Positions 1-64,000 of a stretch of DNA of 64,000 nt are shown here, one piece after another. Under the pieces are notes generated by a model. The model was given only the letters and a program-made list of their open reading frames with translations, was not told the DNA's origin and ran no database searches. The stretch is from an uncultured virus (IMG/VR IMGVR_UViG_3300033998_000157). Taxonomy: Duplodnaviria > Heunggongvirae > Uroviricota > Caudoviricetes. Location of the stretch: the IMG/VR virus record IMGVR_UViG_3300033998_000157, one strand, 5' to 3'. The position numbers were made by a program, and so were the translations under genes. Each line of letters starts with the position of its first letter. Within the stretch, counting starts at the first letter, position 1.

Positions 1-2
1 AG

Positions 3-2384
3 GAATGGCAATATTCTCCATTGTTATATGGATCTAAAATGGAATATCAAATATTTGGACAACCTTATCCAACACCATTGAATTTATTTGGAATTATACC
101 AGCAATATCAAATCATTATGATAAAAAATTGTTAATGTACAGACCATATATGAGAACTGGAAAACCAGAAGGCACATTTATACCTTAGTTATTAGGAGTG
201 CCTGGAATATCTGATAATCCAGTAGGATTTTTAGCTAATTTTGCAGTAAGAGCTTTAATGCCAACTGAAAATTTGTTAGATGATTATGTAGCTCAATTGC
301 AAAAATATCATATAAGCATTATGCAACAACAACCAACAATAGAATAGGTTCAATAGTATATAGTATCTTCATAGCTATAGGATCAACAATTATCTATAAG
401 AAGAGCAGTAGGGTTTAATAATGAATAGGTAAGTTAGCAATATCAATTGTTAAAATCAAAAGGCGAACGAATGTATGCGGATTATTTAAAAAATTTCGAA
501 TATTCAATGTATAGAATTGAAAATTTAAGTGAATGGTTCTAGGAATATACTGGTTTTATTGGTTTTGCAGCTTCTATGTTAAACCCATTTGATAGTGGTA
601 ACGGATTGAGAGAGATAACTATTTAGACATCTGATTTTTATAGATCACCAGAACGAATGTATTATCAACAAAACTTAGGTAACATCTTTGGTTTAACTGA
701 ATTTTACCGAAGGTTAAATCAAAGTCAGAGAAGATTAGAATATCAAATAAATCCATTGCCAAATGCATATATGACATTAAATTACCCATGGCTCACAGAC
801 AGATTCTTACAAGGAGATCCTTATTAGAAAATAAATTATGGTGAAATAAGATTGCCTGGACCGGGTTACGAACAATTTAGAGGTTCTGTTGATGGTTATG
901 GACCAATAGATATTTATAGAATTTTATCTAATGTTTCTCCTTACTCCTCTGCGACAGATGAATAGGAAAAAGCAGTTGAACAAATACAAAAAAATGAAAC
1001 AACTGACCCAAGATTAAGATATATTATACAACAATAGAAAGAAGAACGTAAAGCAGTTCAAGAAGGATTTAAAACAAGAGAAAAGACATTCACTATTGAA
1101 TTAGCCAAAGAAAAATATACAATGGAAAAATATTTAGGCGAAGGAAGATTCCAGACAGCAGAAGGTGAAATTGTCGAATTAAGAGGTTTTACAACAGATA
1201 TAGATGCAGTTGCTAAAAGAATTTTTGAAACTCAAAATGTAAAAATAGAAGAAGCTTATAAAATAGCAGAAGAAGAAATAGCAGAAACAGAAAAACAATT
1301 AAAAGCATTAGAAGGTCAACAAGTAACATTATACGTTCCAGAAGACGAAGGTTTGAAATATAGATATTATGATAAAAATGATATTAGAACACAAGCTATT
1401 TTGCCTAAATTGAAATATTCAAAGCATATGCGGACAGATGATACTTCGCTTGATGTTAGATAGAATCATAGTTCAAACATTATAAATAGAGCATGGGAAA
1501 ATTTCTAGCATATGTTTGGATTTGTGCATGAAAAATTCATTCCAGTTCGTTCTTAGTTTGAAGAATATTCAAGATACTATGCATATGGACAATATAGAGC
1601 ATTGTGGCAAAAGCCAATATCAGATATTCTATTACCAAGTTAGTTAAATACATTACAACTTAATCCTTTCGAATAGTCTGCTCATAGTTAGTTTGTAGGA
1701 TATATGTTAGGTGCTAATTTCCAAACAAAAATTTTCTTTGCTGGTATTAATGCCACAGTTGGTGCAATAGGTTCTATATTAACACCAAGGAGTTTGATAT
1801 TGCCAGATAAAGAACGTAGTAGAGAAATAGAAGAAGAAACTATGTTTATAAAACAACAACAAGGAGCAAAAGGATTTACTGATTATAAACAACTACCTTC
1901 ATTAAAACAAATGCAGAAATTGTTACCAATGACAGAAAGAAGTATGTTTTCCAAATTGATAAATTAGCCAAAAAGTGATTGGGATAAAATATTAGCAGTG
2001 GCTCCTGATTATATGAAACCTATGTTGCAAGAAGTATATGAAGCAAAAGAAACTTTTTATACAGAAGGATATTAGGATACCGCTATTGAAGAAAGTTCCA
2101 TACAATATTACAGCAAAGAAGTATACGGAGATTAGCTTAATAGAATAGATGAAGATTTAATTGGTAATTATGATGTTATAGATCCAGAATAGTATAGAAC
2201 GCTAATGTAGTTAAATAACGTTAAAAATTTATCTTCAATGAATATATATGAAACACAAATAATGTCCGCCATGAATGGTTTATCACAAGTTAATTCAAGA
2301 TAGGAGTATGATTATTATAGTTCATAGAAATATTATATTAAAAATGCTATGAGAACGAGGGAACAAATTTACAATAATTACTGA
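3..2384 (+). CDS. C-terminal part of a large putative virion protein (5' end outside window; TAG read-through)
   Basis: Frame includes track ORFs 1122-1463 and 1704-1967, joined across TAGs (EWQYSPLLYG...GDPY*KINYGEIRLPGPGYE). Ends at TGA 2382-2384, which overlaps the next gene's GAGGTGA RBS. Confidence 0.75.
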
Positions 2385-2395
2385 GGTGATTGTAT

Positions 2396-5300
2396 ATGGC
2401 TGATTTACCTAAAATACAAAGGTTATTTAGTGTAATGAATGTAATGAATCAAGACAAAAGAGAAAAATTATTTGCTGTTGATTATTTGAATACATAGAAA
2501 CTTTTAACAGGACAAACACGTTTAGATGTCCAACATTCTATAGAAAAATATGTACAAAGATTACAACATTATAATTTAACTCCTTCAAGTGGGAGTTATG
2601 TATTACCTTCAATGAACATGCCAGAATTCTTAAAGGGTTCTGGCATTTTCGACTTCAATTATTAGAATGGGTAGTATACATTTACGGACGAACAAATTAA
2701 TGCTTTAAAAGACTTTATAAACAAAAACGCTATTGGTTTTGAATTTGATGAAATGTCAGTACCTTTTGTATATTATGATAGAAAAAATAAAAGATTTGAT
2801 TTAAATACAGGAGCTGTCTTAGGCGAAGACGAGGCTATGCAATATAACAGATTTACAAATGCAATGTATGACATTCGTGGTGATTTTATAGGGTTCTATG
2901 GTAGAGAATAGTAGAATGGAAGCCAATATAAATTATATAGAATACAATCTCCAGATGATTTAGATCAATTAAAAAATATGCAGTTTTCTGAAATAGTTCC
3001 AGTATTTAATATTAATATGCATAATATAAAAGATAACGTATCTTATAGTTTTAATGCTGCGTTTGGTAATGAAAATTTTATAAGAAGATTATATAGAAAT
3101 ATATCAGAATAGTTAATCAAAGGAAGCCATTCATATTATCAATAGGAAGAAAGAACTATTGGAAGTATGATTGGTAAATAGCAAGGCTATATTAATTCTG
3201 GCGACGATATTTACACAAGCTTTAAATCTGATGATACATTAGCAAGAGTTATGCAAAGTGCTCCAATAGAAGTAGATAAAAACGGTCATGCTAAATCATT
3301 AGTTATATTAAAAAATTAGATTACAGACACGATGGAACATTAGAATGTTAATGTTTATTCCTTAGAAAAGGATCATAAAAACTTCAAATCTGTTGCAAAA
3401 CGTATAGTATCTGGCGAAACTGAAAATATAAGATTAGTAGCAAGAGATTTAAATTCAGCTAAAGTTAGAGAAAATATCAATAAATTATAGTATGCAATTC
3501 GTGCAGAAATGCAAAAAATGAGTGATGAATTAGGATTAACTTAGGATGACCTTAATATAGAAAATATTAAAGCTAAAATAAGAAGTAGTATAACTGTTAT
3601 AGATGAAAATGCATATAGAGAATAGGAAGATTTTATCAGAAGATTATATGCATAGCCACAAATGTTTGAAAGCATGAGACAATTTGGAATTAGAACATCT
3701 GAATTATTTTAGAATAATTTCTTCAAAACATTTGATCAACAACAAATACAAAATATAGCAGACTATATTAAAAACGCTGGACCAGAAGATTTAATTAAAA
3801 AATATATTACAGGACAAGTGTTTGGTGCATTATTAGAATATGATGAAGTAATTCATTCAAATCTTAAAAGTTTTAATAATGAACTCAATAAAATTATCCC
3901 AGATGCATCTATTAGAAGAGATATAACTTTGAAAGTAAATAAAATGTTTGAATTGTATAAACAATCTGTATCAACAAAAGATATTGTAGAATATAAAAAA
4001 ATTATAGACACATTAGCATCAGAATACAAAGAATTACAAGATATAGTAAAACAACATCCTGTATTGCAAACAATAGATGGATTATTGCCAGATTTACCAG
4101 ATATTTCTAAAAATCCATGGTTACAATAGTTTGATATATCATTATTTGCAGGTGTAAATAAAGGTAATAAGTTAAATTATATAGAAGGTTTAGTAGATTT
4201 AAACACAGAATATATGTTCTCTGGTATTTCACCAGATCAACTCAGAAGAATAATTACTCAAAGATTAGCACAAAATTTATTTACCGATGATGAGTTGAAA
4301 AATATAGATTTGACATAGCAAGATATAATTGCAGAATTAAGAAAACCTGGAACATTAGATACAACAAAAATAGCATTTTTAGAAGGTTTCGTCAACAATT
4401 TAGATGAAATCACCTTAAATAATTTTGCAAATGAATTAAGCAGAAAAGGAAACGATATTTTAACAAAAGAAATGTTTGAAGCAGGTGTTGGTAAAAATGG
4501 AAAACCTGTATATTTACACGCAAATGAGTTAGTAACAGCAATATTCCAAATTATAGAATCAAAAAAACAAGGACAAGATATTTCATTAAGAAATTTATTC
4601 TATGGTTATAAAAACAAGAAAAATTCTTTATATGATTTAATTGCTAATAAATCTTTAAGAAAAGATTATTACATTACAACCACTCAATCATAGAATGCTA
4701 TATAGAATTTATTAAGAATATAGTAGGCAACAGTATAGGATTAGCAAGAATTAGAACCACATCTTGAAGTCTTATTACCATCTATAATAGATTCCAAATT
4801 ATCTGGTTAGCTTATATCAAAGCAAGTAGCTAAACATATGATACAAGATACAATTTCTTCTGGAGATAAAATAGATGTAGAAAAACTTAAATACTTGAAC
4901 TTTCTATAGCAAGGTGGTAAAACTGGCGGTTATAATGATGGTTCTCAATTTGGAAATTTATATATTCCAAATTTATATGAAGAAATTAATCAAACAGCTA
5001 ATAATATTAATATACACGATATTTTTAAAACATCAAGTTATAAATATGATAAATAGAAAAGGAATGTTAAAAAAAGTTTCTACGGAAAACGTTTCGCTGG
5101 ATTTAATATAATAGAGAAGAAAATTGATAACATTAATAAAAATAAATATATTTATACAAAATAGGGTGATTTTGCAAACCGAAAAATAGCTGAACATGTA
5201 AATCAATTCTATACAAGTTTATTTAAATCAGGCATAGATTAGACTGACAAATAGAAAATTGCATCTTCGTTATAGTTCGGATATATGTATAATGTAAAAG

Positions 5301-8300
5301 ATTTAATGTCTAAATTCGGTATTAATTCACAATCTAATTTAGAGAAATTTACAAGAAATGCTATTTTTAGATTCTCTTTTGAAAAGAATGTAAGATTGTT
5401 TAATTTGCCAGATAATTTTAGTGATGAAGATTTGTAGAAACTTAAAAAAGAATATTATGAAATTCTTGAAGACTATTATGCATAGTTTAAACAAAAAGGT
5501 ATTACTTCTGTTAGAGATATTAAAAAGTTTAATAGACCATTTGCCCAAAGATTATAGAAGTTAATCAGAACAAATAATCCAAGTCAAAACGCAGAAGATA
5601 TATAGGATTTAATTTTACGTCAAGTATCATTAGGCGAAATGTTTGACAAACATACTATTGTTTCTCATTTAGGTGATATAAGAAAACTATTAATAAAAGA
5701 TTTGATAAGCAATTAGCACGATAAAGATATATATACATTAGATACTGTATTAGATTATTTAAATAAATATTCTGTTGATGAACTATCTAAATTATAGAGT
5801 ACAGACCAAATAGCAAAAACTGCATATAACGGAATTTACATTCTTAATGAATTATTCCAAAATTATATTACTGGTGAATCTAATTTTGATATTTAGAAAG
5901 AATTATATAGTCTTTTTGTAAAAACACAATATTCGCCAGTAATACTAAAAGAAATATATAGCAGGATGCGAACCGATGGTTATTTAGGTATGGGTTTAGA
6001 CAAATATTTCGATGAATTATTATATAAGTTATCAGATCAATAGGATGCTGTAGCACAATTGTTTTAGTAGTTCAGAAACATATTTAATTCTGATTAGTCA
6101 ACATTTAATGTAATTAAGCAATTTATAGGTTATGATATTAAAGGTAAAAGCGGTAGCTTGCCATATATATTAGGAAAATATATTTATGATTTATAGATAA
6201 TGCTTAGTTAGGATCCTAATAATCCAGATTTAAGCGAAGGTATAAAACAGTTTGCTATAAAATCAATTTTCAGCGACGATATAAATGAGGGTTTGACTTT
6301 TATCGGTCAATTATTATCAGATTTAACAGACGCACAGTATAAGTCAATGTTAAATGAAGATCAGATTAATAAAACACTATCATTCTTTTTATACGGCAAC
6401 TTTGATTATAAAAATTAGAAAGAAGCTATAGACAAACCATTGCAAAGAATGATATACAATCAATTAGATGAATATTTTAAATAGTTTAATATAGATATAA
6501 CTGGAAAAGATTTTAATGAAATATTATTTAATTAGCCAATTTTGTTAAAATAGCAAATATAGTAGGAACTTATGGATATGTTTAATTTAAAAAAACCTAT
6601 ACCAACAGAAATGTTTGATGCCAACGGAAATTTAACTCCTGAATTTCAAGACTTTTTAGATTACATAGAAACACAATAGGTTGGAAAATATAATTTGAAA
6701 ACTTAGTTATCTGGCGAAGTTAAAACATCTAAAGGATCAAAAAAGAAAAAATATGAATATTTTACTAGCACTTCGCAAGACTCTAAAAACGTTGAATTAT
6801 GGAGTGCTAATTATATTAATACTCTATTAGCAAGAGCAAAAGGTATAGATGGAAATAGGCTAACATATTTAACATATCAACAATTGAAACCACATTTGAG
6901 AGCTAATGGAATTAATATAGCTGGTGATATATCAATTAAATTAGTATCTCAAAGAAAAACTGGCGGCACTGGAACAATAGAAAAATTACAAGCAACATAT
7001 CATGGATAGATAAAAACAGCTAACAAATTCGCATTAAGAATTAATCCTAAGTTAGCTAACAGTATAATAGATGAAATAGTTAATAGCAATTTGTTTGAAA
7101 TAAGCGGTAATTTAATAACAATAAAAAGCGAATTCGTAGAACTTTTAGAACCATTCTATAAAGCAGTAAATAATCCTGGGGATATTAACAATTTATTGGA
7201 ATTTTAGAAATAGTAGAAAAAAGGTAATATATTAAACGATTAGATTAAATTATAGCAAATTTCATAGTATTTCAGTAAAACTAAACATATAGGTCATAAT
7301 ACTTTACCAAATATACACGATGTATAGATAACTAAAATATTACAAGGAGTACAAACAATATTAGAATAGACAAACGGCGATGAACAAGCAGTATAGGCAT
7401 TTATGCAAAAATCGCTAAATATGGATATAAACAAATTCTTTGAGACTGTATTCGGGATTAATTTAAAACAAAACTTTAATAAAACTGTTGGAGAATTATT
7501 AAAAGAACTTATGTAGCCAGGTGCTAACTCTGATGTAATTATAGGTAGAGGATTAATTCAATACATAACAGCAGCATTGAATCAGAATGCTGGAACTATA
7601 ACATCAGAAACTAAACCTTTAACAATAGATGATTTAGACATAGATAAATTAAAAAATACTGTAGTGAATGTATTAGATCCGAATACTACTTTATTCAACA
7701 CAATGATATTCTTTAGTGATAATCAAAATCTGTAGTTAAAAGGAATTCTCGGTGTCAATAGAGGTATATTAGGAAGACAAGATAAATTATCATTAATAAA
7801 TGATATGATGAATGAATTTTAGGTTAATTTTAAAAATTAGTAGAATAGAGCATTTACTTTAGGAGTAAATAAAGGTGCAAAAGTATTATCCTCCAAAATG
7901 AAAACATTAGATTCAATATTAGCAGAAGCAATATAGTTATTGCCAGAAGAAAGTATAAACAAGATTGCTAACAATAATATATATACATAGGTAAAGAAAA
8001 CATTTGATGCTTTTGGCATAAACGCAGATGATGACACTATGAAATAGTTCAATTAGTTCTTATTGTTAGCAGAATTATCTTCTGGAAAAAATGGCGAAAG
8101 AACTCTTGAAGTAATTAATACTTTAATTATCGATTAGTTATCAGGGCAAGATGATTAGCTAACTAAATTATCAAGCGAATTAGAAATGGTATCTAACGAA
8201 TCAGTGGAACGATTTTTAAGAGTAACAAGAAATGTAGAAATGGTGATGGGTAAAGACTATGTTGCAGAACAAATAAATAAATCTACTGGTTCGATAGATG

Positions 8301-9274
8301 ACTTTTAGGCAATGCTTTAGAAGTTTGAATAGATTTCTCGTTCGGCTGGATACCCAAGTGACAACTACGATTTAGGACAAGAATTTTCCAACATTATAAC
8401 TATTTAGAGAGGATATTCAGAATCTGCAAAACAAAGCACTAATTAGTAGGAAATTTTATTGGAAAGATTCGAACAAGGTAAAATATAGACTGTTGAAGAT
8501 TTGTAGAGAAATATAGAAGATATATTACAAGATAGCAATTTAAGTAATACTGTATTAAAAAATGTTATAGATTATATATAGTTTAATCAAGATTTTGATT
8601 TAGATAAAGTTAAAAATATATATGAAAATTTTGTAGAAGTAGCAAATGATGATGGAACAACAGAGTTTATAACTGGTGCAAGAGAACAAGATATACACGA
8701 AACCACACTTATTGCAATGCTTAACAATGAAAGAGAAGAAATGCTTGATTAGACTTCCGTTAGTGAATAGTAGATTATTAATGAATAGGTTGCACAAAAA
8801 CAAATAATAGATGCAACAACTGGATATATTAAACAACCAGACGCTACAGTGTCAGGTGCTGTTTAGGAAGAAGTAAATGAAATGATAAATGGTAGAGTGT
8901 CTTAGACAACTGTTGTAGATTCAATTGATTCAGGAGTACGCAACCAAGCACCAAAAGTAAATGAAGAATTTATAGAAAAAATAACAAATTAGGCAGAAGG
9001 ATTTTTCGGAGATGTTAAAAACTTTATTTCGTCACATAAAAAAGGAGTGCTTATTACATCTGGAATAGTAGGATAGTTAGCAACCATTGGTATGTTCGAA
9101 CGTCAAAAACACAAAGATGATATTGAAGATTTAAAGAAAGTTATATCATATAATGAATATAAAGAATTACCTCCTGTAATACCAATGAGTAATAGCCCAA
9201 CCAATTTAGGATATTATTATCAACAACATATGTATAATAGTTATTAGAATAGAATAAACATAAATCAATTATAA
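2396..9274 (+). CDS. Giant (~2292 aa) hypothetical virion protein with a C-terminal hydrophobic segment
   Basis: GAGGTGA RBS and ATG 2396; same frame as track ORFs 3818 and 4472; TAA 9272-9274; KKGVLITSGIVG*LATIGMF near 9040-9100. Function not recognised. Confidence 0.7.
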
Positions 9275-9283
9275 TTGTTAATT
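9275..9283 (+). promoter_or_regulatory. TTGTTAATT candidate late-promoter motif
   Basis: Intergenic, starts 30 nt before GTG 9305; recurs upstream of several other gene starts. Confidence 0.5.
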
Positions 9284-9304
9284 TACTTTCAGGAGGTGCG
9301 ACAA

Positions 9305-12300
9305 GTGAATAAAAGTCTTTTAACTCATTATGAAATAATAAACAATAAATATTATTTATAGCTTGAATATGATCCAGAAATAATAATAGGCAACGTCGTC
9401 TTAGCAGGTGGCGTTGCCGATATTGCTATTTCTGAATTTTAGCAATAGCAACCTATGGATATCCCTGCATTAGGTACTGCGAGTGTATAGAGTTCAGGTG
9501 CACACGATACTTCAATAATAATTACCACTATATTTAATAAAGAACTTTCTAAACCGACTGCTAACCCAATATATTAGAGTATTAGAGGAATTGATTTTTT
9601 AGCTGACTTATATTCATTAATATAGTTAGCTAAAGCATTCCCTATTGTTCCTATATATTCTCATAAAATCAAGAAAATGTTTGACGTTGTGCCTGATAAT
9701 GAAGATTTATTAGGTGATGATGGTAATATGTTCTTTTAGGCTATCCAAAGCATTAACATAGAAACATTGAAAGGATAGCCAGAAAGTTATAAAGTAACAA
9801 TAAATTTATTACCTACACATATTGTGGATCCAGAAGACGATACTATTAAAATACGTTTTAGAGATGCTACTCAAAAAACATTAGAAACATATAAATTCTT
9901 TTTATCTAACGAAATAAAAACAGAAATACTTAATATAAGACTACAACTTGTAAAAGATTTACCAGAACAAAACAAAATTAAAATAAGTATAGATAAAGAT
10001 TATATATATAAAATGTTATACAACAAATTAATTAGTGATTTTGGAGAAATAATGAATTTAGAAGATTATGTACCCACAAAAGTTAATAGAAAAACATTTT
10101 TAAAAATAATTACGGAATTGAAAGAAAAGCTAAATAATGCTTTGCTTAATTCAAATGCATTAGAAACTATAGATACATATATAAAATTATAGAGTAATAT
10201 AGAGAACATTCAAACTGCTGAAGTAAATTTAGATTTAAACACAACAAATGTATAGCCAATAGAATATTCATTTAATTATAGCAATGTGTTTTCGACGCAG
10301 TTTTTTGAAAGTAGTAAAAAACCGTTCAGACAATATCTTGGTACAAACGGTATTAAAGGAAATATCACATTATAGTTTGATGTGTCTGATGATTATATAT
10401 AGATGGATACAATACAAGAAATTATACTATTAAAAAGAAGTTAGGAAGAATTAGTTAATAAATATAAAAATTATATCTTTACTGTACCTTTTAAAATAGA
10501 AGGTATTCTAGAAACTTTCGGAATAAAATTATTATATACAACTAACATAGATGTAAAATTCGTAGAAGACAGCACAACATAGTTTGTGTTAAATATGCCA
10601 TTTTATGCTATCGATGAACTAGATTTTATTACATTTTAGCAAAAAATAGATTCAATAGAAGCGGAAGTTGAGCGAATATTAAACAAATCTTAGTTGTTTG
10701 AAAGTGTAAGTTTTTATAATTTTGTAAAGGGAAAAGGAGAACTTACAAACAAAGATTTTCTTGAAATCTTTTTAAAAGATGATTCTTTAATGAAAGAATA
10801 TGAAAATTTGGAAATTGGTCATTAGAAAGAATTTTTAGAACTATTTGAAACAGGAAATTAGTTATTAGAAAATGAAAAAATAAATTATTCAAAATTCATA
10901 GCTAAACTAAATATATATAACAAAATGTTTGTTGAAATATTATCATATATTCCAACAATGTAGTATTAGATGGATAAAGCATACATAATACACAATTTGA
11001 AAAAAGGTGGCTTTGCAAATAAAGCTTTTACTATATTAGATATGTTAAAAGATCCAGCATATAGTACTTTACCAACATATGCTAAAAAGACAGCAGATAT
11101 GTTCTATGAATATATACCAAATGATTATGAATGGTTAGTAAATTCTAACTTAGATAACGCTTTAACAAAAAACTTTAATTCAACAAATATTAAAAATATA
11201 GGTTCATTGATATAGACTTTAACTGTTGATAATATTATTTTTGGAAACCAAGATTTGCAAAATACTTTAACAAGTTTATACCGCGATTTTGAATATCAGT
11301 TTATAGTTAATAATAGCGATTTAGCATAGTAGTATATAGCTCATACACTACAAAACGTTTTTTAGAAAAAGTATCCCAATACCACATTTAAAATATTCGA
11401 TAGATTATAGACAACATTATTTATCACAGAGAGTGAAAACTTAAGTGATATTATAGATATATTTAGAAAATATTAGAAAGCTTCATCGTAGGTAGATATA
11501 ATGACATAGTTCGACGATTTTCAATTTGAAGATGTTTTGGAAATAGAACAAATTAAAAAAGTTTATAAAATTATGTATATTTAGATATTTTATTAGATTG
11601 CATTTAACAATATTAAATAGGTATAGTTAGATGTTGCTAATACCATTAGTCAATAGGGAACATTATTAGATAAAATATTAAATATATTAACCTATATTAT
11701 AAATATCCCTAAATTAATGGTGCATTTAATATCTAAATAGTTAGATAAAGATATGAATGATATTTATTTGAAAATAATAAAAAACTTAAATAAAGAACAA
11801 AGTGAATTACAAAAGTTTTTATATAAAAACTTCAATACAATAGTGCCTTCTGATGTTTAGGATGAAATATAGAACTAGTTTGCTACATTAATTCAAAATT
11901 ACAGCGATGATTTAGATATAAAATTATCACTAGATGACAAATTAAGAGAAACATATAAAATTTAGACTGTATTTGCTTTGAATTTTTAGAATGTTCTTAA
12001 AGAAATATTTGTAAATCACAATTCGCCAATTTTTGCAGAGCTTATAAGATATCAACAACCATATACATCTCAAATTGATAAGTTATAGAATTACTATTTA
12101 ATATTAAAAGATTCGTTGATTAATAGTTTAAGTTATTTATAGAATGATCAATACACAAAAAATTATACTTTAAAAGGTTATCCCATTATTCAATTCAACG
12201 AATATTATATTTAGTAGATGTATAACGAATAGGCACAAAATGAAATTGAAAGCAATATAATTTCTGATGTCCAAAACAAACATTCACAAATTATACAATG

Positions 12301-15300
12301 GTTAAATTCATTTACCATTGCACCAAAAATAACTGAGCTGTCACAAGAAGAAAAACAGGCATATATAAATTATTTTTCAATGTTAAGTTCTAATAATAGT
12401 AAATATGATAAGATTATACAAAACTAGGAATTCGCAGAAATGTCAGAATTGCAAATAAAAAAATTATATAACGTTGATACAACAGAATATACCAAACACG
12501 ATGTTGAATTGTTATTTTTAAGTGCATAGATGTCAGATCCTGATAATGTTACATTCCCTTCTGCAACCGGGATTACAAACAAAATAGAAGCATATTTTAA
12601 CTAGAATAATTAGTTATATAATTTAAGAACTAATGAAGATATGAAAAGCAAAATAGAACAAATCGATAATGAATTGAGGAATTTATTAAAAAAATCAGAA
12701 CAAGAACAGAACAGCATTATATCTTCAAAAGAAACAGAAGTTAAAAAATTGATAATAGATCTATATAATGACCCTGTATATAAAACAACTAGCAAAGTAA
12801 ATTATATAATTAGCAATTTTAACAAGGCAATAAATAACAAAATAAATATACCGTTGTCTTTAACAGGTGTATATTTAACTTCATATATGATATAGCAAGC
12901 TACACAAAAATATACATTGTTATAGAAGTTATAGCCAAAATAGTAGCTATTAATAATATTTAGAAATGGTGTAGATAAATCAATATTTGTTTATCCATAG
13001 GTATTAAATTTACAAGTCACAAGAGAATAGGATAATCCAGTGGACACAGCAGTAATTACAATACCTAAATTATAGGGATTAAATGATAATACTATTAACA
13101 TCTTTGATAAAGATACTAATTATTTACCATTAACATTATTATTACAACCTGGTGTTGATATAGAAGTAAGAATAGGTTATTCTAAAAAGGTTAACCAATT
13201 AGATAAAATTTTTGCTGGATATATAAGGACTACACAAGATAACGGAGCATAGCAAACAATTATTGCTGAGGGCTATGGAAGTGTGCTTGTTAGACCATTG
13301 TTTAAAAAATCATCTCATAGTTTTTAGTTCTTTACAGAACCAAGAAAGCTAATTGTAAAATAGTTAACAGAAGTAAAATCAGAACCATTAGGTTATAAAG
13401 AAAATAATTATGAAGATTTCATTCAAAAAATAATATCAAAAGATTATTACCAATTGTAGTCAGATGATAAAATTTTCTTAGGTTAGATGACATTACAAGA
13501 ATTTGCTGAAAATTTATATTATCCAAGTAAATATTGGACTGGTTTAAGAAGTAACAATGCTACAACAAAAACATATTTTAGCAATTTTGAAATGCACTTT
13601 GCTAATTACACAATTAAACCAGGATATTCAGCTTGGGATGTTATATCAGATTAGGTAAGTATGTCATAGGACTTTATTTAGCAGGTTGAACCTATTGAAC
13701 CATAGGGACAAGCAAGATTATTTTTTGGTAAACCATTATGGTAGTTTAAATATAAACAACAGGATATCATAAATAGATATATTACAAAAATAGATTTAGA
13801 AAAGCAGTTAATTGAAGCCAAAGAAGTAGCGGAAAAGGTATATAAAAGTATTGATAATCAGTATAAAAACATCAAAAATCTTATTGATGACGAAACTCTT
13901 ATTAAAAAAATGCTATATATATAGTTATATATGGTTGATAAATATTACTTAACAAATCCAAAACCATTTAAAAACATATCTAACTTTTTAAATACTAATA
14001 CAAAACCAATTAATTTGATAGATCCTAATGATGCAAAACCAAAAAATATTATTGAAACACTTATTGAAATTAAAAATAACATAGATTTATTCAAAACTGT
14101 TAATTGGTCAGAGCTATTCCCAACTGACAAAACACGTTATTTAAATAATGATATCTTTATGTTTTTTGCAAATGAATTTGAAAGTAAGCTTTCTTTTGAT
14201 TATATGAAAATAATCAAAATTGATTTTACAATCGAAGAATTTATACAATACATGTTGTTATTTATTAAAGAAAATGAAAATGAATTTAAGGAATATGTTG
14301 TTGATTATACAGAATATATTGAAATTTTAGAATTAATGTCAGAATTAATAGCGTTCCATAAAAAATATTATGGTACAAATAAATCATGTTTTGTATCTGA
14401 ATTTAGAAAACATAAAAATATTATAAATAATATATATAACTTCTTATATTATAAAATACAAGACAGAGAAGATCTTGATATAATAGAGAACTATTTATTG
14501 ATTTCTATTTATTCTGCTTTCACTCATATACTTAATGATTATAATGGTTTTCGGTTGAAAATCGATTATAGAGAAGATTATATACTAAAAGAATTAACAG
14601 ATTTGATGGCAATTTATAAAAACGAATATGCACCAAATAATATAATGGTAAATCAAATTATTCAAGTAGCTAATCCAGAATATTTAAACAAGAAATTAGA
14701 TGAATTTAAACGCAAACGTTCTAAATATCTATTTGTTGGTAATTTTAGATATGGTAATGCAATATACGATCTTATGAGCGAAGATTTTATAGATTATCTT
14801 AAAACACAAGTTAATATGTAGTATGAAATAAGTCAAATTACTCAACAAAAATTTAATACACCAGAAAGTCTATATGACGAACAAATAACATATGGAGATT
14901 CTGGAAAATTTTTATTTACATCTAATCTAAATGTAGTCGAAGATATAATATCTCTAATAAACAGCAAAACTAACCCTCATATATTGGAACATTTAAGACC
15001 AAGTTATGATTTGTATGATTTAACATTCAAAATAAAAGATCTTTATAACAGAAATTTCCCTGATTTTAGATGGTATGCAGGTAGTGTGACAATTTCAGAT
15101 ACTATTGATATAATAAGTGCACCACAAATTATTTCAAGTTTTAAAGAAATATTAATCCTGTATGCGCAACTATATTATGCTGTTAACTATTTGCAAGAAA
15201 AAATTATAACAGATAACCTTGATAAAACATTATTAGAATATTAGAAAACAATAATAGCATAGTATTATTATTCTATTCTACAAAATGATACATAGGGAAT

Positions 15301-16840
15301 ATTAAAAACACTTTTAAATAAAGTAGCCGAAACAACTTATTAGCAATACCAAGATAATATTACAAAAACTTTTGAAACAGATGAATATTATTTAATTGAT
15401 GCTAAAGAAATGAAAAGTTGGATTAATTACGTATATAAAGAACATATGTAGATATAGGAAAACGAAATGTACTTATTTAAAGAAAATTTAGAAATATTGT
15501 ACAACTATCTAACTTATGGGTTTATAATAAATGATTATGACGATATTGAAGGTAATACTGACGATAAAAAAATTCAACAATTGTATAATAAACTAACTAT
15601 ATTTAAATAGGAAGAACATTTTAAGCACAGTAGAAAATTATTTAACTTCTAGGAAAGAGGTATATTAGATGAATTAGATGTAAAATTATATCCAGAAGGC
15701 ACAAAACCTTTTTCCAATTTTCATTTAATAGACGATAAACAAATTATCAAAAATAACATAAGCTTAAATGATAATATTGCAAATGATGTGGTTGTTTATT
15801 CACCAACATTCATGGAATAGTTTAACTTTGGTAAACCAATAACAAGAGCACTTGAATCATTATTGCCGATAATTACTCCTAATTATGAAGTAATCGATGG
15901 AAAACATATGACAATTGTTGAATAGATTTTTGATGAAGATATACCACAAGAATATAGAAATACAATGACTGTAACAACAAATTTCGGTAACATCCCACAA
16001 GTCAGAATCTTAGTTTAGGCATATTACTTAAAGAAAAGTTTAGAACAAATGTATAATGGTGAAATTGTAATTATAGGCAAAACAAACGTAAAACCATATG
16101 ACATAGTATTTATTCAAGATACAAATAGAATGATGTTTGGAACATAGTATGTAAAATAGGTAACACACATATACTCTCCTGATACTGGATATGTAACATC
16201 TATTAAGATTATGCCAATGATACATTTAAAAGACTTGCACCAGCAAGCATTAACATATACAATATTAAATATTGCAAACTATACATTAGGAACATTGTTA
16301 ACATTAGTAACACTTGGTACAGGTAATTTATTACTCGGTGCATTAAAAGCACCAGGAAATATATTTAAATCGCTATAGACTAAAGGAGTATAGAAATCAA
16401 CAAAAGCAACTATAAACTTTGGTAAAAATGCTTTAACTAAAGTAATTGTTTAGGAAAATTTACAATTATCAAAAAAACTAAAATAGATGTTAGCAACAAA
16501 ATTGTTCACAAAACATTTCGCAAACTTCCAATCTATTTACGGATTAGGTTCAAGATTATTTAATGATTAGGATGGAGATAAACCATAGGAAATATCTGTA
16601 GATAGAGTTGTTAATCCATTACATATTTCAGTATTAACTCATTATGGCCAGCCTTATGTTTAGGGATTAAAAGGTTCATATTATGATAAAATTACATTGA
16701 TGGATAGTATCAAAAATGCAAACGCTGCATAGAAAATATTCTTAAATGGAACTAAATCAATAGCTCAAAAAGTATTTGATTTAAAAGATAACTTTATTGA
16801 TTATCAATTGAACTTAATATTTAACTCAGACGAACAATGA
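9305..16840 (+). CDS. Giant (~2511 aa) baseplate hub-like protein (gpD/gp27-like segments)
   Basis: AGGAGGTG RBS and GTG 9305; same frame as track ORFs 9824, 10970, 12641, 13931 and 14984. Hub-like segments LQPGVDIEVRIGYS...IFAGYI...IIAEGYG (~13140-13290) and GEIVIIGKTNVKPYDIVFI...YVK*VTHIYSPDTGYVTSI (~16060-16200). TGA 16838-16840. Confidence 0.7.
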
Positions 16841-16849
16841 GGTGAAAAC

Positions 16850-17062
16850 ATGGTATTTATTAAAAAAAGTCCTATTGATATAAATTGGAAAAAACAATTA
16901 GCTAAAGTAAAATTAGACGGAGAAATTATAGACGTGCCGATTGCTTATACAGGCACGTCTATTCTCAACAAAAAATAGGCGAATTTGTTCGATATTCTTC
17001 TTATTGGAGATACTTTAGATAATGTAGTTGGTATATTGATATATAAATCTATAAACGATTGA
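16850..17062 (+). CDS. Small baseplate-region protein (70 aa)
   Basis: GAGGTG RBS, ATG, one TAG, TGA overlapping the next RBS. Confidence 0.65.
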
Positions 17063-17071
17063 GGTGAAAAT

Positions 17072-17431
17072 ATGAATAAACAAGAGATTATCAAGCGTTA
17101 GTATGAAAAATCAAAACAAACTTATGGAAATTTGTTAATTACTGATGGTCAATCCACGCAAAATTCAATTACTTTTCAGGACGGTATTTCTTTAACTTAG
17201 GGTGGAAAGAACATTTTAACTTCTACTGCATCTGGCACAGAATTTAAAAAGGATATTAAAAAAGGAAGTGTATAGAGAGAAGTGAATAATGGATTTCAAA
17301 GAGAATTCATCACAAAAGAAATGTTTATACCAAGTTCAATCGTAACACCAATTCCTGATAAGATGCCATGGTTTGGGTTCTTTACGTAGATAAAATAGCT
17401 AAGTGATATAATCGATTAGCTTGGAGGTTGA
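17072..17431 (+). CDS. Baseplate-region protein (119 aa), possibly spike-related
   Basis: GAGGTG RBS, MNKQEIIKR*YEK...; TGA 17429-17431; lies between the hub and wedge genes. Confidence 0.6.
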
Positions 17432-17436
17432 AAAAA

Positions 17437-17817
17437 ATGGATTTAAAATTATATGAAAGAGATATAATTTTTGATGAAGCTACTAATGATATTAAATTAT
17501 AGGATTAGTTAGAAAGTTTATAGCAACAATTAGCCCACTATTTTTAGACTAGAAAAGGAGAATTGATAAATAATGAAGTGTTTGGTTTTGATAGCGAAAT
17601 AATTACTAATAATATTTATTCCATGAATCCAGAAACTACACAAAAAATAATAGAAACTACTTTAAAAGACGAGATAGAAAAGTTTATATAGCAATCACAA
17701 AGTTTGCAGTTGACTACTGTATTAGAAAACAATAAATTGAATATAAAAATTAAAACACAAACAGGTGATACTTTACTTTTGGATAAAATAATTTATATAG
17801 ATTTTGAAAGGAGCTGA
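17437..17817 (+). CDS. Baseplate wedge / sheath-initiator-like protein (gp25/gpW-like, 126 aa)
   Basis: MDLKL...DI...D*LESL*QQLAHYF*TRKGEL...FG resembles the gp25-like pattern; immediately precedes the baseplate J-like gene. Confidence 0.6.
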
Positions 17818-17822
17818 AAAAC

Positions 17823-18986
17823 ATGGGGTTTTATGAATTAAAAAATAGGTTGCAGACTTTAGATCCTAAATTTGGGTAGATAAAACATAATACTATTTTA
17901 GGAGAATTGCTTCAATAGATTGGATAGGAAATAGATCAAATAAAATCTGTATCAGAAAACATAAATAATTACGATGTCATAAACTAGTCAGGAAATTAGT
18001 TAGATGATATAGCTTAGCTATTTAATATAAAACGTCAATTATTTTCTGTATATGATAATAACTTAATAATTTCGAATGCTGTACTAATTCAACCAAAAGA
18101 TCCTTCTTACTCAATAATAAATGTATTACAAGAAGTATATGGAACACAGGATAAATTTCCAGATATACTATATGTATCAGATGGTAACACTACATTAAAA
18201 GTTATTTAGAATTTTTCTAACTAGGAAGGGTTAGGAGTTTATACAATTATTTTACCAGCACAGGTTGAAACTTATTCTAATCAACCGTTGCTTGCTAATA
18301 CAGAATTAACGATCGTGATAAACAACGAACAATTAAATAATTATTTTAACGTAAAATCATTAAGGACAATTAATGAATTGTATGGAATAGAAAGCGATGA
18401 AAACCTAAGAGCTAGGATATAGACATAGTTACAAAGCTATCAAGGACCCACAAAATAGTGGTTAGAATCTCAAATTTATTCTAATGTAAGTGGAATAAGA
18501 AAAGTATTGATTAAAAATTTAAGCAGAGGATTATAGACAGCAGATATAGTTTTATTTCCTACTATTTCAAACATTTATGATGAAAATATGGATTTAATTT
18601 CTGATATAAATACATAGAATTAGGCAAAAGAATCTGTTCAAAATTATTTACCATTAGGTACAGATATCCTATTTAAAGATGCAATACAAAGACAATTTAC
18701 TGTAGAAATAACTATTTCTGGTATTAATACAGACGATCAACAAACAGTTCAAAATCTTGTGAAAAATACTATAATCGATTACTTTAATAATAAAGATGTC
18801 GGCGAAAGCTATACATTAACAAATACAGAAATTCAATCAGAAATTTCAAAACAAATTATATTAAACGGATATGTAGGGATAATACAACAATTTGTATTAA
18901 AAGAAAACGGTTCTTCTATTACTTCCGCAAACATCAACGACGATGAATACCCAGTGCTTTTTTCTGTAGTTGTAACATTTAATTAA
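17823..18986 (+). CDS. Baseplate J-like protein (387 aa)
   Basis: T*SGN*LDDIA*LFNIKR and ESDENLRARI motifs are typical of baseplate J/gp47; includes track ORF 18759-18986 (TAA). Confidence 0.8.
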
Positions 18987-18999
18987 GGAGTGATAATAC

Positions 19000-20976
19000 A
19001 TGAACTGTTATATTGAAATTGAAAACGGAGAAAATAAGTTAAAACTGCACGAATCGTAGAATTATTTAATGTATGATGTTTATGAAGATAAAATTGTTTT
19101 AGATGAACAGAATAAATTGGATAGACAAAAGAAAATTGTAGGATACTATAACAACAATGCTTTTAAATTTTTTGTATAGCCTCTTAATAATATTTACCTA
19201 AATTCTATTGCTATAAATAATGGAAGTATTACAGGGCAAAATATATTAAATAATATAAGCGGATTAATAGATAAAGAAAAAGAAACCAGCAATATTAGAA
19301 ATATATAGATGTAGATTGGACAAGAATTGGATAATAAATTATTTAACACTAACGTTAGTGATTTTACCACATCTGGTAGTTTTACAATAACAGACAGCAA
19401 TCTATCAAATTTTTTAACAAATTATAGCGATAGAGTATATTTTTAGTTTGATAATAAGTTTGTGAATGGTTTTATCGAAATTCGATAGGGATACACATAG
19501 TTTGTGCCAGTATCTATTATAGACAAAGACGTATATGATTTTCAATCTATTTATAAATTGAACGGAATAAAAGGAAGAATAGATATAGAAGAAGATATTT
19601 ATTTAGAAGCTGTGTTTGATAAAGATAATAACAATACTTTGTATGCCAATTTCTTTGGAACTAAAACTGGAATCACATACAAATTAGTTTTGCTTGATAA
19701 TGGCATTAATGCATTTCACGGAATGTATTTTAATAACAAATATATTTATTAGCTAGTTGAAAAAGACAACAATGCTTAGCATATTAATTTTGTAAATGAT
19801 ACAACAAGCAATTTGCATTTGATAAAATTCGATCTTATTGAAAATGTTTTATATAGTTATCCTGTATAGTATAAACCTATTAAAATAGATGGTATTAAGG
19901 TTATTGGTAATTTACTTTTGATTAAAGATTTCCATGGGATAATTATAAATGAATTTATTGATGCTAACTATACTTTGGAAAATGATACAATTACATTAAA
20001 TCACCCATTTACACATTACTCCATCATGAATTATTCAATGAGTGGAGAAACTTTAACAAATACAATTGATGACCAACCTGATATAGATTTATATAACGTT
20101 AGAATATTTGGTTAGTATAATAATAATTTTATAAGTCCAGCTAGTTCAATCGTAAGTCAATATTTATCTTACAGTTATTTGGAACAAAATTCGATATCTA
20201 ACTATTTTACTTTTGATAATTATGAAATTTATCCAACTTATATAGATTCTATTTAGTACTTATATTCAATCGAAAGAGAAGATTTTGAATTGCTCGGAGA
20301 AGTGTTTGGTAGAATTTATCATGAAAATATTGGAAGAACAGAATATATGAAAGAATATTTATATCTTTATCCTATACCATTTAATATTCAGACGCTTGAT
20401 AACACAAATGTTGATATTTCTTTTATAGATGTGCTTAACGTATTACCTGACACATTTTTAGTATTAACATTAGATAATATAACCACTATATTTGAAGAAA
20501 TAACTAATTACAATGATTTAAATATATAGACAGAAGCAGATCTTATAACTTCAATAAAAAATATTACAAATTTATCAAACGATATAGAGCTAAAACGACA
20601 ACATACAGAATTATCAGACAAATATTTAGAAGCTGAATTAAAACTAACAGATAATCTTAAACCTATCGCTGTTAAATATTATGTTCCTAAATTAAAATTT
20701 ACAAACGAATCATTTATTAAGTGTGACAATACAGACGAAAACCAACTAACAAACGGGCAATTAGATATAACAAAATCTCCCGTTGTAAATATAATATAGG
20801 AATACTCATTAGTTAACCCTCAATATAATATACCGCTTAATGATATTTCAACTGCAACCTCAATAGTTGAAACGGTTAATAAAATAACAAAGAGGTATGT
20901 ATCTGTTGGTAAAATTGTAGGTATTGTAACCATGTTAGATTCCACTACTCTAAAAATTGAATATTTAATAAATTAA
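19000..20976 (+). CDS. Putative baseplate/tail protein (658 aa)
   Basis: AAGGAG RBS and ATG 19000; joins track ORFs 19504, 19918 and 20290; TAA 20974-20976. Confidence 0.7.
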
Positions 20977-21000
20977 GTCCTTCCAAACGGAAGGACTTTT
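20975..21000. terminator. Intrinsic terminator between convergent operons
   Basis: AAGTCCTTCC-AAAC-GGAAGGACTTTT hairpin between two convergent stop codons. Confidence 0.85.
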
Positions 21001-21001
21001 A

Positions 21002-21202
21002 TTATTGATTATTAATTTTTGCTTCTAATAATTTTATTTTCTATTCAAGCATGGTTATTTTTCTTATAAGGTTCTTATTCAAAGTTTCTAAATCATTTTT
21101 ATAAGTTGCAAATTCATTTACGCTTACAGTGTTTTCTAACAACCATTGTTTTAATTCCTAAATTTCATTATACAATGTAGCAATTTGTTCATCATAATTC
21201 AT
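21002..21202 (-). CDS. Small coiled-coil protein (66 aa)
   Basis: AAGGAGG RBS; MNYDEQIATLYNEI*ELKQW...MLE*KIKLLEAKINNQ; TAA. Confidence 0.75.
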
Positions 21203-21215
21203 GTTTTAAACCTCC

Positions 21216-22988
21216 TTATAATACATTTCCAATATAATATTTTCCATTATATAATGTCTATTCTTTCTAAATAAACCTTATATCATATAAATAATTATAT
21301 CTTTGGCACACATCAAATTTTAAATCACCGTTTATGTCTCTGTCTATAGGTTTTTCATCAATTACTATTAAATCTGAAATGTTTATATGAACATTGCTTG
21401 GTGCTTTAAATCTAACATCAATATAGTTAAAAATTTTATTAATAGAACTGTTTTCATTTAATAATTCTAAAATAACATCAGTTCTTTTTGCCCCGCCTTG
21501 TTCTAAATAAATTTCATATTCATAACCGCTTCTTCCATATAGAATTGGTACTTTAATATTTTTGTATTCAATAATAAACTATACAAATCCAACATCTATA
21601 ATATTATGATTTTGAACTGTAAATTTATAATTTTTGTGCGGTATTAAAACGTATGATTTTAAAATATCTTCTTCTGCTCCACCTAATACAGTAGGTTCTT
21701 CTATTGTATCTCCTGTTAGTGTAAGAGCATCCTACTATGTATTTAAAAAGAATATAGACTATGATGGATAATTAATATAAACATTTTGTGATTTTTTGGA
21801 CGTTATATTAGAATTAGCAAAATTGTGTAATATCCAAATTTTAGAAGGTGTTTTTTCTAAATTAATTTTTCCATTAATTTCTGATACGGATTGATAATAT
21901 TTCTAAACAACTGTATCGCCTTGTATATATACAACCACAAAATCTTGTGAAATACCTAAACCAGTTATATCACCCTATGTGATAACGTTTGTTGGCTATA
22001 ACTCATTGATAGTAGCATTTGAACCATTCAAAAATGTTAAACTTGGTTCCTCAAATTGTACATAAGATAAATCCATTTTATTTACAGTTCCATTTGTTAG
22101 GCTGTTTATCAAAGTATAATGCCTTCGTACATTATAAGTATCTGACTACTAATCATCTAATTCAACAATTTCATTACTCTAACTTAAATAAGCATATGTT
22201 TTTCTATTATATACTCCGTCAATATATTTATAAAAATATTTACCAAATGCGATTTTATTCTAAACAGCGTTTGTGCTACCAGTATAAACATATGTATTCT
22301 AATAATCTAAATCATATGATGTATCACCAGAAACTGGTTTAACAGAAAAACTTGTTAAATCTCTGGTAATAGAATATTGTTCTTGATCTAAATCTGCTAA
22401 CTCTTCAATTGAACCATTAAATCTTTTAAATATTTTTGTGTCAAAATCAGTTGGTAATAAAACATCTTTAATATTTGAAGGAAATAATCTCAAGGTTAAA
22501 GATGGCAAAAATGATAATTCGTATACATTATAACTATTTTCACCAACACTTAAAGGAATATAAAATTTATGAGTGCTTGGTAATATAAAATAAATTTTAC
22601 TTTCTGATGGTTCTATATTTAAATCAGATATAGTAGTTCCATTATCATATTTAAATGTAATGTTTGATTGCAATGTATTTATAAGCAGTAATAAATAATT
22701 AGAAGAAGTATTTTCAATTACATAATAATTACTTTCTGTTGTCACTTTATATTCATTGCTTTCCAATAATACACTTTCATCTATTTGTATATTATTATCC
22801 TATATTTTAATCTAATAACTATTCATTATACTTAGATTATTTATATAATTGCTAAAGTTATACACATAATCAACGTTTGATTTTATATTATCAAATAAAG
22901 CGCTTTGTTCTGTATCAAAGTTATTTAACTAAACCAACGCATTATTTATATTTTCTCCAAGCATATCATTGGTTATTATTTCACTCAT
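21216..22988 (-). CDS. Putative structural protein (590 aa)
   Basis: ATG overlaps the upstream TGA (ATGA); includes track ORF 22299-22766; TAA 21216-21218. Confidence 0.65.
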
Positions 22989-23845
22989 AATCTCCACCAC
23001 CTAATATTTCTTATAATACCATTAAAAATATTATGATTGTCATTGTCTATAATTAATTCTATATTCATTTTAAGATCTGATGTAAAGTAATTTTTAAAGA
23101 AATATTCATTATTATCATTTGGGAAAACATAATAACTAATGTTACTGTTACTAAAAGTAATTTTAGCAGGCACAGACACATAACTTGTAAATGTCACCTC
23201 TAATAATCCTTCATCAAAACCGCTTAACTGTATTTGGTTTCCTTCGTCTTCGAGTTTATACTAATAAACTATAAAATTATCAAGAGAACTTATTTCTATC
23301 GTTTTTGTATTATCAGTCAAATAAAATTCTAAAACTTTTAAATTCCCTATATCATATTCTTGCCCGTTAATTTTTACAGTTAATCCATTACCTTCATACA
23401 ACTACATATTTTCTTTAAACACAACATAATACATATTTTCTTGGTTTATTAACTAATTATATATTCCTTGTTCTTTTGTAATCATTACAGAATATGTTTT
23501 ATTAAAATCTACTGAATGCTAAATAAACGAACACTATGAAGACACTTTTGACTCTTTATCAGTAGATAATCTATTAGAAGTAAAACCATGAAATTGTCTT
23601 GTTACATATTTTTCCAAATCAGTTTGAAAAGGATTTGTTGTTTTTAATAAATCATTTTGTTGTTTTATGTATATAGATTTACACGGTTTCTATGACTATG
23701 AATTTAACTATATGTATTCATCATAATTTTGCTATTGTTCTAATTCTTTAAATACCTTTTGGTATTTTTCATAATATTCTAAAATTTCATTTTGATAAGT
23801 TTTAAAATAAGCATCTAATTCAGATGGAATAAAATTATTAATCAT
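22985..23845 (-). CDS. Putative structural protein (286 aa)
   Basis: GAGGTG RBS, ATG 23845 in an ATGA overlap; includes track ORF 22985-23197. Confidence 0.65.
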
Positions 23846-24621
23846 ACTTCAACACCTCTCAACGGAAGCATCTATACTATTGGTTCATGAAATACTTTTT
23901 CTGTTATTTTAGTGTGTCCATTGCTTGAATACTAATATTGATAATTAAATATATAAAACATATCATCAAGTTCTATTGTAATATTTGAGTTATTTTGATT
24001 AAGAAAAGCTATCTAAGTATCTTTTGTTGCATGAATTGTGATTGTTTCAGGCTATGTCTAAATATAATAATTTAAAGGAGTATTTTCAATTATACAATCA
24101 TTAAATAGCTACAATACAATATCATTCTATTGTAAATCAATTGTGTGTGTTCCTTTTGATAATATATATAATCCATTATATGTTTGCTCTGTTATAGTAT
24201 CAACTGTAATATTACTATTTTGAGTAAAATCATTCAATTTATATATAAACAAATCTTTACCAATACCTTTAAAATATGTTGGAAAATATACATGCAATTC
24301 AAATTCAGAGTGCATTTCTTCTGCTATTTTTAACTAATAAGGCATATAATATCTCTAATATTGAAATAATAAATATTTAGCATATTTAACATAATTTTGA
24401 ATATCAAGCGTTTCAAAAGACTATATATCTAATTTAATATTTAACAAATTGAAATTTACTGCTTCTAAATTCATCCTGTTATTAAGATATTGCATAACCT
24501 ATGAATTAGGCTATCTGTTTTTGTGTGATAACCTAATCTTTAAAGCTAATTCATCTGATAACTAATTGTCTTTTATAAAATTTTCAACCTAAGCATTTAG
24601 TTTTGTTTTAAATTCAATCAT
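23842..24621 (-). CDS. Putative structural protein (259 aa)
   Basis: GAGGTG RBS and ATG 24621; includes track ORF 24127-24315. Reading through TAG ends exactly in an ATGA overlap with the next gene. Confidence 0.65.
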
Positions 24622-24643
24622 TTTTTCACCTCACATAACACGT

Positions 24644-24666
24644 AAGGACAGTGTGTCACTGTCCTT
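24644..24666. other. 10-bp stem hairpin at a gene end, without a U-tract on the coding strand
   Basis: AAGGACAGTG-TGT-CACTGTCCTT perfect inverted repeat. Confidence 0.45.
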
Positions 24667-24934
24667 TTACGTTTGTATTAAGTTCTATTTTTTGTATTTC
24701 GCTCATTATTTCTGTCAGATTTTTGTTAGCCTGTTCGAATAATTCATCTTTATCAACAATTCCTTTATCAACTAACGCTGATATCATAGCTTCTACAATA
24801 GAAACATATTGAAACAATGTTGCCATTAAAGCAGAAAGATTTTCGTTCGTAATATCGCCAAACGCTTTATAATCTTTCGTAAGTGTTGTTACTACCTTCT
24901 CTAATTTTTCAAGCTTATCTTTTAATTCTTCCAT
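24656..24934 (-). CDS. Hypothetical helical protein (92 aa)
   Basis: Track ORF, AAGGAG RBS, no TAG. Confidence 0.75.
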   Translation of the reverse strand: MEELKDKLEKLEKVVTTLTKDYKAFGDITNENLSALMATLFQYVSIVEAMISALVDKGIVDKDELFEQANKNLTEIMSEIQKIELNTNVKGQ

Positions 24935-24945
24935 TGTATCACTCC

Positions 24946-25611
24946 TTATTCTAATATTATATATTCAATTGGATTAACATGTCCTAAATGTGTTACTATA
25001 CCTTTTTCATTTGCTTGATATGCATTTAGATATACATCTTTACCCATTTTAAGAATTTGATTTAATTCTTCATGTGTAAGATATTGGTCAAATAAATCTT
25101 TTACAACTGTTTCTACTGAATTTAAATGGTTATTTAAGAAATTAAAATAATTTGTTGATACTTCATAATCTGTGGCAATTCTTGTTGTATGAATTAAAAA
25201 GTTAGTATAATAAGATGCTATTCTTTCTTGACCTGCCATATAAATAATTGAAGCAGAAGAAAATACAGAAGCATATCCAATAGTTCTAACAGTTACTTCT
25301 TTTTGCAACGATTTTAACATTGAATAAAGCATTATACCTGTATCCCAACTACCACCATATGAATTCAACACAACATTAATTAAAGTATATCCACCACGTT
25401 CTAACTCATTAACAATTTCTAATATCTTTGGATTTCCAGGATCTGGTATTTCACCAAAAAGCTTAATTGTTAATACATCATCTACCACATAATTTCTCAC
25501 AAATGAATATCTCTTTGTGTTTGTTGTGTTCTCAATTTGAGATCCTGCAAAATCTTCCTCGAAGTTTGAGTAGTTTTTATTCTAATAGAAGGGCTTTCTT
25601 CTTTTATCCAC
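24946..25611 (-). CDS. ClpP-like (S14 family) serine protease (221 aa)
   Basis: LNSYGGS, SVFSSASIIYMAG, FLIHT and DVYLNAYQANEKGIV match ClpP motifs. The GGAGG RBS points to GTG 25611, upstream of one in-frame TAG (25582-25584). Confidence 0.85.
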
Positions 25612-25716
25612 CTTATATCAATCCTCCCCAATGAAGTATATACAGATTTATTTATTATTAATTCTTCCATTAAAGTTTCCCAATATTCAGAGATAATAGC
25701 TGATAAAACCTACGGT

Positions 25717-26037
25717 TCAAGATTTAGCTTTTTTGCCAGTTTGTTTATTATTACTACGTGTTTTTGCTACCTTTTTTTCTTCGACATCTTCTTTCACCTC
25801 TTCTTCTGCTTCTACTTTTTCTGCTTTATTATTGGATAATTCAATAATATTTTTATCTTCAAAATTATAACCAACTCTTTTAACTACACTTTTAAACAAT
25901 TCATAATTAACAACAAAATTCCCATTATCCTTTGCCACAGGAATATTAAAATAGTTTATAATTCTCCATATAACATTATATGGCATACCAGTAGCTAATG
26001 CAGCCTCATTAATTGTTAATGTCTTTTTATCTTCCAT
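25717..26037 (-). CDS. Small protein with an N-terminal HTH-like segment and a basic tail (106 aa)
   Basis: LTINEAALATGMPYNVIWRII resembles an excisionase/MerR-type HTH; AAGGAG RBS. Confidence 0.65.
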   Translation of the reverse strand: MEDKKTLTINEAALATGMPYNVIWRIINYFNIPVAKDNGNFVVNYELFKSVVKRVGYNFEDKNIIELSNNKAEKVEAEEEVKEDVEEKKVAKTRSNNKQTGKKAKS

Positions 26038-26067
26038 GTTATCACTCTCCTTTAATATTCTTTCAAT

Positions 26068-26081
26068 TTGTTAATTAACAA
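26068..26081. promoter_or_regulatory. Palindromic TTGTTAATTAACAA between divergent operons
   Basis: Perfect 14-bp palindrome that presents TTGTTAATT on both strands, 42 and 44 nt from the two divergent start codons. Confidence 0.65.
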
Positions 26082-26109
26082 TAAGAAAACACGATTGGAG
26101 GTCGATTAT

Positions 26110-29100
26110 ATGAATGATGTATTGAACTATCTTTTGATTTTAGGATAGTTACAGAGTATTAAATTTAATATAAGTTATTTAGATGAAAATAATGAAGTAA
26201 TTTCAACCGAAACACAAACTTAGGACTTGCTACAAAATATAGAAGATACATTAAAACAATTTTTAGGTTCATCTGAATATAATAAATGGAAACACAAAAT
26301 AGATATTACAAAACAAACATACAATATTCCAGATATAGTATTGCCACTTAAATTAAAAAATATTGATGTCAATGTTCAATTTGATACAATTTTAAATCCA
26401 ACAGTTACAGTTCCTACATTAAGTGTATCATCGACTTACGAAAATAACTTACAAAAATCTATTGTTACTGTAAATATTACTAATTATGATAGCAGTTATA
26501 TATATGAGATACAATATACATATGATACCAATGGTACATCTGGATGGACTTCTCTATTTACAAGCGATTCTTCTATTGATATAAATGTTATACCTAATAA
26601 AAATATTCTTGTTAGAGCTAGATCTAAAAAACTAAATGCCACATCGAATTGGAGTAGCAATTATTCTGTTTTAACAGCAAGAGATACTACACCTCCATAG
26701 TAGCCTGTTGTTTTATCTAATATAGCTAAATATAAATCTACTGTAATTGAATTGCAAGAACCTACAGAAGAAGATTTTGATTATTTTTATATACAATTTA
26801 ATTTAAACAACGAAACACATATTATTAAATCAAAAACAAATATAATAGAAGTATCATTAGGTGAAGTATATAATAATGTTGATGCAACATTATATTAGGT
26901 AGATACATCTGGTAATACATCATCTGGAACTCAAATCCAAATATCATCATTAGATTTTACACAATAGGAAAGTGCTATCAATAATACTATTTCATCCACA
27001 TAGAATACAATATCATTATTAAATGATTCTCTAAATATAACAGGAACTATCTCATAGATTACAAGTAATATAATTACAACAACAGCCGATCTAACTAATG
27101 TAAAACATGGACACATTATTTTAATTGAGCATGATGGAAATGTATATTCATATGAAATAGAAAGTGCAGATACTGGAACTGGTCAAATTGTATTATCATA
27201 GTAGCCAAATTAGAGTGTCGGTGATAATTTTACTATTGCTTCTTAGATTCAAGGGCAACATATTTAGATTAATAAAACTAGCGATAGTATAACATCAGTA
27301 GCATAGAAATTAAAAGATACATATATAGAGCATACATTTGATGGAACTGATATTACTATTAGCACTAATGTTATTACTGATAATACAATAGATTTTGAGT
27401 CTTCAGATGAAGTAGATATTGGATATGTTGTAACAATAGAATATAATGATGGTTCTGTATTAACTACTAAAATTACAGATATCTTATAGCAACATCAAAT
27501 ACAATTAAGAGATTCAATAGATACAAATAAAACATAGAACAAATATAAAATTTATTCACAAGCAAGTTTTGTGTCTTCTAATATTACTCAGACATACGAT
27601 TCGATATTACAAACCGTTCAAGAAACTAATTTTGACATATTGCTAACTGGTAGTCCTACATAGATAGATTCATAGGCTAATAAATTAGAAGATACTAATG
27701 CTAATTTTTCTACAATTCCAGTAAATTAGATAGTAAGACTATCTGATGGCAAAAGAATATGGTACTATACTGCAACTTAGATATAGCAAAATTATTTAAT
27801 ATTAGATACCAATGATTTATTCGATTCTTTTGATACAAATAATTTACAATATGAAATATATAAACCAGACAGTATTATTTAGAGTGCTATTGCGCAAACT
27901 TAGAAAGAAATTTCTACAAGTATTCTTAATACAGAAGCAGGATTGCAAAGTTCAATCACTCAACTTGCCGATGAAATAGCTTTAAGAGTAGTTGCAAAAG
28001 ATGAAACAGGAACTCCTCAATAGACATCTTTAACTATTAAAGATGGAAAAATACAAATAGATTAGGATAATTTTGAAGTAACTGGTGACGCACTTATATC
28101 AGGCACATTAGACGCATCAAAAGTTAATATTTAGGCTGGTAATTAGACAATAGATGATAAGGGTATTCATGTTTTACAAGGTGATATTAAACTTGGTAAA
28201 GATTAGAATAGTGGAGAATATTAGATTAAATTAGAAGATACTGGTAGCGGTCATTTAGCCAAGGGTAATATTTCATGGGATGATCAAGGTAATTAGAGTT
28301 TTGCTGGAACTATAAATGTTACTGGAGGTAATTTATCAGGACTTAAACTTGATGCTGATAAAATCTACCTTGGTTCTGGAACCCATTAGAATTCGGATAC
28401 TTCTTTTTATGTAGATTAGTTAGGTAATTTTAGCATCAAAGATACTTTTATATATGATGGAACAAATTTAAAAATTAAATAGAGTGATTTCTTACTATAC
28501 ACAACAGGAGCAAGCGGAGAAGTTTCTTAGTCATTATCAATAAATGATAGCGGTCAAATAATTTTAGATTAGAATAATACAACCATATCTGGCGACGCAA
28601 TTATACAAGGTACTCTTACATTTGATAAAATGGATGATTCAATACAAAAATCAAGGTTTGAATTAGAATTATCAAAATATACAATTAATTAGATTAAAAA
28701 CACCGTTCTCAATCAAGTTACTCCTTAGTCAGTTGATGTAGATGTATCTTTGATTGATAGAACCAATGATTAGTTATAGAATTATACAATAACAGTGGAT
28801 TCAATTGTAAATAATGGGGCTACATGGTCTATTGATGATACTACCCATAAAGTAACGTTAGATCTTTCAAGTTTAACAGGAGATTGTGAGTTAACTATAA
28901 CAGCAACTGAATCAACTAAAAATTTCACCTATTCAAAAACAATTAATATACAATATTCTGAATACAAAACTTCAGCTGATTATAAAATTATATAGTTAAA
29001 TGGATTTTAGATACAAAAAGACGAAACTCAAATAAATTTTAAAATAATGAAAAAGTATGGAACATATATAGAATATATTAGCAATGATCAAGATAATATA

Positions 29101-30258
29101 GGAACTGTATATAAACTTGAATTTGCTGACGATGGAACTTAGGTATCTTATGATTAGACTAATAAATATCATTATGTACAAAATAACGAAATTAACGGAA
29201 CAAGAAATATTGTATTAAAAGTAAATATCGACGGAACATGGTATGAATTTGATAATATTAAATTATATGATTTAATAGATCCTGTTGGTAATTTGATAAT
29301 AAATCACAATGTTAATACAACCACTTTAATAAAGAAATGGAACTCTTCTTAGAATGATTATGATTAGTGGGATAAAACAAGAATTGATGGTACAATACAA
29401 TTTTTTTATCAAGGGCAACTTTTAACCAACGATAATTTAACAGTACATTAGGAATACACAGATATGATTGGGAATACAAACACTCTTACTCTAACATATG
29501 ATAGCCAAACTAAATCTTATTCTTATTCAATAACATCAAACGATTAGTGGCAAAACGGTGTGTTGAGCATCTCTGTATCTTAGGATTATTCTATACCAAA
29601 CACTTCTAATACAGTTAGTTAGCAAGATATAATTAATATAACATGTTATGTAGAAAATGCACCGAAACCGATTGTAAGAATTATTTCTAACAACGGAACT
29701 ACTTTCAAAACAGGCTATGATTTATCTAATTTAGGGATAGAAAATACTACATTAACTTGCGAAACAGAGAATATTAAAAATCCTACATATACGTGGAAGA
29801 TTTCCAGTGATGGCGGAACCACTTATTCAACTATTACAAATCAAGCAAATGAATTAGAAATTTCAAATAATATACTGACAGTTTATTGGAATTATGTAAA
29901 AGATTATGACTCTCTTTTGATTAAATGCGAAGTAACAGGAGATAACATATCTACCGAATTTGCAATCATTAATATAATTAATTTAAAAGAATATAAACCG
30001 ACTGAAAATTATTATGTGAAATTAGAATAGGACACTTATACGCTTGATTATGATACAACAGAAGCCATTGTAACTGCAAGAGTTTATCTTAAAGGTCAAG
30101 AAGTTACAGATCTTACAGATTGGACATTTACATTTACTCCTGACGGAGATCAGACAGGACTTTAGAAAAATCAAAGAAAATATACTGTCGATGATGTAAA
30201 TAAATTGCTTACAATAGAGGTAGACGTGACTTGTGATAATCCTCAGTTATTAATCTAA
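26110..30258 (+). CDS. Tail fibre / host-specificity protein with FN3-like and Ig-like domains (~1382 aa)
   Basis: GGAGG RBS and ATG 26110; VRARSKKLNATSNWS...TARDTTPP**P FN3-like junction; SSITQLADEIALRV; GHLAKGNISWD; TAA 30256-30258. Confidence 0.75.
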
Positions 30259-30306
30259 TGGCATGATAAAATATATATGTAAAAATCTTATAGGAGGTGC
30301 ATTCAC

Positions 30307-30486
30307 GTGGATGCAGTAGTAAATACTATTAACGACTTTTTGAAAAGAATTGAATTTGCAAAAAAAGATTTTCTTGCCGAAATGGAAGGATTACTAACAC
30401 AGTTAAATCAAGAAATCCAAAAATTACAACAAGAAAACGAACAGTTGAAGAAAGAATTAGAAGAATTAAAATCAAAAGAAGCTTAA
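30307..30486 (+). CDS. Small coiled-coil protein (59 aa), possible fibre chaperone
   Basis: AGGAGGTG RBS, GTG start, LNQEIQKLQQENEQLKKELEEL, TAA. Confidence 0.7.
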   Translation: MDAVVNTINDFLKRIEFAKKDFLAEMEGLLTQLNQEIQKLQQENEQLKKELEELKSKEA

Positions 30487-30490
30487 TTAA

Positions 30491-30523
30491 TGGCGGGGAA
30501 TAATTACCCGCTATTTGTTAATT
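30491..30523 (+). terminator. Hairpin followed by TTGTTAATT
   Basis: TGGCGGG-N9-CCCGCTA, then TTTGTTAATTT. Confidence 0.6.
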
Positions 30524-30545
30524 TATGTATAGCGGAGGTGTTATA

Positions 30546-31748
30546 ATGGCATTTGTTACAACTAATTACGGACTTGTATATAATGATAGCGGAGATCTAT
30601 GCGTTACTATAAAACAAGATGATGTACCTTTTCCACGCACGAAAAGTATATAGATAGAAGAAAGCACAACAAATTTATTTCCTTTTGATTTTGATGGAAA
30701 TTGGGTAAGAGTTGAAAGTGGAAATGTATATTCGAGATATTTTACAACTGTAGCTGGAATTCAAAACGTGCCAGTGCAATATTATGGCTATCAATCATCA
30801 CGGACAGGAAATTATAAAAATGTTGGACAAATAGGTGACGGTATTTTTGAAAATGGAGCCAAATTAACATTTTCATGTTATGCAAGAGGAGATGGTACTA
30901 CTCCTAAAATGTATGTAATATTTTGGAACACAACTCAAAATAAATTGTTAGCAACGTTATTTAATAAAATTTCAATATCAAACAAATGGGAAAAATATAC
31001 AACTACTATAACTTTAAATACTACCGGACATAATAATGGTGATAATATTAATATATTTTATTATGGTCCTTATACTGCTGGTGGATCTTCTGATAGCACA
31101 ACAGAATACACACTTATGCATCTCGAAAAAAAGACATATCCAACAAGTTTTACTGTCGGAACAAGACAATATAATGGTAGAATGATTATACCTGTAAAAT
31201 TAAAAACGCAAGATGAGTTTGTATTAAATTTTTGGTATAAAACAAATTTTAATGTTAATACAAACAATTCTAGCTCTAACGATATTTATTTACTAAAAAA
31301 TTCATCAGAAAATTATCATTAGGGGTTAACAGAATACAATAGTACAACCGACGAAAATTAGGATAACCCATTTTTTCACATAAAAAAACCTGGGGTATTA
31401 AGAACAAATAGTAGTTATGATTTTTTGCATCATCACGTTCAAATAGGTACGCTTCTTAAAGATAAACAATTTCACATGATTACATCTGTATTTACTACTA
31501 ATAATATAAAAACATATATAGATGGAGTGTTAAAATGGACTACTCCACATCAATCATATAGTGATGGCACCAATACTGTAGATTGGGAATATGAAGAATT
31601 AATATTTGGTTGTACATATAATGGGTTAAAACAAACAATCATATAGGATTTGTTTATCGGAAAATACAAAGACGAAAACGGAAATATAATTTGGACAGAT
31701 GATTTCATAAGAAAAATATACGAAACAAAAAAACCTTTCGTATTGTGA
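30546..31748 (+). CDS. Receptor-binding module (carbohydrate-binding + LamG/ConA-like, 400 aa)
   Basis: I*IEESTTNL, LEKKTYPTSFTVGTR, FHMITSVF...YIDG; joins track ORFs 30768 and 31425; TGA 31746-31748. Confidence 0.75.
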
Positions 31749-31758
31749 GGTGTAATAA

Positions 31759-34700
31759 ATGGGAGTAAAAGATCGACTCACCCTTATTGATTTAACCGAT
31801 ACCATTAATGAGTTGCAGGTATCTCTTAATTATGATAAAGACACAATAATATATGACGCAACTGAAGGAACATATGATGTTTCTTCTATTAGTATTTCAT
31901 AGCAAGTATGGAGAAATGGTGCGGATGTTACAAGCGAAACTAATAATCTTACTTTTAAATGGTATAAAAATGATACTCTTGATTAGAGTTAGACCACATA
32001 GACATATTCGATATAGCCAGCAGATTTTTCTACTAATACTTTGAAAATCAAAATTGAAGTAACAGACGCAAAAACTAATAAAACATAGACTGCATTATAG
32101 ACCTTCAATTTATTGGAAATCATTATAGACCCAGAAATAGAATTAAGTCAGAACAACGTAGTATTTCACGAATTAGATGCCAATTCAATTACTGTAACTG
32201 GTTCTTTGAAATATAAAAATGCTGAGGTTTCTGGATAGACATATAAATGGATTGTAGATGGTGTAGAAACAAATGGAAATTCTATATCAATTAGTAAAGA
32301 TGACGTTGGCAAAGAAATAGTATTTCAAGCCGAACATAATGGCAATACATATACAAAAAAGCTTTCAATCGAACTAATACCTTAGGTAAGACAATATTAT
32401 ATTACATTATCTAAAAACACTGTAGCATATAACCCTAATGATGGAAAATTTGACGGACAAACTTCTGTGACAATAACCGCAACAGCTTTTGAAATAATTG
32501 GAAATCAAGCACCAGTTCAAAAAGCAGTATATTGGCAAATAGGAAATGGAACTAAAGATACAACAGCTTCATAGACAAAAGATATCACAGTAAGCTCAGC
32601 TAATAATATTACTGTAAAAGCTTATTTAAATTCTGATGATACAACACCTTTTGATACTGCAACTATCACTGTATTAAGTTCTTAGAGCGAAAGTTATACA
32701 TTAGTATTAGACAATGAATCATAGGTAGTATAGGCTGACGCATCTGGCAATGTATCTGATTTCACACCCGCAACACACAAAATTACTCTATTCAGAGGTT
32801 CTACAAAAATTACAACTGCTAATAAAATAAAAGTTATTGAAATTTCTGGTGGTACATTTAAAAAAGGAACCACCACATTAACTACTTCATCAACTTTAAC
32901 ATCTGACGATACAATAACGGTTTCTTAGATGTCAAGCGATGTTTAGTACATTAAATATCAGTTTGCAGATGATTAGAATATTGTAAAAACATTTGTTGTA
33001 GCTAAATCTAAGCAGGGTATAAAAGGAGATAAGGGTGATAAAGGAGATAAGGGAGATCCAGGACAAGATTAGGTAGTAAAATATTAGAAATAGTCCTCAA
33101 ATGTATTTAAGTACAATCCTAATAATGGAACATATTCTCCTAATGCAATCACAATAAGCGGTTATTCAAAAACTGGATCTAACAATCCAGTGCCTTTAAC
33201 AATTACAGTAAAAAACGGCACAACAACAATCGGCACTGGAACAGATGTGCAAATTAATATTGGGAGTGGGACGAATAATATAACTGATACAACAACATTT
33301 GATATATATGATGGTTAGACGAAAATAGACGAAATTACTCTAACTAAATTAGAAGAAGGTAAAGATACATATAGCATTATTTTAACTAATGAAAGTGTAA
33401 CATTATAGGCTGATTAGAACGGAAATGTATCCGATTATTCACCAGCAACAACACAAATTAAAATATTCAAAGGCACAATTGATGATACATCTAATTGGAC
33501 ATTATCAAGATAGAATGGAACTGGAGTAACTTCAAATTTAAACGGTAATACATTAAGCGTCACATAGCTAACCGTTGATTCATCCTACGTAGATATCACA
33601 GCGACAAAAGATTCCACAACACTTACAAAGAGATTTACAATTTCTAAATCGAAACAGGGTATTAAAGGTGACAAAGGAGACAAAGGTGATAAGGGAGACA
33701 AAGGTGATTAGGCAATAGTATATTTCATCACAGCAGATAAACAACAAGTTGTATATAACCCTAATGATGGCAAATTCGATGGACAAACTTCTGTAAATGT
33801 TACTGTTACAGCTTTTCAAGTAGTTGGTAATAATGCACCAACAACAAAATAGGTATATTGGCAAATCGATAATGGTTAGAAATCAGGTTCAGCAACAACA
33901 TCCACTACTGTAACAGTAAATCAAAACAAAAATTATGTAGTTAAGGCATATTTAAATTCAGGAGACACTACACCTATAGATACAATTACAATTTCTGTAT
34001 TATCAACTTAGAGCGAAACATATCAAATTTTGCTTGATAATGAAACAGCTTCTTTGTCATAGTCAGACACAGGTACTGTTTCAAACTTCTCTCCAGCAAC
34101 TCACACAATCAAGCTCTATCGTGGATAGACAGAAATTACTGATGCAAACACAATTGAAGTAACTAATATATCAAACGGAACATTCAAAGTAGGTACTACA
34201 ACATTAAGTGTCGGTTCTAAATTAAAATCTGGCGATACAATTACAATGTCTTAGATCTCTTAGGACAATTAGAGCATTACATATAAGTATGTAAATGATT
34301 AGAATGTTAAAAAGACATTTAATGTTTCAAGAGTAAAACAAGGTTAGCAAGGATAGCCAGGTATAAGTTAGTATAACGCATAGATTTTTGAATGGTCTGG
34401 TACTCTAAGTTTTCCTGTAAATGTTTAGGATTGGAATTAGTAGTAGAGTGCATAGACAAAATGGACTTTTGATTAGGTAAATCCTATCACACCTGTTATT
34501 GAAATATGGATTAAAGCATAGGATCCAGAAGGTGGAGTTAAAGTAGGTTTGAACGGAGTCGAATTAGGAACAATGAATATTGCAAGTTATGGATTGCCAG
34601 ACAACTCAATTGCTTGGTTTAAATTTTATGCAGATCAAACTGTTTTTAAAACTGACCAACAAAACGAATTAAGAGTATGGTCAACCACAGCTGATGGTGG

Positions 34701-37065
34701 TTCTGTTTTAGAAGTGAAAATTTATCCAACAGGAGTTAAAGGAGAACAAGGTAATCAAGGTGAATAGGCTTACACATATTTCATAGTAGCTGATAAAAAT
34801 GCAATAACATATGATCCAAATAATAATACTTTTTCTTAGACTTCTGTAACATTTACTGGTAAAAAACAAAGAGGAAGCGAAGCTTATGTTACATCTAATT
34901 CTTATTATTGGAAAGCATTCAAATAGAGCAATTTAACAACTCCTATATAGGAAAAAGTAGATTAGAAAGCAACAACATTTACAGTAAGCGGAATAAATAA
35001 TATTAAAGAAGACATTATTGTTAAAGCAAGCACACATAATGGTTCTAATTTTGATACATATATAGTAGATACAGTAACCATACCTTTTATAGTCAATGCA
35101 GAAAATTCATTTACAATTGTAGCTGATAATGATAATGTAAGTTTCTCTTAGCTCAATGACGGAACTGTAAATGATTACAGCCAAGGTGGCGGAACAATTT
35201 ATCTATATCAAGGTTCTCAACCTATTAGTGGAAAAACAATTACAGTAACAACTGAAAATATCTCTTGTTCATTAGGTTCTTCTTTTACATCAAGTGCAAG
35301 TGGAACAACATATACCGTAGATAACATGACATAGGATAATGCAAAAATTACTTTAGAATATAAAGAAGGCTCGACAGTAAAATAGAAAAAGGTTTTAACT
35401 TTTACAAAAGTAAAAAGAGGTCAATCGCTTTTCATAGTATATCATGACAACGATGTATTTAATACTCCACCAAAACCGACTGGCGATGGTACAAATGATG
35501 GTTGGCATTAGAACGCAACTCCTACATCAAATTGGATGAGTACAAAAGTGGCTGATGATATAACATTAGGTACATGGAGTGATCCTATACGAATAAAACC
35601 GATTGAATTTTCACAAGAAAAGAAAGTCGAATAGCCAACAATAGTAAAACTCATATAGAAAAATGGTAATACTCTTACTCTTGATAATACACAAACAACA
35701 ATAAGATAGACTGTTTGGAGAGAAGAACAAGAAATTAATTAGAATGACACAAATGGCGGAAGCAATAATATATGTAATTATAAATGGTATTTTGATGGAG
35801 TTGAAAAAACAGAATATGAGGATAATCCTGAAATAACAATTACAAGAGATGATATTACAAAACAAGTAAAAATAGAGTGTGAATAGAAAGAAAAAACTAA
35901 GGTTTATTATTAGAAAGGTAAATTTATATATTAGGATAAAACAGAAGATTATGGATTAGTTACAAGAAATGATGGAACATTGATTGCTACTATAAGAGAA
36001 GACGATGTGCCTATTGATGAAATGGAAAGTATATAGGTAGAGGAATAGACAACCAATTTAATTTCCAATTTTGATATTACTACTTGGTTTAAAAGTAGTT
36101 ACAGTAAAACATAGGTCAAAATACAAAATGATGGAATTTTCAATCAAAATTAGTATAAACTTGAATCAAATGGAACTGGATGGGATCCATTTTGGAGTAT
36201 TTCAATAGAAACAGGTTAGCCTCTATAGAACAGAACATTTACATTTTCTTAGTATGTAAGAAGCGATAAACCTGAAACTTAGAAATTTTAGATGTATTTA
36301 TATAACGCAAGTACAACTGATGTTAAAGCCAAAACTTATAGTATTTCAAAAGAGTGGCGTAAATACGAACTTACATACACGTTTAAAAGCACTACAACAG
36401 ATACAAGTTTTAACTAGCGTTTTGATATAGGCGAAGGCACAGCAAATACAGACGTGTTTCCTGTTGGCGAGCATGTTTACGTATGCTGTTATCAAGTAGA
36501 AGAAAAAAGTTTTTAGACTTCATTTATAAAAGGAACGAGACAATCAGGAATCATTCAATTAAATAACGCAATTAACTCAGAAGATTTAGTAATAAGTTTA
36601 TATGCTAAATATCAAATGCCATTAGATTATGATATAAGTGTTGAAAAATTATTATTTTTTATAAATTCTAATTTGTCTGGTAGCTGGAATGCCGGAGCTT
36701 TCCGTTTTTACGCAGATAATACAAACCCGCGAATAGTTAACCTAGATTATTGGGATTCTACAAATACATATAAAAATGCAGTTGGAATTAATGGAAATCC
36801 TTTGTATCAATTAGATAACAACTGGCATCATTATGTTGTAATTTTTGATAAATCAAACAAAGGCGAAATAAGATATTATGTAGATGGTACATTATATGGA
36901 AAAACCGCTGGATACGACGTATTAGGTGTAGGATTACCTATGTTTTTTCTTGGGAACGGCAATTGGCTTACATCAAATCTTTATATAGATACATACGACA
37001 CAAACAAATGGACAGATGACTTCATCAAATACATCTACGAAAACAAAATTAAATTAGAATATTGA
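31759..37065 (+). CDS. Long tail fibre with Ig-like repeats, collagen-like linkers and a C-terminal LamG-like domain (~1768 aa)
   Basis: GDK/GXY runs (~33015-33065, ~33655-33710); internally duplicated blocks; WHHYVVIFD...YVDG; joins track ORFs 34549 and 36616. Confidence 0.8.
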
Positions 37066-37070
37066 AATCT

Positions 37071-37101
37071 GCTGGGTAAACAACCCAGCTCTTTGTTAAT
37101 T
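37071..37101 (+). terminator. Hairpin followed by TTGTTAATT
   Basis: GCTGGGT-AAACA-ACCCAGC, then TCTTTGTTAATT. Confidence 0.7.
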
Positions 37102-37134
37102 TATATATAGAAAAAACAAGCGAGGTGAAATAAA

Positions 37135-40100
37135 TTGAGCCGAGATAGCATTGTCATTTATGATATATCTGATTCAATGTCTGATTTGACTGTTGCTTTG
37201 AATTTCAATCCAGATGATTCGTTTAAATATGATTAGGTTTTAAACGCAACAACCCCAAATCAAATAACTATAACATAGGTTGTGTATTGGAACGGTTCTT
37301 CTGTAACTCCTGATGGAAGCGGAAACCAACAAGGAGATTATGGATATAATTGGTATATTGATGATAATTTACAAACAGACCATTCAAATTCTTTAACTAT
37401 AAGTTCTTAGGGAAAAATAAGAGTTGAAGTATATCATAAAGGAAAAACTGCTTAGGTAACTTACGTAGTAGATCAAAAAGATATTTCAACATAGCCAACA
37501 ATAAAACTTAGTGTCCCTGCAATAGTATTTAAAGAAGGGGATACTTCTACTACTCATAATGTAACTTAGCAAGTGTTGTATAAAAACCAAGATATAACAA
37601 ATTCTGCATAGGTTACTGACAAAAAATGGTTCAAAGGAACTACACAAGTCGCGACTGGAAACTCAATAACAATTAATCACACGTATATTAATTCAGATGT
37701 TAAATTCCAATGTAAAGTAAATGGTGTAGTGTATGAAGAAATTTTAAAAGTTACAGAAGCACCAAAAGGAGATCAAGGACCACAAGGACCTGCTGGACCT
37801 CAAGGACCACAAGGACCCAAAGGTGATAAAGGAGATAAAGGGGATAAAGGAGATACAGTATATTTCTTTGCAACAAAAAATTTAATTGAAATTCCAGTTA
37901 ATCAAGACGATAGTAAAGATTATAGCAATGCATATGTTGATGTAAAATACTTAGTTAATGGTACTTAGCAAAATATTAGCATATCAGTGTCAGCAACATC
38001 TGGTATAACAACATCTATTTCTAATAATGGAACATCTTCTCCACGAGTAAACATAACATCATAGAACAATAATGGTGAAATTACTATTTCATATAGTACT
38101 TATAATATAAAAATACCAGTTGCTTTAAACAAAGCAAGAAATATTGCACGAGTAGTGCAAATTGAACCTATTAATGGAACTATTATTAGATCTTATAATG
38201 ATACTCTTTCTTTTAAATCGAAACTTGTAGATCTAAATGGTTCTGTATCTTATATTTCTTAGAATTGGAAATTGTTAGATACAGACGGAAATGTACTTAA
38301 AAATTTCGGCACTGCTTAGCAAGTAACTGTAACCCCAACAGATTATACATATCATTAGGTATTAGAATAGAGTTACAATAACACAAAATCATTTATTGAT
38401 GTTTTTGATGCATATGATAATTATATTGTACAAATTACTCCTTTAAGTGGCAGTGTAGTTCAATTTAGAAAAGATGGAACTGTATTCCCGACTGATGGAA
38501 GATTAACTTTCTCTTAGAAGATATATAATGCTTCAACAACTCAATTACAAAACGCATAGAATTTTAATTATAACTGGACAGTAGAACCAGAACCAGATGG
38601 AATAAATTCTATATTATATGCTGGAACATCGCCAGATCCAGCAGAAGAAAGTTGGTTGTATATCAACGATCCAGCTTAGGATACAATTGAACTTCAAGTA
38701 TCATATGGATATAACGATACAATTACTCTCAAGTGTGAGGTTACAGATCCTGCTAATGGCAATAAATATTATTAGTCTTATCCAGTGCAAGTAGTTAGAG
38801 ACGGTGAAAGTTAGAGTTATGTAATTATAGAAAGCAATAATGGTTTTGCTTTTAAAAACGGAAAAGAACCTGCTTCTATTACATTTACTTAGAAATATTT
38901 TAGAGATAGTACAGAATTAGCATTTGAAAATCCTGCAGAAGTAGAATGGTATGTGAATAATTCGCTTAAAAGCACTGGACCTCAAGTTACTCTAACACCA
39001 TAGGATTTTCCAAATAAAGTAAATTCTCTTAAACTCAAATATAGAGAACTTAGCTATACACAAACTGTAATTGATTTAAATGAAAATATAAAAGTTGAAA
39101 TAGAAAGTTCTAATGGTAATACATTTAAGAATGGAAATATTTCTACAACACTAACTTAGAAAACTTTTGAAGGATAGGTAGAATTAACCAGCGGATTAAC
39201 ATATCAATGGTATAAAATTCAAGACGGTAGTAGAACTTAGCTATCAGGAAACACAGCACAAACATTAGCTATCAACGATTCAGATGTAAACAAACAAACA
39301 ACTTTTGAATGCGAAGTAACTTACAAAGGATAGAAATATAAAGGTTCTATAACAATTCTTGATATTACTGACGCATATTATATAAGTGTAGATGTGTCTA
39401 ACGCAGAAACAAATTATGATGGAACTATTTTTGCACCTTAGTCCGTAACTATCACTCCTTCACTCTTACAAGATAATAATGTAATAAGTACTACATTCAC
39501 AATATATAATTAGAATGGAAGCTCGTTAGGTACAGTATAGTCAGGTTCTTAGAAAACCATAAATTATACAAGTATATTCTCTGCTTCAGAAAGAAAAACA
39601 ATTAAGAATCAGAAATCTTTAATTGTTAAAACAACATATAATGGAAAAGTATATTCTCAAAATGTAGTTGTATCAATGAGTAATTCAAACTATACATGGC
39701 TTGAAAATTGGAAAAATAAAACAGAAATTACAGATGACTCTATAGCTACAGGTAAATTCTTTGCAGGTCAAAAAAGTGGTGAAAAATTAACTGGTATATA
39801 TATTGGAGATACTACAACAACAACTGGTAAAACATATGACCCTGGTATTACTTAGGTAAAAGATAATAATGAAAGATTTTCTTTAAAAGTTGGCGGAGAT
39901 AGTCATGTATATCTAAACATAGGTGACAATACAAATAATTATTTAAAATATGACACAAAAGATGGCGTACTTGAAATCAAAGGAAAAATAGAAGTAAAAG
40001 AAGGTTCTAATGTACCTACCATAAGCGAATCAGGAGTAGCCTTACCAGAAGGTGCAATTGCTTACTTTGCAAATACAATAATAGATATTCTCAATGAAAC

Positions 40101-43100
40101 AGTGCCAGAAGGTGTTGATGATAAGGCAAAATTGTCAGCTTAGGGATATGGTTTAACAGTATAGGAAAGGAATATTTAGGCTTTATACGGTCATTCAAAT
40201 GATTTTACAACAATTGATGGCGGAAAAATTTACACAGGATCCATTACATAGGATTAGTTGGATTAGACTTCTATATTTACTAAAACATTTACCCTTAAAG
40301 ATGGTGGTTAGCTTGTAACAGATGGAAAAACTGGATATAAAAGCGGTGTAGGAACCTTTTTAGATAAATCAAGCTTCGAAGTCTATAAAGATACAAATAC
40401 ATATTTTAGATTTGACACAACAAATGGAATAGATCTAAAAGCTTAGGGAGTAACATTTAATTCAAACGGATTATCTATGACAACAGGTTCTATAAATCTT
40501 GGAAACAACAAAATCAACCTTAATAATGATGGTTCTGGACAATTAGCTGGTGGGAATATTACATGGGATACAAGTGGAAATGTAACAATAATAGGTACTT
40601 TAAAAATCGATTAGAATACAACAGTAACAGCTTATGCAGATAATAAATAGTCAACAGCACAAACAAATTAGGAAACAAATATCAAAAATTTATATGGTCA
40701 TTCAACAGATAAAACTAAAATTGATGGCGGAAAAATATACACTGGCAGTATAACTTAGGATAAAATACAAACAGGAACAATCACAGTTAAGCAAATATCA
40801 AACTCTTATGTTACAAATCTATTAGACTATTCAATTTGGAAAGATTATTTAAATAATGTAAATGGAACAATTGGAGATTTTTATTTAAATGGAACAGCCG
40901 ACGAAAATAACATAACTTACGGAATAACACCGTATGGATATAAAGATTATATTTGGGAATGTATTCCTGATTCTGAAAGTGGGCCTGATGGAGGATGGAA
41001 TACTTCAAATTTACCATAGGATCCAAGAAAAAAATATAGAATTTCATATTTTGTAAAAAGAAATAAAATGGGCAACGGAAAAACTTATATAGGAACAAAT
41101 AATGATGGCACTATAGCAAGTTTATCAGGTAGCGTAAACACAAATCCATATTTCATGTATTCTTCTAATTTTGGTAGACCCGACGAATGGTATCTTGTAG
41201 TTGGTTATGTATTTCCATATGATTAGGACACTTCCGTTATAAATGAAGGTGCAATTTATGAAGTATCAACAGGTAGAAAAATAGCTTCGACAGGTGCTTT
41301 TAAATTTAAAGACGCAACTGTTGGTCATATAAAACAAAGATAGTATTTATTTTATTGTACAGATACAAGTGTAAGGCAATATTTCTATATGCCAAGAATA
41401 GATGAATGTAATGGTAATGAACCTTCAATAGATGAATTGTTATATGGTGATTTTTCTAAACCAAACAGATGGTATGCAAGAAGAATGCCAAGAGCATATA
41501 ACTCTTCTGAAATATAGAATATGGAAAAATATTGGAAAGAAGAAGAATAGATAGATTAGACATATGTACATGATTCTATAATAAATAAGCAATCTTCTGG
41601 AAATGATATATTCGGAGATGTGCATGGATATATAGGAAGATTTACAACTTATGTTTATGTAAAGCGAGATACAACTTTATCAAATTTAACATTCTATCAT
41701 GATGATCCTGGTAAAATTTTTATAAACGGAAAAGAAGTTATATATGGAAATTCATGTTGTTCTAACACAAACGTTTCTTTAACCTTCAAAAAAGGTTGGA
41801 ACAAAGTTGATATATACTATTGGGAAAATACTGGAGATCATGGGGCTGGTATTGTAGATTCTAATGGTAAAACACTTTCTCAATTAGTTGATAAAATGCA
41901 ATAGGCTCCAATGTCAGAAACTGTTATTGATGGTAATTCTATTGTAACTGGAAGTGTAAGATAGGAACATATTGATGTAAATAATTTATTTGCACAACAA
42001 ATAGAATTAAATGGTAACATTCACAGTAATGGTCATTCTAATTTTAGTGATACTGGTGCTGGTTTTTGGCTTGGAAAAGATTCAACTCAATACAAATTTG
42101 TAGTTGGAAATAGAAACGAGTAGAAATATCTTGAATTTGACGGCAACAAAACATATTAGGCAGGAGATATATTTGGGCAATTTATTGGTGATGCTTATTT
42201 ATATAATACTGAATTTAAAAAAGATCCGTAGTTCGGTTCTGAGCCAGGAGAAATCATATACGATTAGAATTTACAACAAATGTACAGATATCCAGATACT
42301 GGTTTAGAATTGTTAAAAACATTTGGTTCAAACCAACAATATATATTATAGTTACAAAACATATAGATACAACCATAGAACCAATATTAGCCTCAAACAG
42401 GTTCCAATGGCGTTTCATCATACACAACAGTAACAACAAACAATACATATACTACAATAACATCAGGTTCAGATTAGCCTTTTTATAGAGTTGCAGTTAG
42501 AGTTTATAAAACATTCCCAGCAAACTATTTTAAGGGTGAAGCAAGTGGTCAAAAAGTATATCAAACATTAATATTTGATTTTTCTGATAATGTTTTATAT
42601 GGTGCTTATACATCATCAACAAATAAAGTTGCAGTAAAATATAATTCTACAGACAGAAGCGTAACTGTGCAATTACAAAATTCTTCTGGTACTGCTATAA
42701 AAACTGTAACCAAAAAATAGAGAGCTGATATAGAAAAAATTGATTTTAGAACATTCGCATAGGTCAAAAAAACTTCTAACACAGTAGATAATGGTATGTC
42801 CTATACATTTACAACAAGAGATATGGGACATTAGTTAGTTCAAATTCAAGCTGATCCAGATGCAGCACAAGAATCTCTTTCAAAATTCAATAAAACATCA
42901 GTAACAAATAATGTATATGGTATCGTTAAGTAGAGAACATTTGATGGGGTTGCTACATAGGCTTATTTTGCTGATTTATAGGAAAAATTATGGTAGGACG
43001 ATAACTATAAATCAGGTACTCCTGTACAACTTAAAAAAGGTAAATTCACTAAAGCATACAACCCATGGAAAAAAACATGGATAGTATCAACAAATCCAGG

Positions 43101-43314
43101 AGTATTATTAGGAAAAGGTAGAAAAAATACTATCCCAATAGCATTACAAGGGACAGTAGAAATAGAAGGAGATTTTGAAATTGGAGACGAAATTTGCTTG
43201 AATTTAAAAGGAGAACTCAAAAGAGTAAGTTATCTTGATAAATTGTTGTTAAAATATATAATAGGAAGAGTGGTATATAAAGATGAAGAAAAAACATTGT
43301 TGCTAATATATTGA
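37135..43314 (+). CDS. Long tail fibre with collagen repeat, Ig-like repeats, PA14-like domain and putative C-terminal chaperone domain (~2059 aa)
   Basis: GAGGTG RBS and TTG start; GPQ/GDK run (~37765-37855); repeated [24 protein letters not shown]...[26 protein letters not shown] 43312-43314. Confidence 0.8.
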
Positions 43315-43324
43315 GGTGATATAG

Positions 43325-45388
43325 ATGTAGATTCTTTCGAATGATATAGTAACAATTTACTCATAGACAGGATTAAATGATGGCGTCCCAGCGAATACAA
43401 CTATCGCTGGGGCTAAAACTTACACATTTAATTCTGATTATGAATATTCATCTGGTGTACTTGAAATTAAGGTTAATGACGCCGAAGGTGGTATACGTGT
43501 TGGTTTTAATAATGAAGAATTAAGGGTTTTAAAAGATGATGACGTCGCAACAACAACTTATACAATTAAACTGCCTCGTATAATTAAAGGAACAAATACA
43601 ATACATATATGGTCTGTTAGCGGAGACAGATAGTCAGTAAAAGAAATATTTGTTAAAGTTGGAGTTAAATAGTAGATAGCAAGAAGTGGCAAAATAAACA
43701 GAATTATACAAAAAGTTCAATAGTTATATAATTTTTATGGAACTACAACGATTGAAGGCGTTTCAAATTTGCCTCAAATACCAAAATTGGTTGGCAAAAA
43801 AACAAAAATAGCCAAATCAAAAATAGACGAAGTTAAAAGTTTTGTTTCATCAAATTTCGGAAGCTTTACATGTCATTATGATAGCGAAACAATTATTAAT
43901 GATGAAGTTCTAAACCAAGTTTATGCAAAAATTAAAAATTATTTACCAAATTAGGGTTGTTATGTATGCGATTATTATAACACTTGCTCGTGCGATAACA
44001 CATGTAATGCATTTTCTTGTCAATGCTATATATAGAGATATGGTCACGCAACATGTTATTGTAATAATAGTTAGCATGGTTATTCTTGTTCGTGCTATAA
44101 TGTATCGTATGGAGGTACTTGTGATTGTTTTTACGCAACATATGATACATGTTATTGTCATTATGCTTGTTATCAAGATGGTGTAACAAGATGTCAATGC
44201 AACGGGACATGCGACTCAGTAACTACATGTTCTTCTGGGCTTTATTTGTGTAATTGTAATGGTGTGTGTGATACAGATAACGGGTGTTCTTGTTTCTTTG
44301 CATCAGATGGAGATACATGTAGTTGTAATTCTGGTTGTAACAGTGGTTACTCAACTTGTTCTTGTGATTACACATGTTATGGTTATTCTGTCTGTAGTTG
44401 CAATAGTAGATGCTATTTGTATTCTGGTTGTAGTTGCAATAATACGTGTCATGGTTATTCGACTTGTTCTTGTAATTATACATCTTATAATTCTCCATGT
44501 ACATGTTTTTTGTAGTGTTATGGATATTCTGATTGTAGTTGTAATAATACATGTTATTCTTACTCCAGCTGTAGTTGCGATAATAAATGTTATCGTTATT
44601 CTGGTTGTAGTTGCAATAATACGTGTCATGGTTATTCTTGTACTTGTAACGGCAGTTGTAACTCTGGTTATAGTTGCATGTGTAATGAATAGTGTTATAA
44701 TGACGATTCTTGTTTTGGATACTCTGATACAATATGTGATTGCAACGGCACGACATACACAATTGGGTGTGATTGTAACGGAAACTATATGATTGATGGT
44801 TGTTCGTGTGACGGCAGATGTTATGTTTATGACTTAACATGTGGTGGAGGAGCGTGTTATAACTATAACAAATGTTCATGCGATAATGAATGCCATGGTT
44901 TTATTTGTTCTTGTGATATTGCGTGTTACGGTTATGATCCATGCGATTGTGACATGAAAGCTTATAACTATAGTTGTTCATGCGATTATAAATGTTATTC
45001 ATTCTCATGTTAGAAATGCCATTCTGCTAATTATTCATGTAGTTCATTCACTTATAATTGTTCATGTGATACAGCATGTTATGCATATGAATATTGTCCG
45101 ACACATAACACGTGTTCAAACTATAGTGAATGTTAGTGTTATTCGATTTGCGACAATGATTAGTCTAATCAGGTTCAAACTTGTTCCAGTTATTCTGAAT
45201 GTGCATGTTATAATTTAAGTGACAGTAGTTGTTATAGCGATCATGTGTGTTCTTCAGACGGAACAAATTCTTGTCCAAACAATACTGGTTCCGATTTATG
45301 TCAAAGTTATTGTGGTACGTTTACAAGTTAGGGAAGTTCTTAGGTAACTTGTTCTATTGATGGTTTAAGTTGTACAGTAGGAGGATAA
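43325..45388 (+). CDS. Cys-rich repeat protein (687 aa): beta-rich N-domain plus ~475 aa of CxCxxxC(Y) repeats
   Basis: GAGGTGA RBS and ATG-TAG start; joins track ORFs 43769, 44246 and 44789; repeats such as CSCDYTCYGYS and CSCNNTCHGYS; TAA 45386-45388. Confidence 0.85.
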
Positions 45389-45415
45389 TATTAATAACAT
45401 AAGGAGGCGACCAAC

Positions 45416-47014
45416 GTGGATAAACCTTTTATTCTTGGTAAAAAAGGAAAAACTTTGGTTGAATTAGGAACACATACAACTAATTTGAGTATTGATTTGA
45501 CTGAAGGTTGTAGTTTAAGATGTAAATACTGTTTTGCAGATTTTTAGGCAAAGAAAAGGGAAGACAGAAAATTAACAGAAGAAGTAATGAAGGCAGCGAT
45601 AGATTGGTTGTTCGACGACGGAACTTCTGGAACTGTAGAAGAAGTTAATAGAATGGGCGGTTTGAGCTTCGAACCATGGGGAGGCGAACCGCTCCATAAT
45701 TTCGAGATGTTACAAAAAACATATGAATATTTTGTTCAAAAATCCAAAGAAACTGGTAAAAAAATAAGACACATTGGTGGAACAACAAACGGTATTGAAT
45801 TTACAGAAGAAAGATTAAAATGGATGAAAGAAAGAAATATTACATGGCTTATATCTATGGATGGAATAAAAGAAAATCATGATTCCCAAAGAGTTTTACC
45901 AAATGGAAAAGGTAGTTTCGATATTATTGATAAAAATATAGATCTATACAAAAAAGTTTATGGTTATGCACCACAATTAAGAATGTCCTTACACCCTGAT
46001 TATATTAATAATTTATATAAAAGTTATGAATATGTTCTTGGTAAAGGTATCAAATCATATTTCTTCTCACCAGTATATGAAGCAAATTGGACTGAGGAAA
46101 GTTATAAAGAATTGGAAGAACAACTTGTAAAATTGTATGAAAAATTAATAATAGATTATAAAAACGGTTTTCCAGTAATAGAAAACAAATTTGTTGATGA
46201 CATGATACATTACATTTTGGAAGCAAGAAGACTTGGTGTTAATTTAGATGAGATAGAAAAAACTGGTTCGTACGATCTAAACCTTAACTCGCTATCTAAA
46301 GGAATGCACTTGCCAAAACCTTGTGGTGCTGGTAGCACATATTTTGGAGTAAGCGTTGAAGGACAAATATTTATATGTCATAGATTTAACAAACACGGAT
46401 TGGATCCAAATAAAATTCCATTTGAAAAAAGATATGGTTGGTTAGGTAATGTTTGGGAAGGAATGCATAACATAGAATTGTTTAACGAATTAAAAAATTG
46501 GGATGTAAAAGAATTAGAACATTGTAAATACTGTAAATTAAAATATTATTGTAAAGGTTCTTGTTATGCTTCTAACTACGATAATTCTGGTGATATTAAA
46601 GGTAAAAATGATAAATCATGTAAAGTTAATTTTGCATTGTATAACGCAGCACTAAGAATAATTGATTTGTTTAAACAACATGGCATGTACGATGAACGAA
46701 ATCATCAAATTATATATCCTCAAAATAATCAATATAACAATGCAATATATATAGGAAAACATGGGCAACAATTTGATTCATGTATGTGTAACAATTCAAC
46801 ATATTATTTTGACGGATTAAATAAATTGCTTTCAGACGAAACACCTCAAACAAGAGAAGAATTAAGAATGCAAATAATCGACGCAGGCATTCACGCTTTA
46901 TTAGACACTTATAATGAAATAAGAAGGAATATGAATATTAATAATAGCAACAATGCAAAAACTCAAAACGCAAATAAAAAATTACAATTTAATGTGCATT
47001 TACCAAATGTATAA
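45416..47014 (+). CDS. Radical SAM/SPASM-domain maturase (anSME/ranthipeptide-maturase-like, 532 aa)
   Basis: AAGGAGG RBS and GTG 45416; CSLRCKYC (CxxxCxxC); WGGEPL; ISMDG; SPASM cysteines CGAG...ICHRF...CKYC...CKGSC...C; one TAG at 45545-45547. Confidence 0.93.
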
Positions 47015-47031
47015 TAAGGAGGGTCGCGACC

Positions 47032-47295
47032 ATGAATTTTGACGTCAAATTTCAAATCAACGAAGATGATTTAACACAATATATAACAGAGTTCTTGTTT
47101 GTTGATAGAAGAACTTATTACGAATATTCAATTATATTAGACAAATATTACATTTTAAGTCCTTATCCAAAAGATTCATAGATAACACTAATATTAAACG
47201 ATCAAGTAATTTTTGACAAAAACACAAATGTTGATTTTGAAATTGTTGTTAGGGAAACAGGTTCAACAGTAAGAATAAGAATTAACAAATAGTAA
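47032..47295 (+). CDS. Hypothetical protein (87 aa), last gene of the Cys-rich/radical SAM unit
   Basis: AAGGAGG RBS and ATG 47032; ends TAG-TAA just before a terminator. Confidence 0.65.
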
Positions 47296-47328
47296 AAGCT
47301 GGGTAATTAACCCAGCTTTTTGTTAATT
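47294..47328 (+). terminator. Intrinsic terminator fused to TTGTTAATT
   Basis: AAAAGCTGGGT-AATTA-ACCCAGCTTTT, continuing into TGTTAATT. Confidence 0.85.
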
Positions 47329-47361
47329 TAATATAGAAAAGAAAAAAGAGAGGTGTTCTAA

Positions 47362-50300
47362 GTGTCTATTTTCATAAACGACTATAATGCTATTTATTCT
47401 TTATTTAGCAAAGTAGTTCCATATTAGGGGTAGAAATATTCTCAGTTGATAGAACCAGCGACAACTAATTTGATTGGTAATGGAGATCTTACTTTAGATT
47501 CAAATTAGGATAATATTCCAGATTTTTTCAACCCTGCTACTCTCACATATATAAATGATAGTGATATCTTCTCTAAAAGTTATCAGGTGCTAAATTTTGC
47601 AACACAAAAAGGGTTTTATGTAAATATCACAAACAAATCTACTCAGGTAACATCTTATTCATAGTTGCAAATATATTCAAATAATTTCAATATTTCATAG
47701 AATCAAACCTATACACTTTCATTTGAAGCATTAAATAATAATGCTACTATAATTGTTTTTGCAGAAGTATATAATAGTTCTAACACATTATTACAAAATA
47801 CGCAATTAAACTTATCAGAAGTATTATCAATGAATGATAATTCAAAAATATACGCAGGAACGTTTACAACTCCTGCCAATTCTTCTTATGTAAAATTCAA
47901 GTTTCAAATTCAAATACCTCAAAAACAAAGTGGTAATTCATTAATCAATCACATTCAATTAGAAAATAGATCTTACTGGACAACATTCTAGAGTCCTTCA
48001 AAACCAGCTGGGTTAATAATCACAGATTTAGGCGACCATGTTTCTTTAACAAACACAGGATATTTCTATATTCCACCTTCCAAAAAACAAAATTATGATG
48101 CGGTTCTCATTTCTATAGGAAAACCATTTAATAATAATAGTATTACATTATATTTTGAAAACTCATATTAGACATTAGCTCTAAAAGTAATAGATAATAC
48201 AGGATAGATATAGTATGAATATCATAATATTTCATATGATCCTTCGTGGAATTTCTTTTAGCTTGCTTATCAACAAAATGGTTCAGGCATGGATATTAAA
48301 TTATTTATCAATAGCACAAAGGTGTTAGAACACAATATTGCTTCTATTAATTGGGATTACGATAATTAGTCATTTAAAAAAGCATATATAGGACATAGTT
48401 ACTCAGGTTCTACATAGGTAAATCAATTAAATGGTTTTGTATCTGCACTTAGAGGTATAGGTGGATATTTCACTGATAGCAAAATTCTTGATATATATAA
48501 CAACCAAAAAATATATTCTTCAACAAGAAGTTTAGTAAGGTCATAGGAAGTAAACGCAACAATGCTCGGAGGTCTTTCTCCAACGGAATTTGCTACAGCT
48601 ACACATTCTCATGATGATAGATATTACGTTAAAGCCGAATAGGACGACAGGTTTGTAAATGTAACAGGAGATACAATTACAGGGTCTTTAACAATAGATG
48701 GTTCTCTTTCTGTAAAAGGTGGAATAAATACAAATAATACAGATATTACAGTTAATAATGTAAATATAGTTGATCCAGGGCCAGGCGAAGGTATTAAATG
48801 GCTCGCTGGAAACGGGTGGGCTATATATGAAAGCCCTAATGATTTAACAACAAACAGTGCTGGTAATTTACAATTTGTAAAAGGAAGTTCGAGGATACTT
48901 ACATTAGACACAAATGGAGATGCAGAATTTACAGGGAATATTATAGTGCAAAAAGACATAAAAACTGGTGCCGATACTTTTATATGGACTAATAATAGCG
49001 GAAGCGGTTATACAGGATTTTGGGATCAAAAAAATTCTAAAATTTTACTCAAAGTAACTGAAGGCGGAACAATTCAATTAGGCGATTAGAATCAAAATTA
49101 GTCCGTAAGTGTGTTAGGTTCATTAAATATCAAAACAAGTGGTAGTTCTAATTATATCAGTATTTATACAGAAACTGGAACTTAGAAAATTGCAGATACT
49201 TTTGCAGATACAACTACACATAAATCATATATATATTTCTATCAAGTGTCAGGTTCAAATGACCCTGCATATATAATGCACGAGACATCAGAAACTGCAG
49301 GTGAAGCAAACGAAGGAGTATTACATTTATGTCCTTCTGATGATAATGCATATGGAGATTATGTTTCTATACACGGAACTAATGACCCAGATGTATTAAA
49401 GCTACATACAGACGGAACTATAGAAGGAGTGAAGAGTTTAACTGCTTCTGAATTAATTAAAGGAAAAACTTTGCAATCTACAGTAGCTACAGGAACTGCT
49501 CCTTTAACAGTTTAGTCAACTACTGTAGTTACAAATTTAAATTCTGATATGTTAGATGGATTACATTCATCATAGTTTTTAAGCAGTAATACAGATAGTG
49601 AACAAACAATAGGCGGTAAAATATTTTACTTTAATAATGGCGAAATGAAAATAAACGTGGATCCAAGATGGAATTCTGATAGTGTCGGTACTAATAACGG
49701 TAATTTACATATATGGGCAACAAAAGCTGATGGAAGTACTTATGGACAAGCAGGTATAGCTTTATATAACGGTACTAATGGAAAATATCACTATATAATG
49801 GCACAATCTGGATATTGGACAAGATTTCAAAACCCTAATGGTTATATTGATATTGGACCATCAAATACATTATATGCACATATTTATACAGATAGACCTG
49901 CATTTTATTTTAATAAAGAATTGTATGTAAACAATAATATAGTATGGCATTCTGGAAATGACGGACATACAACAGACAATTCTGGGCCAGACGCAGATAT
50001 GTTAGATGGTATGCAACCTTCATCTTCAAACACTTAGAACACTATTGTTCAAAGAGATGCTTCTGGTAATTTTTCATAGGGAACAATAACTGCAACATTA
50101 AACGGTAATGCTTCTACATAGAGCAAACTCGCTACTTAGAGAACAATTAGTTTAGGCGGAGATTTGTCTGGTTCAGCAAGTTTTGATGGTTCTTAGAATA
50201 TAACAATAACCGCTGATGTAAAATACACAGTAATTACAGAAACATTAGCAAATTAGTTATAGTAGAATACAAACCATGATGTTTAGAATGCAAAATTCGA

Positions 50301-50439
50301 AAGTGGCGAAATAACAGTTGTTAGAGATGGAATACATCAAATTGAAGGAATTGATTACATAATAGTAGATTAGAATACTATAAAATTTACTTATAGCATA
50401 CCTTCCGGATCTGTTATTCAATATAGATACATAGGTTGA
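47362..50439 (+). CDS. Tail fibre protein with CBM/LamG-like N-terminus (~1025 aa)
   Basis: GAGGTG RBS and GTG start; IEPATTNL; HSHDDRYY; VATGTAPLTV*STTVVTNLNSDMLDG; GNAST*SKLAT*RTI; TGA 50437-50439. Confidence 0.85.
49307..49445 (+). repeat. 139-nt exact repeat, copy 1
   Basis: Identical by eye to 59504-59642 (encodes NEGVLHLCPSDDNAYGDYVSIHGTNDPDVLKLHTDGTIEGVKSLTA). Confidence 0.85.
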
Positions 50440-50451
50440 TGAGGTGATATG

Positions 50452-52842
50452 ATGGCAACACTTACAAGTGTAAAATAGGGAAATTGGAATGATCCAACTG
50501 TTTGGGATTAGGGAAGAGTTCCAACCACAGGCGATGACGTAGTTATCAATCATGACGTGGTTTATAATATAAATGATACAAATACAAGATTAAATCTTAT
50601 AACCATAAATTCAAGCGGTGTATTAAGACACGCAGAAGGAATACAAACTGGAATATTTGTATGGCGATTAGATATAAAAGGCGGGGAATATAGAATGACC
50701 CCGCTCTCTTATCACAAGATATATAGAAACAATTCATATGATGACGCAAGTACAGGTAGAATTTGGCTTTATACAGACAATAACGGAAAACTAATTATGA
50801 AAGGTGATGTTTAGGAGGCATATACTACATTAACTTAGCAATAGAACGTTAATCAAGCTTATCTACAAGTATAGGATTCATCTAAATTTTCTATAGATGA
50901 TATCGTGCTTGTATATAAAGATACAAATTCTATATATGACGAAGAAGACGAAGCTTTCTTTGTAAATTATGTAGAAACTGGAAAAATATATATGAGAAAA
51001 TTAGTTGGACCAAGCGTTACATTAACATAGAGTTAGAACGCCGGATAGACAGTAATTTCAGTAGATAATTAGAGAAAATTTCTCGACGTTAAGTATGCGA
51101 TAGTTTATAATTCAAATAAAGTAATAACGATAAATTCAGTAGATGTAATAAATAATAAATTAAATGTAAATTAGCTTCCGTGGACTTTATCTTCTGGAAC
51201 AGTATTATACGAAACAGGTTTTGATAAAACTCACAGTAATGGAACAGAAGTATATAGACTATAGGCTACTTTAACTTCATAGATAAACTCTGGATAGACA
51301 ACTATAACCGTATCTGGTGTCGGAGGATTTGCTATAGGAGATGAAATTTGGATTGAAGATACCACGTGGAGTGGAGAAACAAGACGTGAAGGTTGGTTTG
51401 CTACAATTTCTTAGATTAATGGAAAAACTTTGACTCTGTCAAATATTTTTAGAAGAAATTATCAAACTATTACAAATCTTTCCAATATAGATAGAAATAT
51501 AGAAAAAGGATAGTTAGTTGTAAAAGTGAATAGAAATTGTGTTGTAGAAGGCGAATTTGGAGATGGTGGACCACATATTCATGTTCATTATACATCTTCA
51601 TACACAAATAGAATAGTAGATATTCAAGATGTTCAATTCAAAAATCTTGGTGGTTGTGACCATTATTATTACAGAGGAATAAGAATTAGAGGGTATTTTA
51701 ATGGTTCTAATGGATATGTGAAATTTCAAAGAAATTCTTATATAGACCTAAATAAAAAATGGGATTGGGACGGAATAAATTTCTGGACTTAGTATTGTGG
51801 TATTAGACCGATTAGAGCTAATTTTATGTGGGGTTCACAATTTAACGGCATGGATGGATCTCATCAAAGCGGTGCATGGTATGGAAATATATCTTAGTTT
51901 ACTAATAGTATAGGTATAAGAACTGTTTATAATAATGACGCATTTAAAGTTTCGTATAATATAGTAACGCAATCAGGTTATGGATTATTTGTAAACGCAC
52001 ATTATTCAGAAAGAATTCCTAACATGAGAACAGACTACTGGACTAATAAAGTTGAACACAATATATTTAGGTTTGTTAGAGATTTCATCTATATGGATGT
52101 AAATGATAGAGGCACCCAATATTCATTTAGAAGAATACATTTGTACAAGCCGTATTATTAGCCAGTACATCCTTTATACAACAACGAAAAAACATTCATC
52201 ATTGATAGTATTGTCGAATAGCCTGCAAATCCAAATCCAGATAGAACTGGTGGTTATTAGACAACTGGTGACAGAACATATTCTAACGTTGGTATAGTAT
52301 TCTTAAATCAAGATTTCGAAGGTAAAACAATTTGGTATAAGGGTAGAAGTGTATATTATTTAGAAGATCTGAACGGAAGACCTATAATTAGATATAGAAA
52401 AAGAAATACAGGAGAATGGGATGGGTTGATTCAACAAGTATATTTGACAAAAGGTTCAAAAGTTATAGTGCAAGGGAATTTAAAAACCACGACAGATTAT
52501 AATGGATCAACTCCAAAAATAAGAGTATTTTCACCATTCTTTGACAATCCACAAGATTTTACTATAAGCAATTTCGCGAAAGGTGCATGGATACATTACA
52601 AACACGAATTTACATAGCAACATAACGGATTTTATTTTATCTCGCTTCTATTTAATCATGATAACAAAGATGTATGGCTTACAATACCTAACATAAAAAT
52701 ATATGGATATGAAGCTGTTCAAGTGTTTTTGGATGATCAAATTGTTGCAAACATAAGAGAAATAGCTCATTTTGATAGAAATATTAATTTCACGCAAGCC
52801 TTTGGAATGAAGCTAAAGGGCGGATATTTAGGAGGTAGATGA
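50452..52842 (+). CDS. G8-like domain / putative beta-helix tailspike (796 aa)
   Basis: MATLTSVK*GNWNDPTVWD*GRVPTTGDDVVI is G8-like; VVKVNRNCVVEG...IQDVQFKNLG follows the G8/beta-helix pattern; TGA 52840-52842. Confidence 0.7.
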
Positions 52843-52843
52843 T

Positions 52844-55399
52844 ATGCCTACTAATGTTAGATTAGTCGATGGACAAGAGTTACAAATATTCAGTTAGGGA
52901 AACTCAAAAGTTTCTTTATTACGAACTGAATCAGATAGATTTTCTATATTATTCGGTAATGATCCTTCTTCTGCTACAGAAGTATTCTCTGTATCAGATT
53001 AGGATAATGATATTATTCTTTCTGCTGGTACTGACTTATTCTTTGAAAGTAACGCAACTATTGGTGGAGTAACTGGTTCAACACTTAATATTGGTAAAAC
53101 TGGAGATACTATAAATCTTAATATACCAAATGTTACATACAATGTAGGAAATATGAGCGGTAATTTGACCTTAGATGGTCAGTTATCGCTCAATGGTGTT
53201 ATTAAATTCGATGGAACTCCTACTACAACATCACAAAATTTAGGTATCGAATGGACTGCTTTCGATAAAGAAGGAACAACTGATTTTTCAGACACAGCAC
53301 ATATTAAACACGTTGTAAATTCTGGCGGATTATCAGGTTCTGTATTAGAAATAAAATCAATGAACGACACAAATGATGGTATTAATTTCGTAACTAATGG
53401 AAATAATAATGTAAGAATAAACGGAAATGTCATTTGGAATTAGGGGAATGATGGAAGTGGTTCAGGATTAGATGCCGATTTATTAGATGGCTTACACGCT
53501 TCATCTTTTTTAAGAAGCGATTAGGATGATACTTTGTCTGGAAAAATCACAGTAACTGGTTTATTAAGATTGCAAGGACAACATGATAATGCAGATGGTT
53601 CAGATAGATCTGGTTATTGGTAGTATGATGGTAATGTAGCTTTGACATTAGAGCCAACTTCTGATAATGGAGCAGTTGCTATATTATTCCCTTCATATGG
53701 AAACAAACCTTCTGATTTTGCATATATTGTGTATGATGAGGACTACTTAGATAATGGAGAAGGCGGAGCTTTAATATTAGGAGCAGAAAATGATGGAACT
53801 GGTAGTTCTGACCATGTAAGAGTAAAAAGTAGATTTGTAATTGAAGCAGATATGTCATCCTATGACCCAACAAACGCTTTTACAATCGAACAATCAAAAA
53901 ATGGAACGGTATTAATGAATGTTCAAAGAGATGGAAACAAATAGTATATTAAAGCAGGTACATATAATGTTATCTTTGAAGGTAGAAATACATGGGACGC
54001 TGATGGATCGACAATATATCCAACCATACATGGTTCGCACCAAGATGAATGGGTAATGTTACATTTCCCACATGTTCCATATCTTGAAAATGGCAAAGGC
54101 GGTTATAATGGTGTTACATTTGGATAGAGGGTTAGATTTGCAGCCAATGCTAACACACCCACTTACTGGGATTAGGGTATTTAGAGTTCAATAGGTTCTG
54201 ATAAATTTTCTATTTCAAGAGGCGGAAGTTCTACATAGTTCTTGTAGATAGACAGTTCTGGTAAAGTAGGTATAGGCAAAAACTCACCTTCTAAAACATT
54301 AGATGTATCTGGTGATATTCAATAGAGTGGTCAAATTATTTCAACCGTTTCTACTGGTACAGCTCCGCTTGCTGTAAGCAGTACAACAACAGTATCAAAT
54401 CTTAGTGCAGATATGGTTGATGGAGTACATTAGTCCAGCTTAGTTCGAAACGACACCACAACAACTATAAGTCACATAGGTCCATGGTTCAAATATACTG
54501 GTACGTCAGAAGTTATATTAGCAGAACACACTAACGGTGGTCCAGTTCCATTCTAGTTAAGAAAAACTGGAGATACTGGTACATCAGATTCATATGGAAT
54601 TCTCCATTTAGATAGAGGGAAGTCTGAGAATGGCCAAGGTTCAAACTTGTATTTCAGATTACTTAATGGTTCTTCGTATGAAGAATTTGGTGGAATTGGT
54701 TAGAAAAAAGTTGATGATAATAATGGAGAACTACAATTTTTGGTAAGAACTGGTGGGACAAGTAGAGTAAAAGTTGGATATTTTAACAAAGATAAATATT
54801 TGGTTTTAGAAAAAGGAATGTTAATAGACAACTCATAGCCTTATTTAAGAGTATGGAACACAAACAGCGGAACTTAGGATTTCTATTTTGGTGAAAGTTC
54901 AAGTAACGGATATGGACTACATTTATATTGGGATAGTGGATATACCACATATTGGAAGTCAAGGCACGCTGGTACAGATACAAATGTATTTCATATAGAC
55001 ACACGTTCTCCGGACCTTATAATGGATAGGCAAATTCAAACTAATACAGGTTCTTCTGGCGGTATTAAAATAGGTAATAGTATATTGTCTTCTGTAGATG
55101 GAAATGAATTAGTAATATACAAAACTGATCAGATAAGAATATCAGATTCAACATCATGGGATTATAACCAATGGGCTGGAATTAAATATGAATCCTCTAC
55201 AAGAAAAATGTATATAGGTGGTCCTTAGAGTTCTAAATTCGATAGTAATACAAACCCTCAAACAATGTAGGCTCTTGTATTAGATTAGGTTGATCAATTA
55301 GAAGCTTAGAATACAGATGCAACATTTAAATCTGTAACAGTTGGAAGTTTTCAAATTCAAGCCGATGCTGAATCGATAGATTTTGTGTATATGGGGTGA
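52844..55399 (+). CDS. Tail fibre protein (851 aa)
   Basis: IWN*GNDGSGSGLDADLLDGLHASSFLRSD; GKVGIGKNSPSKTLDVSG; VSTGTAPLAVSSTT; TGA 55397-55399. Confidence 0.85.
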
Positions 55400-55403
55400 T
55401 TGA

Positions 55404-58304
55404 ATGAGTACAATTAAATCATCATTTGATAATGGTGAATACTTTGCAGAAAAAGAAATTAATGAACAATAGCCTCCAATATATGATAGGTAGGTATTAT
55501 ACCTACCTTTTATTGGAGATTTCTTTACTGAACATAATTATCTTGAAGATATTGGAAAACAAAATTTTATTTCGTGGAGCGGTAATGGTTCTTATTGGCA
55601 AAACATGATTCAAGATGGTACATTTTTAGGTAATCCAATATACAGAGTTGAAAAAAGCACATATGATAGCGGATATTTTTACGCTTATTGTCTTTCAGGA
55701 CTCGAAAAAATATAGGATGCAGAAGAATATACATTAACAGGTATTTTTAAAAGTTCAACATCAAACGAAAGCACATAGCCTTTGGCAAGTATTTATTAGG
55801 GCGGTGGCTGTCCTTGGACATAGGGTAATTATACTTCTTAGTACGAAAGTGCAATATATAAATATTATTTAGGAAATGGTTGGTGGAGATATTTTTATAC
55901 ATTCAAAATAAATAGGGATAAAATAACAAATTCTTCATATATCAATAGGTTATATTTAGGATTTCATTGGTCTTGGTAGAGTGTTGGAACATATGTGTGG
56001 GGGACTTAGCCATAGTTATATTTAGGAAATACATTGCATATTTATCAAGGAAATAAATCCGCTTATTCAATATAGAATATAAGAAAATATTACGATGGAA
56101 TTGGATTTGAACAACCAACAACAAATCAAATTTCTACTTCAAATATGGAAGGATATGATATAGGCTATACAGGTAATGTATGTGGTTTTAGTAATAATTT
56201 TGATTCAAGGTTTGGATAGGGCAATTGGAGTACAGAAATAGTATATTAGGATAATTGTCCTATCGATGGTATTACAAAAGCACAAAGAATAATAACAAAA
56301 AAGAGTGGATGGGGCGGATGGACTTCTGGAAACATCGGAAATACTTCTGGCGACATTACATATGGAGTACTTATAAGACTACATTATGGTGAAATACAAT
56401 TCGGCGATTTGAATACATCAAGCAGGTTGTATATAAATAAATCGTATTACCAACAACACAACAAAAAACTTGGAGAATGGTTATGGTAGGTAGATCATTT
56501 TTCAGGTACTTCAACAGGTAGGCATTTATATTAGAATGGGCCAACCAAAGCAGACATTTAGTAGGTATAGATTTATAACCAAAAAGAAACCGTTGGTTAT
56601 GTGAATGGAAGTGCTGGCATTAGTAAATAGTCCTTGCCTACTGATATATTTGAAATGTTTAAAAATGAATTTTCTGTTTAGTTCATATATGAACCATTAA
56701 GCGAACACACATATGGCACGTATGAAGCTATCTTCACATTAAATTGGTGGACTGCTGACTATTCGCAAGATTGGGTTGGCATTTATAGAGGAAACGGATG
56801 GAGTAATTCCGATACAATTACTTTTGAAATAACTGACGGAACAAGGAAATATGATCATAGCACTAATATTTCAGGCATCAATTCAAGATTAAATCATAAA
56901 CTTTTTGTTTAGGTATCATATAGTGAATCTCAAAAAAGTTTTTCAATATATGTAAGAGATTTGACTTAGGGTGAAGATTTAGCAAGAGAACTAATATATT
57001 TAGAAAATGATTTTTAGTTTAGCCAAAATTGGAATTATTAGTATCTTGGAACATTACATCAAGATTCTGGAGTACAAAATTAGAAATATTCGCATTTTAT
57101 GGTATATAGCAAATATTATAATAGTTATGAATTAAAAAGATTAATTCCAAAAATATTCGGTGTAGATAAAAATAGCTTTACAAAAGTTAATTTAATAAAG
57201 GAACACGAAAACATTTTAGAAAGGTATGGTCCTACTTAGTTTGAAACTGGAAAAAATGGTGGTATATGGAGTGCATATACTCAAACAAATTGTTCTGTAA
57301 CATTAGAACCTGTTAGATTTAAGCAAAATCCATATTCATATTTTATATACAGAAAACCTAATATATCTGGTTCTGGCGGATGTGGCACTGGACAAACATG
57401 TAATTGGGGCGGATTGAAATTGTATTTTCCTGACGACGGAACTTTTGAAGAAGAATAGACTTACAAACTGAGTTTTTGGTATAAAGGTTATTCTACTCAT
57501 ACAATATAGGTATATTTTTAGTATGAAGTAGGTTGGGCAAGTAAAGGCGTTGGATTATCAGCTTTAAATTTACCTTCTATCACCCACACATTTGATGATA
57601 CCGATGGCTGGCAGTATTATGAAGAAACATTTACAATACCAGAAGGATATATACATCAAACTGGAACTGATGGTAATACATATTTTTGTATGCGTGAATT
57701 TAAAATAGGATATACTTACACCAGCACAGATTCAGTTGGAACAAGATTATTTATTAATGATTTAACTATAGAAAAAATATCAGATGCTGGTTCTGGAAAA
57801 GACACATATGGTATTAAAAAAGACGGAATTTATGTAAAACCATTATTTGAAGGATAGAAAAAACACAAAGTTTATTTACTTGGAACTTAGTATGACACGG
57901 ATCCTTAGATACCAGTAACAGGAAATAGAACTGTTAGAATAGATGGAACAGATATTGTGAATGGAACAGGTAGAGGATTAGCATTAACTATATTTGACGA
58001 AAACTTCAATTTAGTTTCAAATACAATTTATGATGTATATGGTGATGATACTTAGAGAACAAATTTGTAGAATTAGCTATAGTAGATAGGAGATACACAA
58101 TATTGGTAGCTCACTTCATTCGATTAGGTAAATCCAAATACAAACCTAACAAATCAGTTGCAAAAAATGGGTTCTAAAATATGGCCATTATCATATAGAA
58201 GTCCATATTAGTAGTTAGGACAAGGAAAACGTATTCTTTATGAAGATGGCTCCGATTCGGCATAGTATTATAAACATAGATAGGTAATTAATGTAAGAAT
58301 ATAA
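55404..58304 (+). CDS. Receptor-binding protein with CBM/LamG-like domains and a C-terminal ILEI/GG-lectin-like domain (966 aa)
   Basis: Missed entirely by the standard-code track. C-terminus GRGLALTIFD...YDVYG...LTSFD*V...LQKMG...YRSPY**LG; TAA 58302-58304. Confidence 0.7.
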
Positions 58305-58317
58305 GGGAGGTCAAGAT

Positions 58318-60849
58318 ATGGCTGAACTAAAGGCAGGCACTACCATAGGTGGATATAGGTAGTTGCACGAAGGGATTTCTAATCCTACATTAAATTCAGA
58401 TACAACAATTAATGCAAATTTAACAGTAAATGGAACAACTACTGTAAATGGTGAAATACATTTTGATGACGTTTCTCGATATTGGCTTTCAACTTAGACT
58501 AATTGGGGATTATATTGGGATACTTCAACCAATCAATTAAAATTCAGAGGTTCTGGTTAGGATAAAGTAATAATAGATTTGGACGACGGAACCACAGAAA
58601 TAAAAGGAGTTGCAAGCTTAACTTATTCATCTCAATATCCTTTAAACATTAATGGTTCTGATGACGGAAAAATTGTTTTGCAAGGATCTTCTAATCCTTA
58701 CATTAGATTTAGAGAAGGAACAACTGATAAATAGTATATTCAATGGAGTTCAGGTGGTTATTTACAATTCAGAAATCAAGAAGATGGGTCCGGATTAAGA
58801 ATTAGAGATTCAATTGATTTTACAAAAGACGGAACAACATGGTATTCTGTTTGGCATTCTGGTAACCATGGTTCAAACAGTGGTCTTGATGCTGATTTGC
58901 TTGATGGACAACATGGTTCATACTATACAAATTAGTCAAATTTAAATGCTGGCACAGTTCCTACAGCAAGACTTTCAGGAACATATAATATAAGTATTTC
59001 TGGTAATGCTTAGACATAGAGTAAATTATAGACTTAGAGAACGATTTCTTTAAGCGGAGACGTATCTGGTTCGGCAAATTTTGATGGTTCTGGAGACATA
59101 ACTATATCGACAACTGTTTAGGATAATTCTCATAATCATTAGATAAGTAATATAACATGGGCTTCGAGTCAAAATTTAAATTTAACATAGACTGAAAATA
59201 ACTTAGAGTGGTCTATAGATATGAGACCAGATAGCTATACAGGAACTTACTTTCAAATATGGTCAAGTACTAAATCCACAGTGCTAAAAGCAGAACATGA
59301 TACTGGTTATGTTACTATTCCATATAAATTGATAATAGGTTCCACAAGCACTAATCATATAGAATTATATACAGAATCTGGCACATAGCAAATAGCAGAT
59401 ACATTTGCTGATACAACAACCTATAAAAACTATATATACTTTTATCAAGTTTCAACTTCAAATGATCCCGCATATATCATGCATGAAACATCTGACAGCG
59501 AAACAAACGAAGGAGTATTACATTTATGTCCTTCTGATGATAATGCATATGGAGATTATGTTTCTATACACGGAACTAATGACCCAGATGTATTAAAGCT
59601 ACATACAGACGGAACTATAGAAGGAGTGAAGAGTTTAACTGCATCAGGAACAATTACATAGACAACTTTTACAGGTTCATTATCTGGTAATGCTTCAACT
59701 TAGAGTAAACTTGCTACTTAGAGGACAATTACATTATCAGGTGCGGTAACTGGTTCTGCAAGTTTTGATGGCTCTTAGGATATTACAATTTCTACGTCAG
59801 TTAATCACAATCACGACAGTTCTTATGTAAATGTTACTGGTGATTCAATGTCTGGAACCCTTACTGTTCCTACTCTTCAAATTAATGATAGCAATACTAA
59901 ACTTGTTGAAGGCGGTGAAAACTCCGTTAGAATACAAACAAATAGCGGATATATAGATATAGGTCCTCAAAATACATCTTGGTAGCACCTTGACACAGAT
60001 AGATCTAATTTTTATTTTGGAAAAAGCATACATGTAAATGGAAATATATATGCCTATAACACAAGTTATTATTTTAATGGAAGTTCATTTAATTTTCCTG
60101 GCGGAACTGTAAATGGAACGCAAAAAATCACAGGCGATTTGGATATGGATGAAGGAACAATTTACTATGTACGTGAAATTCGATTTGATTGGACATCAAG
60201 AAGTTATAATCAAGAATATCATTCTATTGTAAGTAAAAACGCATCTGGTACTTTATCTGATGCTATAAGAATTAATAGCTATGGTGACGTTGTAATTAAT
60301 ATAGATTCAAACAACAATGGTACTAATACATTTTCAATATATAAGCACGGAGGAACAGGTTAGATAAGTTCTTCATATAGGCTCTTCTATGTAGATGAAA
60401 GTGGTTATTAGTACGCAACTAAAGTATATGGTGCAGTATATAACGATTATTAGGAATATAGAATTGGAAAAGAAGAAATTGAGGCTGGATATATAGCTGT
60501 CACAGATAATGATGGAAAAATTAAAAAATGCGATAAAGATAGAGCAAGAAATATTGCAGGTGTAGTTTCTGATGTATTTGGTTTTGCAATTGGAGAAGTA
60601 GATGGAGAAATCAATATACCGATATAGGTTGCAGGAAGAGTGTTAATTTATTAGTAGAACAAGGAAAAATTAAAAATTGGCGATTAGGTATGTTAGACAA
60701 AAGATGGACGAGCAAGAAAAATGAAATGGTGGGAAAAAATTATTTTCCCAGAATAGATTGTTGGATATGTTGATGAAATACCAGATTACGAAGAATGGGG
60801 TAACGATAAAATCAAAGTAAATGGTAGAGTTTGGATTAGATTGAGGTGA
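58318..60849 (+). CDS. Tail fibre with putative C-terminal intramolecular chaperone (peptidase G2-like) domain (843 aa)
   Basis: MAELKAGTTIGG; VWHSGNHGSNSGLDADLLDG; two SKL(A/*)T*RTI repeats; KVYGAVYNDY*EYR...AGVVSD...PI*VAGRV; TGA 60847-60849. Confidence 0.85.
59504..59642 (+). repeat. 139-nt exact repeat, copy 2
   Basis: Identical by eye to 49307-49445. Confidence 0.85.
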
Positions 60850-60853
60850 TTTA

Positions 60854-61480
60854 ATGTAGGCTGTAACTCCATACGTCACTTATGTAAGTCTTAGTATAAA
60901 TACTGATAATGTTGTATATACATATAAAATAACTGCAGATACATACTTCTATAAAATTTGGAACAGTTACACAGGGACCTGGAGTAGTTGGACAACAGTT
61001 GGAGCCGCATTAGATAATAGTCCTCGATACAACCAAGCACAGCACACAATAACCGTTTCAAGAAGGACTGACGCTTAGGTTTTTTACACAATACATTTCA
61101 GAATGTTTGAATACGATTGGATGACTTGGACCGAATCAGGGAATTCTCATATTTTTAGAAGTTATTATATCTCTTTTTATTAGCCACCTCAATCTTCGTC
61201 AAACGTGTTAATAAGAGACGAAATATATAAATATTTAATATGTAGTGGTAAATCAACATATTCAACAAACAATTTTCATAGTTCTATTGTTCAAGGATAG
61301 TTAGTAGATGATTAGCATAATATGACATTAATAGATACTGCCGCATAGGGTGGAAACATAATAAGATAGGACAATTATAAAGTATGGTATACTCATTAGC
61401 ATTCAGGTTCTAATGCATATCGTGATAGAGGCGAATACGATAACGCAACATATTCAGATTCATACCCATGGCCATGGTAA
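60854..61480 (+). CDS. Hypothetical tail-associated protein (208 aa)
   Basis: GAGGTGA RBS, ATG-TAG-GCT start (M*AVTPY), TAA 61478-61480. Confidence 0.7.
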
Positions 61481-61494
61481 TTGGTGGTGAAATC

Positions 61495-61980
61495 GTGAAA
61501 TATTTAAGAACAATATAGTATTCAATAAATACTGGTAATAAAAAACAATATTATGGTATAACAGGCACAGGTATAGAGTTAGAAATAAAATAGAATGACA
61601 CAGAAATAATGCAAGTAATTGAACCAGGAAGTTATGTAGTAGATGATCAATTAATCGAATTACAAAAACTAAACATATCAATTTTTCAATTGACATATGA
61701 CAAAAACAAAATATATTTCAGATTGGGTGATAACATGACAATAGAAGAATTTAATCAAATAATAAGTTATATTTAGAAAGTCACAAATTCAACAGAAAAT
61801 GATATTATTCAACATTTTTGCAGATTTTTAAATACTACAGAAGACAAATTGTTTGATATACTAAAAAATGTTAATCAAGGTTTGTTTTTGGGTTTGAGTC
61901 ATAAAGAACAGGATTTTAAGATATGTATAAACACCAAAGAATTAGATAAGTTGGTGATAGATAATGCAAATCAAGTTTGA
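61495..61980 (+). CDS. Hypothetical protein (161 aa)
   Basis: GGTGGTGA RBS, GTG start, three TAGs, TGA 61978-61980. Confidence 0.6.
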
Positions 61981-62215
61981 CGGAGAATATTATGACAACA
62001 TGCACATTGCTTTTACACAAAATGAAAATATAGTGAGTATAATATTAGAAAAAGAAAAAGCAGATTTTACAACGTTATCAAATGAAGAATACGATATAAT
62101 TTTAGTTGATGAAGAAAATAAAAAAGAAGAAGTATTATTTACAGTTTCGAAAAATAACATAGTTAAAACATCTTTTGGCAATTATACAAAAATATATATT
62201 TATAAAGAACTTTAA
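61964..62215 (+). CDS. Hypothetical protein (83 aa)
   Basis: Track ORF with GGTGA RBS. Confidence 0.65.
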   Translation: MQIKFDGEYYDNMHIAFTQNENIVSIILEKEKADFTTLSNEEYDIILVDEENKKEEVLFTVSKNNIVKTSFGNYTKIYIYKEL

Positions 62216-62227
62216 GGAGGTTAAAGT

Positions 62228-62602
62228 ATGATTATTAAAGCTTTTGATGTACAAAACAAGGAAATTGCAACAGTTCAATAGGATCCAGCGTATGTAAAGT
62301 ATAATCTTCAATACGAAACCGAATCTGGAAATTTTAAAGGATTCTTTGAAATTGTGCGTGGTGAAGCAAATATGCTTTCATTATTAAAAGTTTTAAAGTA
62401 TTCTGTGCAAAAGAACTTATCACATTTAATAGTTGAAAATGAAGATGGAACACAATTATATGGTGTATCAATGTTATTCGCAGAAGCTCAAACAATAAAT
62501 ATCCATGAAGGTCACTTATACTTCAGAATGGGTATAATTATTACTCCAGAAAATATGGAAGAATACGCACAATTCTTAGAAGCACACGGATTATATCAAT
62601 AA
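62228..62602 (+). CDS. Hypothetical protein (124 aa)
   Basis: AAGGAGG RBS and ATG 62228; one TAG upstream of track ORF 62354. Confidence 0.7.
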
Positions 62603-62611
62603 TAAAATATC

Positions 62612-62640
62612 AAAATGCCCCCACAATATGGGGGTATTTT
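62612..62640 (+). terminator. Intrinsic terminator closing the tail operon
   Basis: AAAATGCCCCCA-CAATA-TGGGGGTATTTT hairpin. Confidence 0.8.
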
Positions 62641-62656
62641 ATTAGGAGATGTTGCT

Positions 62657-63406
62657 ATGAATATTTTTGGATTAGAAATTGAAATGATGTTGCCTGAAAT
62701 TGTTTTGCTCGAACCTCCTGTTCAAAATATACCGATAAGGTATGTAACCACAAACATGCTAAAAAACATGCCTTCGAATTTGTTTAATATTACGTTAGTC
62801 AAAGAATATAATTTTACAGTAGACGTAATTTTTAAATTCAAAGATATCGAATATAAAAAAACAATGCCTAAAAATTGGTGGAATTCAGTGAACAAATTTT
62901 TAGATAAGAATAATTGGAAATTATAGTTTCCATTGCATGAGATGTTATCAGATAGTGAAATATATGAATTAGCATATCAATATTATACAGGACAGTAGAG
63001 TGACAGAATCAAAAGAATATATACAGGTTACAAATTATTAGACGAATATTTCAAAGAATGGAATTTTGCGTGGCATTATGCTCATAATGGATTAAAAAAT
63101 GAAAAATTGCATAACAAAAATATATTTAGAGTTGAGTATGACGGAAGCATAATTAAAGGTGATACCGAAATATTTAAGGGTAAATATTATGGAATAGAAC
63201 TAATAACACCAATTTTTAATAAGGAATCAATTATAGAAGTATATTCGAAAGTATTAGATTTTATTCTCATAACCTTGATATCTATTTACAAAATCGTCTT
63301 CATTATCCCACTCAGGATAGAAATACAACGTTTCGCCGTTTTGAAGTTTAAATTCGATAATGGATATATCTCTATATAGTGTCAAATAATTTCGTATAGT
63401 CAATGA
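62657..63406 (+). pseudogene. Amidoligase-like (COOH-NH2 ligase) gene, apparently C-terminally truncated
   Basis: AGGAG RBS; FGLEIE, VEYDGSI and GIELITP motifs in one frame across two TAGs. The expected CGxHVH motif is absent and the frame runs into the antisense gene. Confidence 0.55.
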
Positions 63407-63646
63407 TTCATCTTGTATTTCATGATTAACATAAAAATTTGTATGTAAATCTAATGCTTCTGTTGATATATCGATATATCCTTTATTTATCCACTTTTCT
63501 TCCTCTAATTTTCCTCTTTCATTTAATGTATACTTTTCTTTTACATCTTCAAAACGAATATCTAAAATAAATTCTTTTGGTATAACACAATAATCGCCAT
63601 TTTCAAATACTAATTCAATCCATTTAAAATCAAACTCATTAAGCAT
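63254..63646 (-). CDS. Hypothetical acidic protein (130 aa)
   Basis: Track ORF, AAGGAGG RBS, TAA stop, no TAG. Confidence 0.75.
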   Translation of the reverse strand: MLNEFDFKWIELVFENGDYCVIPKEFILDIRFEDVKEKYTLNERGKLEEEKWINKGYIDISTEALDLHTNFYVNHEIQDESLTIRNYLTLYRDISIIEFKLQNGETLYFYPEWDNEDDFVNRYQGYENKI

Positions 63647-63822
63647 TCTATCCCTCCTTAAAACTATTCTAATTCAATTATACACTTGAAAAATACAATT
63701 AATTGACTACGTATTAATATACAAATAACTGCTCACTGCCTACCTTTTTTATGCTTTTATTTAGCCCCGCCCCGCGCACGCGAATAAAAATAAGGTCGAT
63801 TATCGAAGTTGCGAACGTGGAA

Positions 63823-63852
63823 TTGACATGAGGGTCGTGAAGGTGGTATAAT
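63823..63852 (+). promoter_or_regulatory. Consensus sigma70/sigmaA promoter
   Basis: TTGACA-N18-TATAAT with extended -10 TG. Confidence 0.8.
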
Positions 63853-63893
63853 AGTAAAAAGCGGGTGAGCGATTATTTATAGGTGGTGATATT

Positions 63894-64000
63894 ATGGCTA
63901 AATTTAAAAAAGCTCCTCCTTATTACACATTGTTGGATCATATAATTAAATTAAATCGAAATCATGGGGTTGATTTGTTTACTATTTTCTACTACTGGGT
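63894..64000 (+). CDS. Start of a hypothetical gene (runs off the window)
   Basis: AGGTGGTGA RBS; MAKFKKAPPYYTLLDHIIKLN; lies downstream of the sigma70-type promoter. Confidence 0.55.
   Translation, partial: MAKFKKAPPYYTLLDHIIKLNRNHGVDLFTIFYYW

Follow-up and report, generated by a model that had tools for sequence, protein, structure and literature searches.

TAG is very probably an ordinary alanine codon in an uncultured low-GC phage

Introduction

According to the available text of the Borges preprint, the stop-codon recodings described so far in phages are confined to two, TAG read as Gln and TGA read as Trp. In the phages of genetic code 15 (crAss-like phages, Lak phages, and the phAss-1 group), in-frame TAG codons are found mostly in virion genes, TGA and TAA stay stops, a few genes are nearly TAG-free, and a standard code is presumed for the host (Borges preprint, phAss-1 paper, and Cook 2024, each in its accessible portion). 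The meaning of UAG as Ala is reported for green-algal mitochondria of Hydrodictyaceae and Neochloris, where it was deduced from conserved positions, and where the alanine-type tRNA(CUA) is closest to tRNA-Ala(UGC) (PMC6821328, available sections). For phages, a literature search outside subscription journals and bioRxiv supplements returned a single report of UAG to Ala, a 2025 preprint on tRNA_CUA-151, derived from phage metagenomes, which decoded UAG as Ala in cell-free translation with an E. coli system. Of the 29 phage tRNA(CUA) tested there, one gave Ala and the other 28 Gln or Lys, and the biological relevance of tRNA_CUA-151 was termed unclear by the authors (bioRxiv 10.1101/2025.10.30.685624, available text).

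Here we analyze a 64,000-nucleotide stretch of an uncultured virus (IMGVR_UViG_3300033998_000157), called the window in its full length. Sequence comparisons make it very probable that TAG is an ordinary Ala codon in this phage, which leaves termination to TGA and TAA.

Coding content of the window

The window (1..64000, no strand assigned) is a TAG-recoded virion module with baseplate and tail-fibre genes. TAG makes up 639 of its 19,982 codons, in frame within 23 long ORFs, all of which terminate at TGA (13) or TAA (10). Under code 11, 0.28 of the window lies in open frames of 100 codons or more; the fraction rises to 0.97 when TAG counts as sense, whereas reading TGA as sense gives 0.38 and brings no rescue. 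The number of ORFs of at least 150 aa changes from 8 under code 11 to 26 with TAG read through. The coding density is thus lost under the standard stops and regained when TAG is sense, and read-through of TAG extends to nearly all virion genes. Two genes nearly avoid TAG, namely the radical SAM protein (45416..47014, plus strand; 1 TAG in 532 codons), which lies inside the tail-fibre cluster, and the ClpP-like head maturation protease (24946..25611, minus strand; 1 TAG in 221 codons).

The GC content is low (25–33%). TAG accounts for 3.20% of codons and all four GCN codons together for 3.28%, so that, with TAG read as Ala, about half of the phage's alanines would be supplied by TAG. The share of Ala plus TAG varies from gene to gene, and composition by itself therefore decides nothing.

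No tRNA of any type was detected by ARAGORN within the 64-kb window, and hence no suppressor tRNA(CUA) there. The ORFs submitted to Pfam and PHROGs gave no match to release-factor families. Close relatives were scarce: GenBank phages gave no near match to the window, exact patterns from the window ends were not found in IMG/VR, baseplate queries returned no match or loci with only 22% identity, and the G8-protein query had zero matches in the bacterial and archaeal genome collection.

TAG and alanine codons in internal paralogs

The repeats of the phage place TAG and GCN at equivalent positions. The repeat-rich tail protein (31759..37065, plus strand; 1768 aa, 72 TAG, collagen-like GDK runs) carries a duplicated block, in which the Ala of K-A-V-Y-W-Q-I is written as GCA at 32524-32526 and replaced by TAG at 33850-33852. 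The tail fibre at 47362..50439 (plus strand; 1025 aa, 29 TAG) contains the motif N-G-N-A-S-T-TAG-S-K-L-A-T-TAG-R-T-I at 50098-50160, and two more copies of it are found in the tail fibre at 58318..60849 (plus strand; 843 aa, 27 TAG), at 58996-59058 and 59680-59742. The Ala of S-K-L-A-T is GCT at 50131-50133 and 59713-59715 and is TAG at 59029-59031, while T-TAG-S-K-L and T-TAG-R-T-I keep their TAG in three of three copies. A coiled-coil-like ORF of 66 codons (21002..21202, minus strand; TAG at 21158-21160 and 21041-21043) reads LE-TAG-KI-KL-LEAKI, with the second of these TAGs in the motif; this pair is weak alone, as the motif is short and coiled-coil-like. All these swaps had been noticed in an earlier, sequence-only reading of the window, and every coordinate given in it was correct on re-check.

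From three to four such repeat pairs, that reading had argued for an Ala-like TAG and for a code of long standing, and both points are supported by systematic alignment of paralogs and homologs. At 105 TAG sites with a paralogous position, the partner is TAG at 44, a Ser codon at 22, GCN at 20, and a Gln codon at 2. The non-TAG partner codons (n = 159) include 27 GCN, where the codon composition of the aligned segments predicts 6.4, and TAG-TAG pairing is enriched 8.7-fold, all as counts of non-independent pairs, since repeat families enter them pairwise. In the log-likelihood computed from the paralogs Ala is first, with Gln at -48 to -59 and Ser at -27.6 (-3.3 without the Cys-rich ORF). The codon alignment of paralogs and relatives, which had been proposed as a check, thus places GCN opposite TAG above chance, with Ala first. 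The suggestion that TAG entered through codons one step away found no support: TCG, GAG, AAG, CAG, TTG, TGG, and TAY together are seen 7 times among the paralogous partners against 15.4 expected. Ser codons as a class are still the second commonest partner of TAG in the paralogs.

Homologs, orthologs and profile scores

Ala came first in each of four tests, based on the paralogs, on 265 database homologs, on 35 viral loci, and on the score against a curated phage profile, with most of the evidence coming from proteins of tail-fibre type in which A, S, G, and T abound. A column classifier applied to the 265 pooled database proteins (92–119 TAG columns) placed Ala first in 4 of 4 settings, with Gln at -8.3 to -29.0 and Ser at -11.4 to -18.1 relative to Ala. 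The classifier returned the correct residue for each of the amino acids open to modelling, which numbered 19 or 20 of 20 according to the setting. In the codon-level alignment of the viral DNA loci, the 718 codons opposite TAG comprise 185 Ala (3.5-fold), 157 Ser (2.2-fold), and 96 Gly, and Gln is outside the eight commonest residues. The viral-locus counts were recomputed excluding the Cys-rich ORF and any aligned piece containing a stop, and the classifier result was unchanged.

One viral locus with 12 in-frame TAG (L134) was considered as a recoded relative and rejected, the stops being spurious antisense matches of the Cys-rich ORF. Frame coverage of this locus is 96% under code 11, and the records containing it and L157 have zero tRNAs.

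The cleanest ortholog test is offered by the G8-domain-like protein (50449..52842, plus strand; 797 aa, 22 TAG). In P0275, a standard-code ortholog with NCBI annotation that is 47% identical, the 22 TAG sites correspond to Ala in 10 cases, Ser in 3, and Gln in 1 (binomial p ~1e-6 for Ala, at an Ala content of 7.1%), and the ortholog P0274 has Ala at 11 of 22 and Gln at 1; Ser is found at 1–3 of 22 in these orthologs. Such a frequency of Ala at the TAG sites fits the overall identity of 47–49% only if TAG is Ala. In the same comparison, Ala plus TAG amounts to 5.6% in the window protein and Ala to 6.0–7.1% in the orthologs, with Gln at 2.6% and 2.5–2.8%, respectively.

The baseplate wedge/Baseplate_J-like protein (17823..18986, plus strand; 387 aa, 14 TAG) matches phrog_6, and the score depends on how TAG is read: 82.0 bits for Ala, 77.0 for Ser, 74.2 for Tyr, 73.9 for Glu, 72.9 for Lys, 71.9 for Gln, 70.5 for Trp, 69.0 for X, and 66.3 for both Gly and Leu. 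In the tail fibre at 47362..50439, both TAGs of the 50098-50160 motif correspond to Ala in the standard-code tail-fibre loci L002 and L003. In the tail fibre at 58318..60849, Ala is the homolog consensus at 15 of 27 TAG columns, and its four motif TAGs face Ala in 73/108, 57/101, 71/105, and 53/101 homologs. By these alignments, TAG occupies positions that homologs conserve as Ala, the pattern of a UAG = Ala code, and not positions where standard-code homologs have Gln, as would be expected for code 15.

Other readings of TAG

The nearest rival to Ala is Ser, inserted by a Ser-type suppressor tRNA, and it is unlikely. Seryl-tRNA synthetase, like the alanyl enzyme, ignores the anticodon. Several tests place Ser second, including the profile score, the viral loci, and the paralogs without the Cys-rich ORF, and the paralogous partners of TAG are about equally often Ser and Ala codons. 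Against it, true Ser columns in the paralogs pair with Ala in 3% of cases and TAG in 17%, the deficit of Ser in the homolog columns is seen in every setting, the orthologs favor Ala at the TAG sites, and the motif positions that carry TAG in the window are mostly Ala in ~100 homologs.

Slightly less probable again is a mixed decoding, with Ala and another small residue, or a non-canonical amino acid at TAG. Ser partners are in excess, and the TAG columns are more varied than the GCN columns: Ala is the consensus residue of 37 of 92 TAG columns (40%) and of 85 of 117 GCN columns (73%), the former being richer in Gly, Ser, and Thr. TAG may lie at more tolerant sites, or Ala may not be the only residue inserted. 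If TAG can build up at tolerant sites alone, more variable columns are to be expected, since the passage from GCN to TAG takes 2–3 changes. Pfam and PHROG searches of the submitted ORFs revealed no pyrrolysine or selenocysteine machinery, and TAG is substituted in the manner of a small, neutral amino acid, Ala being clearly ahead of the others.

The reading of TAG as Gln (genetic code 15), assumed by gene callers, is contradicted by the data and very improbable here. The available portions of phage surveys report no other reassignment of TAG, and close relatives do have Gln at many TAG positions, as P0273 (15 of 22) and P0122-P0125 in the baseplate alignment. These Gln residues are, however, an artefact of recoded phages whose genes were called with TAG as Gln, on three grounds. 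The relatives concerned have 8–11% Gln overall against 2–4% in distant homologs. Short gene fragments from another source (44–80 aa) stop exactly at a Gln of the long calls (3 of 6 fragments could be placed). The window's own tail fibre at 52844..55399 (plus strand; 851 aa, 21 TAG) is itself stored in the database (P0155) with Gln at 21 of 21 TAG. Moreover, the standard-code orthologs have Gln at one TAG site in 22, Gln lies far behind Ala in the paralogs and in the homolog columns, it scores 10 bits under Ala in phrog_6, and its codons are partners at 2 of 105 sites. Translation of TAG as Gln would also raise the Gln content to 6.4%.

That the TAGs are true stops, marking pseudogenes, assembly errors, or programmed fragments, is hardly credible, as nothing but the code-11 reading favors it, while frames of 2,000–2,500 codons are open only with TAG read through, homolog alignments run straight through the TAGs, and TAG positions are kept between paralogs and with another phage.

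An alanine-type tRNA(CUA) in a TAG-recoded provirus

The other phage is a TAG-recoded, low-GC region in the record IMGVR_UViG_3300002494_000025 (G001; the same DNA as locus L126), classed by IMG/VR as a provirus, with a GC content of 41–44% at the contig ends and 27–31% in the phage part. Low GC, recoding, and a tail-fibre C-terminus in which TAG positions coincide are shared with the window, to which G001 is otherwise unrelated: similarity was detected in the radical SAM genes and at the end of the tail fibre, and nowhere else. The C-terminal 206 aa of the tail fibre at 58318..60849 are 37% identical to their G001 counterpart, with three TAG-TAG positions and one TAG opposite GCA.

G001 contains two tRNAs in all, tRNA-Ala(UGC) and tRNA(CUA). 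The latter, judged by sequence and fold, has G3:U70 in a 7-bp acceptor stem, the discriminator A73, and an Ala-type D arm, and 50 of its 76 positions are the same as in the adjoining tRNA-Ala(UGC). The tRNA-Ala identity elements G3:U70 and A73 are thus both present in the tRNA(CUA) of G001, a record distinct from the window. The TAGs of G001 also fit Ala best. Its PhoH protein scores 113.0 bits with TAG as Ala, 107.3 as Ser, and 103.3 as Gln, and in comparison with PDB 3b85, Ala is found at 4 of 6 TAG sites.

Ala-type tRNA(CUA) were surveyed more widely. In IMG/VR, 108 stretches fitted a loose D-arm pattern, and among the 89 tRNA(CUA) of the 80 loci listed none combined G3:U70 with A73, three having G:U and another discriminator. 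The strict pattern was found in one IMG/VR locus (G001), in five metagenome contigs (one of them G001), and in none of the genome collection; the metagenome loci have no proteins in common with the window. One contig, L125, is a second TAG-recoded sequence with an Ala-type tRNA(CUA), and its Ala/Gln repeat has TAG at both Ala-like and Gln-like positions. It gave one weak PHROG match (24 bits, to a family without assigned function) and matched no phage.

Proposed mechanism and implications

Alanyl-tRNA synthetase (AlaRS) recognizes the G3:U70 pair of the acceptor stem and ignores the anticodon, G3:U70 and A73 being its determinants. We propose that the phage encodes, outside the window, a tRNA with the anticodon CUA on a tRNA-Ala body. 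The host AlaRS would charge this predicted tRNA because the enzyme reads G3:U70 and not the anticodon. Once expressed, the tRNA(CUA) would outcompete release factor 1, making the TAG-rich virion genes translatable, whereas the near-TAG-free radical SAM and ClpP-like protease genes would be independent of the suppressor. The low GC content is a plausible driver of the reassignment, as TAG would be the only Ala codon with a single G or C.

Taken together, the data likely reflect a natural phage code with TAG as Ala at about half of the alanines, probably driven by AT pressure, enabled by an anticodon-blind AlaRS, used by at least two otherwise unrelated phages, and hidden by code-15 gene calls that put Gln at ~3% of positions. 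The natural codes of phages would then be more varied than described, and the amino acid chosen could follow from which synthetases are blind to the anticodon. To our knowledge, annotation tools offer only the TAG to Gln and TGA to Trp tables, and we know of no NCBI translation table with TAG as Ala for viruses or prokaryotes. Database proteins of such phages would consequently show Gln where Ala is made (here ~3% of residues and half of the alanines), which degrades homology searches and structure prediction. A natural, heavily used Ala suppressor system would also become available for studying phage-host code switching.

Comparison with known systems

The phage shares the general features of the code-15 phages listed above, namely TAG concentrated in virion genes, termination at TGA and TAA, a few nearly TAG-free genes, and a host presumed to use the standard code. 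It differs in the amino acid, Gln in those phages and Ala here, in the very heavy use of TAG, and in the expected route, which would be AlaRS with G3:U70 and not GlnRS accepting a CUA anticodon. With the Hydrodictyaceae and Neochloris mitochondria it shares the same reassignment and the same kind of deduction from conserved positions. The organelle code, in contrast, was fixed after UAG loss and a change of the mitochondrial release factor (available sections of the source), while the code of the virus would presumably run inside a cell still terminating at TAG. A further related case is tRNA_CUA-151, likewise a phage tRNA(CUA) giving Ala at UAG; there, according to the available text, the tRNA alone was tested and the evidence did not extend to genomes, and the phage described here would give its in vitro activity a biological setting.

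Coding capacity and gene content

The window has a GC content of 25-33% over its 64 kb. Under the bacterial code only 8 ORFs reach 150 aa; reading through TAG raises the number to 26 and opens proteins of 2,294, 2,521, 2,059 and 1,768 aa. The share of the window lying in stop-to-stop frames of 100 codons or more is 28% with code 11; it rises to 97% if TAG counts as sense, and to 38% if TGA does. In 23 long ORFs, which end in TGA (13) or TAA (10), TAG makes up 639 of 19,982 codons (3.20%), next to 656 (3.28%) for the four GCN codons and 636 (3.18%) for the two glutamine codons. Family searches matched a baseplate wedge/Baseplate_J protein (17823-18986), a ClpP-like head maturation protease (24946-25611, minus strand), a radical SAM protein (45416-47014) and a series of tail-fibre-like proteins. 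With the readthrough frames, these matches identify the window as the virion module of a phage with recoded TAG. ARAGORN found no tRNA in the 64 kb.

In the 2,521-aa protein (9275-16840), residues 2140-2330 match the 'endolysin' family phrog_20474 (PHROG, 76 bits); the whole protein is possibly a tape-measure or tail-tip protein that includes a lytic domain. Two giant tail proteins (31759-37065 and 37135-43314) contain short collagen-like runs (G-D-K, G-P-Q triplets) separating repeated modules, which look immunoglobulin-like by eye. The following 690-aa tail protein (43316-45388) is composed mostly of Cys-rich repeats (C-S-C-x-N-x-C-type units). The radical SAM gene comes directly after it, is nearly free of TAG and encodes a Cys-rich C-terminus. 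In G001, the provirus IMGVR_UViG_3300002494_000025, a homologous tail-fibre end is followed by two radical SAM genes (26735-31837); this similar order suggests that the radical SAM protein is a maturase modifying a tail protein. An antisense ORF of 218-315 aa within the Cys-rich repeat gene (43932-44879, minus strand), which yields spurious antisense tblastn matches in other phages (L134), most likely arises artefactually from the codon periodicity of the repeat.

TAG and alanine codons in internal repeats

The sequence-only reading had proposed alanine from the window's own repeats, and all its coordinates proved correct on the sequence. In the duplicated K-?-V-Y-W-Q-I block, GCA (32524-32526) stands opposite TAG (33850-33852); in S-K-L-?-T, TAG at 59029 is opposite GCT at 50131 and 59713, and both flanking TAGs (T-TAG-S-K-L, T-TAG-R-T-I) are retained in all three copies. 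In a minus-strand ORF of 66 codons (21002-21202), LE-TAG-KI (TAG 21041-21043) adjoins LEAKI.

For a systematic comparison the ORFs were cut into 120-aa pieces and aligned against all ORFs, with self-matches excluded. Among 159 non-TAG partner codons, GCN is opposite TAG 27 times (GCA 13, GCT 12), against 6.4 expected. The paralogous partners for 105 TAG sites are TAG (44), GCN (20), serine codons (22) and glutamine codons (2). The substitution row of TAG, with rows measured on the same alignments, fits alanine best; relative to alanine, glutamine is worse by 59 log units (48 without the Cys-rich repeat ORF) and serine by 27.6 (3.3 without it). The internal repeats alone, whose pairs are not independent, thus reject glutamine and split alanine from serine weakly. 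The further idea that TAG entered through codons one step away found no enrichment of such partners (7 versus 15.4 expected).

Homologs, orthologs and profiles

For the tail fibre at 58318-60849, alanine is the commonest residue at 15 of 27 TAG columns in the best 120 of 902 database homologs. Within this set, the four TAGs of two N-A-x-T-?-x-K-L-x-T-?-R motifs face alanine in 73/108, 57/101, 71/105 and 53/101 homologs, and the TAG of D-Y-?-E-Y in 21/33. The cleanest case is the G8-domain-like ORF 50449-52842, for which full-length orthologs exist, one of them (P0275) carrying an NCBI annotation made with the standard code. At its 22 TAG sites P0275 (47% identity) has alanine 10, serine 3 and glutamine 1, P0274 (49%) alanine 11 and glutamine 1, and P0276 (24%) alanine 7, glycine 5 and no glutamine. 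Alanine's share of the TAG sites is the same as the overall identity, which is what an alanine meaning of TAG predicts (binomial p close to 1e-6 with P0275 and 1e-8 with P0274).

A column model was trained on known residues of 265 pooled database proteins and then scored the TAG columns. Alanine came first in all four settings: with all hits, glutamine scored -15.8/-8.3 and serine -17.4/-12.0, and with hits of at most 5.5% glutamine the values were -29.0/-12.2 and -18.1/-11.4. All modelled amino acids (19 or 20 of the 20, by setting) were assigned to themselves. In codon-level alignments to 35 IMG/VR loci, from which the Cys-rich ORF and stop-containing pieces were omitted, 718 codons face TAG: alanine 185 (3.5-fold enriched), serine 157 (2.2-fold), glycine 96, and glutamine outside the eight commonest. 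Independently of database translations, the baseplate wedge protein was matched to the curated profile phrog_6 with a different residue at TAG each time, giving 82.0 bits for Ala, 77.0 for Ser, 74.2 for Tyr, 73.9 for Glu, 72.9 for Lys, 71.9 for Gln, 70.5 for Trp, 69.0 for an unknown residue, 66.3 for Gly and Leu, and for Thr a score under the reporting threshold.

Possible partial mis-decoding and the glutamine reading

TAG columns are less uniform than GCN columns, with an alanine consensus in 37/92 versus 85/117, and serine codons often partner TAG. TAG likely gathers at tolerant sites, because changing GCN into TAG takes two or three substitutions via other amino acids; partial mis-decoding is a less probable account. 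The case draws mainly on tail-fibre-like proteins; its non-repetitive checks are the baseplate profile and the G8 ortholog.

Glutamine is shown at most TAG positions by the stored proteins of the closest relatives (P0122-P0125 and P0129 for the baseplate protein, P0273 for ORF 50449), but these are themselves TAG-recoded and their gene calls read TAG as glutamine. They contain 8-11% glutamine, against 2-4% in distant standard-code homologs; P0273 also has glutamine at 7 GCN alanines of the window; in 3 of 6 short gene fragments (44-80 aa, another source, two clusters), the placeable ones, the fragment stops directly before a glutamine of the long call; the window's own 851-aa protein (P0155) is stored with glutamine at 21/21 TAGs; and support for alanine grows once glutamine-rich hits are filtered out. 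In public collections P0155, P0273, P0002, P0006, P0122-P0125 and P0129 carry glutamine at TAG (6.5-11% Gln), and the same recoded genes are present in another source merely as short fragments.

Alanine-type tRNA(CUA) on other contigs

The C-terminus of the window's tail fibre is 37% identical to a gene of G001, with TAG facing TAG at three positions and GCA at one; beyond this shared module no other relatedness between the two was found. G001 is a 135-kb contig, a provirus by IMG/VR class, with a phage part of 27-31% GC and many in-frame TAGs, and ends of 41-44% GC where most ORFs have zero or one. Its only two tRNAs are a tRNA-Ala(UGC) and a tRNA whose anticodon is CUA, located 170 nt downstream and directly followed by a tmRNA (118483-119200; L004 1501-2190); AlaRS is expected to charge all three. 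The tRNA(CUA) cloverleaf has G1-C72, G2-C71, G3-U70, discriminator A73 and an Ala-type D arm, and shares 50 of 76 positions with the adjoining tRNA-Ala. For recognition AlaRS relies on the G3:U70 pair rather than on the anticodon, and therefore a tRNA-Ala with a CUA anticodon would be chargeable in a bacterial host with no need for a new enzyme. An alanine meaning fits G001 likewise: its PhoH reaches 113.0 bits against Pfam PF02562 if TAG is Ala, 107.3 if Ser and 103.3 if Gln, alanine occupies 4 of 6 aligned TAG sites in PDB 3b85, and T4 gp17 has small residues and zero glutamine at the TAG sites of the terminase. G001 shows that such a mechanism exists in nature, without showing that the window phage has it; the decoding tRNA of the latter, we infer, would lie outside the 64 kb.

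The strict Ala-type tRNA(CUA) pattern was found at one locus (G001) in 2.9 million IMG/VR contigs, at five, G001 among them, in the metagenome collection, and at none in the genome collection. The 29-kb metagenome contig L125 carries an Ala-type tRNA(CUA) at 10001-10076 in a phage fragment (1-10767, GC about 44%) that is TAG-recoded (frame coverage 0.57 with code 11 versus 0.97 with TAG as sense). One of its ORFs, of 2,101 codons, has 66 TAGs and, close to its end, a D-D-D-G-D motif, and in an Ala/Gln repeat protein TAG occupies Ala-like and Gln-like positions alike. On another metagenome contig, L122, a tmRNA and an Ala-type tRNA(CUA) are again close neighbours, no more than about 800 nt apart (757-1999).

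Comparison with known systems

The alanine interpretation of the sequence-only reading rests on several agreeing tests (paralogs, orthologs, homolog columns, codons of related loci and the profile), and this sequence evidence supports a new form of phage stop-codon recoding in which TAG means alanine. No genome-level report of alanine at phage TAG was found in the openly accessible literature. The Borges preprint describes recoding in phages as TAG to glutamine or TGA to tryptophan only. In the phAss-1 and Cook papers TAG is glutamine too, the latter stating that the Lak amino-acid assignment was originally left open. According to a 2025 preprint (bioRxiv 10.1101/2025.10.30.685624), one of 29 phage tRNA(CUA) inserts alanine in an E. 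coli cell-free system, a result whose relevance its authors call unclear. UAG as alanine, together with an Ala-type tRNA(CUA), is established in the mitochondria of Hydrodictyaceae and Neochloris (PMC6821328).

What the first reader, a model, noticed from the sequence alone, without database searches (positions are those of the whole stretch)
43325..47295. Giant Cys-repeat protein plus radical SAM/SPASM maturase embedded in the tail module
Seen: a 687-aa protein whose last ~475 aa are tandem 11-13-aa units, C-x-C-x-x-x-(C/S/T)-Y-G-Y-S-like (about 30 or more by eye). It is followed directly by an anSME/ranthipeptide-type radical SAM-SPASM enzyme, an 87-aa gene and a terminator, all between tail-fibre genes. 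Known: SPASM maturases (SCIFF/CteB, PapB, QhpD) install Cys-to-carbon thioether crosslinks in adjacent Cys-rich substrates that are usually short peptides. Inference: the phage post-translationally crosslinks a virion appendage, a RiPP-like chemistry on a protein-sized substrate. A metal-binding or disulfide fibre is the alternative.
Basis: partly seen in the sequence, partly recalled or inferred. Interest (0 to 1): 0.88.

Follow-up and report, generated by a model that had tools for sequence, protein, structure and literature searches.

The report
Phage fibre protein with enzyme-stapled cysteine repeats
A phage tail-fibre gene cluster encodes a 687-residue protein carrying about 30 cysteine-rich 12-residue repeats next to a radical-SAM enzyme of the thioether cross-linking kind, a pairing kept in nearly all related phages, so the virus probably welds part of its own fibre chemically.

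Summary
Gene 43325-45388 (open only if TAG is sense) gives a 687-aa protein with 100 Cys, 99 of them in the last 476 residues. It has 30 C-x-C units of mostly 11-12 aa, consensus C-[ST]-C-[ND]-N-[TS]-C-Y-G-Y-[ST]-x. It is followed by a radical SAM/SPASM enzyme (45416-47014), an 87-aa gene and a strong terminator, all between tail-fibre genes.

The enzyme is closest to the thioether-forming PapB/CteB/QhpD group. It falls below every family cut-off and lacks the leader-binding RRE domain.

The key prediction held. Of 19 judgeable related loci, 16 have a Cys-repeat gene directly upstream, 2 directly downstream and 1 none.

The Cys protein has a CBM-like beta-sandwich shared with tail proteins, a conserved helical pre-repeat module, then the repeats.

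Best reading (0.6): the enzyme installs non-alpha thioether staples in a virion fibre protein. A 2026 paper (CrpC/CrpA) shows this chemistry on an archaeal protein; my searches found no phage case in print.

Side findings: TAG here encodes alanine, not glutamine. Some relatives also read TAA as alanine, use TGA as the only stop and almost lack GC dinucleotides.

The parts
43325..45388 (+). Cys-repeat fibre-module protein, 687 aa (alternative GTG start 43316 gives 690 aa); 17 in-frame TAG codons
   Evidence: relatives P0102-P0107, alignment A2
43331..43672 (+). N-terminal beta-sandwich domain (residues 6-119 in 690-numbering), CBM35/CBM6-like fold, shared with phage tail proteins
   Evidence: AF2 pLDDT about 80. 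VIA-align Z 8-10 to CBM35/CBM6/CBM36 modules. phrog_23593 'tail protein' 8.8e-15. 40% identity to Alteromonas phage 'tail protein Pb4'. E 2e-5 to residues 916-1002 of the window's fibre 31759-37065
43673..43957 (+). Helical pre-repeat module (residues 120-214; helices 124-144, 167-181, 196-207), ending in the first C-Y-x-C; candidate leader-like recognition element
   Evidence: AF2. Conserved in all 12 aligned family members, including those that lack the N-terminal domain (L014, L001, L020)
43958..45385 (+). Cys-repeat region: 99 Cys, 30 C-x-C units of period about 12, irregular Cys-rich C-terminal end
   Evidence: DNA-level repeat only 66% matching. AF2 pLDDT below 40
45416..47014 (+). Radical SAM/SPASM enzyme, 532 aa, no RRE domain
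45509..45532 (+). CX3CX2C radical-SAM cluster motif (C32, C36, C39)
   Evidence: invariant in 21 of 21 aligned sequences
45545..45547 (+). The enzyme's only TAG codon (codon 44). The public table-11 gene call therefore starts at 45587 and lacks the cluster motif
   Evidence: (P0004, 475 aa)
46322..46621 (+). SPASM domain with seven Cys (C303, C321, C370, C373, C379, C383, C402)
46781..46789 (+). Invariant C456-x-C458 (C-M-C-N-N-S-T-Y-Y) in the enzyme's C-terminal extension; it resembles one substrate repeat
47032..47295 (+). Conserved 87-aa all-beta protein, third member of the cassette
47294..47320 (+). Intrinsic terminator, 11-bp stem and T run
37135..43314 (+). Upstream 2059-aa collagen-motif tail fibre; its stop overlaps the Shine-Dalgarno site of the Cys gene
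   Evidence: its C-terminus is homologous to the gene before the Cys gene in L003
47362..50439 (+). Downstream 1025-aa tail fibre
   Evidence: homologous to the gene after the cassette in L004

Best explanation
This is a three-gene late cassette inside the tail-fibre module. It holds a modular fibre-type protein, a radical SAM/SPASM enzyme that modifies it, and a small beta protein.

Shown:
- The enzyme has the SAM-cluster motif and a complete two-cluster SPASM domain.
- Its nearest characterised relatives all join Cys sulfur to a side-chain carbon (PapB, CteB, QhpD).
- It travels with Cys-repeat genes across relatives from 31% to 80% identity, under three different readings of the stop codons and in both gene orders.
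- The substrate candidate carries a tail-protein domain and sits between fibre genes.

Inferred:
- After late translation the enzyme docks on the conserved helical pre-repeat module. It has no RRE, so recognition is protein-protein, as partly seen for CrpC/CrpA.
- It then works along the 11-12-residue repeats. A repeat Cys binds the open iron of auxiliary cluster I. 5'-deoxyadenosyl radical abstracts a hydrogen from a nearby side chain, and a non-alpha thioether (ranthionine) ring closes.
- The best acceptor candidates are Asn/Asp at repeat positions 4-5, which gives an [N/D]-x-x-C motif like NxxcA.
- One to three such staples per repeat would turn the C-terminal 476 residues into a covalently braced rod or solenoid. 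Such a structure needs no disulfides and resists reduction and proteolysis. It would be carried on the virion through the N-terminal part or partner fibres.

The 87-aa protein is a conserved partner of unknown role. It may be an adapter or a small structural piece, and it is not RRE-like.
For: Enzyme family: PF04055 and TIGR04085 are above their cut-offs. The best NCBIfam hits are PapB 2.1e-56, nif11 maturase, SCIFF maturase, CcpM and QhpD. The best solved structure is CteB 5wgg at 1.6e-47. Read from the alignment, 4 of 6 CteB 'catalytic-site proximity' residues (list from PMC10288494) are identical (F40, T123, S147, H322), plus F to W88 and Q to R323.

Pairing: of 21 loci with an enzyme at 35% identity or more, 19 can be judged. 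16 have a C-x-C tract directly upstream on the same strand, 2 have one directly downstream, and 1 has none. A 31%-identical relative on a contig of a Spirochaetia MAG also has one downstream. With the same filter, only 10 of 57 loci with distant enzymes show any tract anywhere in the locus.

Tail context: conserved synteny fibre / Cys gene(s) / enzyme / 86-aa gene(s) / fibre in L003 and L004, and a collagen-like fibre upstream in L014. The N-terminal domain matches tail proteins.

Repeat design: position 4 is N/D in 70 of 80 twelve-residue units and position 7 is Cys in 73 of 80. [ND]..C occurs 28 times against 16.0 in shuffles, and 2 of 2000 shuffles reach 28. DNA repeats are only 66% matching while the protein motif is kept.

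Precedent: CrpC installs ranthionine links on the 28.8-kDa repeat protein CrpA (PMC13692751, sections 8, 12-14 read). NxxcA has a Cys-Asn link, freyrasin has Cys-Asp links, and QhpD acts on a protein (PMC8326336, passages).
Against: There are no experimental data.

Every specific family model is below its cut-off: PapB 191.6 of 340, SCIFF 143.2 of 425, QhpD 125.8 of 453, TIGR04463 81.7 of 525. Similarity among SPASM enzymes does not fix the chemistry.

The enzyme lacks the RRE that CteB and CrpC have, so how it recognises its substrate is unknown.

AlphaFold gives no confident fold for the repeats (pLDDT below 40).

Co-variation of N/D at position 4 with Cys at position 7 is weak (odds ratio 2.5, p 0.02, on 168 units that are not independent).

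Presence of the protein in virions is not shown.

One related locus (L021) shows no Cys gene in the 1590 nt upstream; its downstream side is cut at 323 nt.
Confidence: 0.6

Rival explanations
1. The enzyme does modify the Cys-repeat protein, but with a different chemistry. Options are alpha-carbon thioethers (sactionine), C-C or C-O links to the conserved Tyr/His at repeat positions 8 and 10, or oxidation of Cys or Ser.
For: SPASM enzymes with similar sequences do all of these. The list of weaker NCBIfam hits includes sactisynthases (RumMC 1.2e-19), cyclophane formers (YhhB 4.4e-12, FxsB 1.7e-9) and anSME (1.2e-16). The repeats keep aromatic residues: Y at position 10 in 53 of 80 units and Y at position 8 in 38 of 80.
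Against: The strongest hits by far are non-alpha thioether formers. The closest structure is CteB, with 4 of 6 pocket residues identical. The sulfatase motif that anSME recognises was not seen in the repeats by eye (recalled motif, no search).
Confidence: 0.2
2. The repeat array is a multi-core precursor. The modified 12-residue units are cut out and released as many small cyclic peptides (a phage-made RiPP), not kept as a fibre.
For: The layout of tandem near-identical cores after a leader-like module resembles multi-core RiPP precursors (recalled knowledge, not tested here).
Against: No protease or exporter is in the cassette. No conserved cleavage site is seen between units; position 12 is variable. 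The N-terminal domain is shared with tail proteins, and the gene lies between fibre genes in the window and in L003, L004 and L014. The irregular Cys-rich C-terminal end is conserved among the four full-length relatives P0102-P0105.
Confidence: 0.07
3. The cysteines are structural through metal binding or disulfides, and the neighbouring enzyme acts on some other target.
For: C-x-C repeats can bind metals. CrpA is itself suspected to bind metal (PMC13692751, discussion). The chemistry here is untested.
Against: The adjacency holds in 18 of 19 judgeable loci, across 35-80% enzyme identity, both gene orders and three readings of the stop codons. That is hard to explain without a functional link. 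A radical SAM enzyme implies an anoxic, reducing host cytoplasm, where disulfides would not form (inference).
Confidence: 0.08

Closest known systems
CrpC/CrpA of Methanococcus voltae (TIGR04463 family; Dieter et al. 2026, PMC13692751; sections 8, 12, 13, 14 read)
   Same: A SPASM radical SAM enzyme acts on a whole protein. That protein has an N-terminal recognition part and a C-terminal array of Cys repeats. Ranthionine links are shown by MS. Substrate engagement is partly domain-to-domain. AlphaFold gives only a low-confidence beta-helix for the repeats.
   Different: CrpC/CrpA is archaeal and cellular, with unknown function. It has 17-residue repeats x10 with C-x-x-Q/D, and CrpC has an RRE. 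Here the setting is a phage tail module, the repeats are 11-12 residues x30 with C-x-C-[ND]-x-x-C, and there is no RRE. The enzyme scores only 81.7 bits on TIGR04463 (cut-off 525). The paper's text has no 'phage' or 'tail'.
PapB/PapA (freyrasin) ranthipeptide system, NCBIfam NF047865
   Same: It is the best-scoring family (2.1e-56 over residues 22-395). The substrate has repeated Cys motifs, each closed by a Cys-to-Asp beta-carbon thioether (PMC8326336, passages).
   Different: The score of 191.6 is below the cut-off of 340. Freyrasin is a short peptide with six links. The spacing of Cys and acidic/amide residues differs.
CteB/CteA (SCIFF, thermocellin), PDB 5wgg/5why
   Same: It is the closest solved structure (1.6e-47). 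It has the same SAM and SPASM motifs, and 4 of 6 pocket residues are identical.
   Different: CteB has an N-terminal RRE of about 90 residues that binds the leader. The phage enzyme aligns only from CteB residue 93 on, and its own cluster motif starts at residue 32.
QhpD/QhpC of quinohemoprotein amine dehydrogenase (TIGR03906)
   Same: The radical SAM enzyme makes several Cys-Asp/Glu thioethers inside a protein subunit, not a peptide (PMC8326336, passage).
   Different: QhpC is small and an enzyme subunit. The score of 125.8 is below the cut-off of 453.
NxxcB/NxxcA of Streptococcus orisratti
   Same: An Asn-x-x-Cys motif is closed by a beta-carbon thioether (PMC8326336). The phage repeat contains [N/D]4-x-x-C7.
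   Different: NxxcA has a single link in a short peptide. NxxcB was not among the NCBIfam hits listed, so the resemblance lies in the substrate motif only.

Membership tests
Radical SAM superfamily (PF04055) | CX3CX2C motif for the SAM-binding [4Fe-4S] cluster; Pfam score at or above the gathering cut-off | tested here: met
   46.8 bits against 29.5. C32, C36 and C39 are invariant in 21 of 21 sequences.
SPASM domain (TIGR04085) | Seven-Cys motif C-x9-15-G-x4-C ... C-x2-C-x5-C-x3-C ... C; score at or above the cut-off | tested here: met
   44.6 bits against 27. C303, G316, C321, C370, C373, C383 and C402 are invariant; C379 is present in 90% or more.
PapB family ranthipeptide maturase (NF047865) | Whole-protein score at or above the curated cut-off of 340 | tested here: not met
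   191.6 bits. It is the best hit but not a member.
SCIFF maturase (TIGR03974) / CteB | Score at or above 425, and an N-terminal RRE leader-binding domain | tested here: not met
   143.2 bits. The match starts at model position 97 and at CteB residue 93. Only 31 residues precede the cluster motif.
TIGR04463 (CrpC family) | Score at or above 525 | tested here: not met
   81.7 bits.
Anaerobic sulfatase maturase (TIGR03942) | Score at or above 349 | tested here: not met
   60.8 bits.
Ranthipeptide (RiPP class) | Thioether from Cys sulfur to a non-alpha carbon | not testable with these tools
   Needs MS or NMR on modified protein.
Ranthipeptide (RiPP class) | Short precursor peptide with a leader that is bound by an RRE and removed | tested here: not met
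   The substrate candidate is 687 aa. There is no RRE in the enzyme. The 87-aa neighbour is all-beta in the model and not a winged helix. No protease is in the cassette.
Phage tail fibre / tail protein | Homology to known tail proteins and position in the tail module | tested here: met
   phrog_23593 at 8.8e-15 on residues 22-116. 40% identity to an annotated tail protein. Fibre genes lie on both sides.
Phage tail fibre / tail protein | Presence in the virion | not testable with these tools
   Needs virion proteomics or cryo-EM.

The most novel reading that the evidence does not exclude
The phage builds a fibre segment whose every 12-residue turn is closed by one to three radical-SAM-made thioether bridges. 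That would mean 30 to 90 bridges per chain. It would be the first enzymatically cross-braced virion appendage and the most densely cross-linked ribosomal product known. In anoxic, reducing habitats these bridges would replace the disulfides of known cysteine-ladder solenoids. They would be made by an RRE-less enzyme that recognises a folded helical module in place of a leader peptide.
Probability: 0.4. Interest if true: 0.9.

Novelty: new variant of a known kind. Interest (0 to 1): 0.8.

Why it matters
Covalent chemistry known from peptide antibiotics would here serve virus architecture. It would explain how a phage of anaerobes can build a rigid, reduction-proof receptor-binding appendage.

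It would extend radical-SAM thioether formation from peptides and one archaeal protein to a 687-residue, 30-repeat substrate. It would also offer an RRE-independent recognition mode.

The system is directly testable: two genes, co-expression and mass spectrometry. A regular, enzyme-stapled repeat scaffold may interest protein engineers.

For annotation, the public gene call of the enzyme is truncated by the TAG codon and lacks its catalytic motif. TAG must be read as alanine before the genes are synthesised.

Tried and rejected
The tool does not admit proteins read with a recoded TAG.
- No whole genome is held for the window.
- Idea that the 87-aa protein is a stand-alone RRE: not supported. 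The model is all-beta with 7 strands at pLDDT 63. Its weak fold matches (Z at most 5.9) are all to tail-tube, baseplate-hub or Hcp folds, too weak to name a fold.
- AlphaFold on the whole Cys protein (12-row alignment) gave no usable model of the repeats. A beta-solenoid like the 12-residue disulfide-laddered insect antifreeze proteins is my recollection only and is untested.
- Pfam and NCBIfam find nothing in the Cys protein or the 87-aa protein.
- The annotated phage collection holds no close relative of the enzyme (best 29% identity) and none of the repeat region. The viral-contig scan with the single protein found no locus.
- The window's baseplate wedge protein has no tblastn match in the phage collection, so the phage clade is not named.
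- No tRNA was found in the window.
- I first read TAG as glutamine. Searches used that reading, which puts Q instead of A at 17 of 690, 1 of 532 and 2 of 87 residues. This was rejected.
- The inference of the TAA residue was confounded, because database sequences carry Q at TAG. I redid it with codon-verified references.
Full report
**What is in the sequence**

Under the standard bacterial code the region 43.3-47.3 kb holds only short ORFs. With TAG read as a sense codon the whole 64-kb window resolves into long, tightly packed genes.

The flagged genes are:
- A 687-aa protein from ATG 43325, with GAGGTGA 6 nt upstream overlapping the stop of the preceding fibre gene. A GTG at 43316 would give 690 aa.
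- A 532-aa enzyme from GTG 45416, preceded by AAGGAGG.
- An 87-aa gene from ATG 47032.
- An 11-bp-stem terminator at 47294-47320.

The genes on both sides match tail-fibre PHROGs, and a baseplate wedge gene lies at 17823-18986.

**The repeat is real and far beyond chance**

The protein has 100 Cys, 99 of them in the last 476 residues, and never two adjacent. It has 30 C-x-C starts, and 20 of the 30 units are 11 or 12 residues long.

C.C...C occurs 20 times against a mean of 4.1 in 2000 shuffles of the same residues, and none reaches 20. Cys autocorrelation peaks at 2, 6, 12, 23-24 and 35.

The other 27 ORFs of the window together have 60 Cys in 19,857 codons. Two giant proteins of 2294 and 2521 aa have 0 and 1.

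At DNA level the array is diverged: period 36, 7.5 copies, 66% matches. So the motif is kept at protein level.

Over 11 family members, the consensus of 80 twelve-residue units is C-[ST]-C-[ND]-N-[TS]-C-[YNDH]-G-Y-[ST]-x. Position 4 is N/D in 70 of 80 and position 7 is Cys in 73 of 80.

**The enzyme**

It passes Pfam Radical_SAM and the SPASM model TIGR04085. In an alignment of 21 relatives the CX3CX2C motif and the seven SPASM cysteines are conserved.

The best family models are all makers of Cys thioethers: PapB 2.1e-56, nif11 maturase, SCIFF maturase, CcpM and QhpD. Each is far below its curated cut-off, so the enzyme is a member of none.

The closest solved structure is CteB (1.6e-47). The alignment begins at CteB residue 93, so the leader-binding RRE of CteB is missing. 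Only 31 residues precede the cluster motif.

Six pocket residues were defined on CteB (PMC10288494, passages). Reading them off the alignment gives F40, W88, T123, S147, H322 and R323 against F, F, T, S, H and Q. I did not compare this profile with those of sactisynthases.

**The decisive test: do relatives keep the pair?**

Scans with the enzyme alignment returned 1 viral, 77 metagenomic and 5 genomic loci. Twenty-one of them encode an enzyme at 35% identity or more.

Two of the 21 (L006, L019) have no upstream sequence to judge. Of the other 19:
- 16 have a C-x-C tract directly upstream on the same strand.
- 2 (L001, L020, both standard code) have one directly downstream.
- 1 (L021) shows none, but its downstream side ends after 323 nt.

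A 31%-identical relative on a contig of a Spirochaetia MAG (L080) also has one downstream. L079 cannot be judged.

With the same filter, 10 of 57 loci with distant enzymes show a tract anywhere in the locus.

The order fibre / Cys gene(s) / enzyme / 86-aa gene(s) / fibre is conserved in L003 and L004. L014 has a collagen-like fibre directly upstream. Repeat numbers range from 5 to 43 C-x-C units per gene, and some loci split the array into two genes.

**Architecture of the substrate candidate**

Relatives of 398-720 aa exist. The alignment and an AlphaFold model give three parts.

1. Residues 6-119 form a confident beta-sandwich. It resembles carbohydrate-binding modules CBM35/6/36 (Z 8-10, rmsd 2.4-3.1 over about 100 residues). 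It is homologous to annotated tail proteins and to an internal segment of the window's own fibre (E 2e-5).
2. Residues 120-214 are three helices. This module is the only part before the repeats that is kept in every family member, including the short proteins of L014, L001 and L020 that lack the beta-sandwich. I therefore propose it as the recognition element.
3. The repeats have pLDDT below 40 and no reliable fold.

**How it most likely works**

By analogy with the characterised relatives (PMC8326336, passages; PMC13692751, sections 8, 12-14), a repeat Cys would bind auxiliary cluster I. The adenosyl radical would abstract a side-chain hydrogen, and a non-alpha thioether would form.

The repeat offers [N/D]4-x-x-C7, the motif that NxxcB closes in NxxcA. 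[ND]..C is enriched: 28 against 16.0 in shuffles, and 2 of 2000 reach 28. N/D at positions 4 or 5 co-varies weakly with Cys at position 7 (odds ratios 2.5 and 2.8, on units that are not independent).

All of this is inference. Which residues are joined, how many, and whether the product sits in the virion are not shown.

**Comparison with what is known**

Thioethers on whole proteins are known for QhpC and, since September 2026, for CrpA of a methanogen.

Full-text searches on radical SAM/SPASM with phage tail fibre, ranthipeptide with bacteriophage, and phage/thioether/tail/cysteine-rich/radical SAM found no description of such a phage system. Subscription journals are not covered by that library.

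Earlier notes of this scan report like cassettes in other phages. None shares close sequence with this enzyme. Those notes are leads, not evidence.

I rate this a new variant of a known kind.

**The third gene**

The 87-aa protein has homologues after the enzyme in L003, L004 (two copies) and L008. Its model is all-beta (pLDDT 63). Weak matches (Z at most 5.9) all go to tail-tube, baseplate-hub or Hcp folds. It is not RRE-like, and its role is open.

**Side finding 1: TAG is alanine**

- In codon-level comparisons of the window with L002, L003, L004, L010 and L014, the residue opposite a TAG is Ala 41 times and Gln 4 times. In the 72%-identical enzyme pair, 10 of 12 TAGs in L003 face Ala codons.
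- In the conserved fibre motif of genes 47362 and 58318, TAG positions correspond to A, S, G, T, K or V in three standard-code phages, never Q. The first position is Ala in 3 of 3.
- L079 (enzyme 69% identical) carries a tRNA with anticodon CUA. It has G3:U70, A73 and an Ala-like D arm. That G3:U70 is the alanine identity mark is recalled knowledge.
- The window has 653 TAG, 675 GCN and 661 CAA/CAG codons. The enzyme gene uses TAG once against 17 GCN.

**Side finding 2: relatives read TAA as alanine too**

- Ten loci (L005-L009, L011, L012, L015, L017, L018) have 15-33 in-frame TAA, 0-4 TAG, no TGA and no GCN codon in the enzyme frame.
- L008 gives coherent genes only with TAA and TAG as sense. 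These include a gp23-type major head protein (2.4e-42) and a baseplate hub.
- Columns rich in TAA/TAG hold only Ala in sense-coded homologues.
- In the head protein, columns where three cyanophage homologues all have Ala most often hold TAA/TAG (7 columns). All-Gln columns never do.
- These loci almost lack the GC dinucleotide: observed/expected 0.00-0.17, L003 0.16, the window 1.05.
- Searches for TAA or TAG-to-Ala recoding in phages found nothing in print.

Noticed in passing
whole window (653 in-frame TAG codons); e.g. 50101-50115 and 58999-59013: TAG encodes alanine, not the glutamine assumed for recoded phages. Opposite TAG, close relatives have Ala 41 times and Gln 4 times. In a conserved fibre motif, TAG aligns with A/S/G/T/K/V in standard-code phages, never Q. 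TAG and GCN are used about equally (653 and 675).
   Followed up: yes
L005-L009, L011, L012, L015, L017, L018 (whole loci); L008:4010-5506 (-) major head protein: A lineage of tailed phages related to the window reads TAA (and TAG) as a sense codon, most likely alanine, with TGA as the only stop. It has no GCN codons in 5 of 6 L008 genes and almost no GC dinucleotides (o/e 0.00-0.17). This suggests that avoidance of the GC step drove alanine onto stop codons. No tRNA was found on these short contigs. My searches found no paper on it.
   Followed up: partly
L079:2206-2280: There is an amber-suppressor tRNA (anticodon CUA) with G3:U70, A73 and an alanine-type D arm, about 1 kb downstream of a 69%-identical enzyme gene.
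   Followed up: yes
window 45416-47014, TAG at 45545-45547: The enzyme gene almost avoids TAG: 1 TAG against 17 GCN, while neighbouring genes use TAG for about half of their alanines. L002 and L013 have 0 TAG in the enzyme but 7-9 in the repeat tract of the Cys gene. The single TAG lies just after the cluster motif, so the public table-11 gene call (475 aa, P0004) lacks the motif. This could be a timing gate or a trace of recent transfer.
   Followed up: no
window 46781-46807 (enzyme residues 456-464): An invariant C-x-C followed by N-N-x-x-Y in the enzyme's C-terminal extension looks like one substrate repeat. Distant members (P0026-P0028) have a second copy. It could be a pseudo-substrate, a self-modification site or an extra metal ligand.
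   Followed up: no
L021:2428-2756: The enzyme gene of L021 seems interrupted right at the conserved SPASM Cys-His by an intein-like insert. Sub-threshold Pfam hits: Intein_splicing 3.4e-4, PT-HINT, Hint_2. The contig ends inside it.
   Followed up: partly
L003:7616-9912; L004:803-2587 and 4182-4734: In L003 and L004 the Cys-repeat array is split into two consecutive genes. L004 has two paralogous copies of the small 86-93-aa gene.
   Followed up: no
L016:873-2334: The enzyme frame of L016 is lost after about residue 230, with many TAA and TGA codons in the continued frame. This is an apparent frameshift in that contig.
   Followed up: no
window 2390-16840: Two giant proteins (2294 and 2521 aa) have no family match and 0 and 1 cysteine. 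The window's proteome is strongly Cys-poor apart from the cassette.
   Followed up: no
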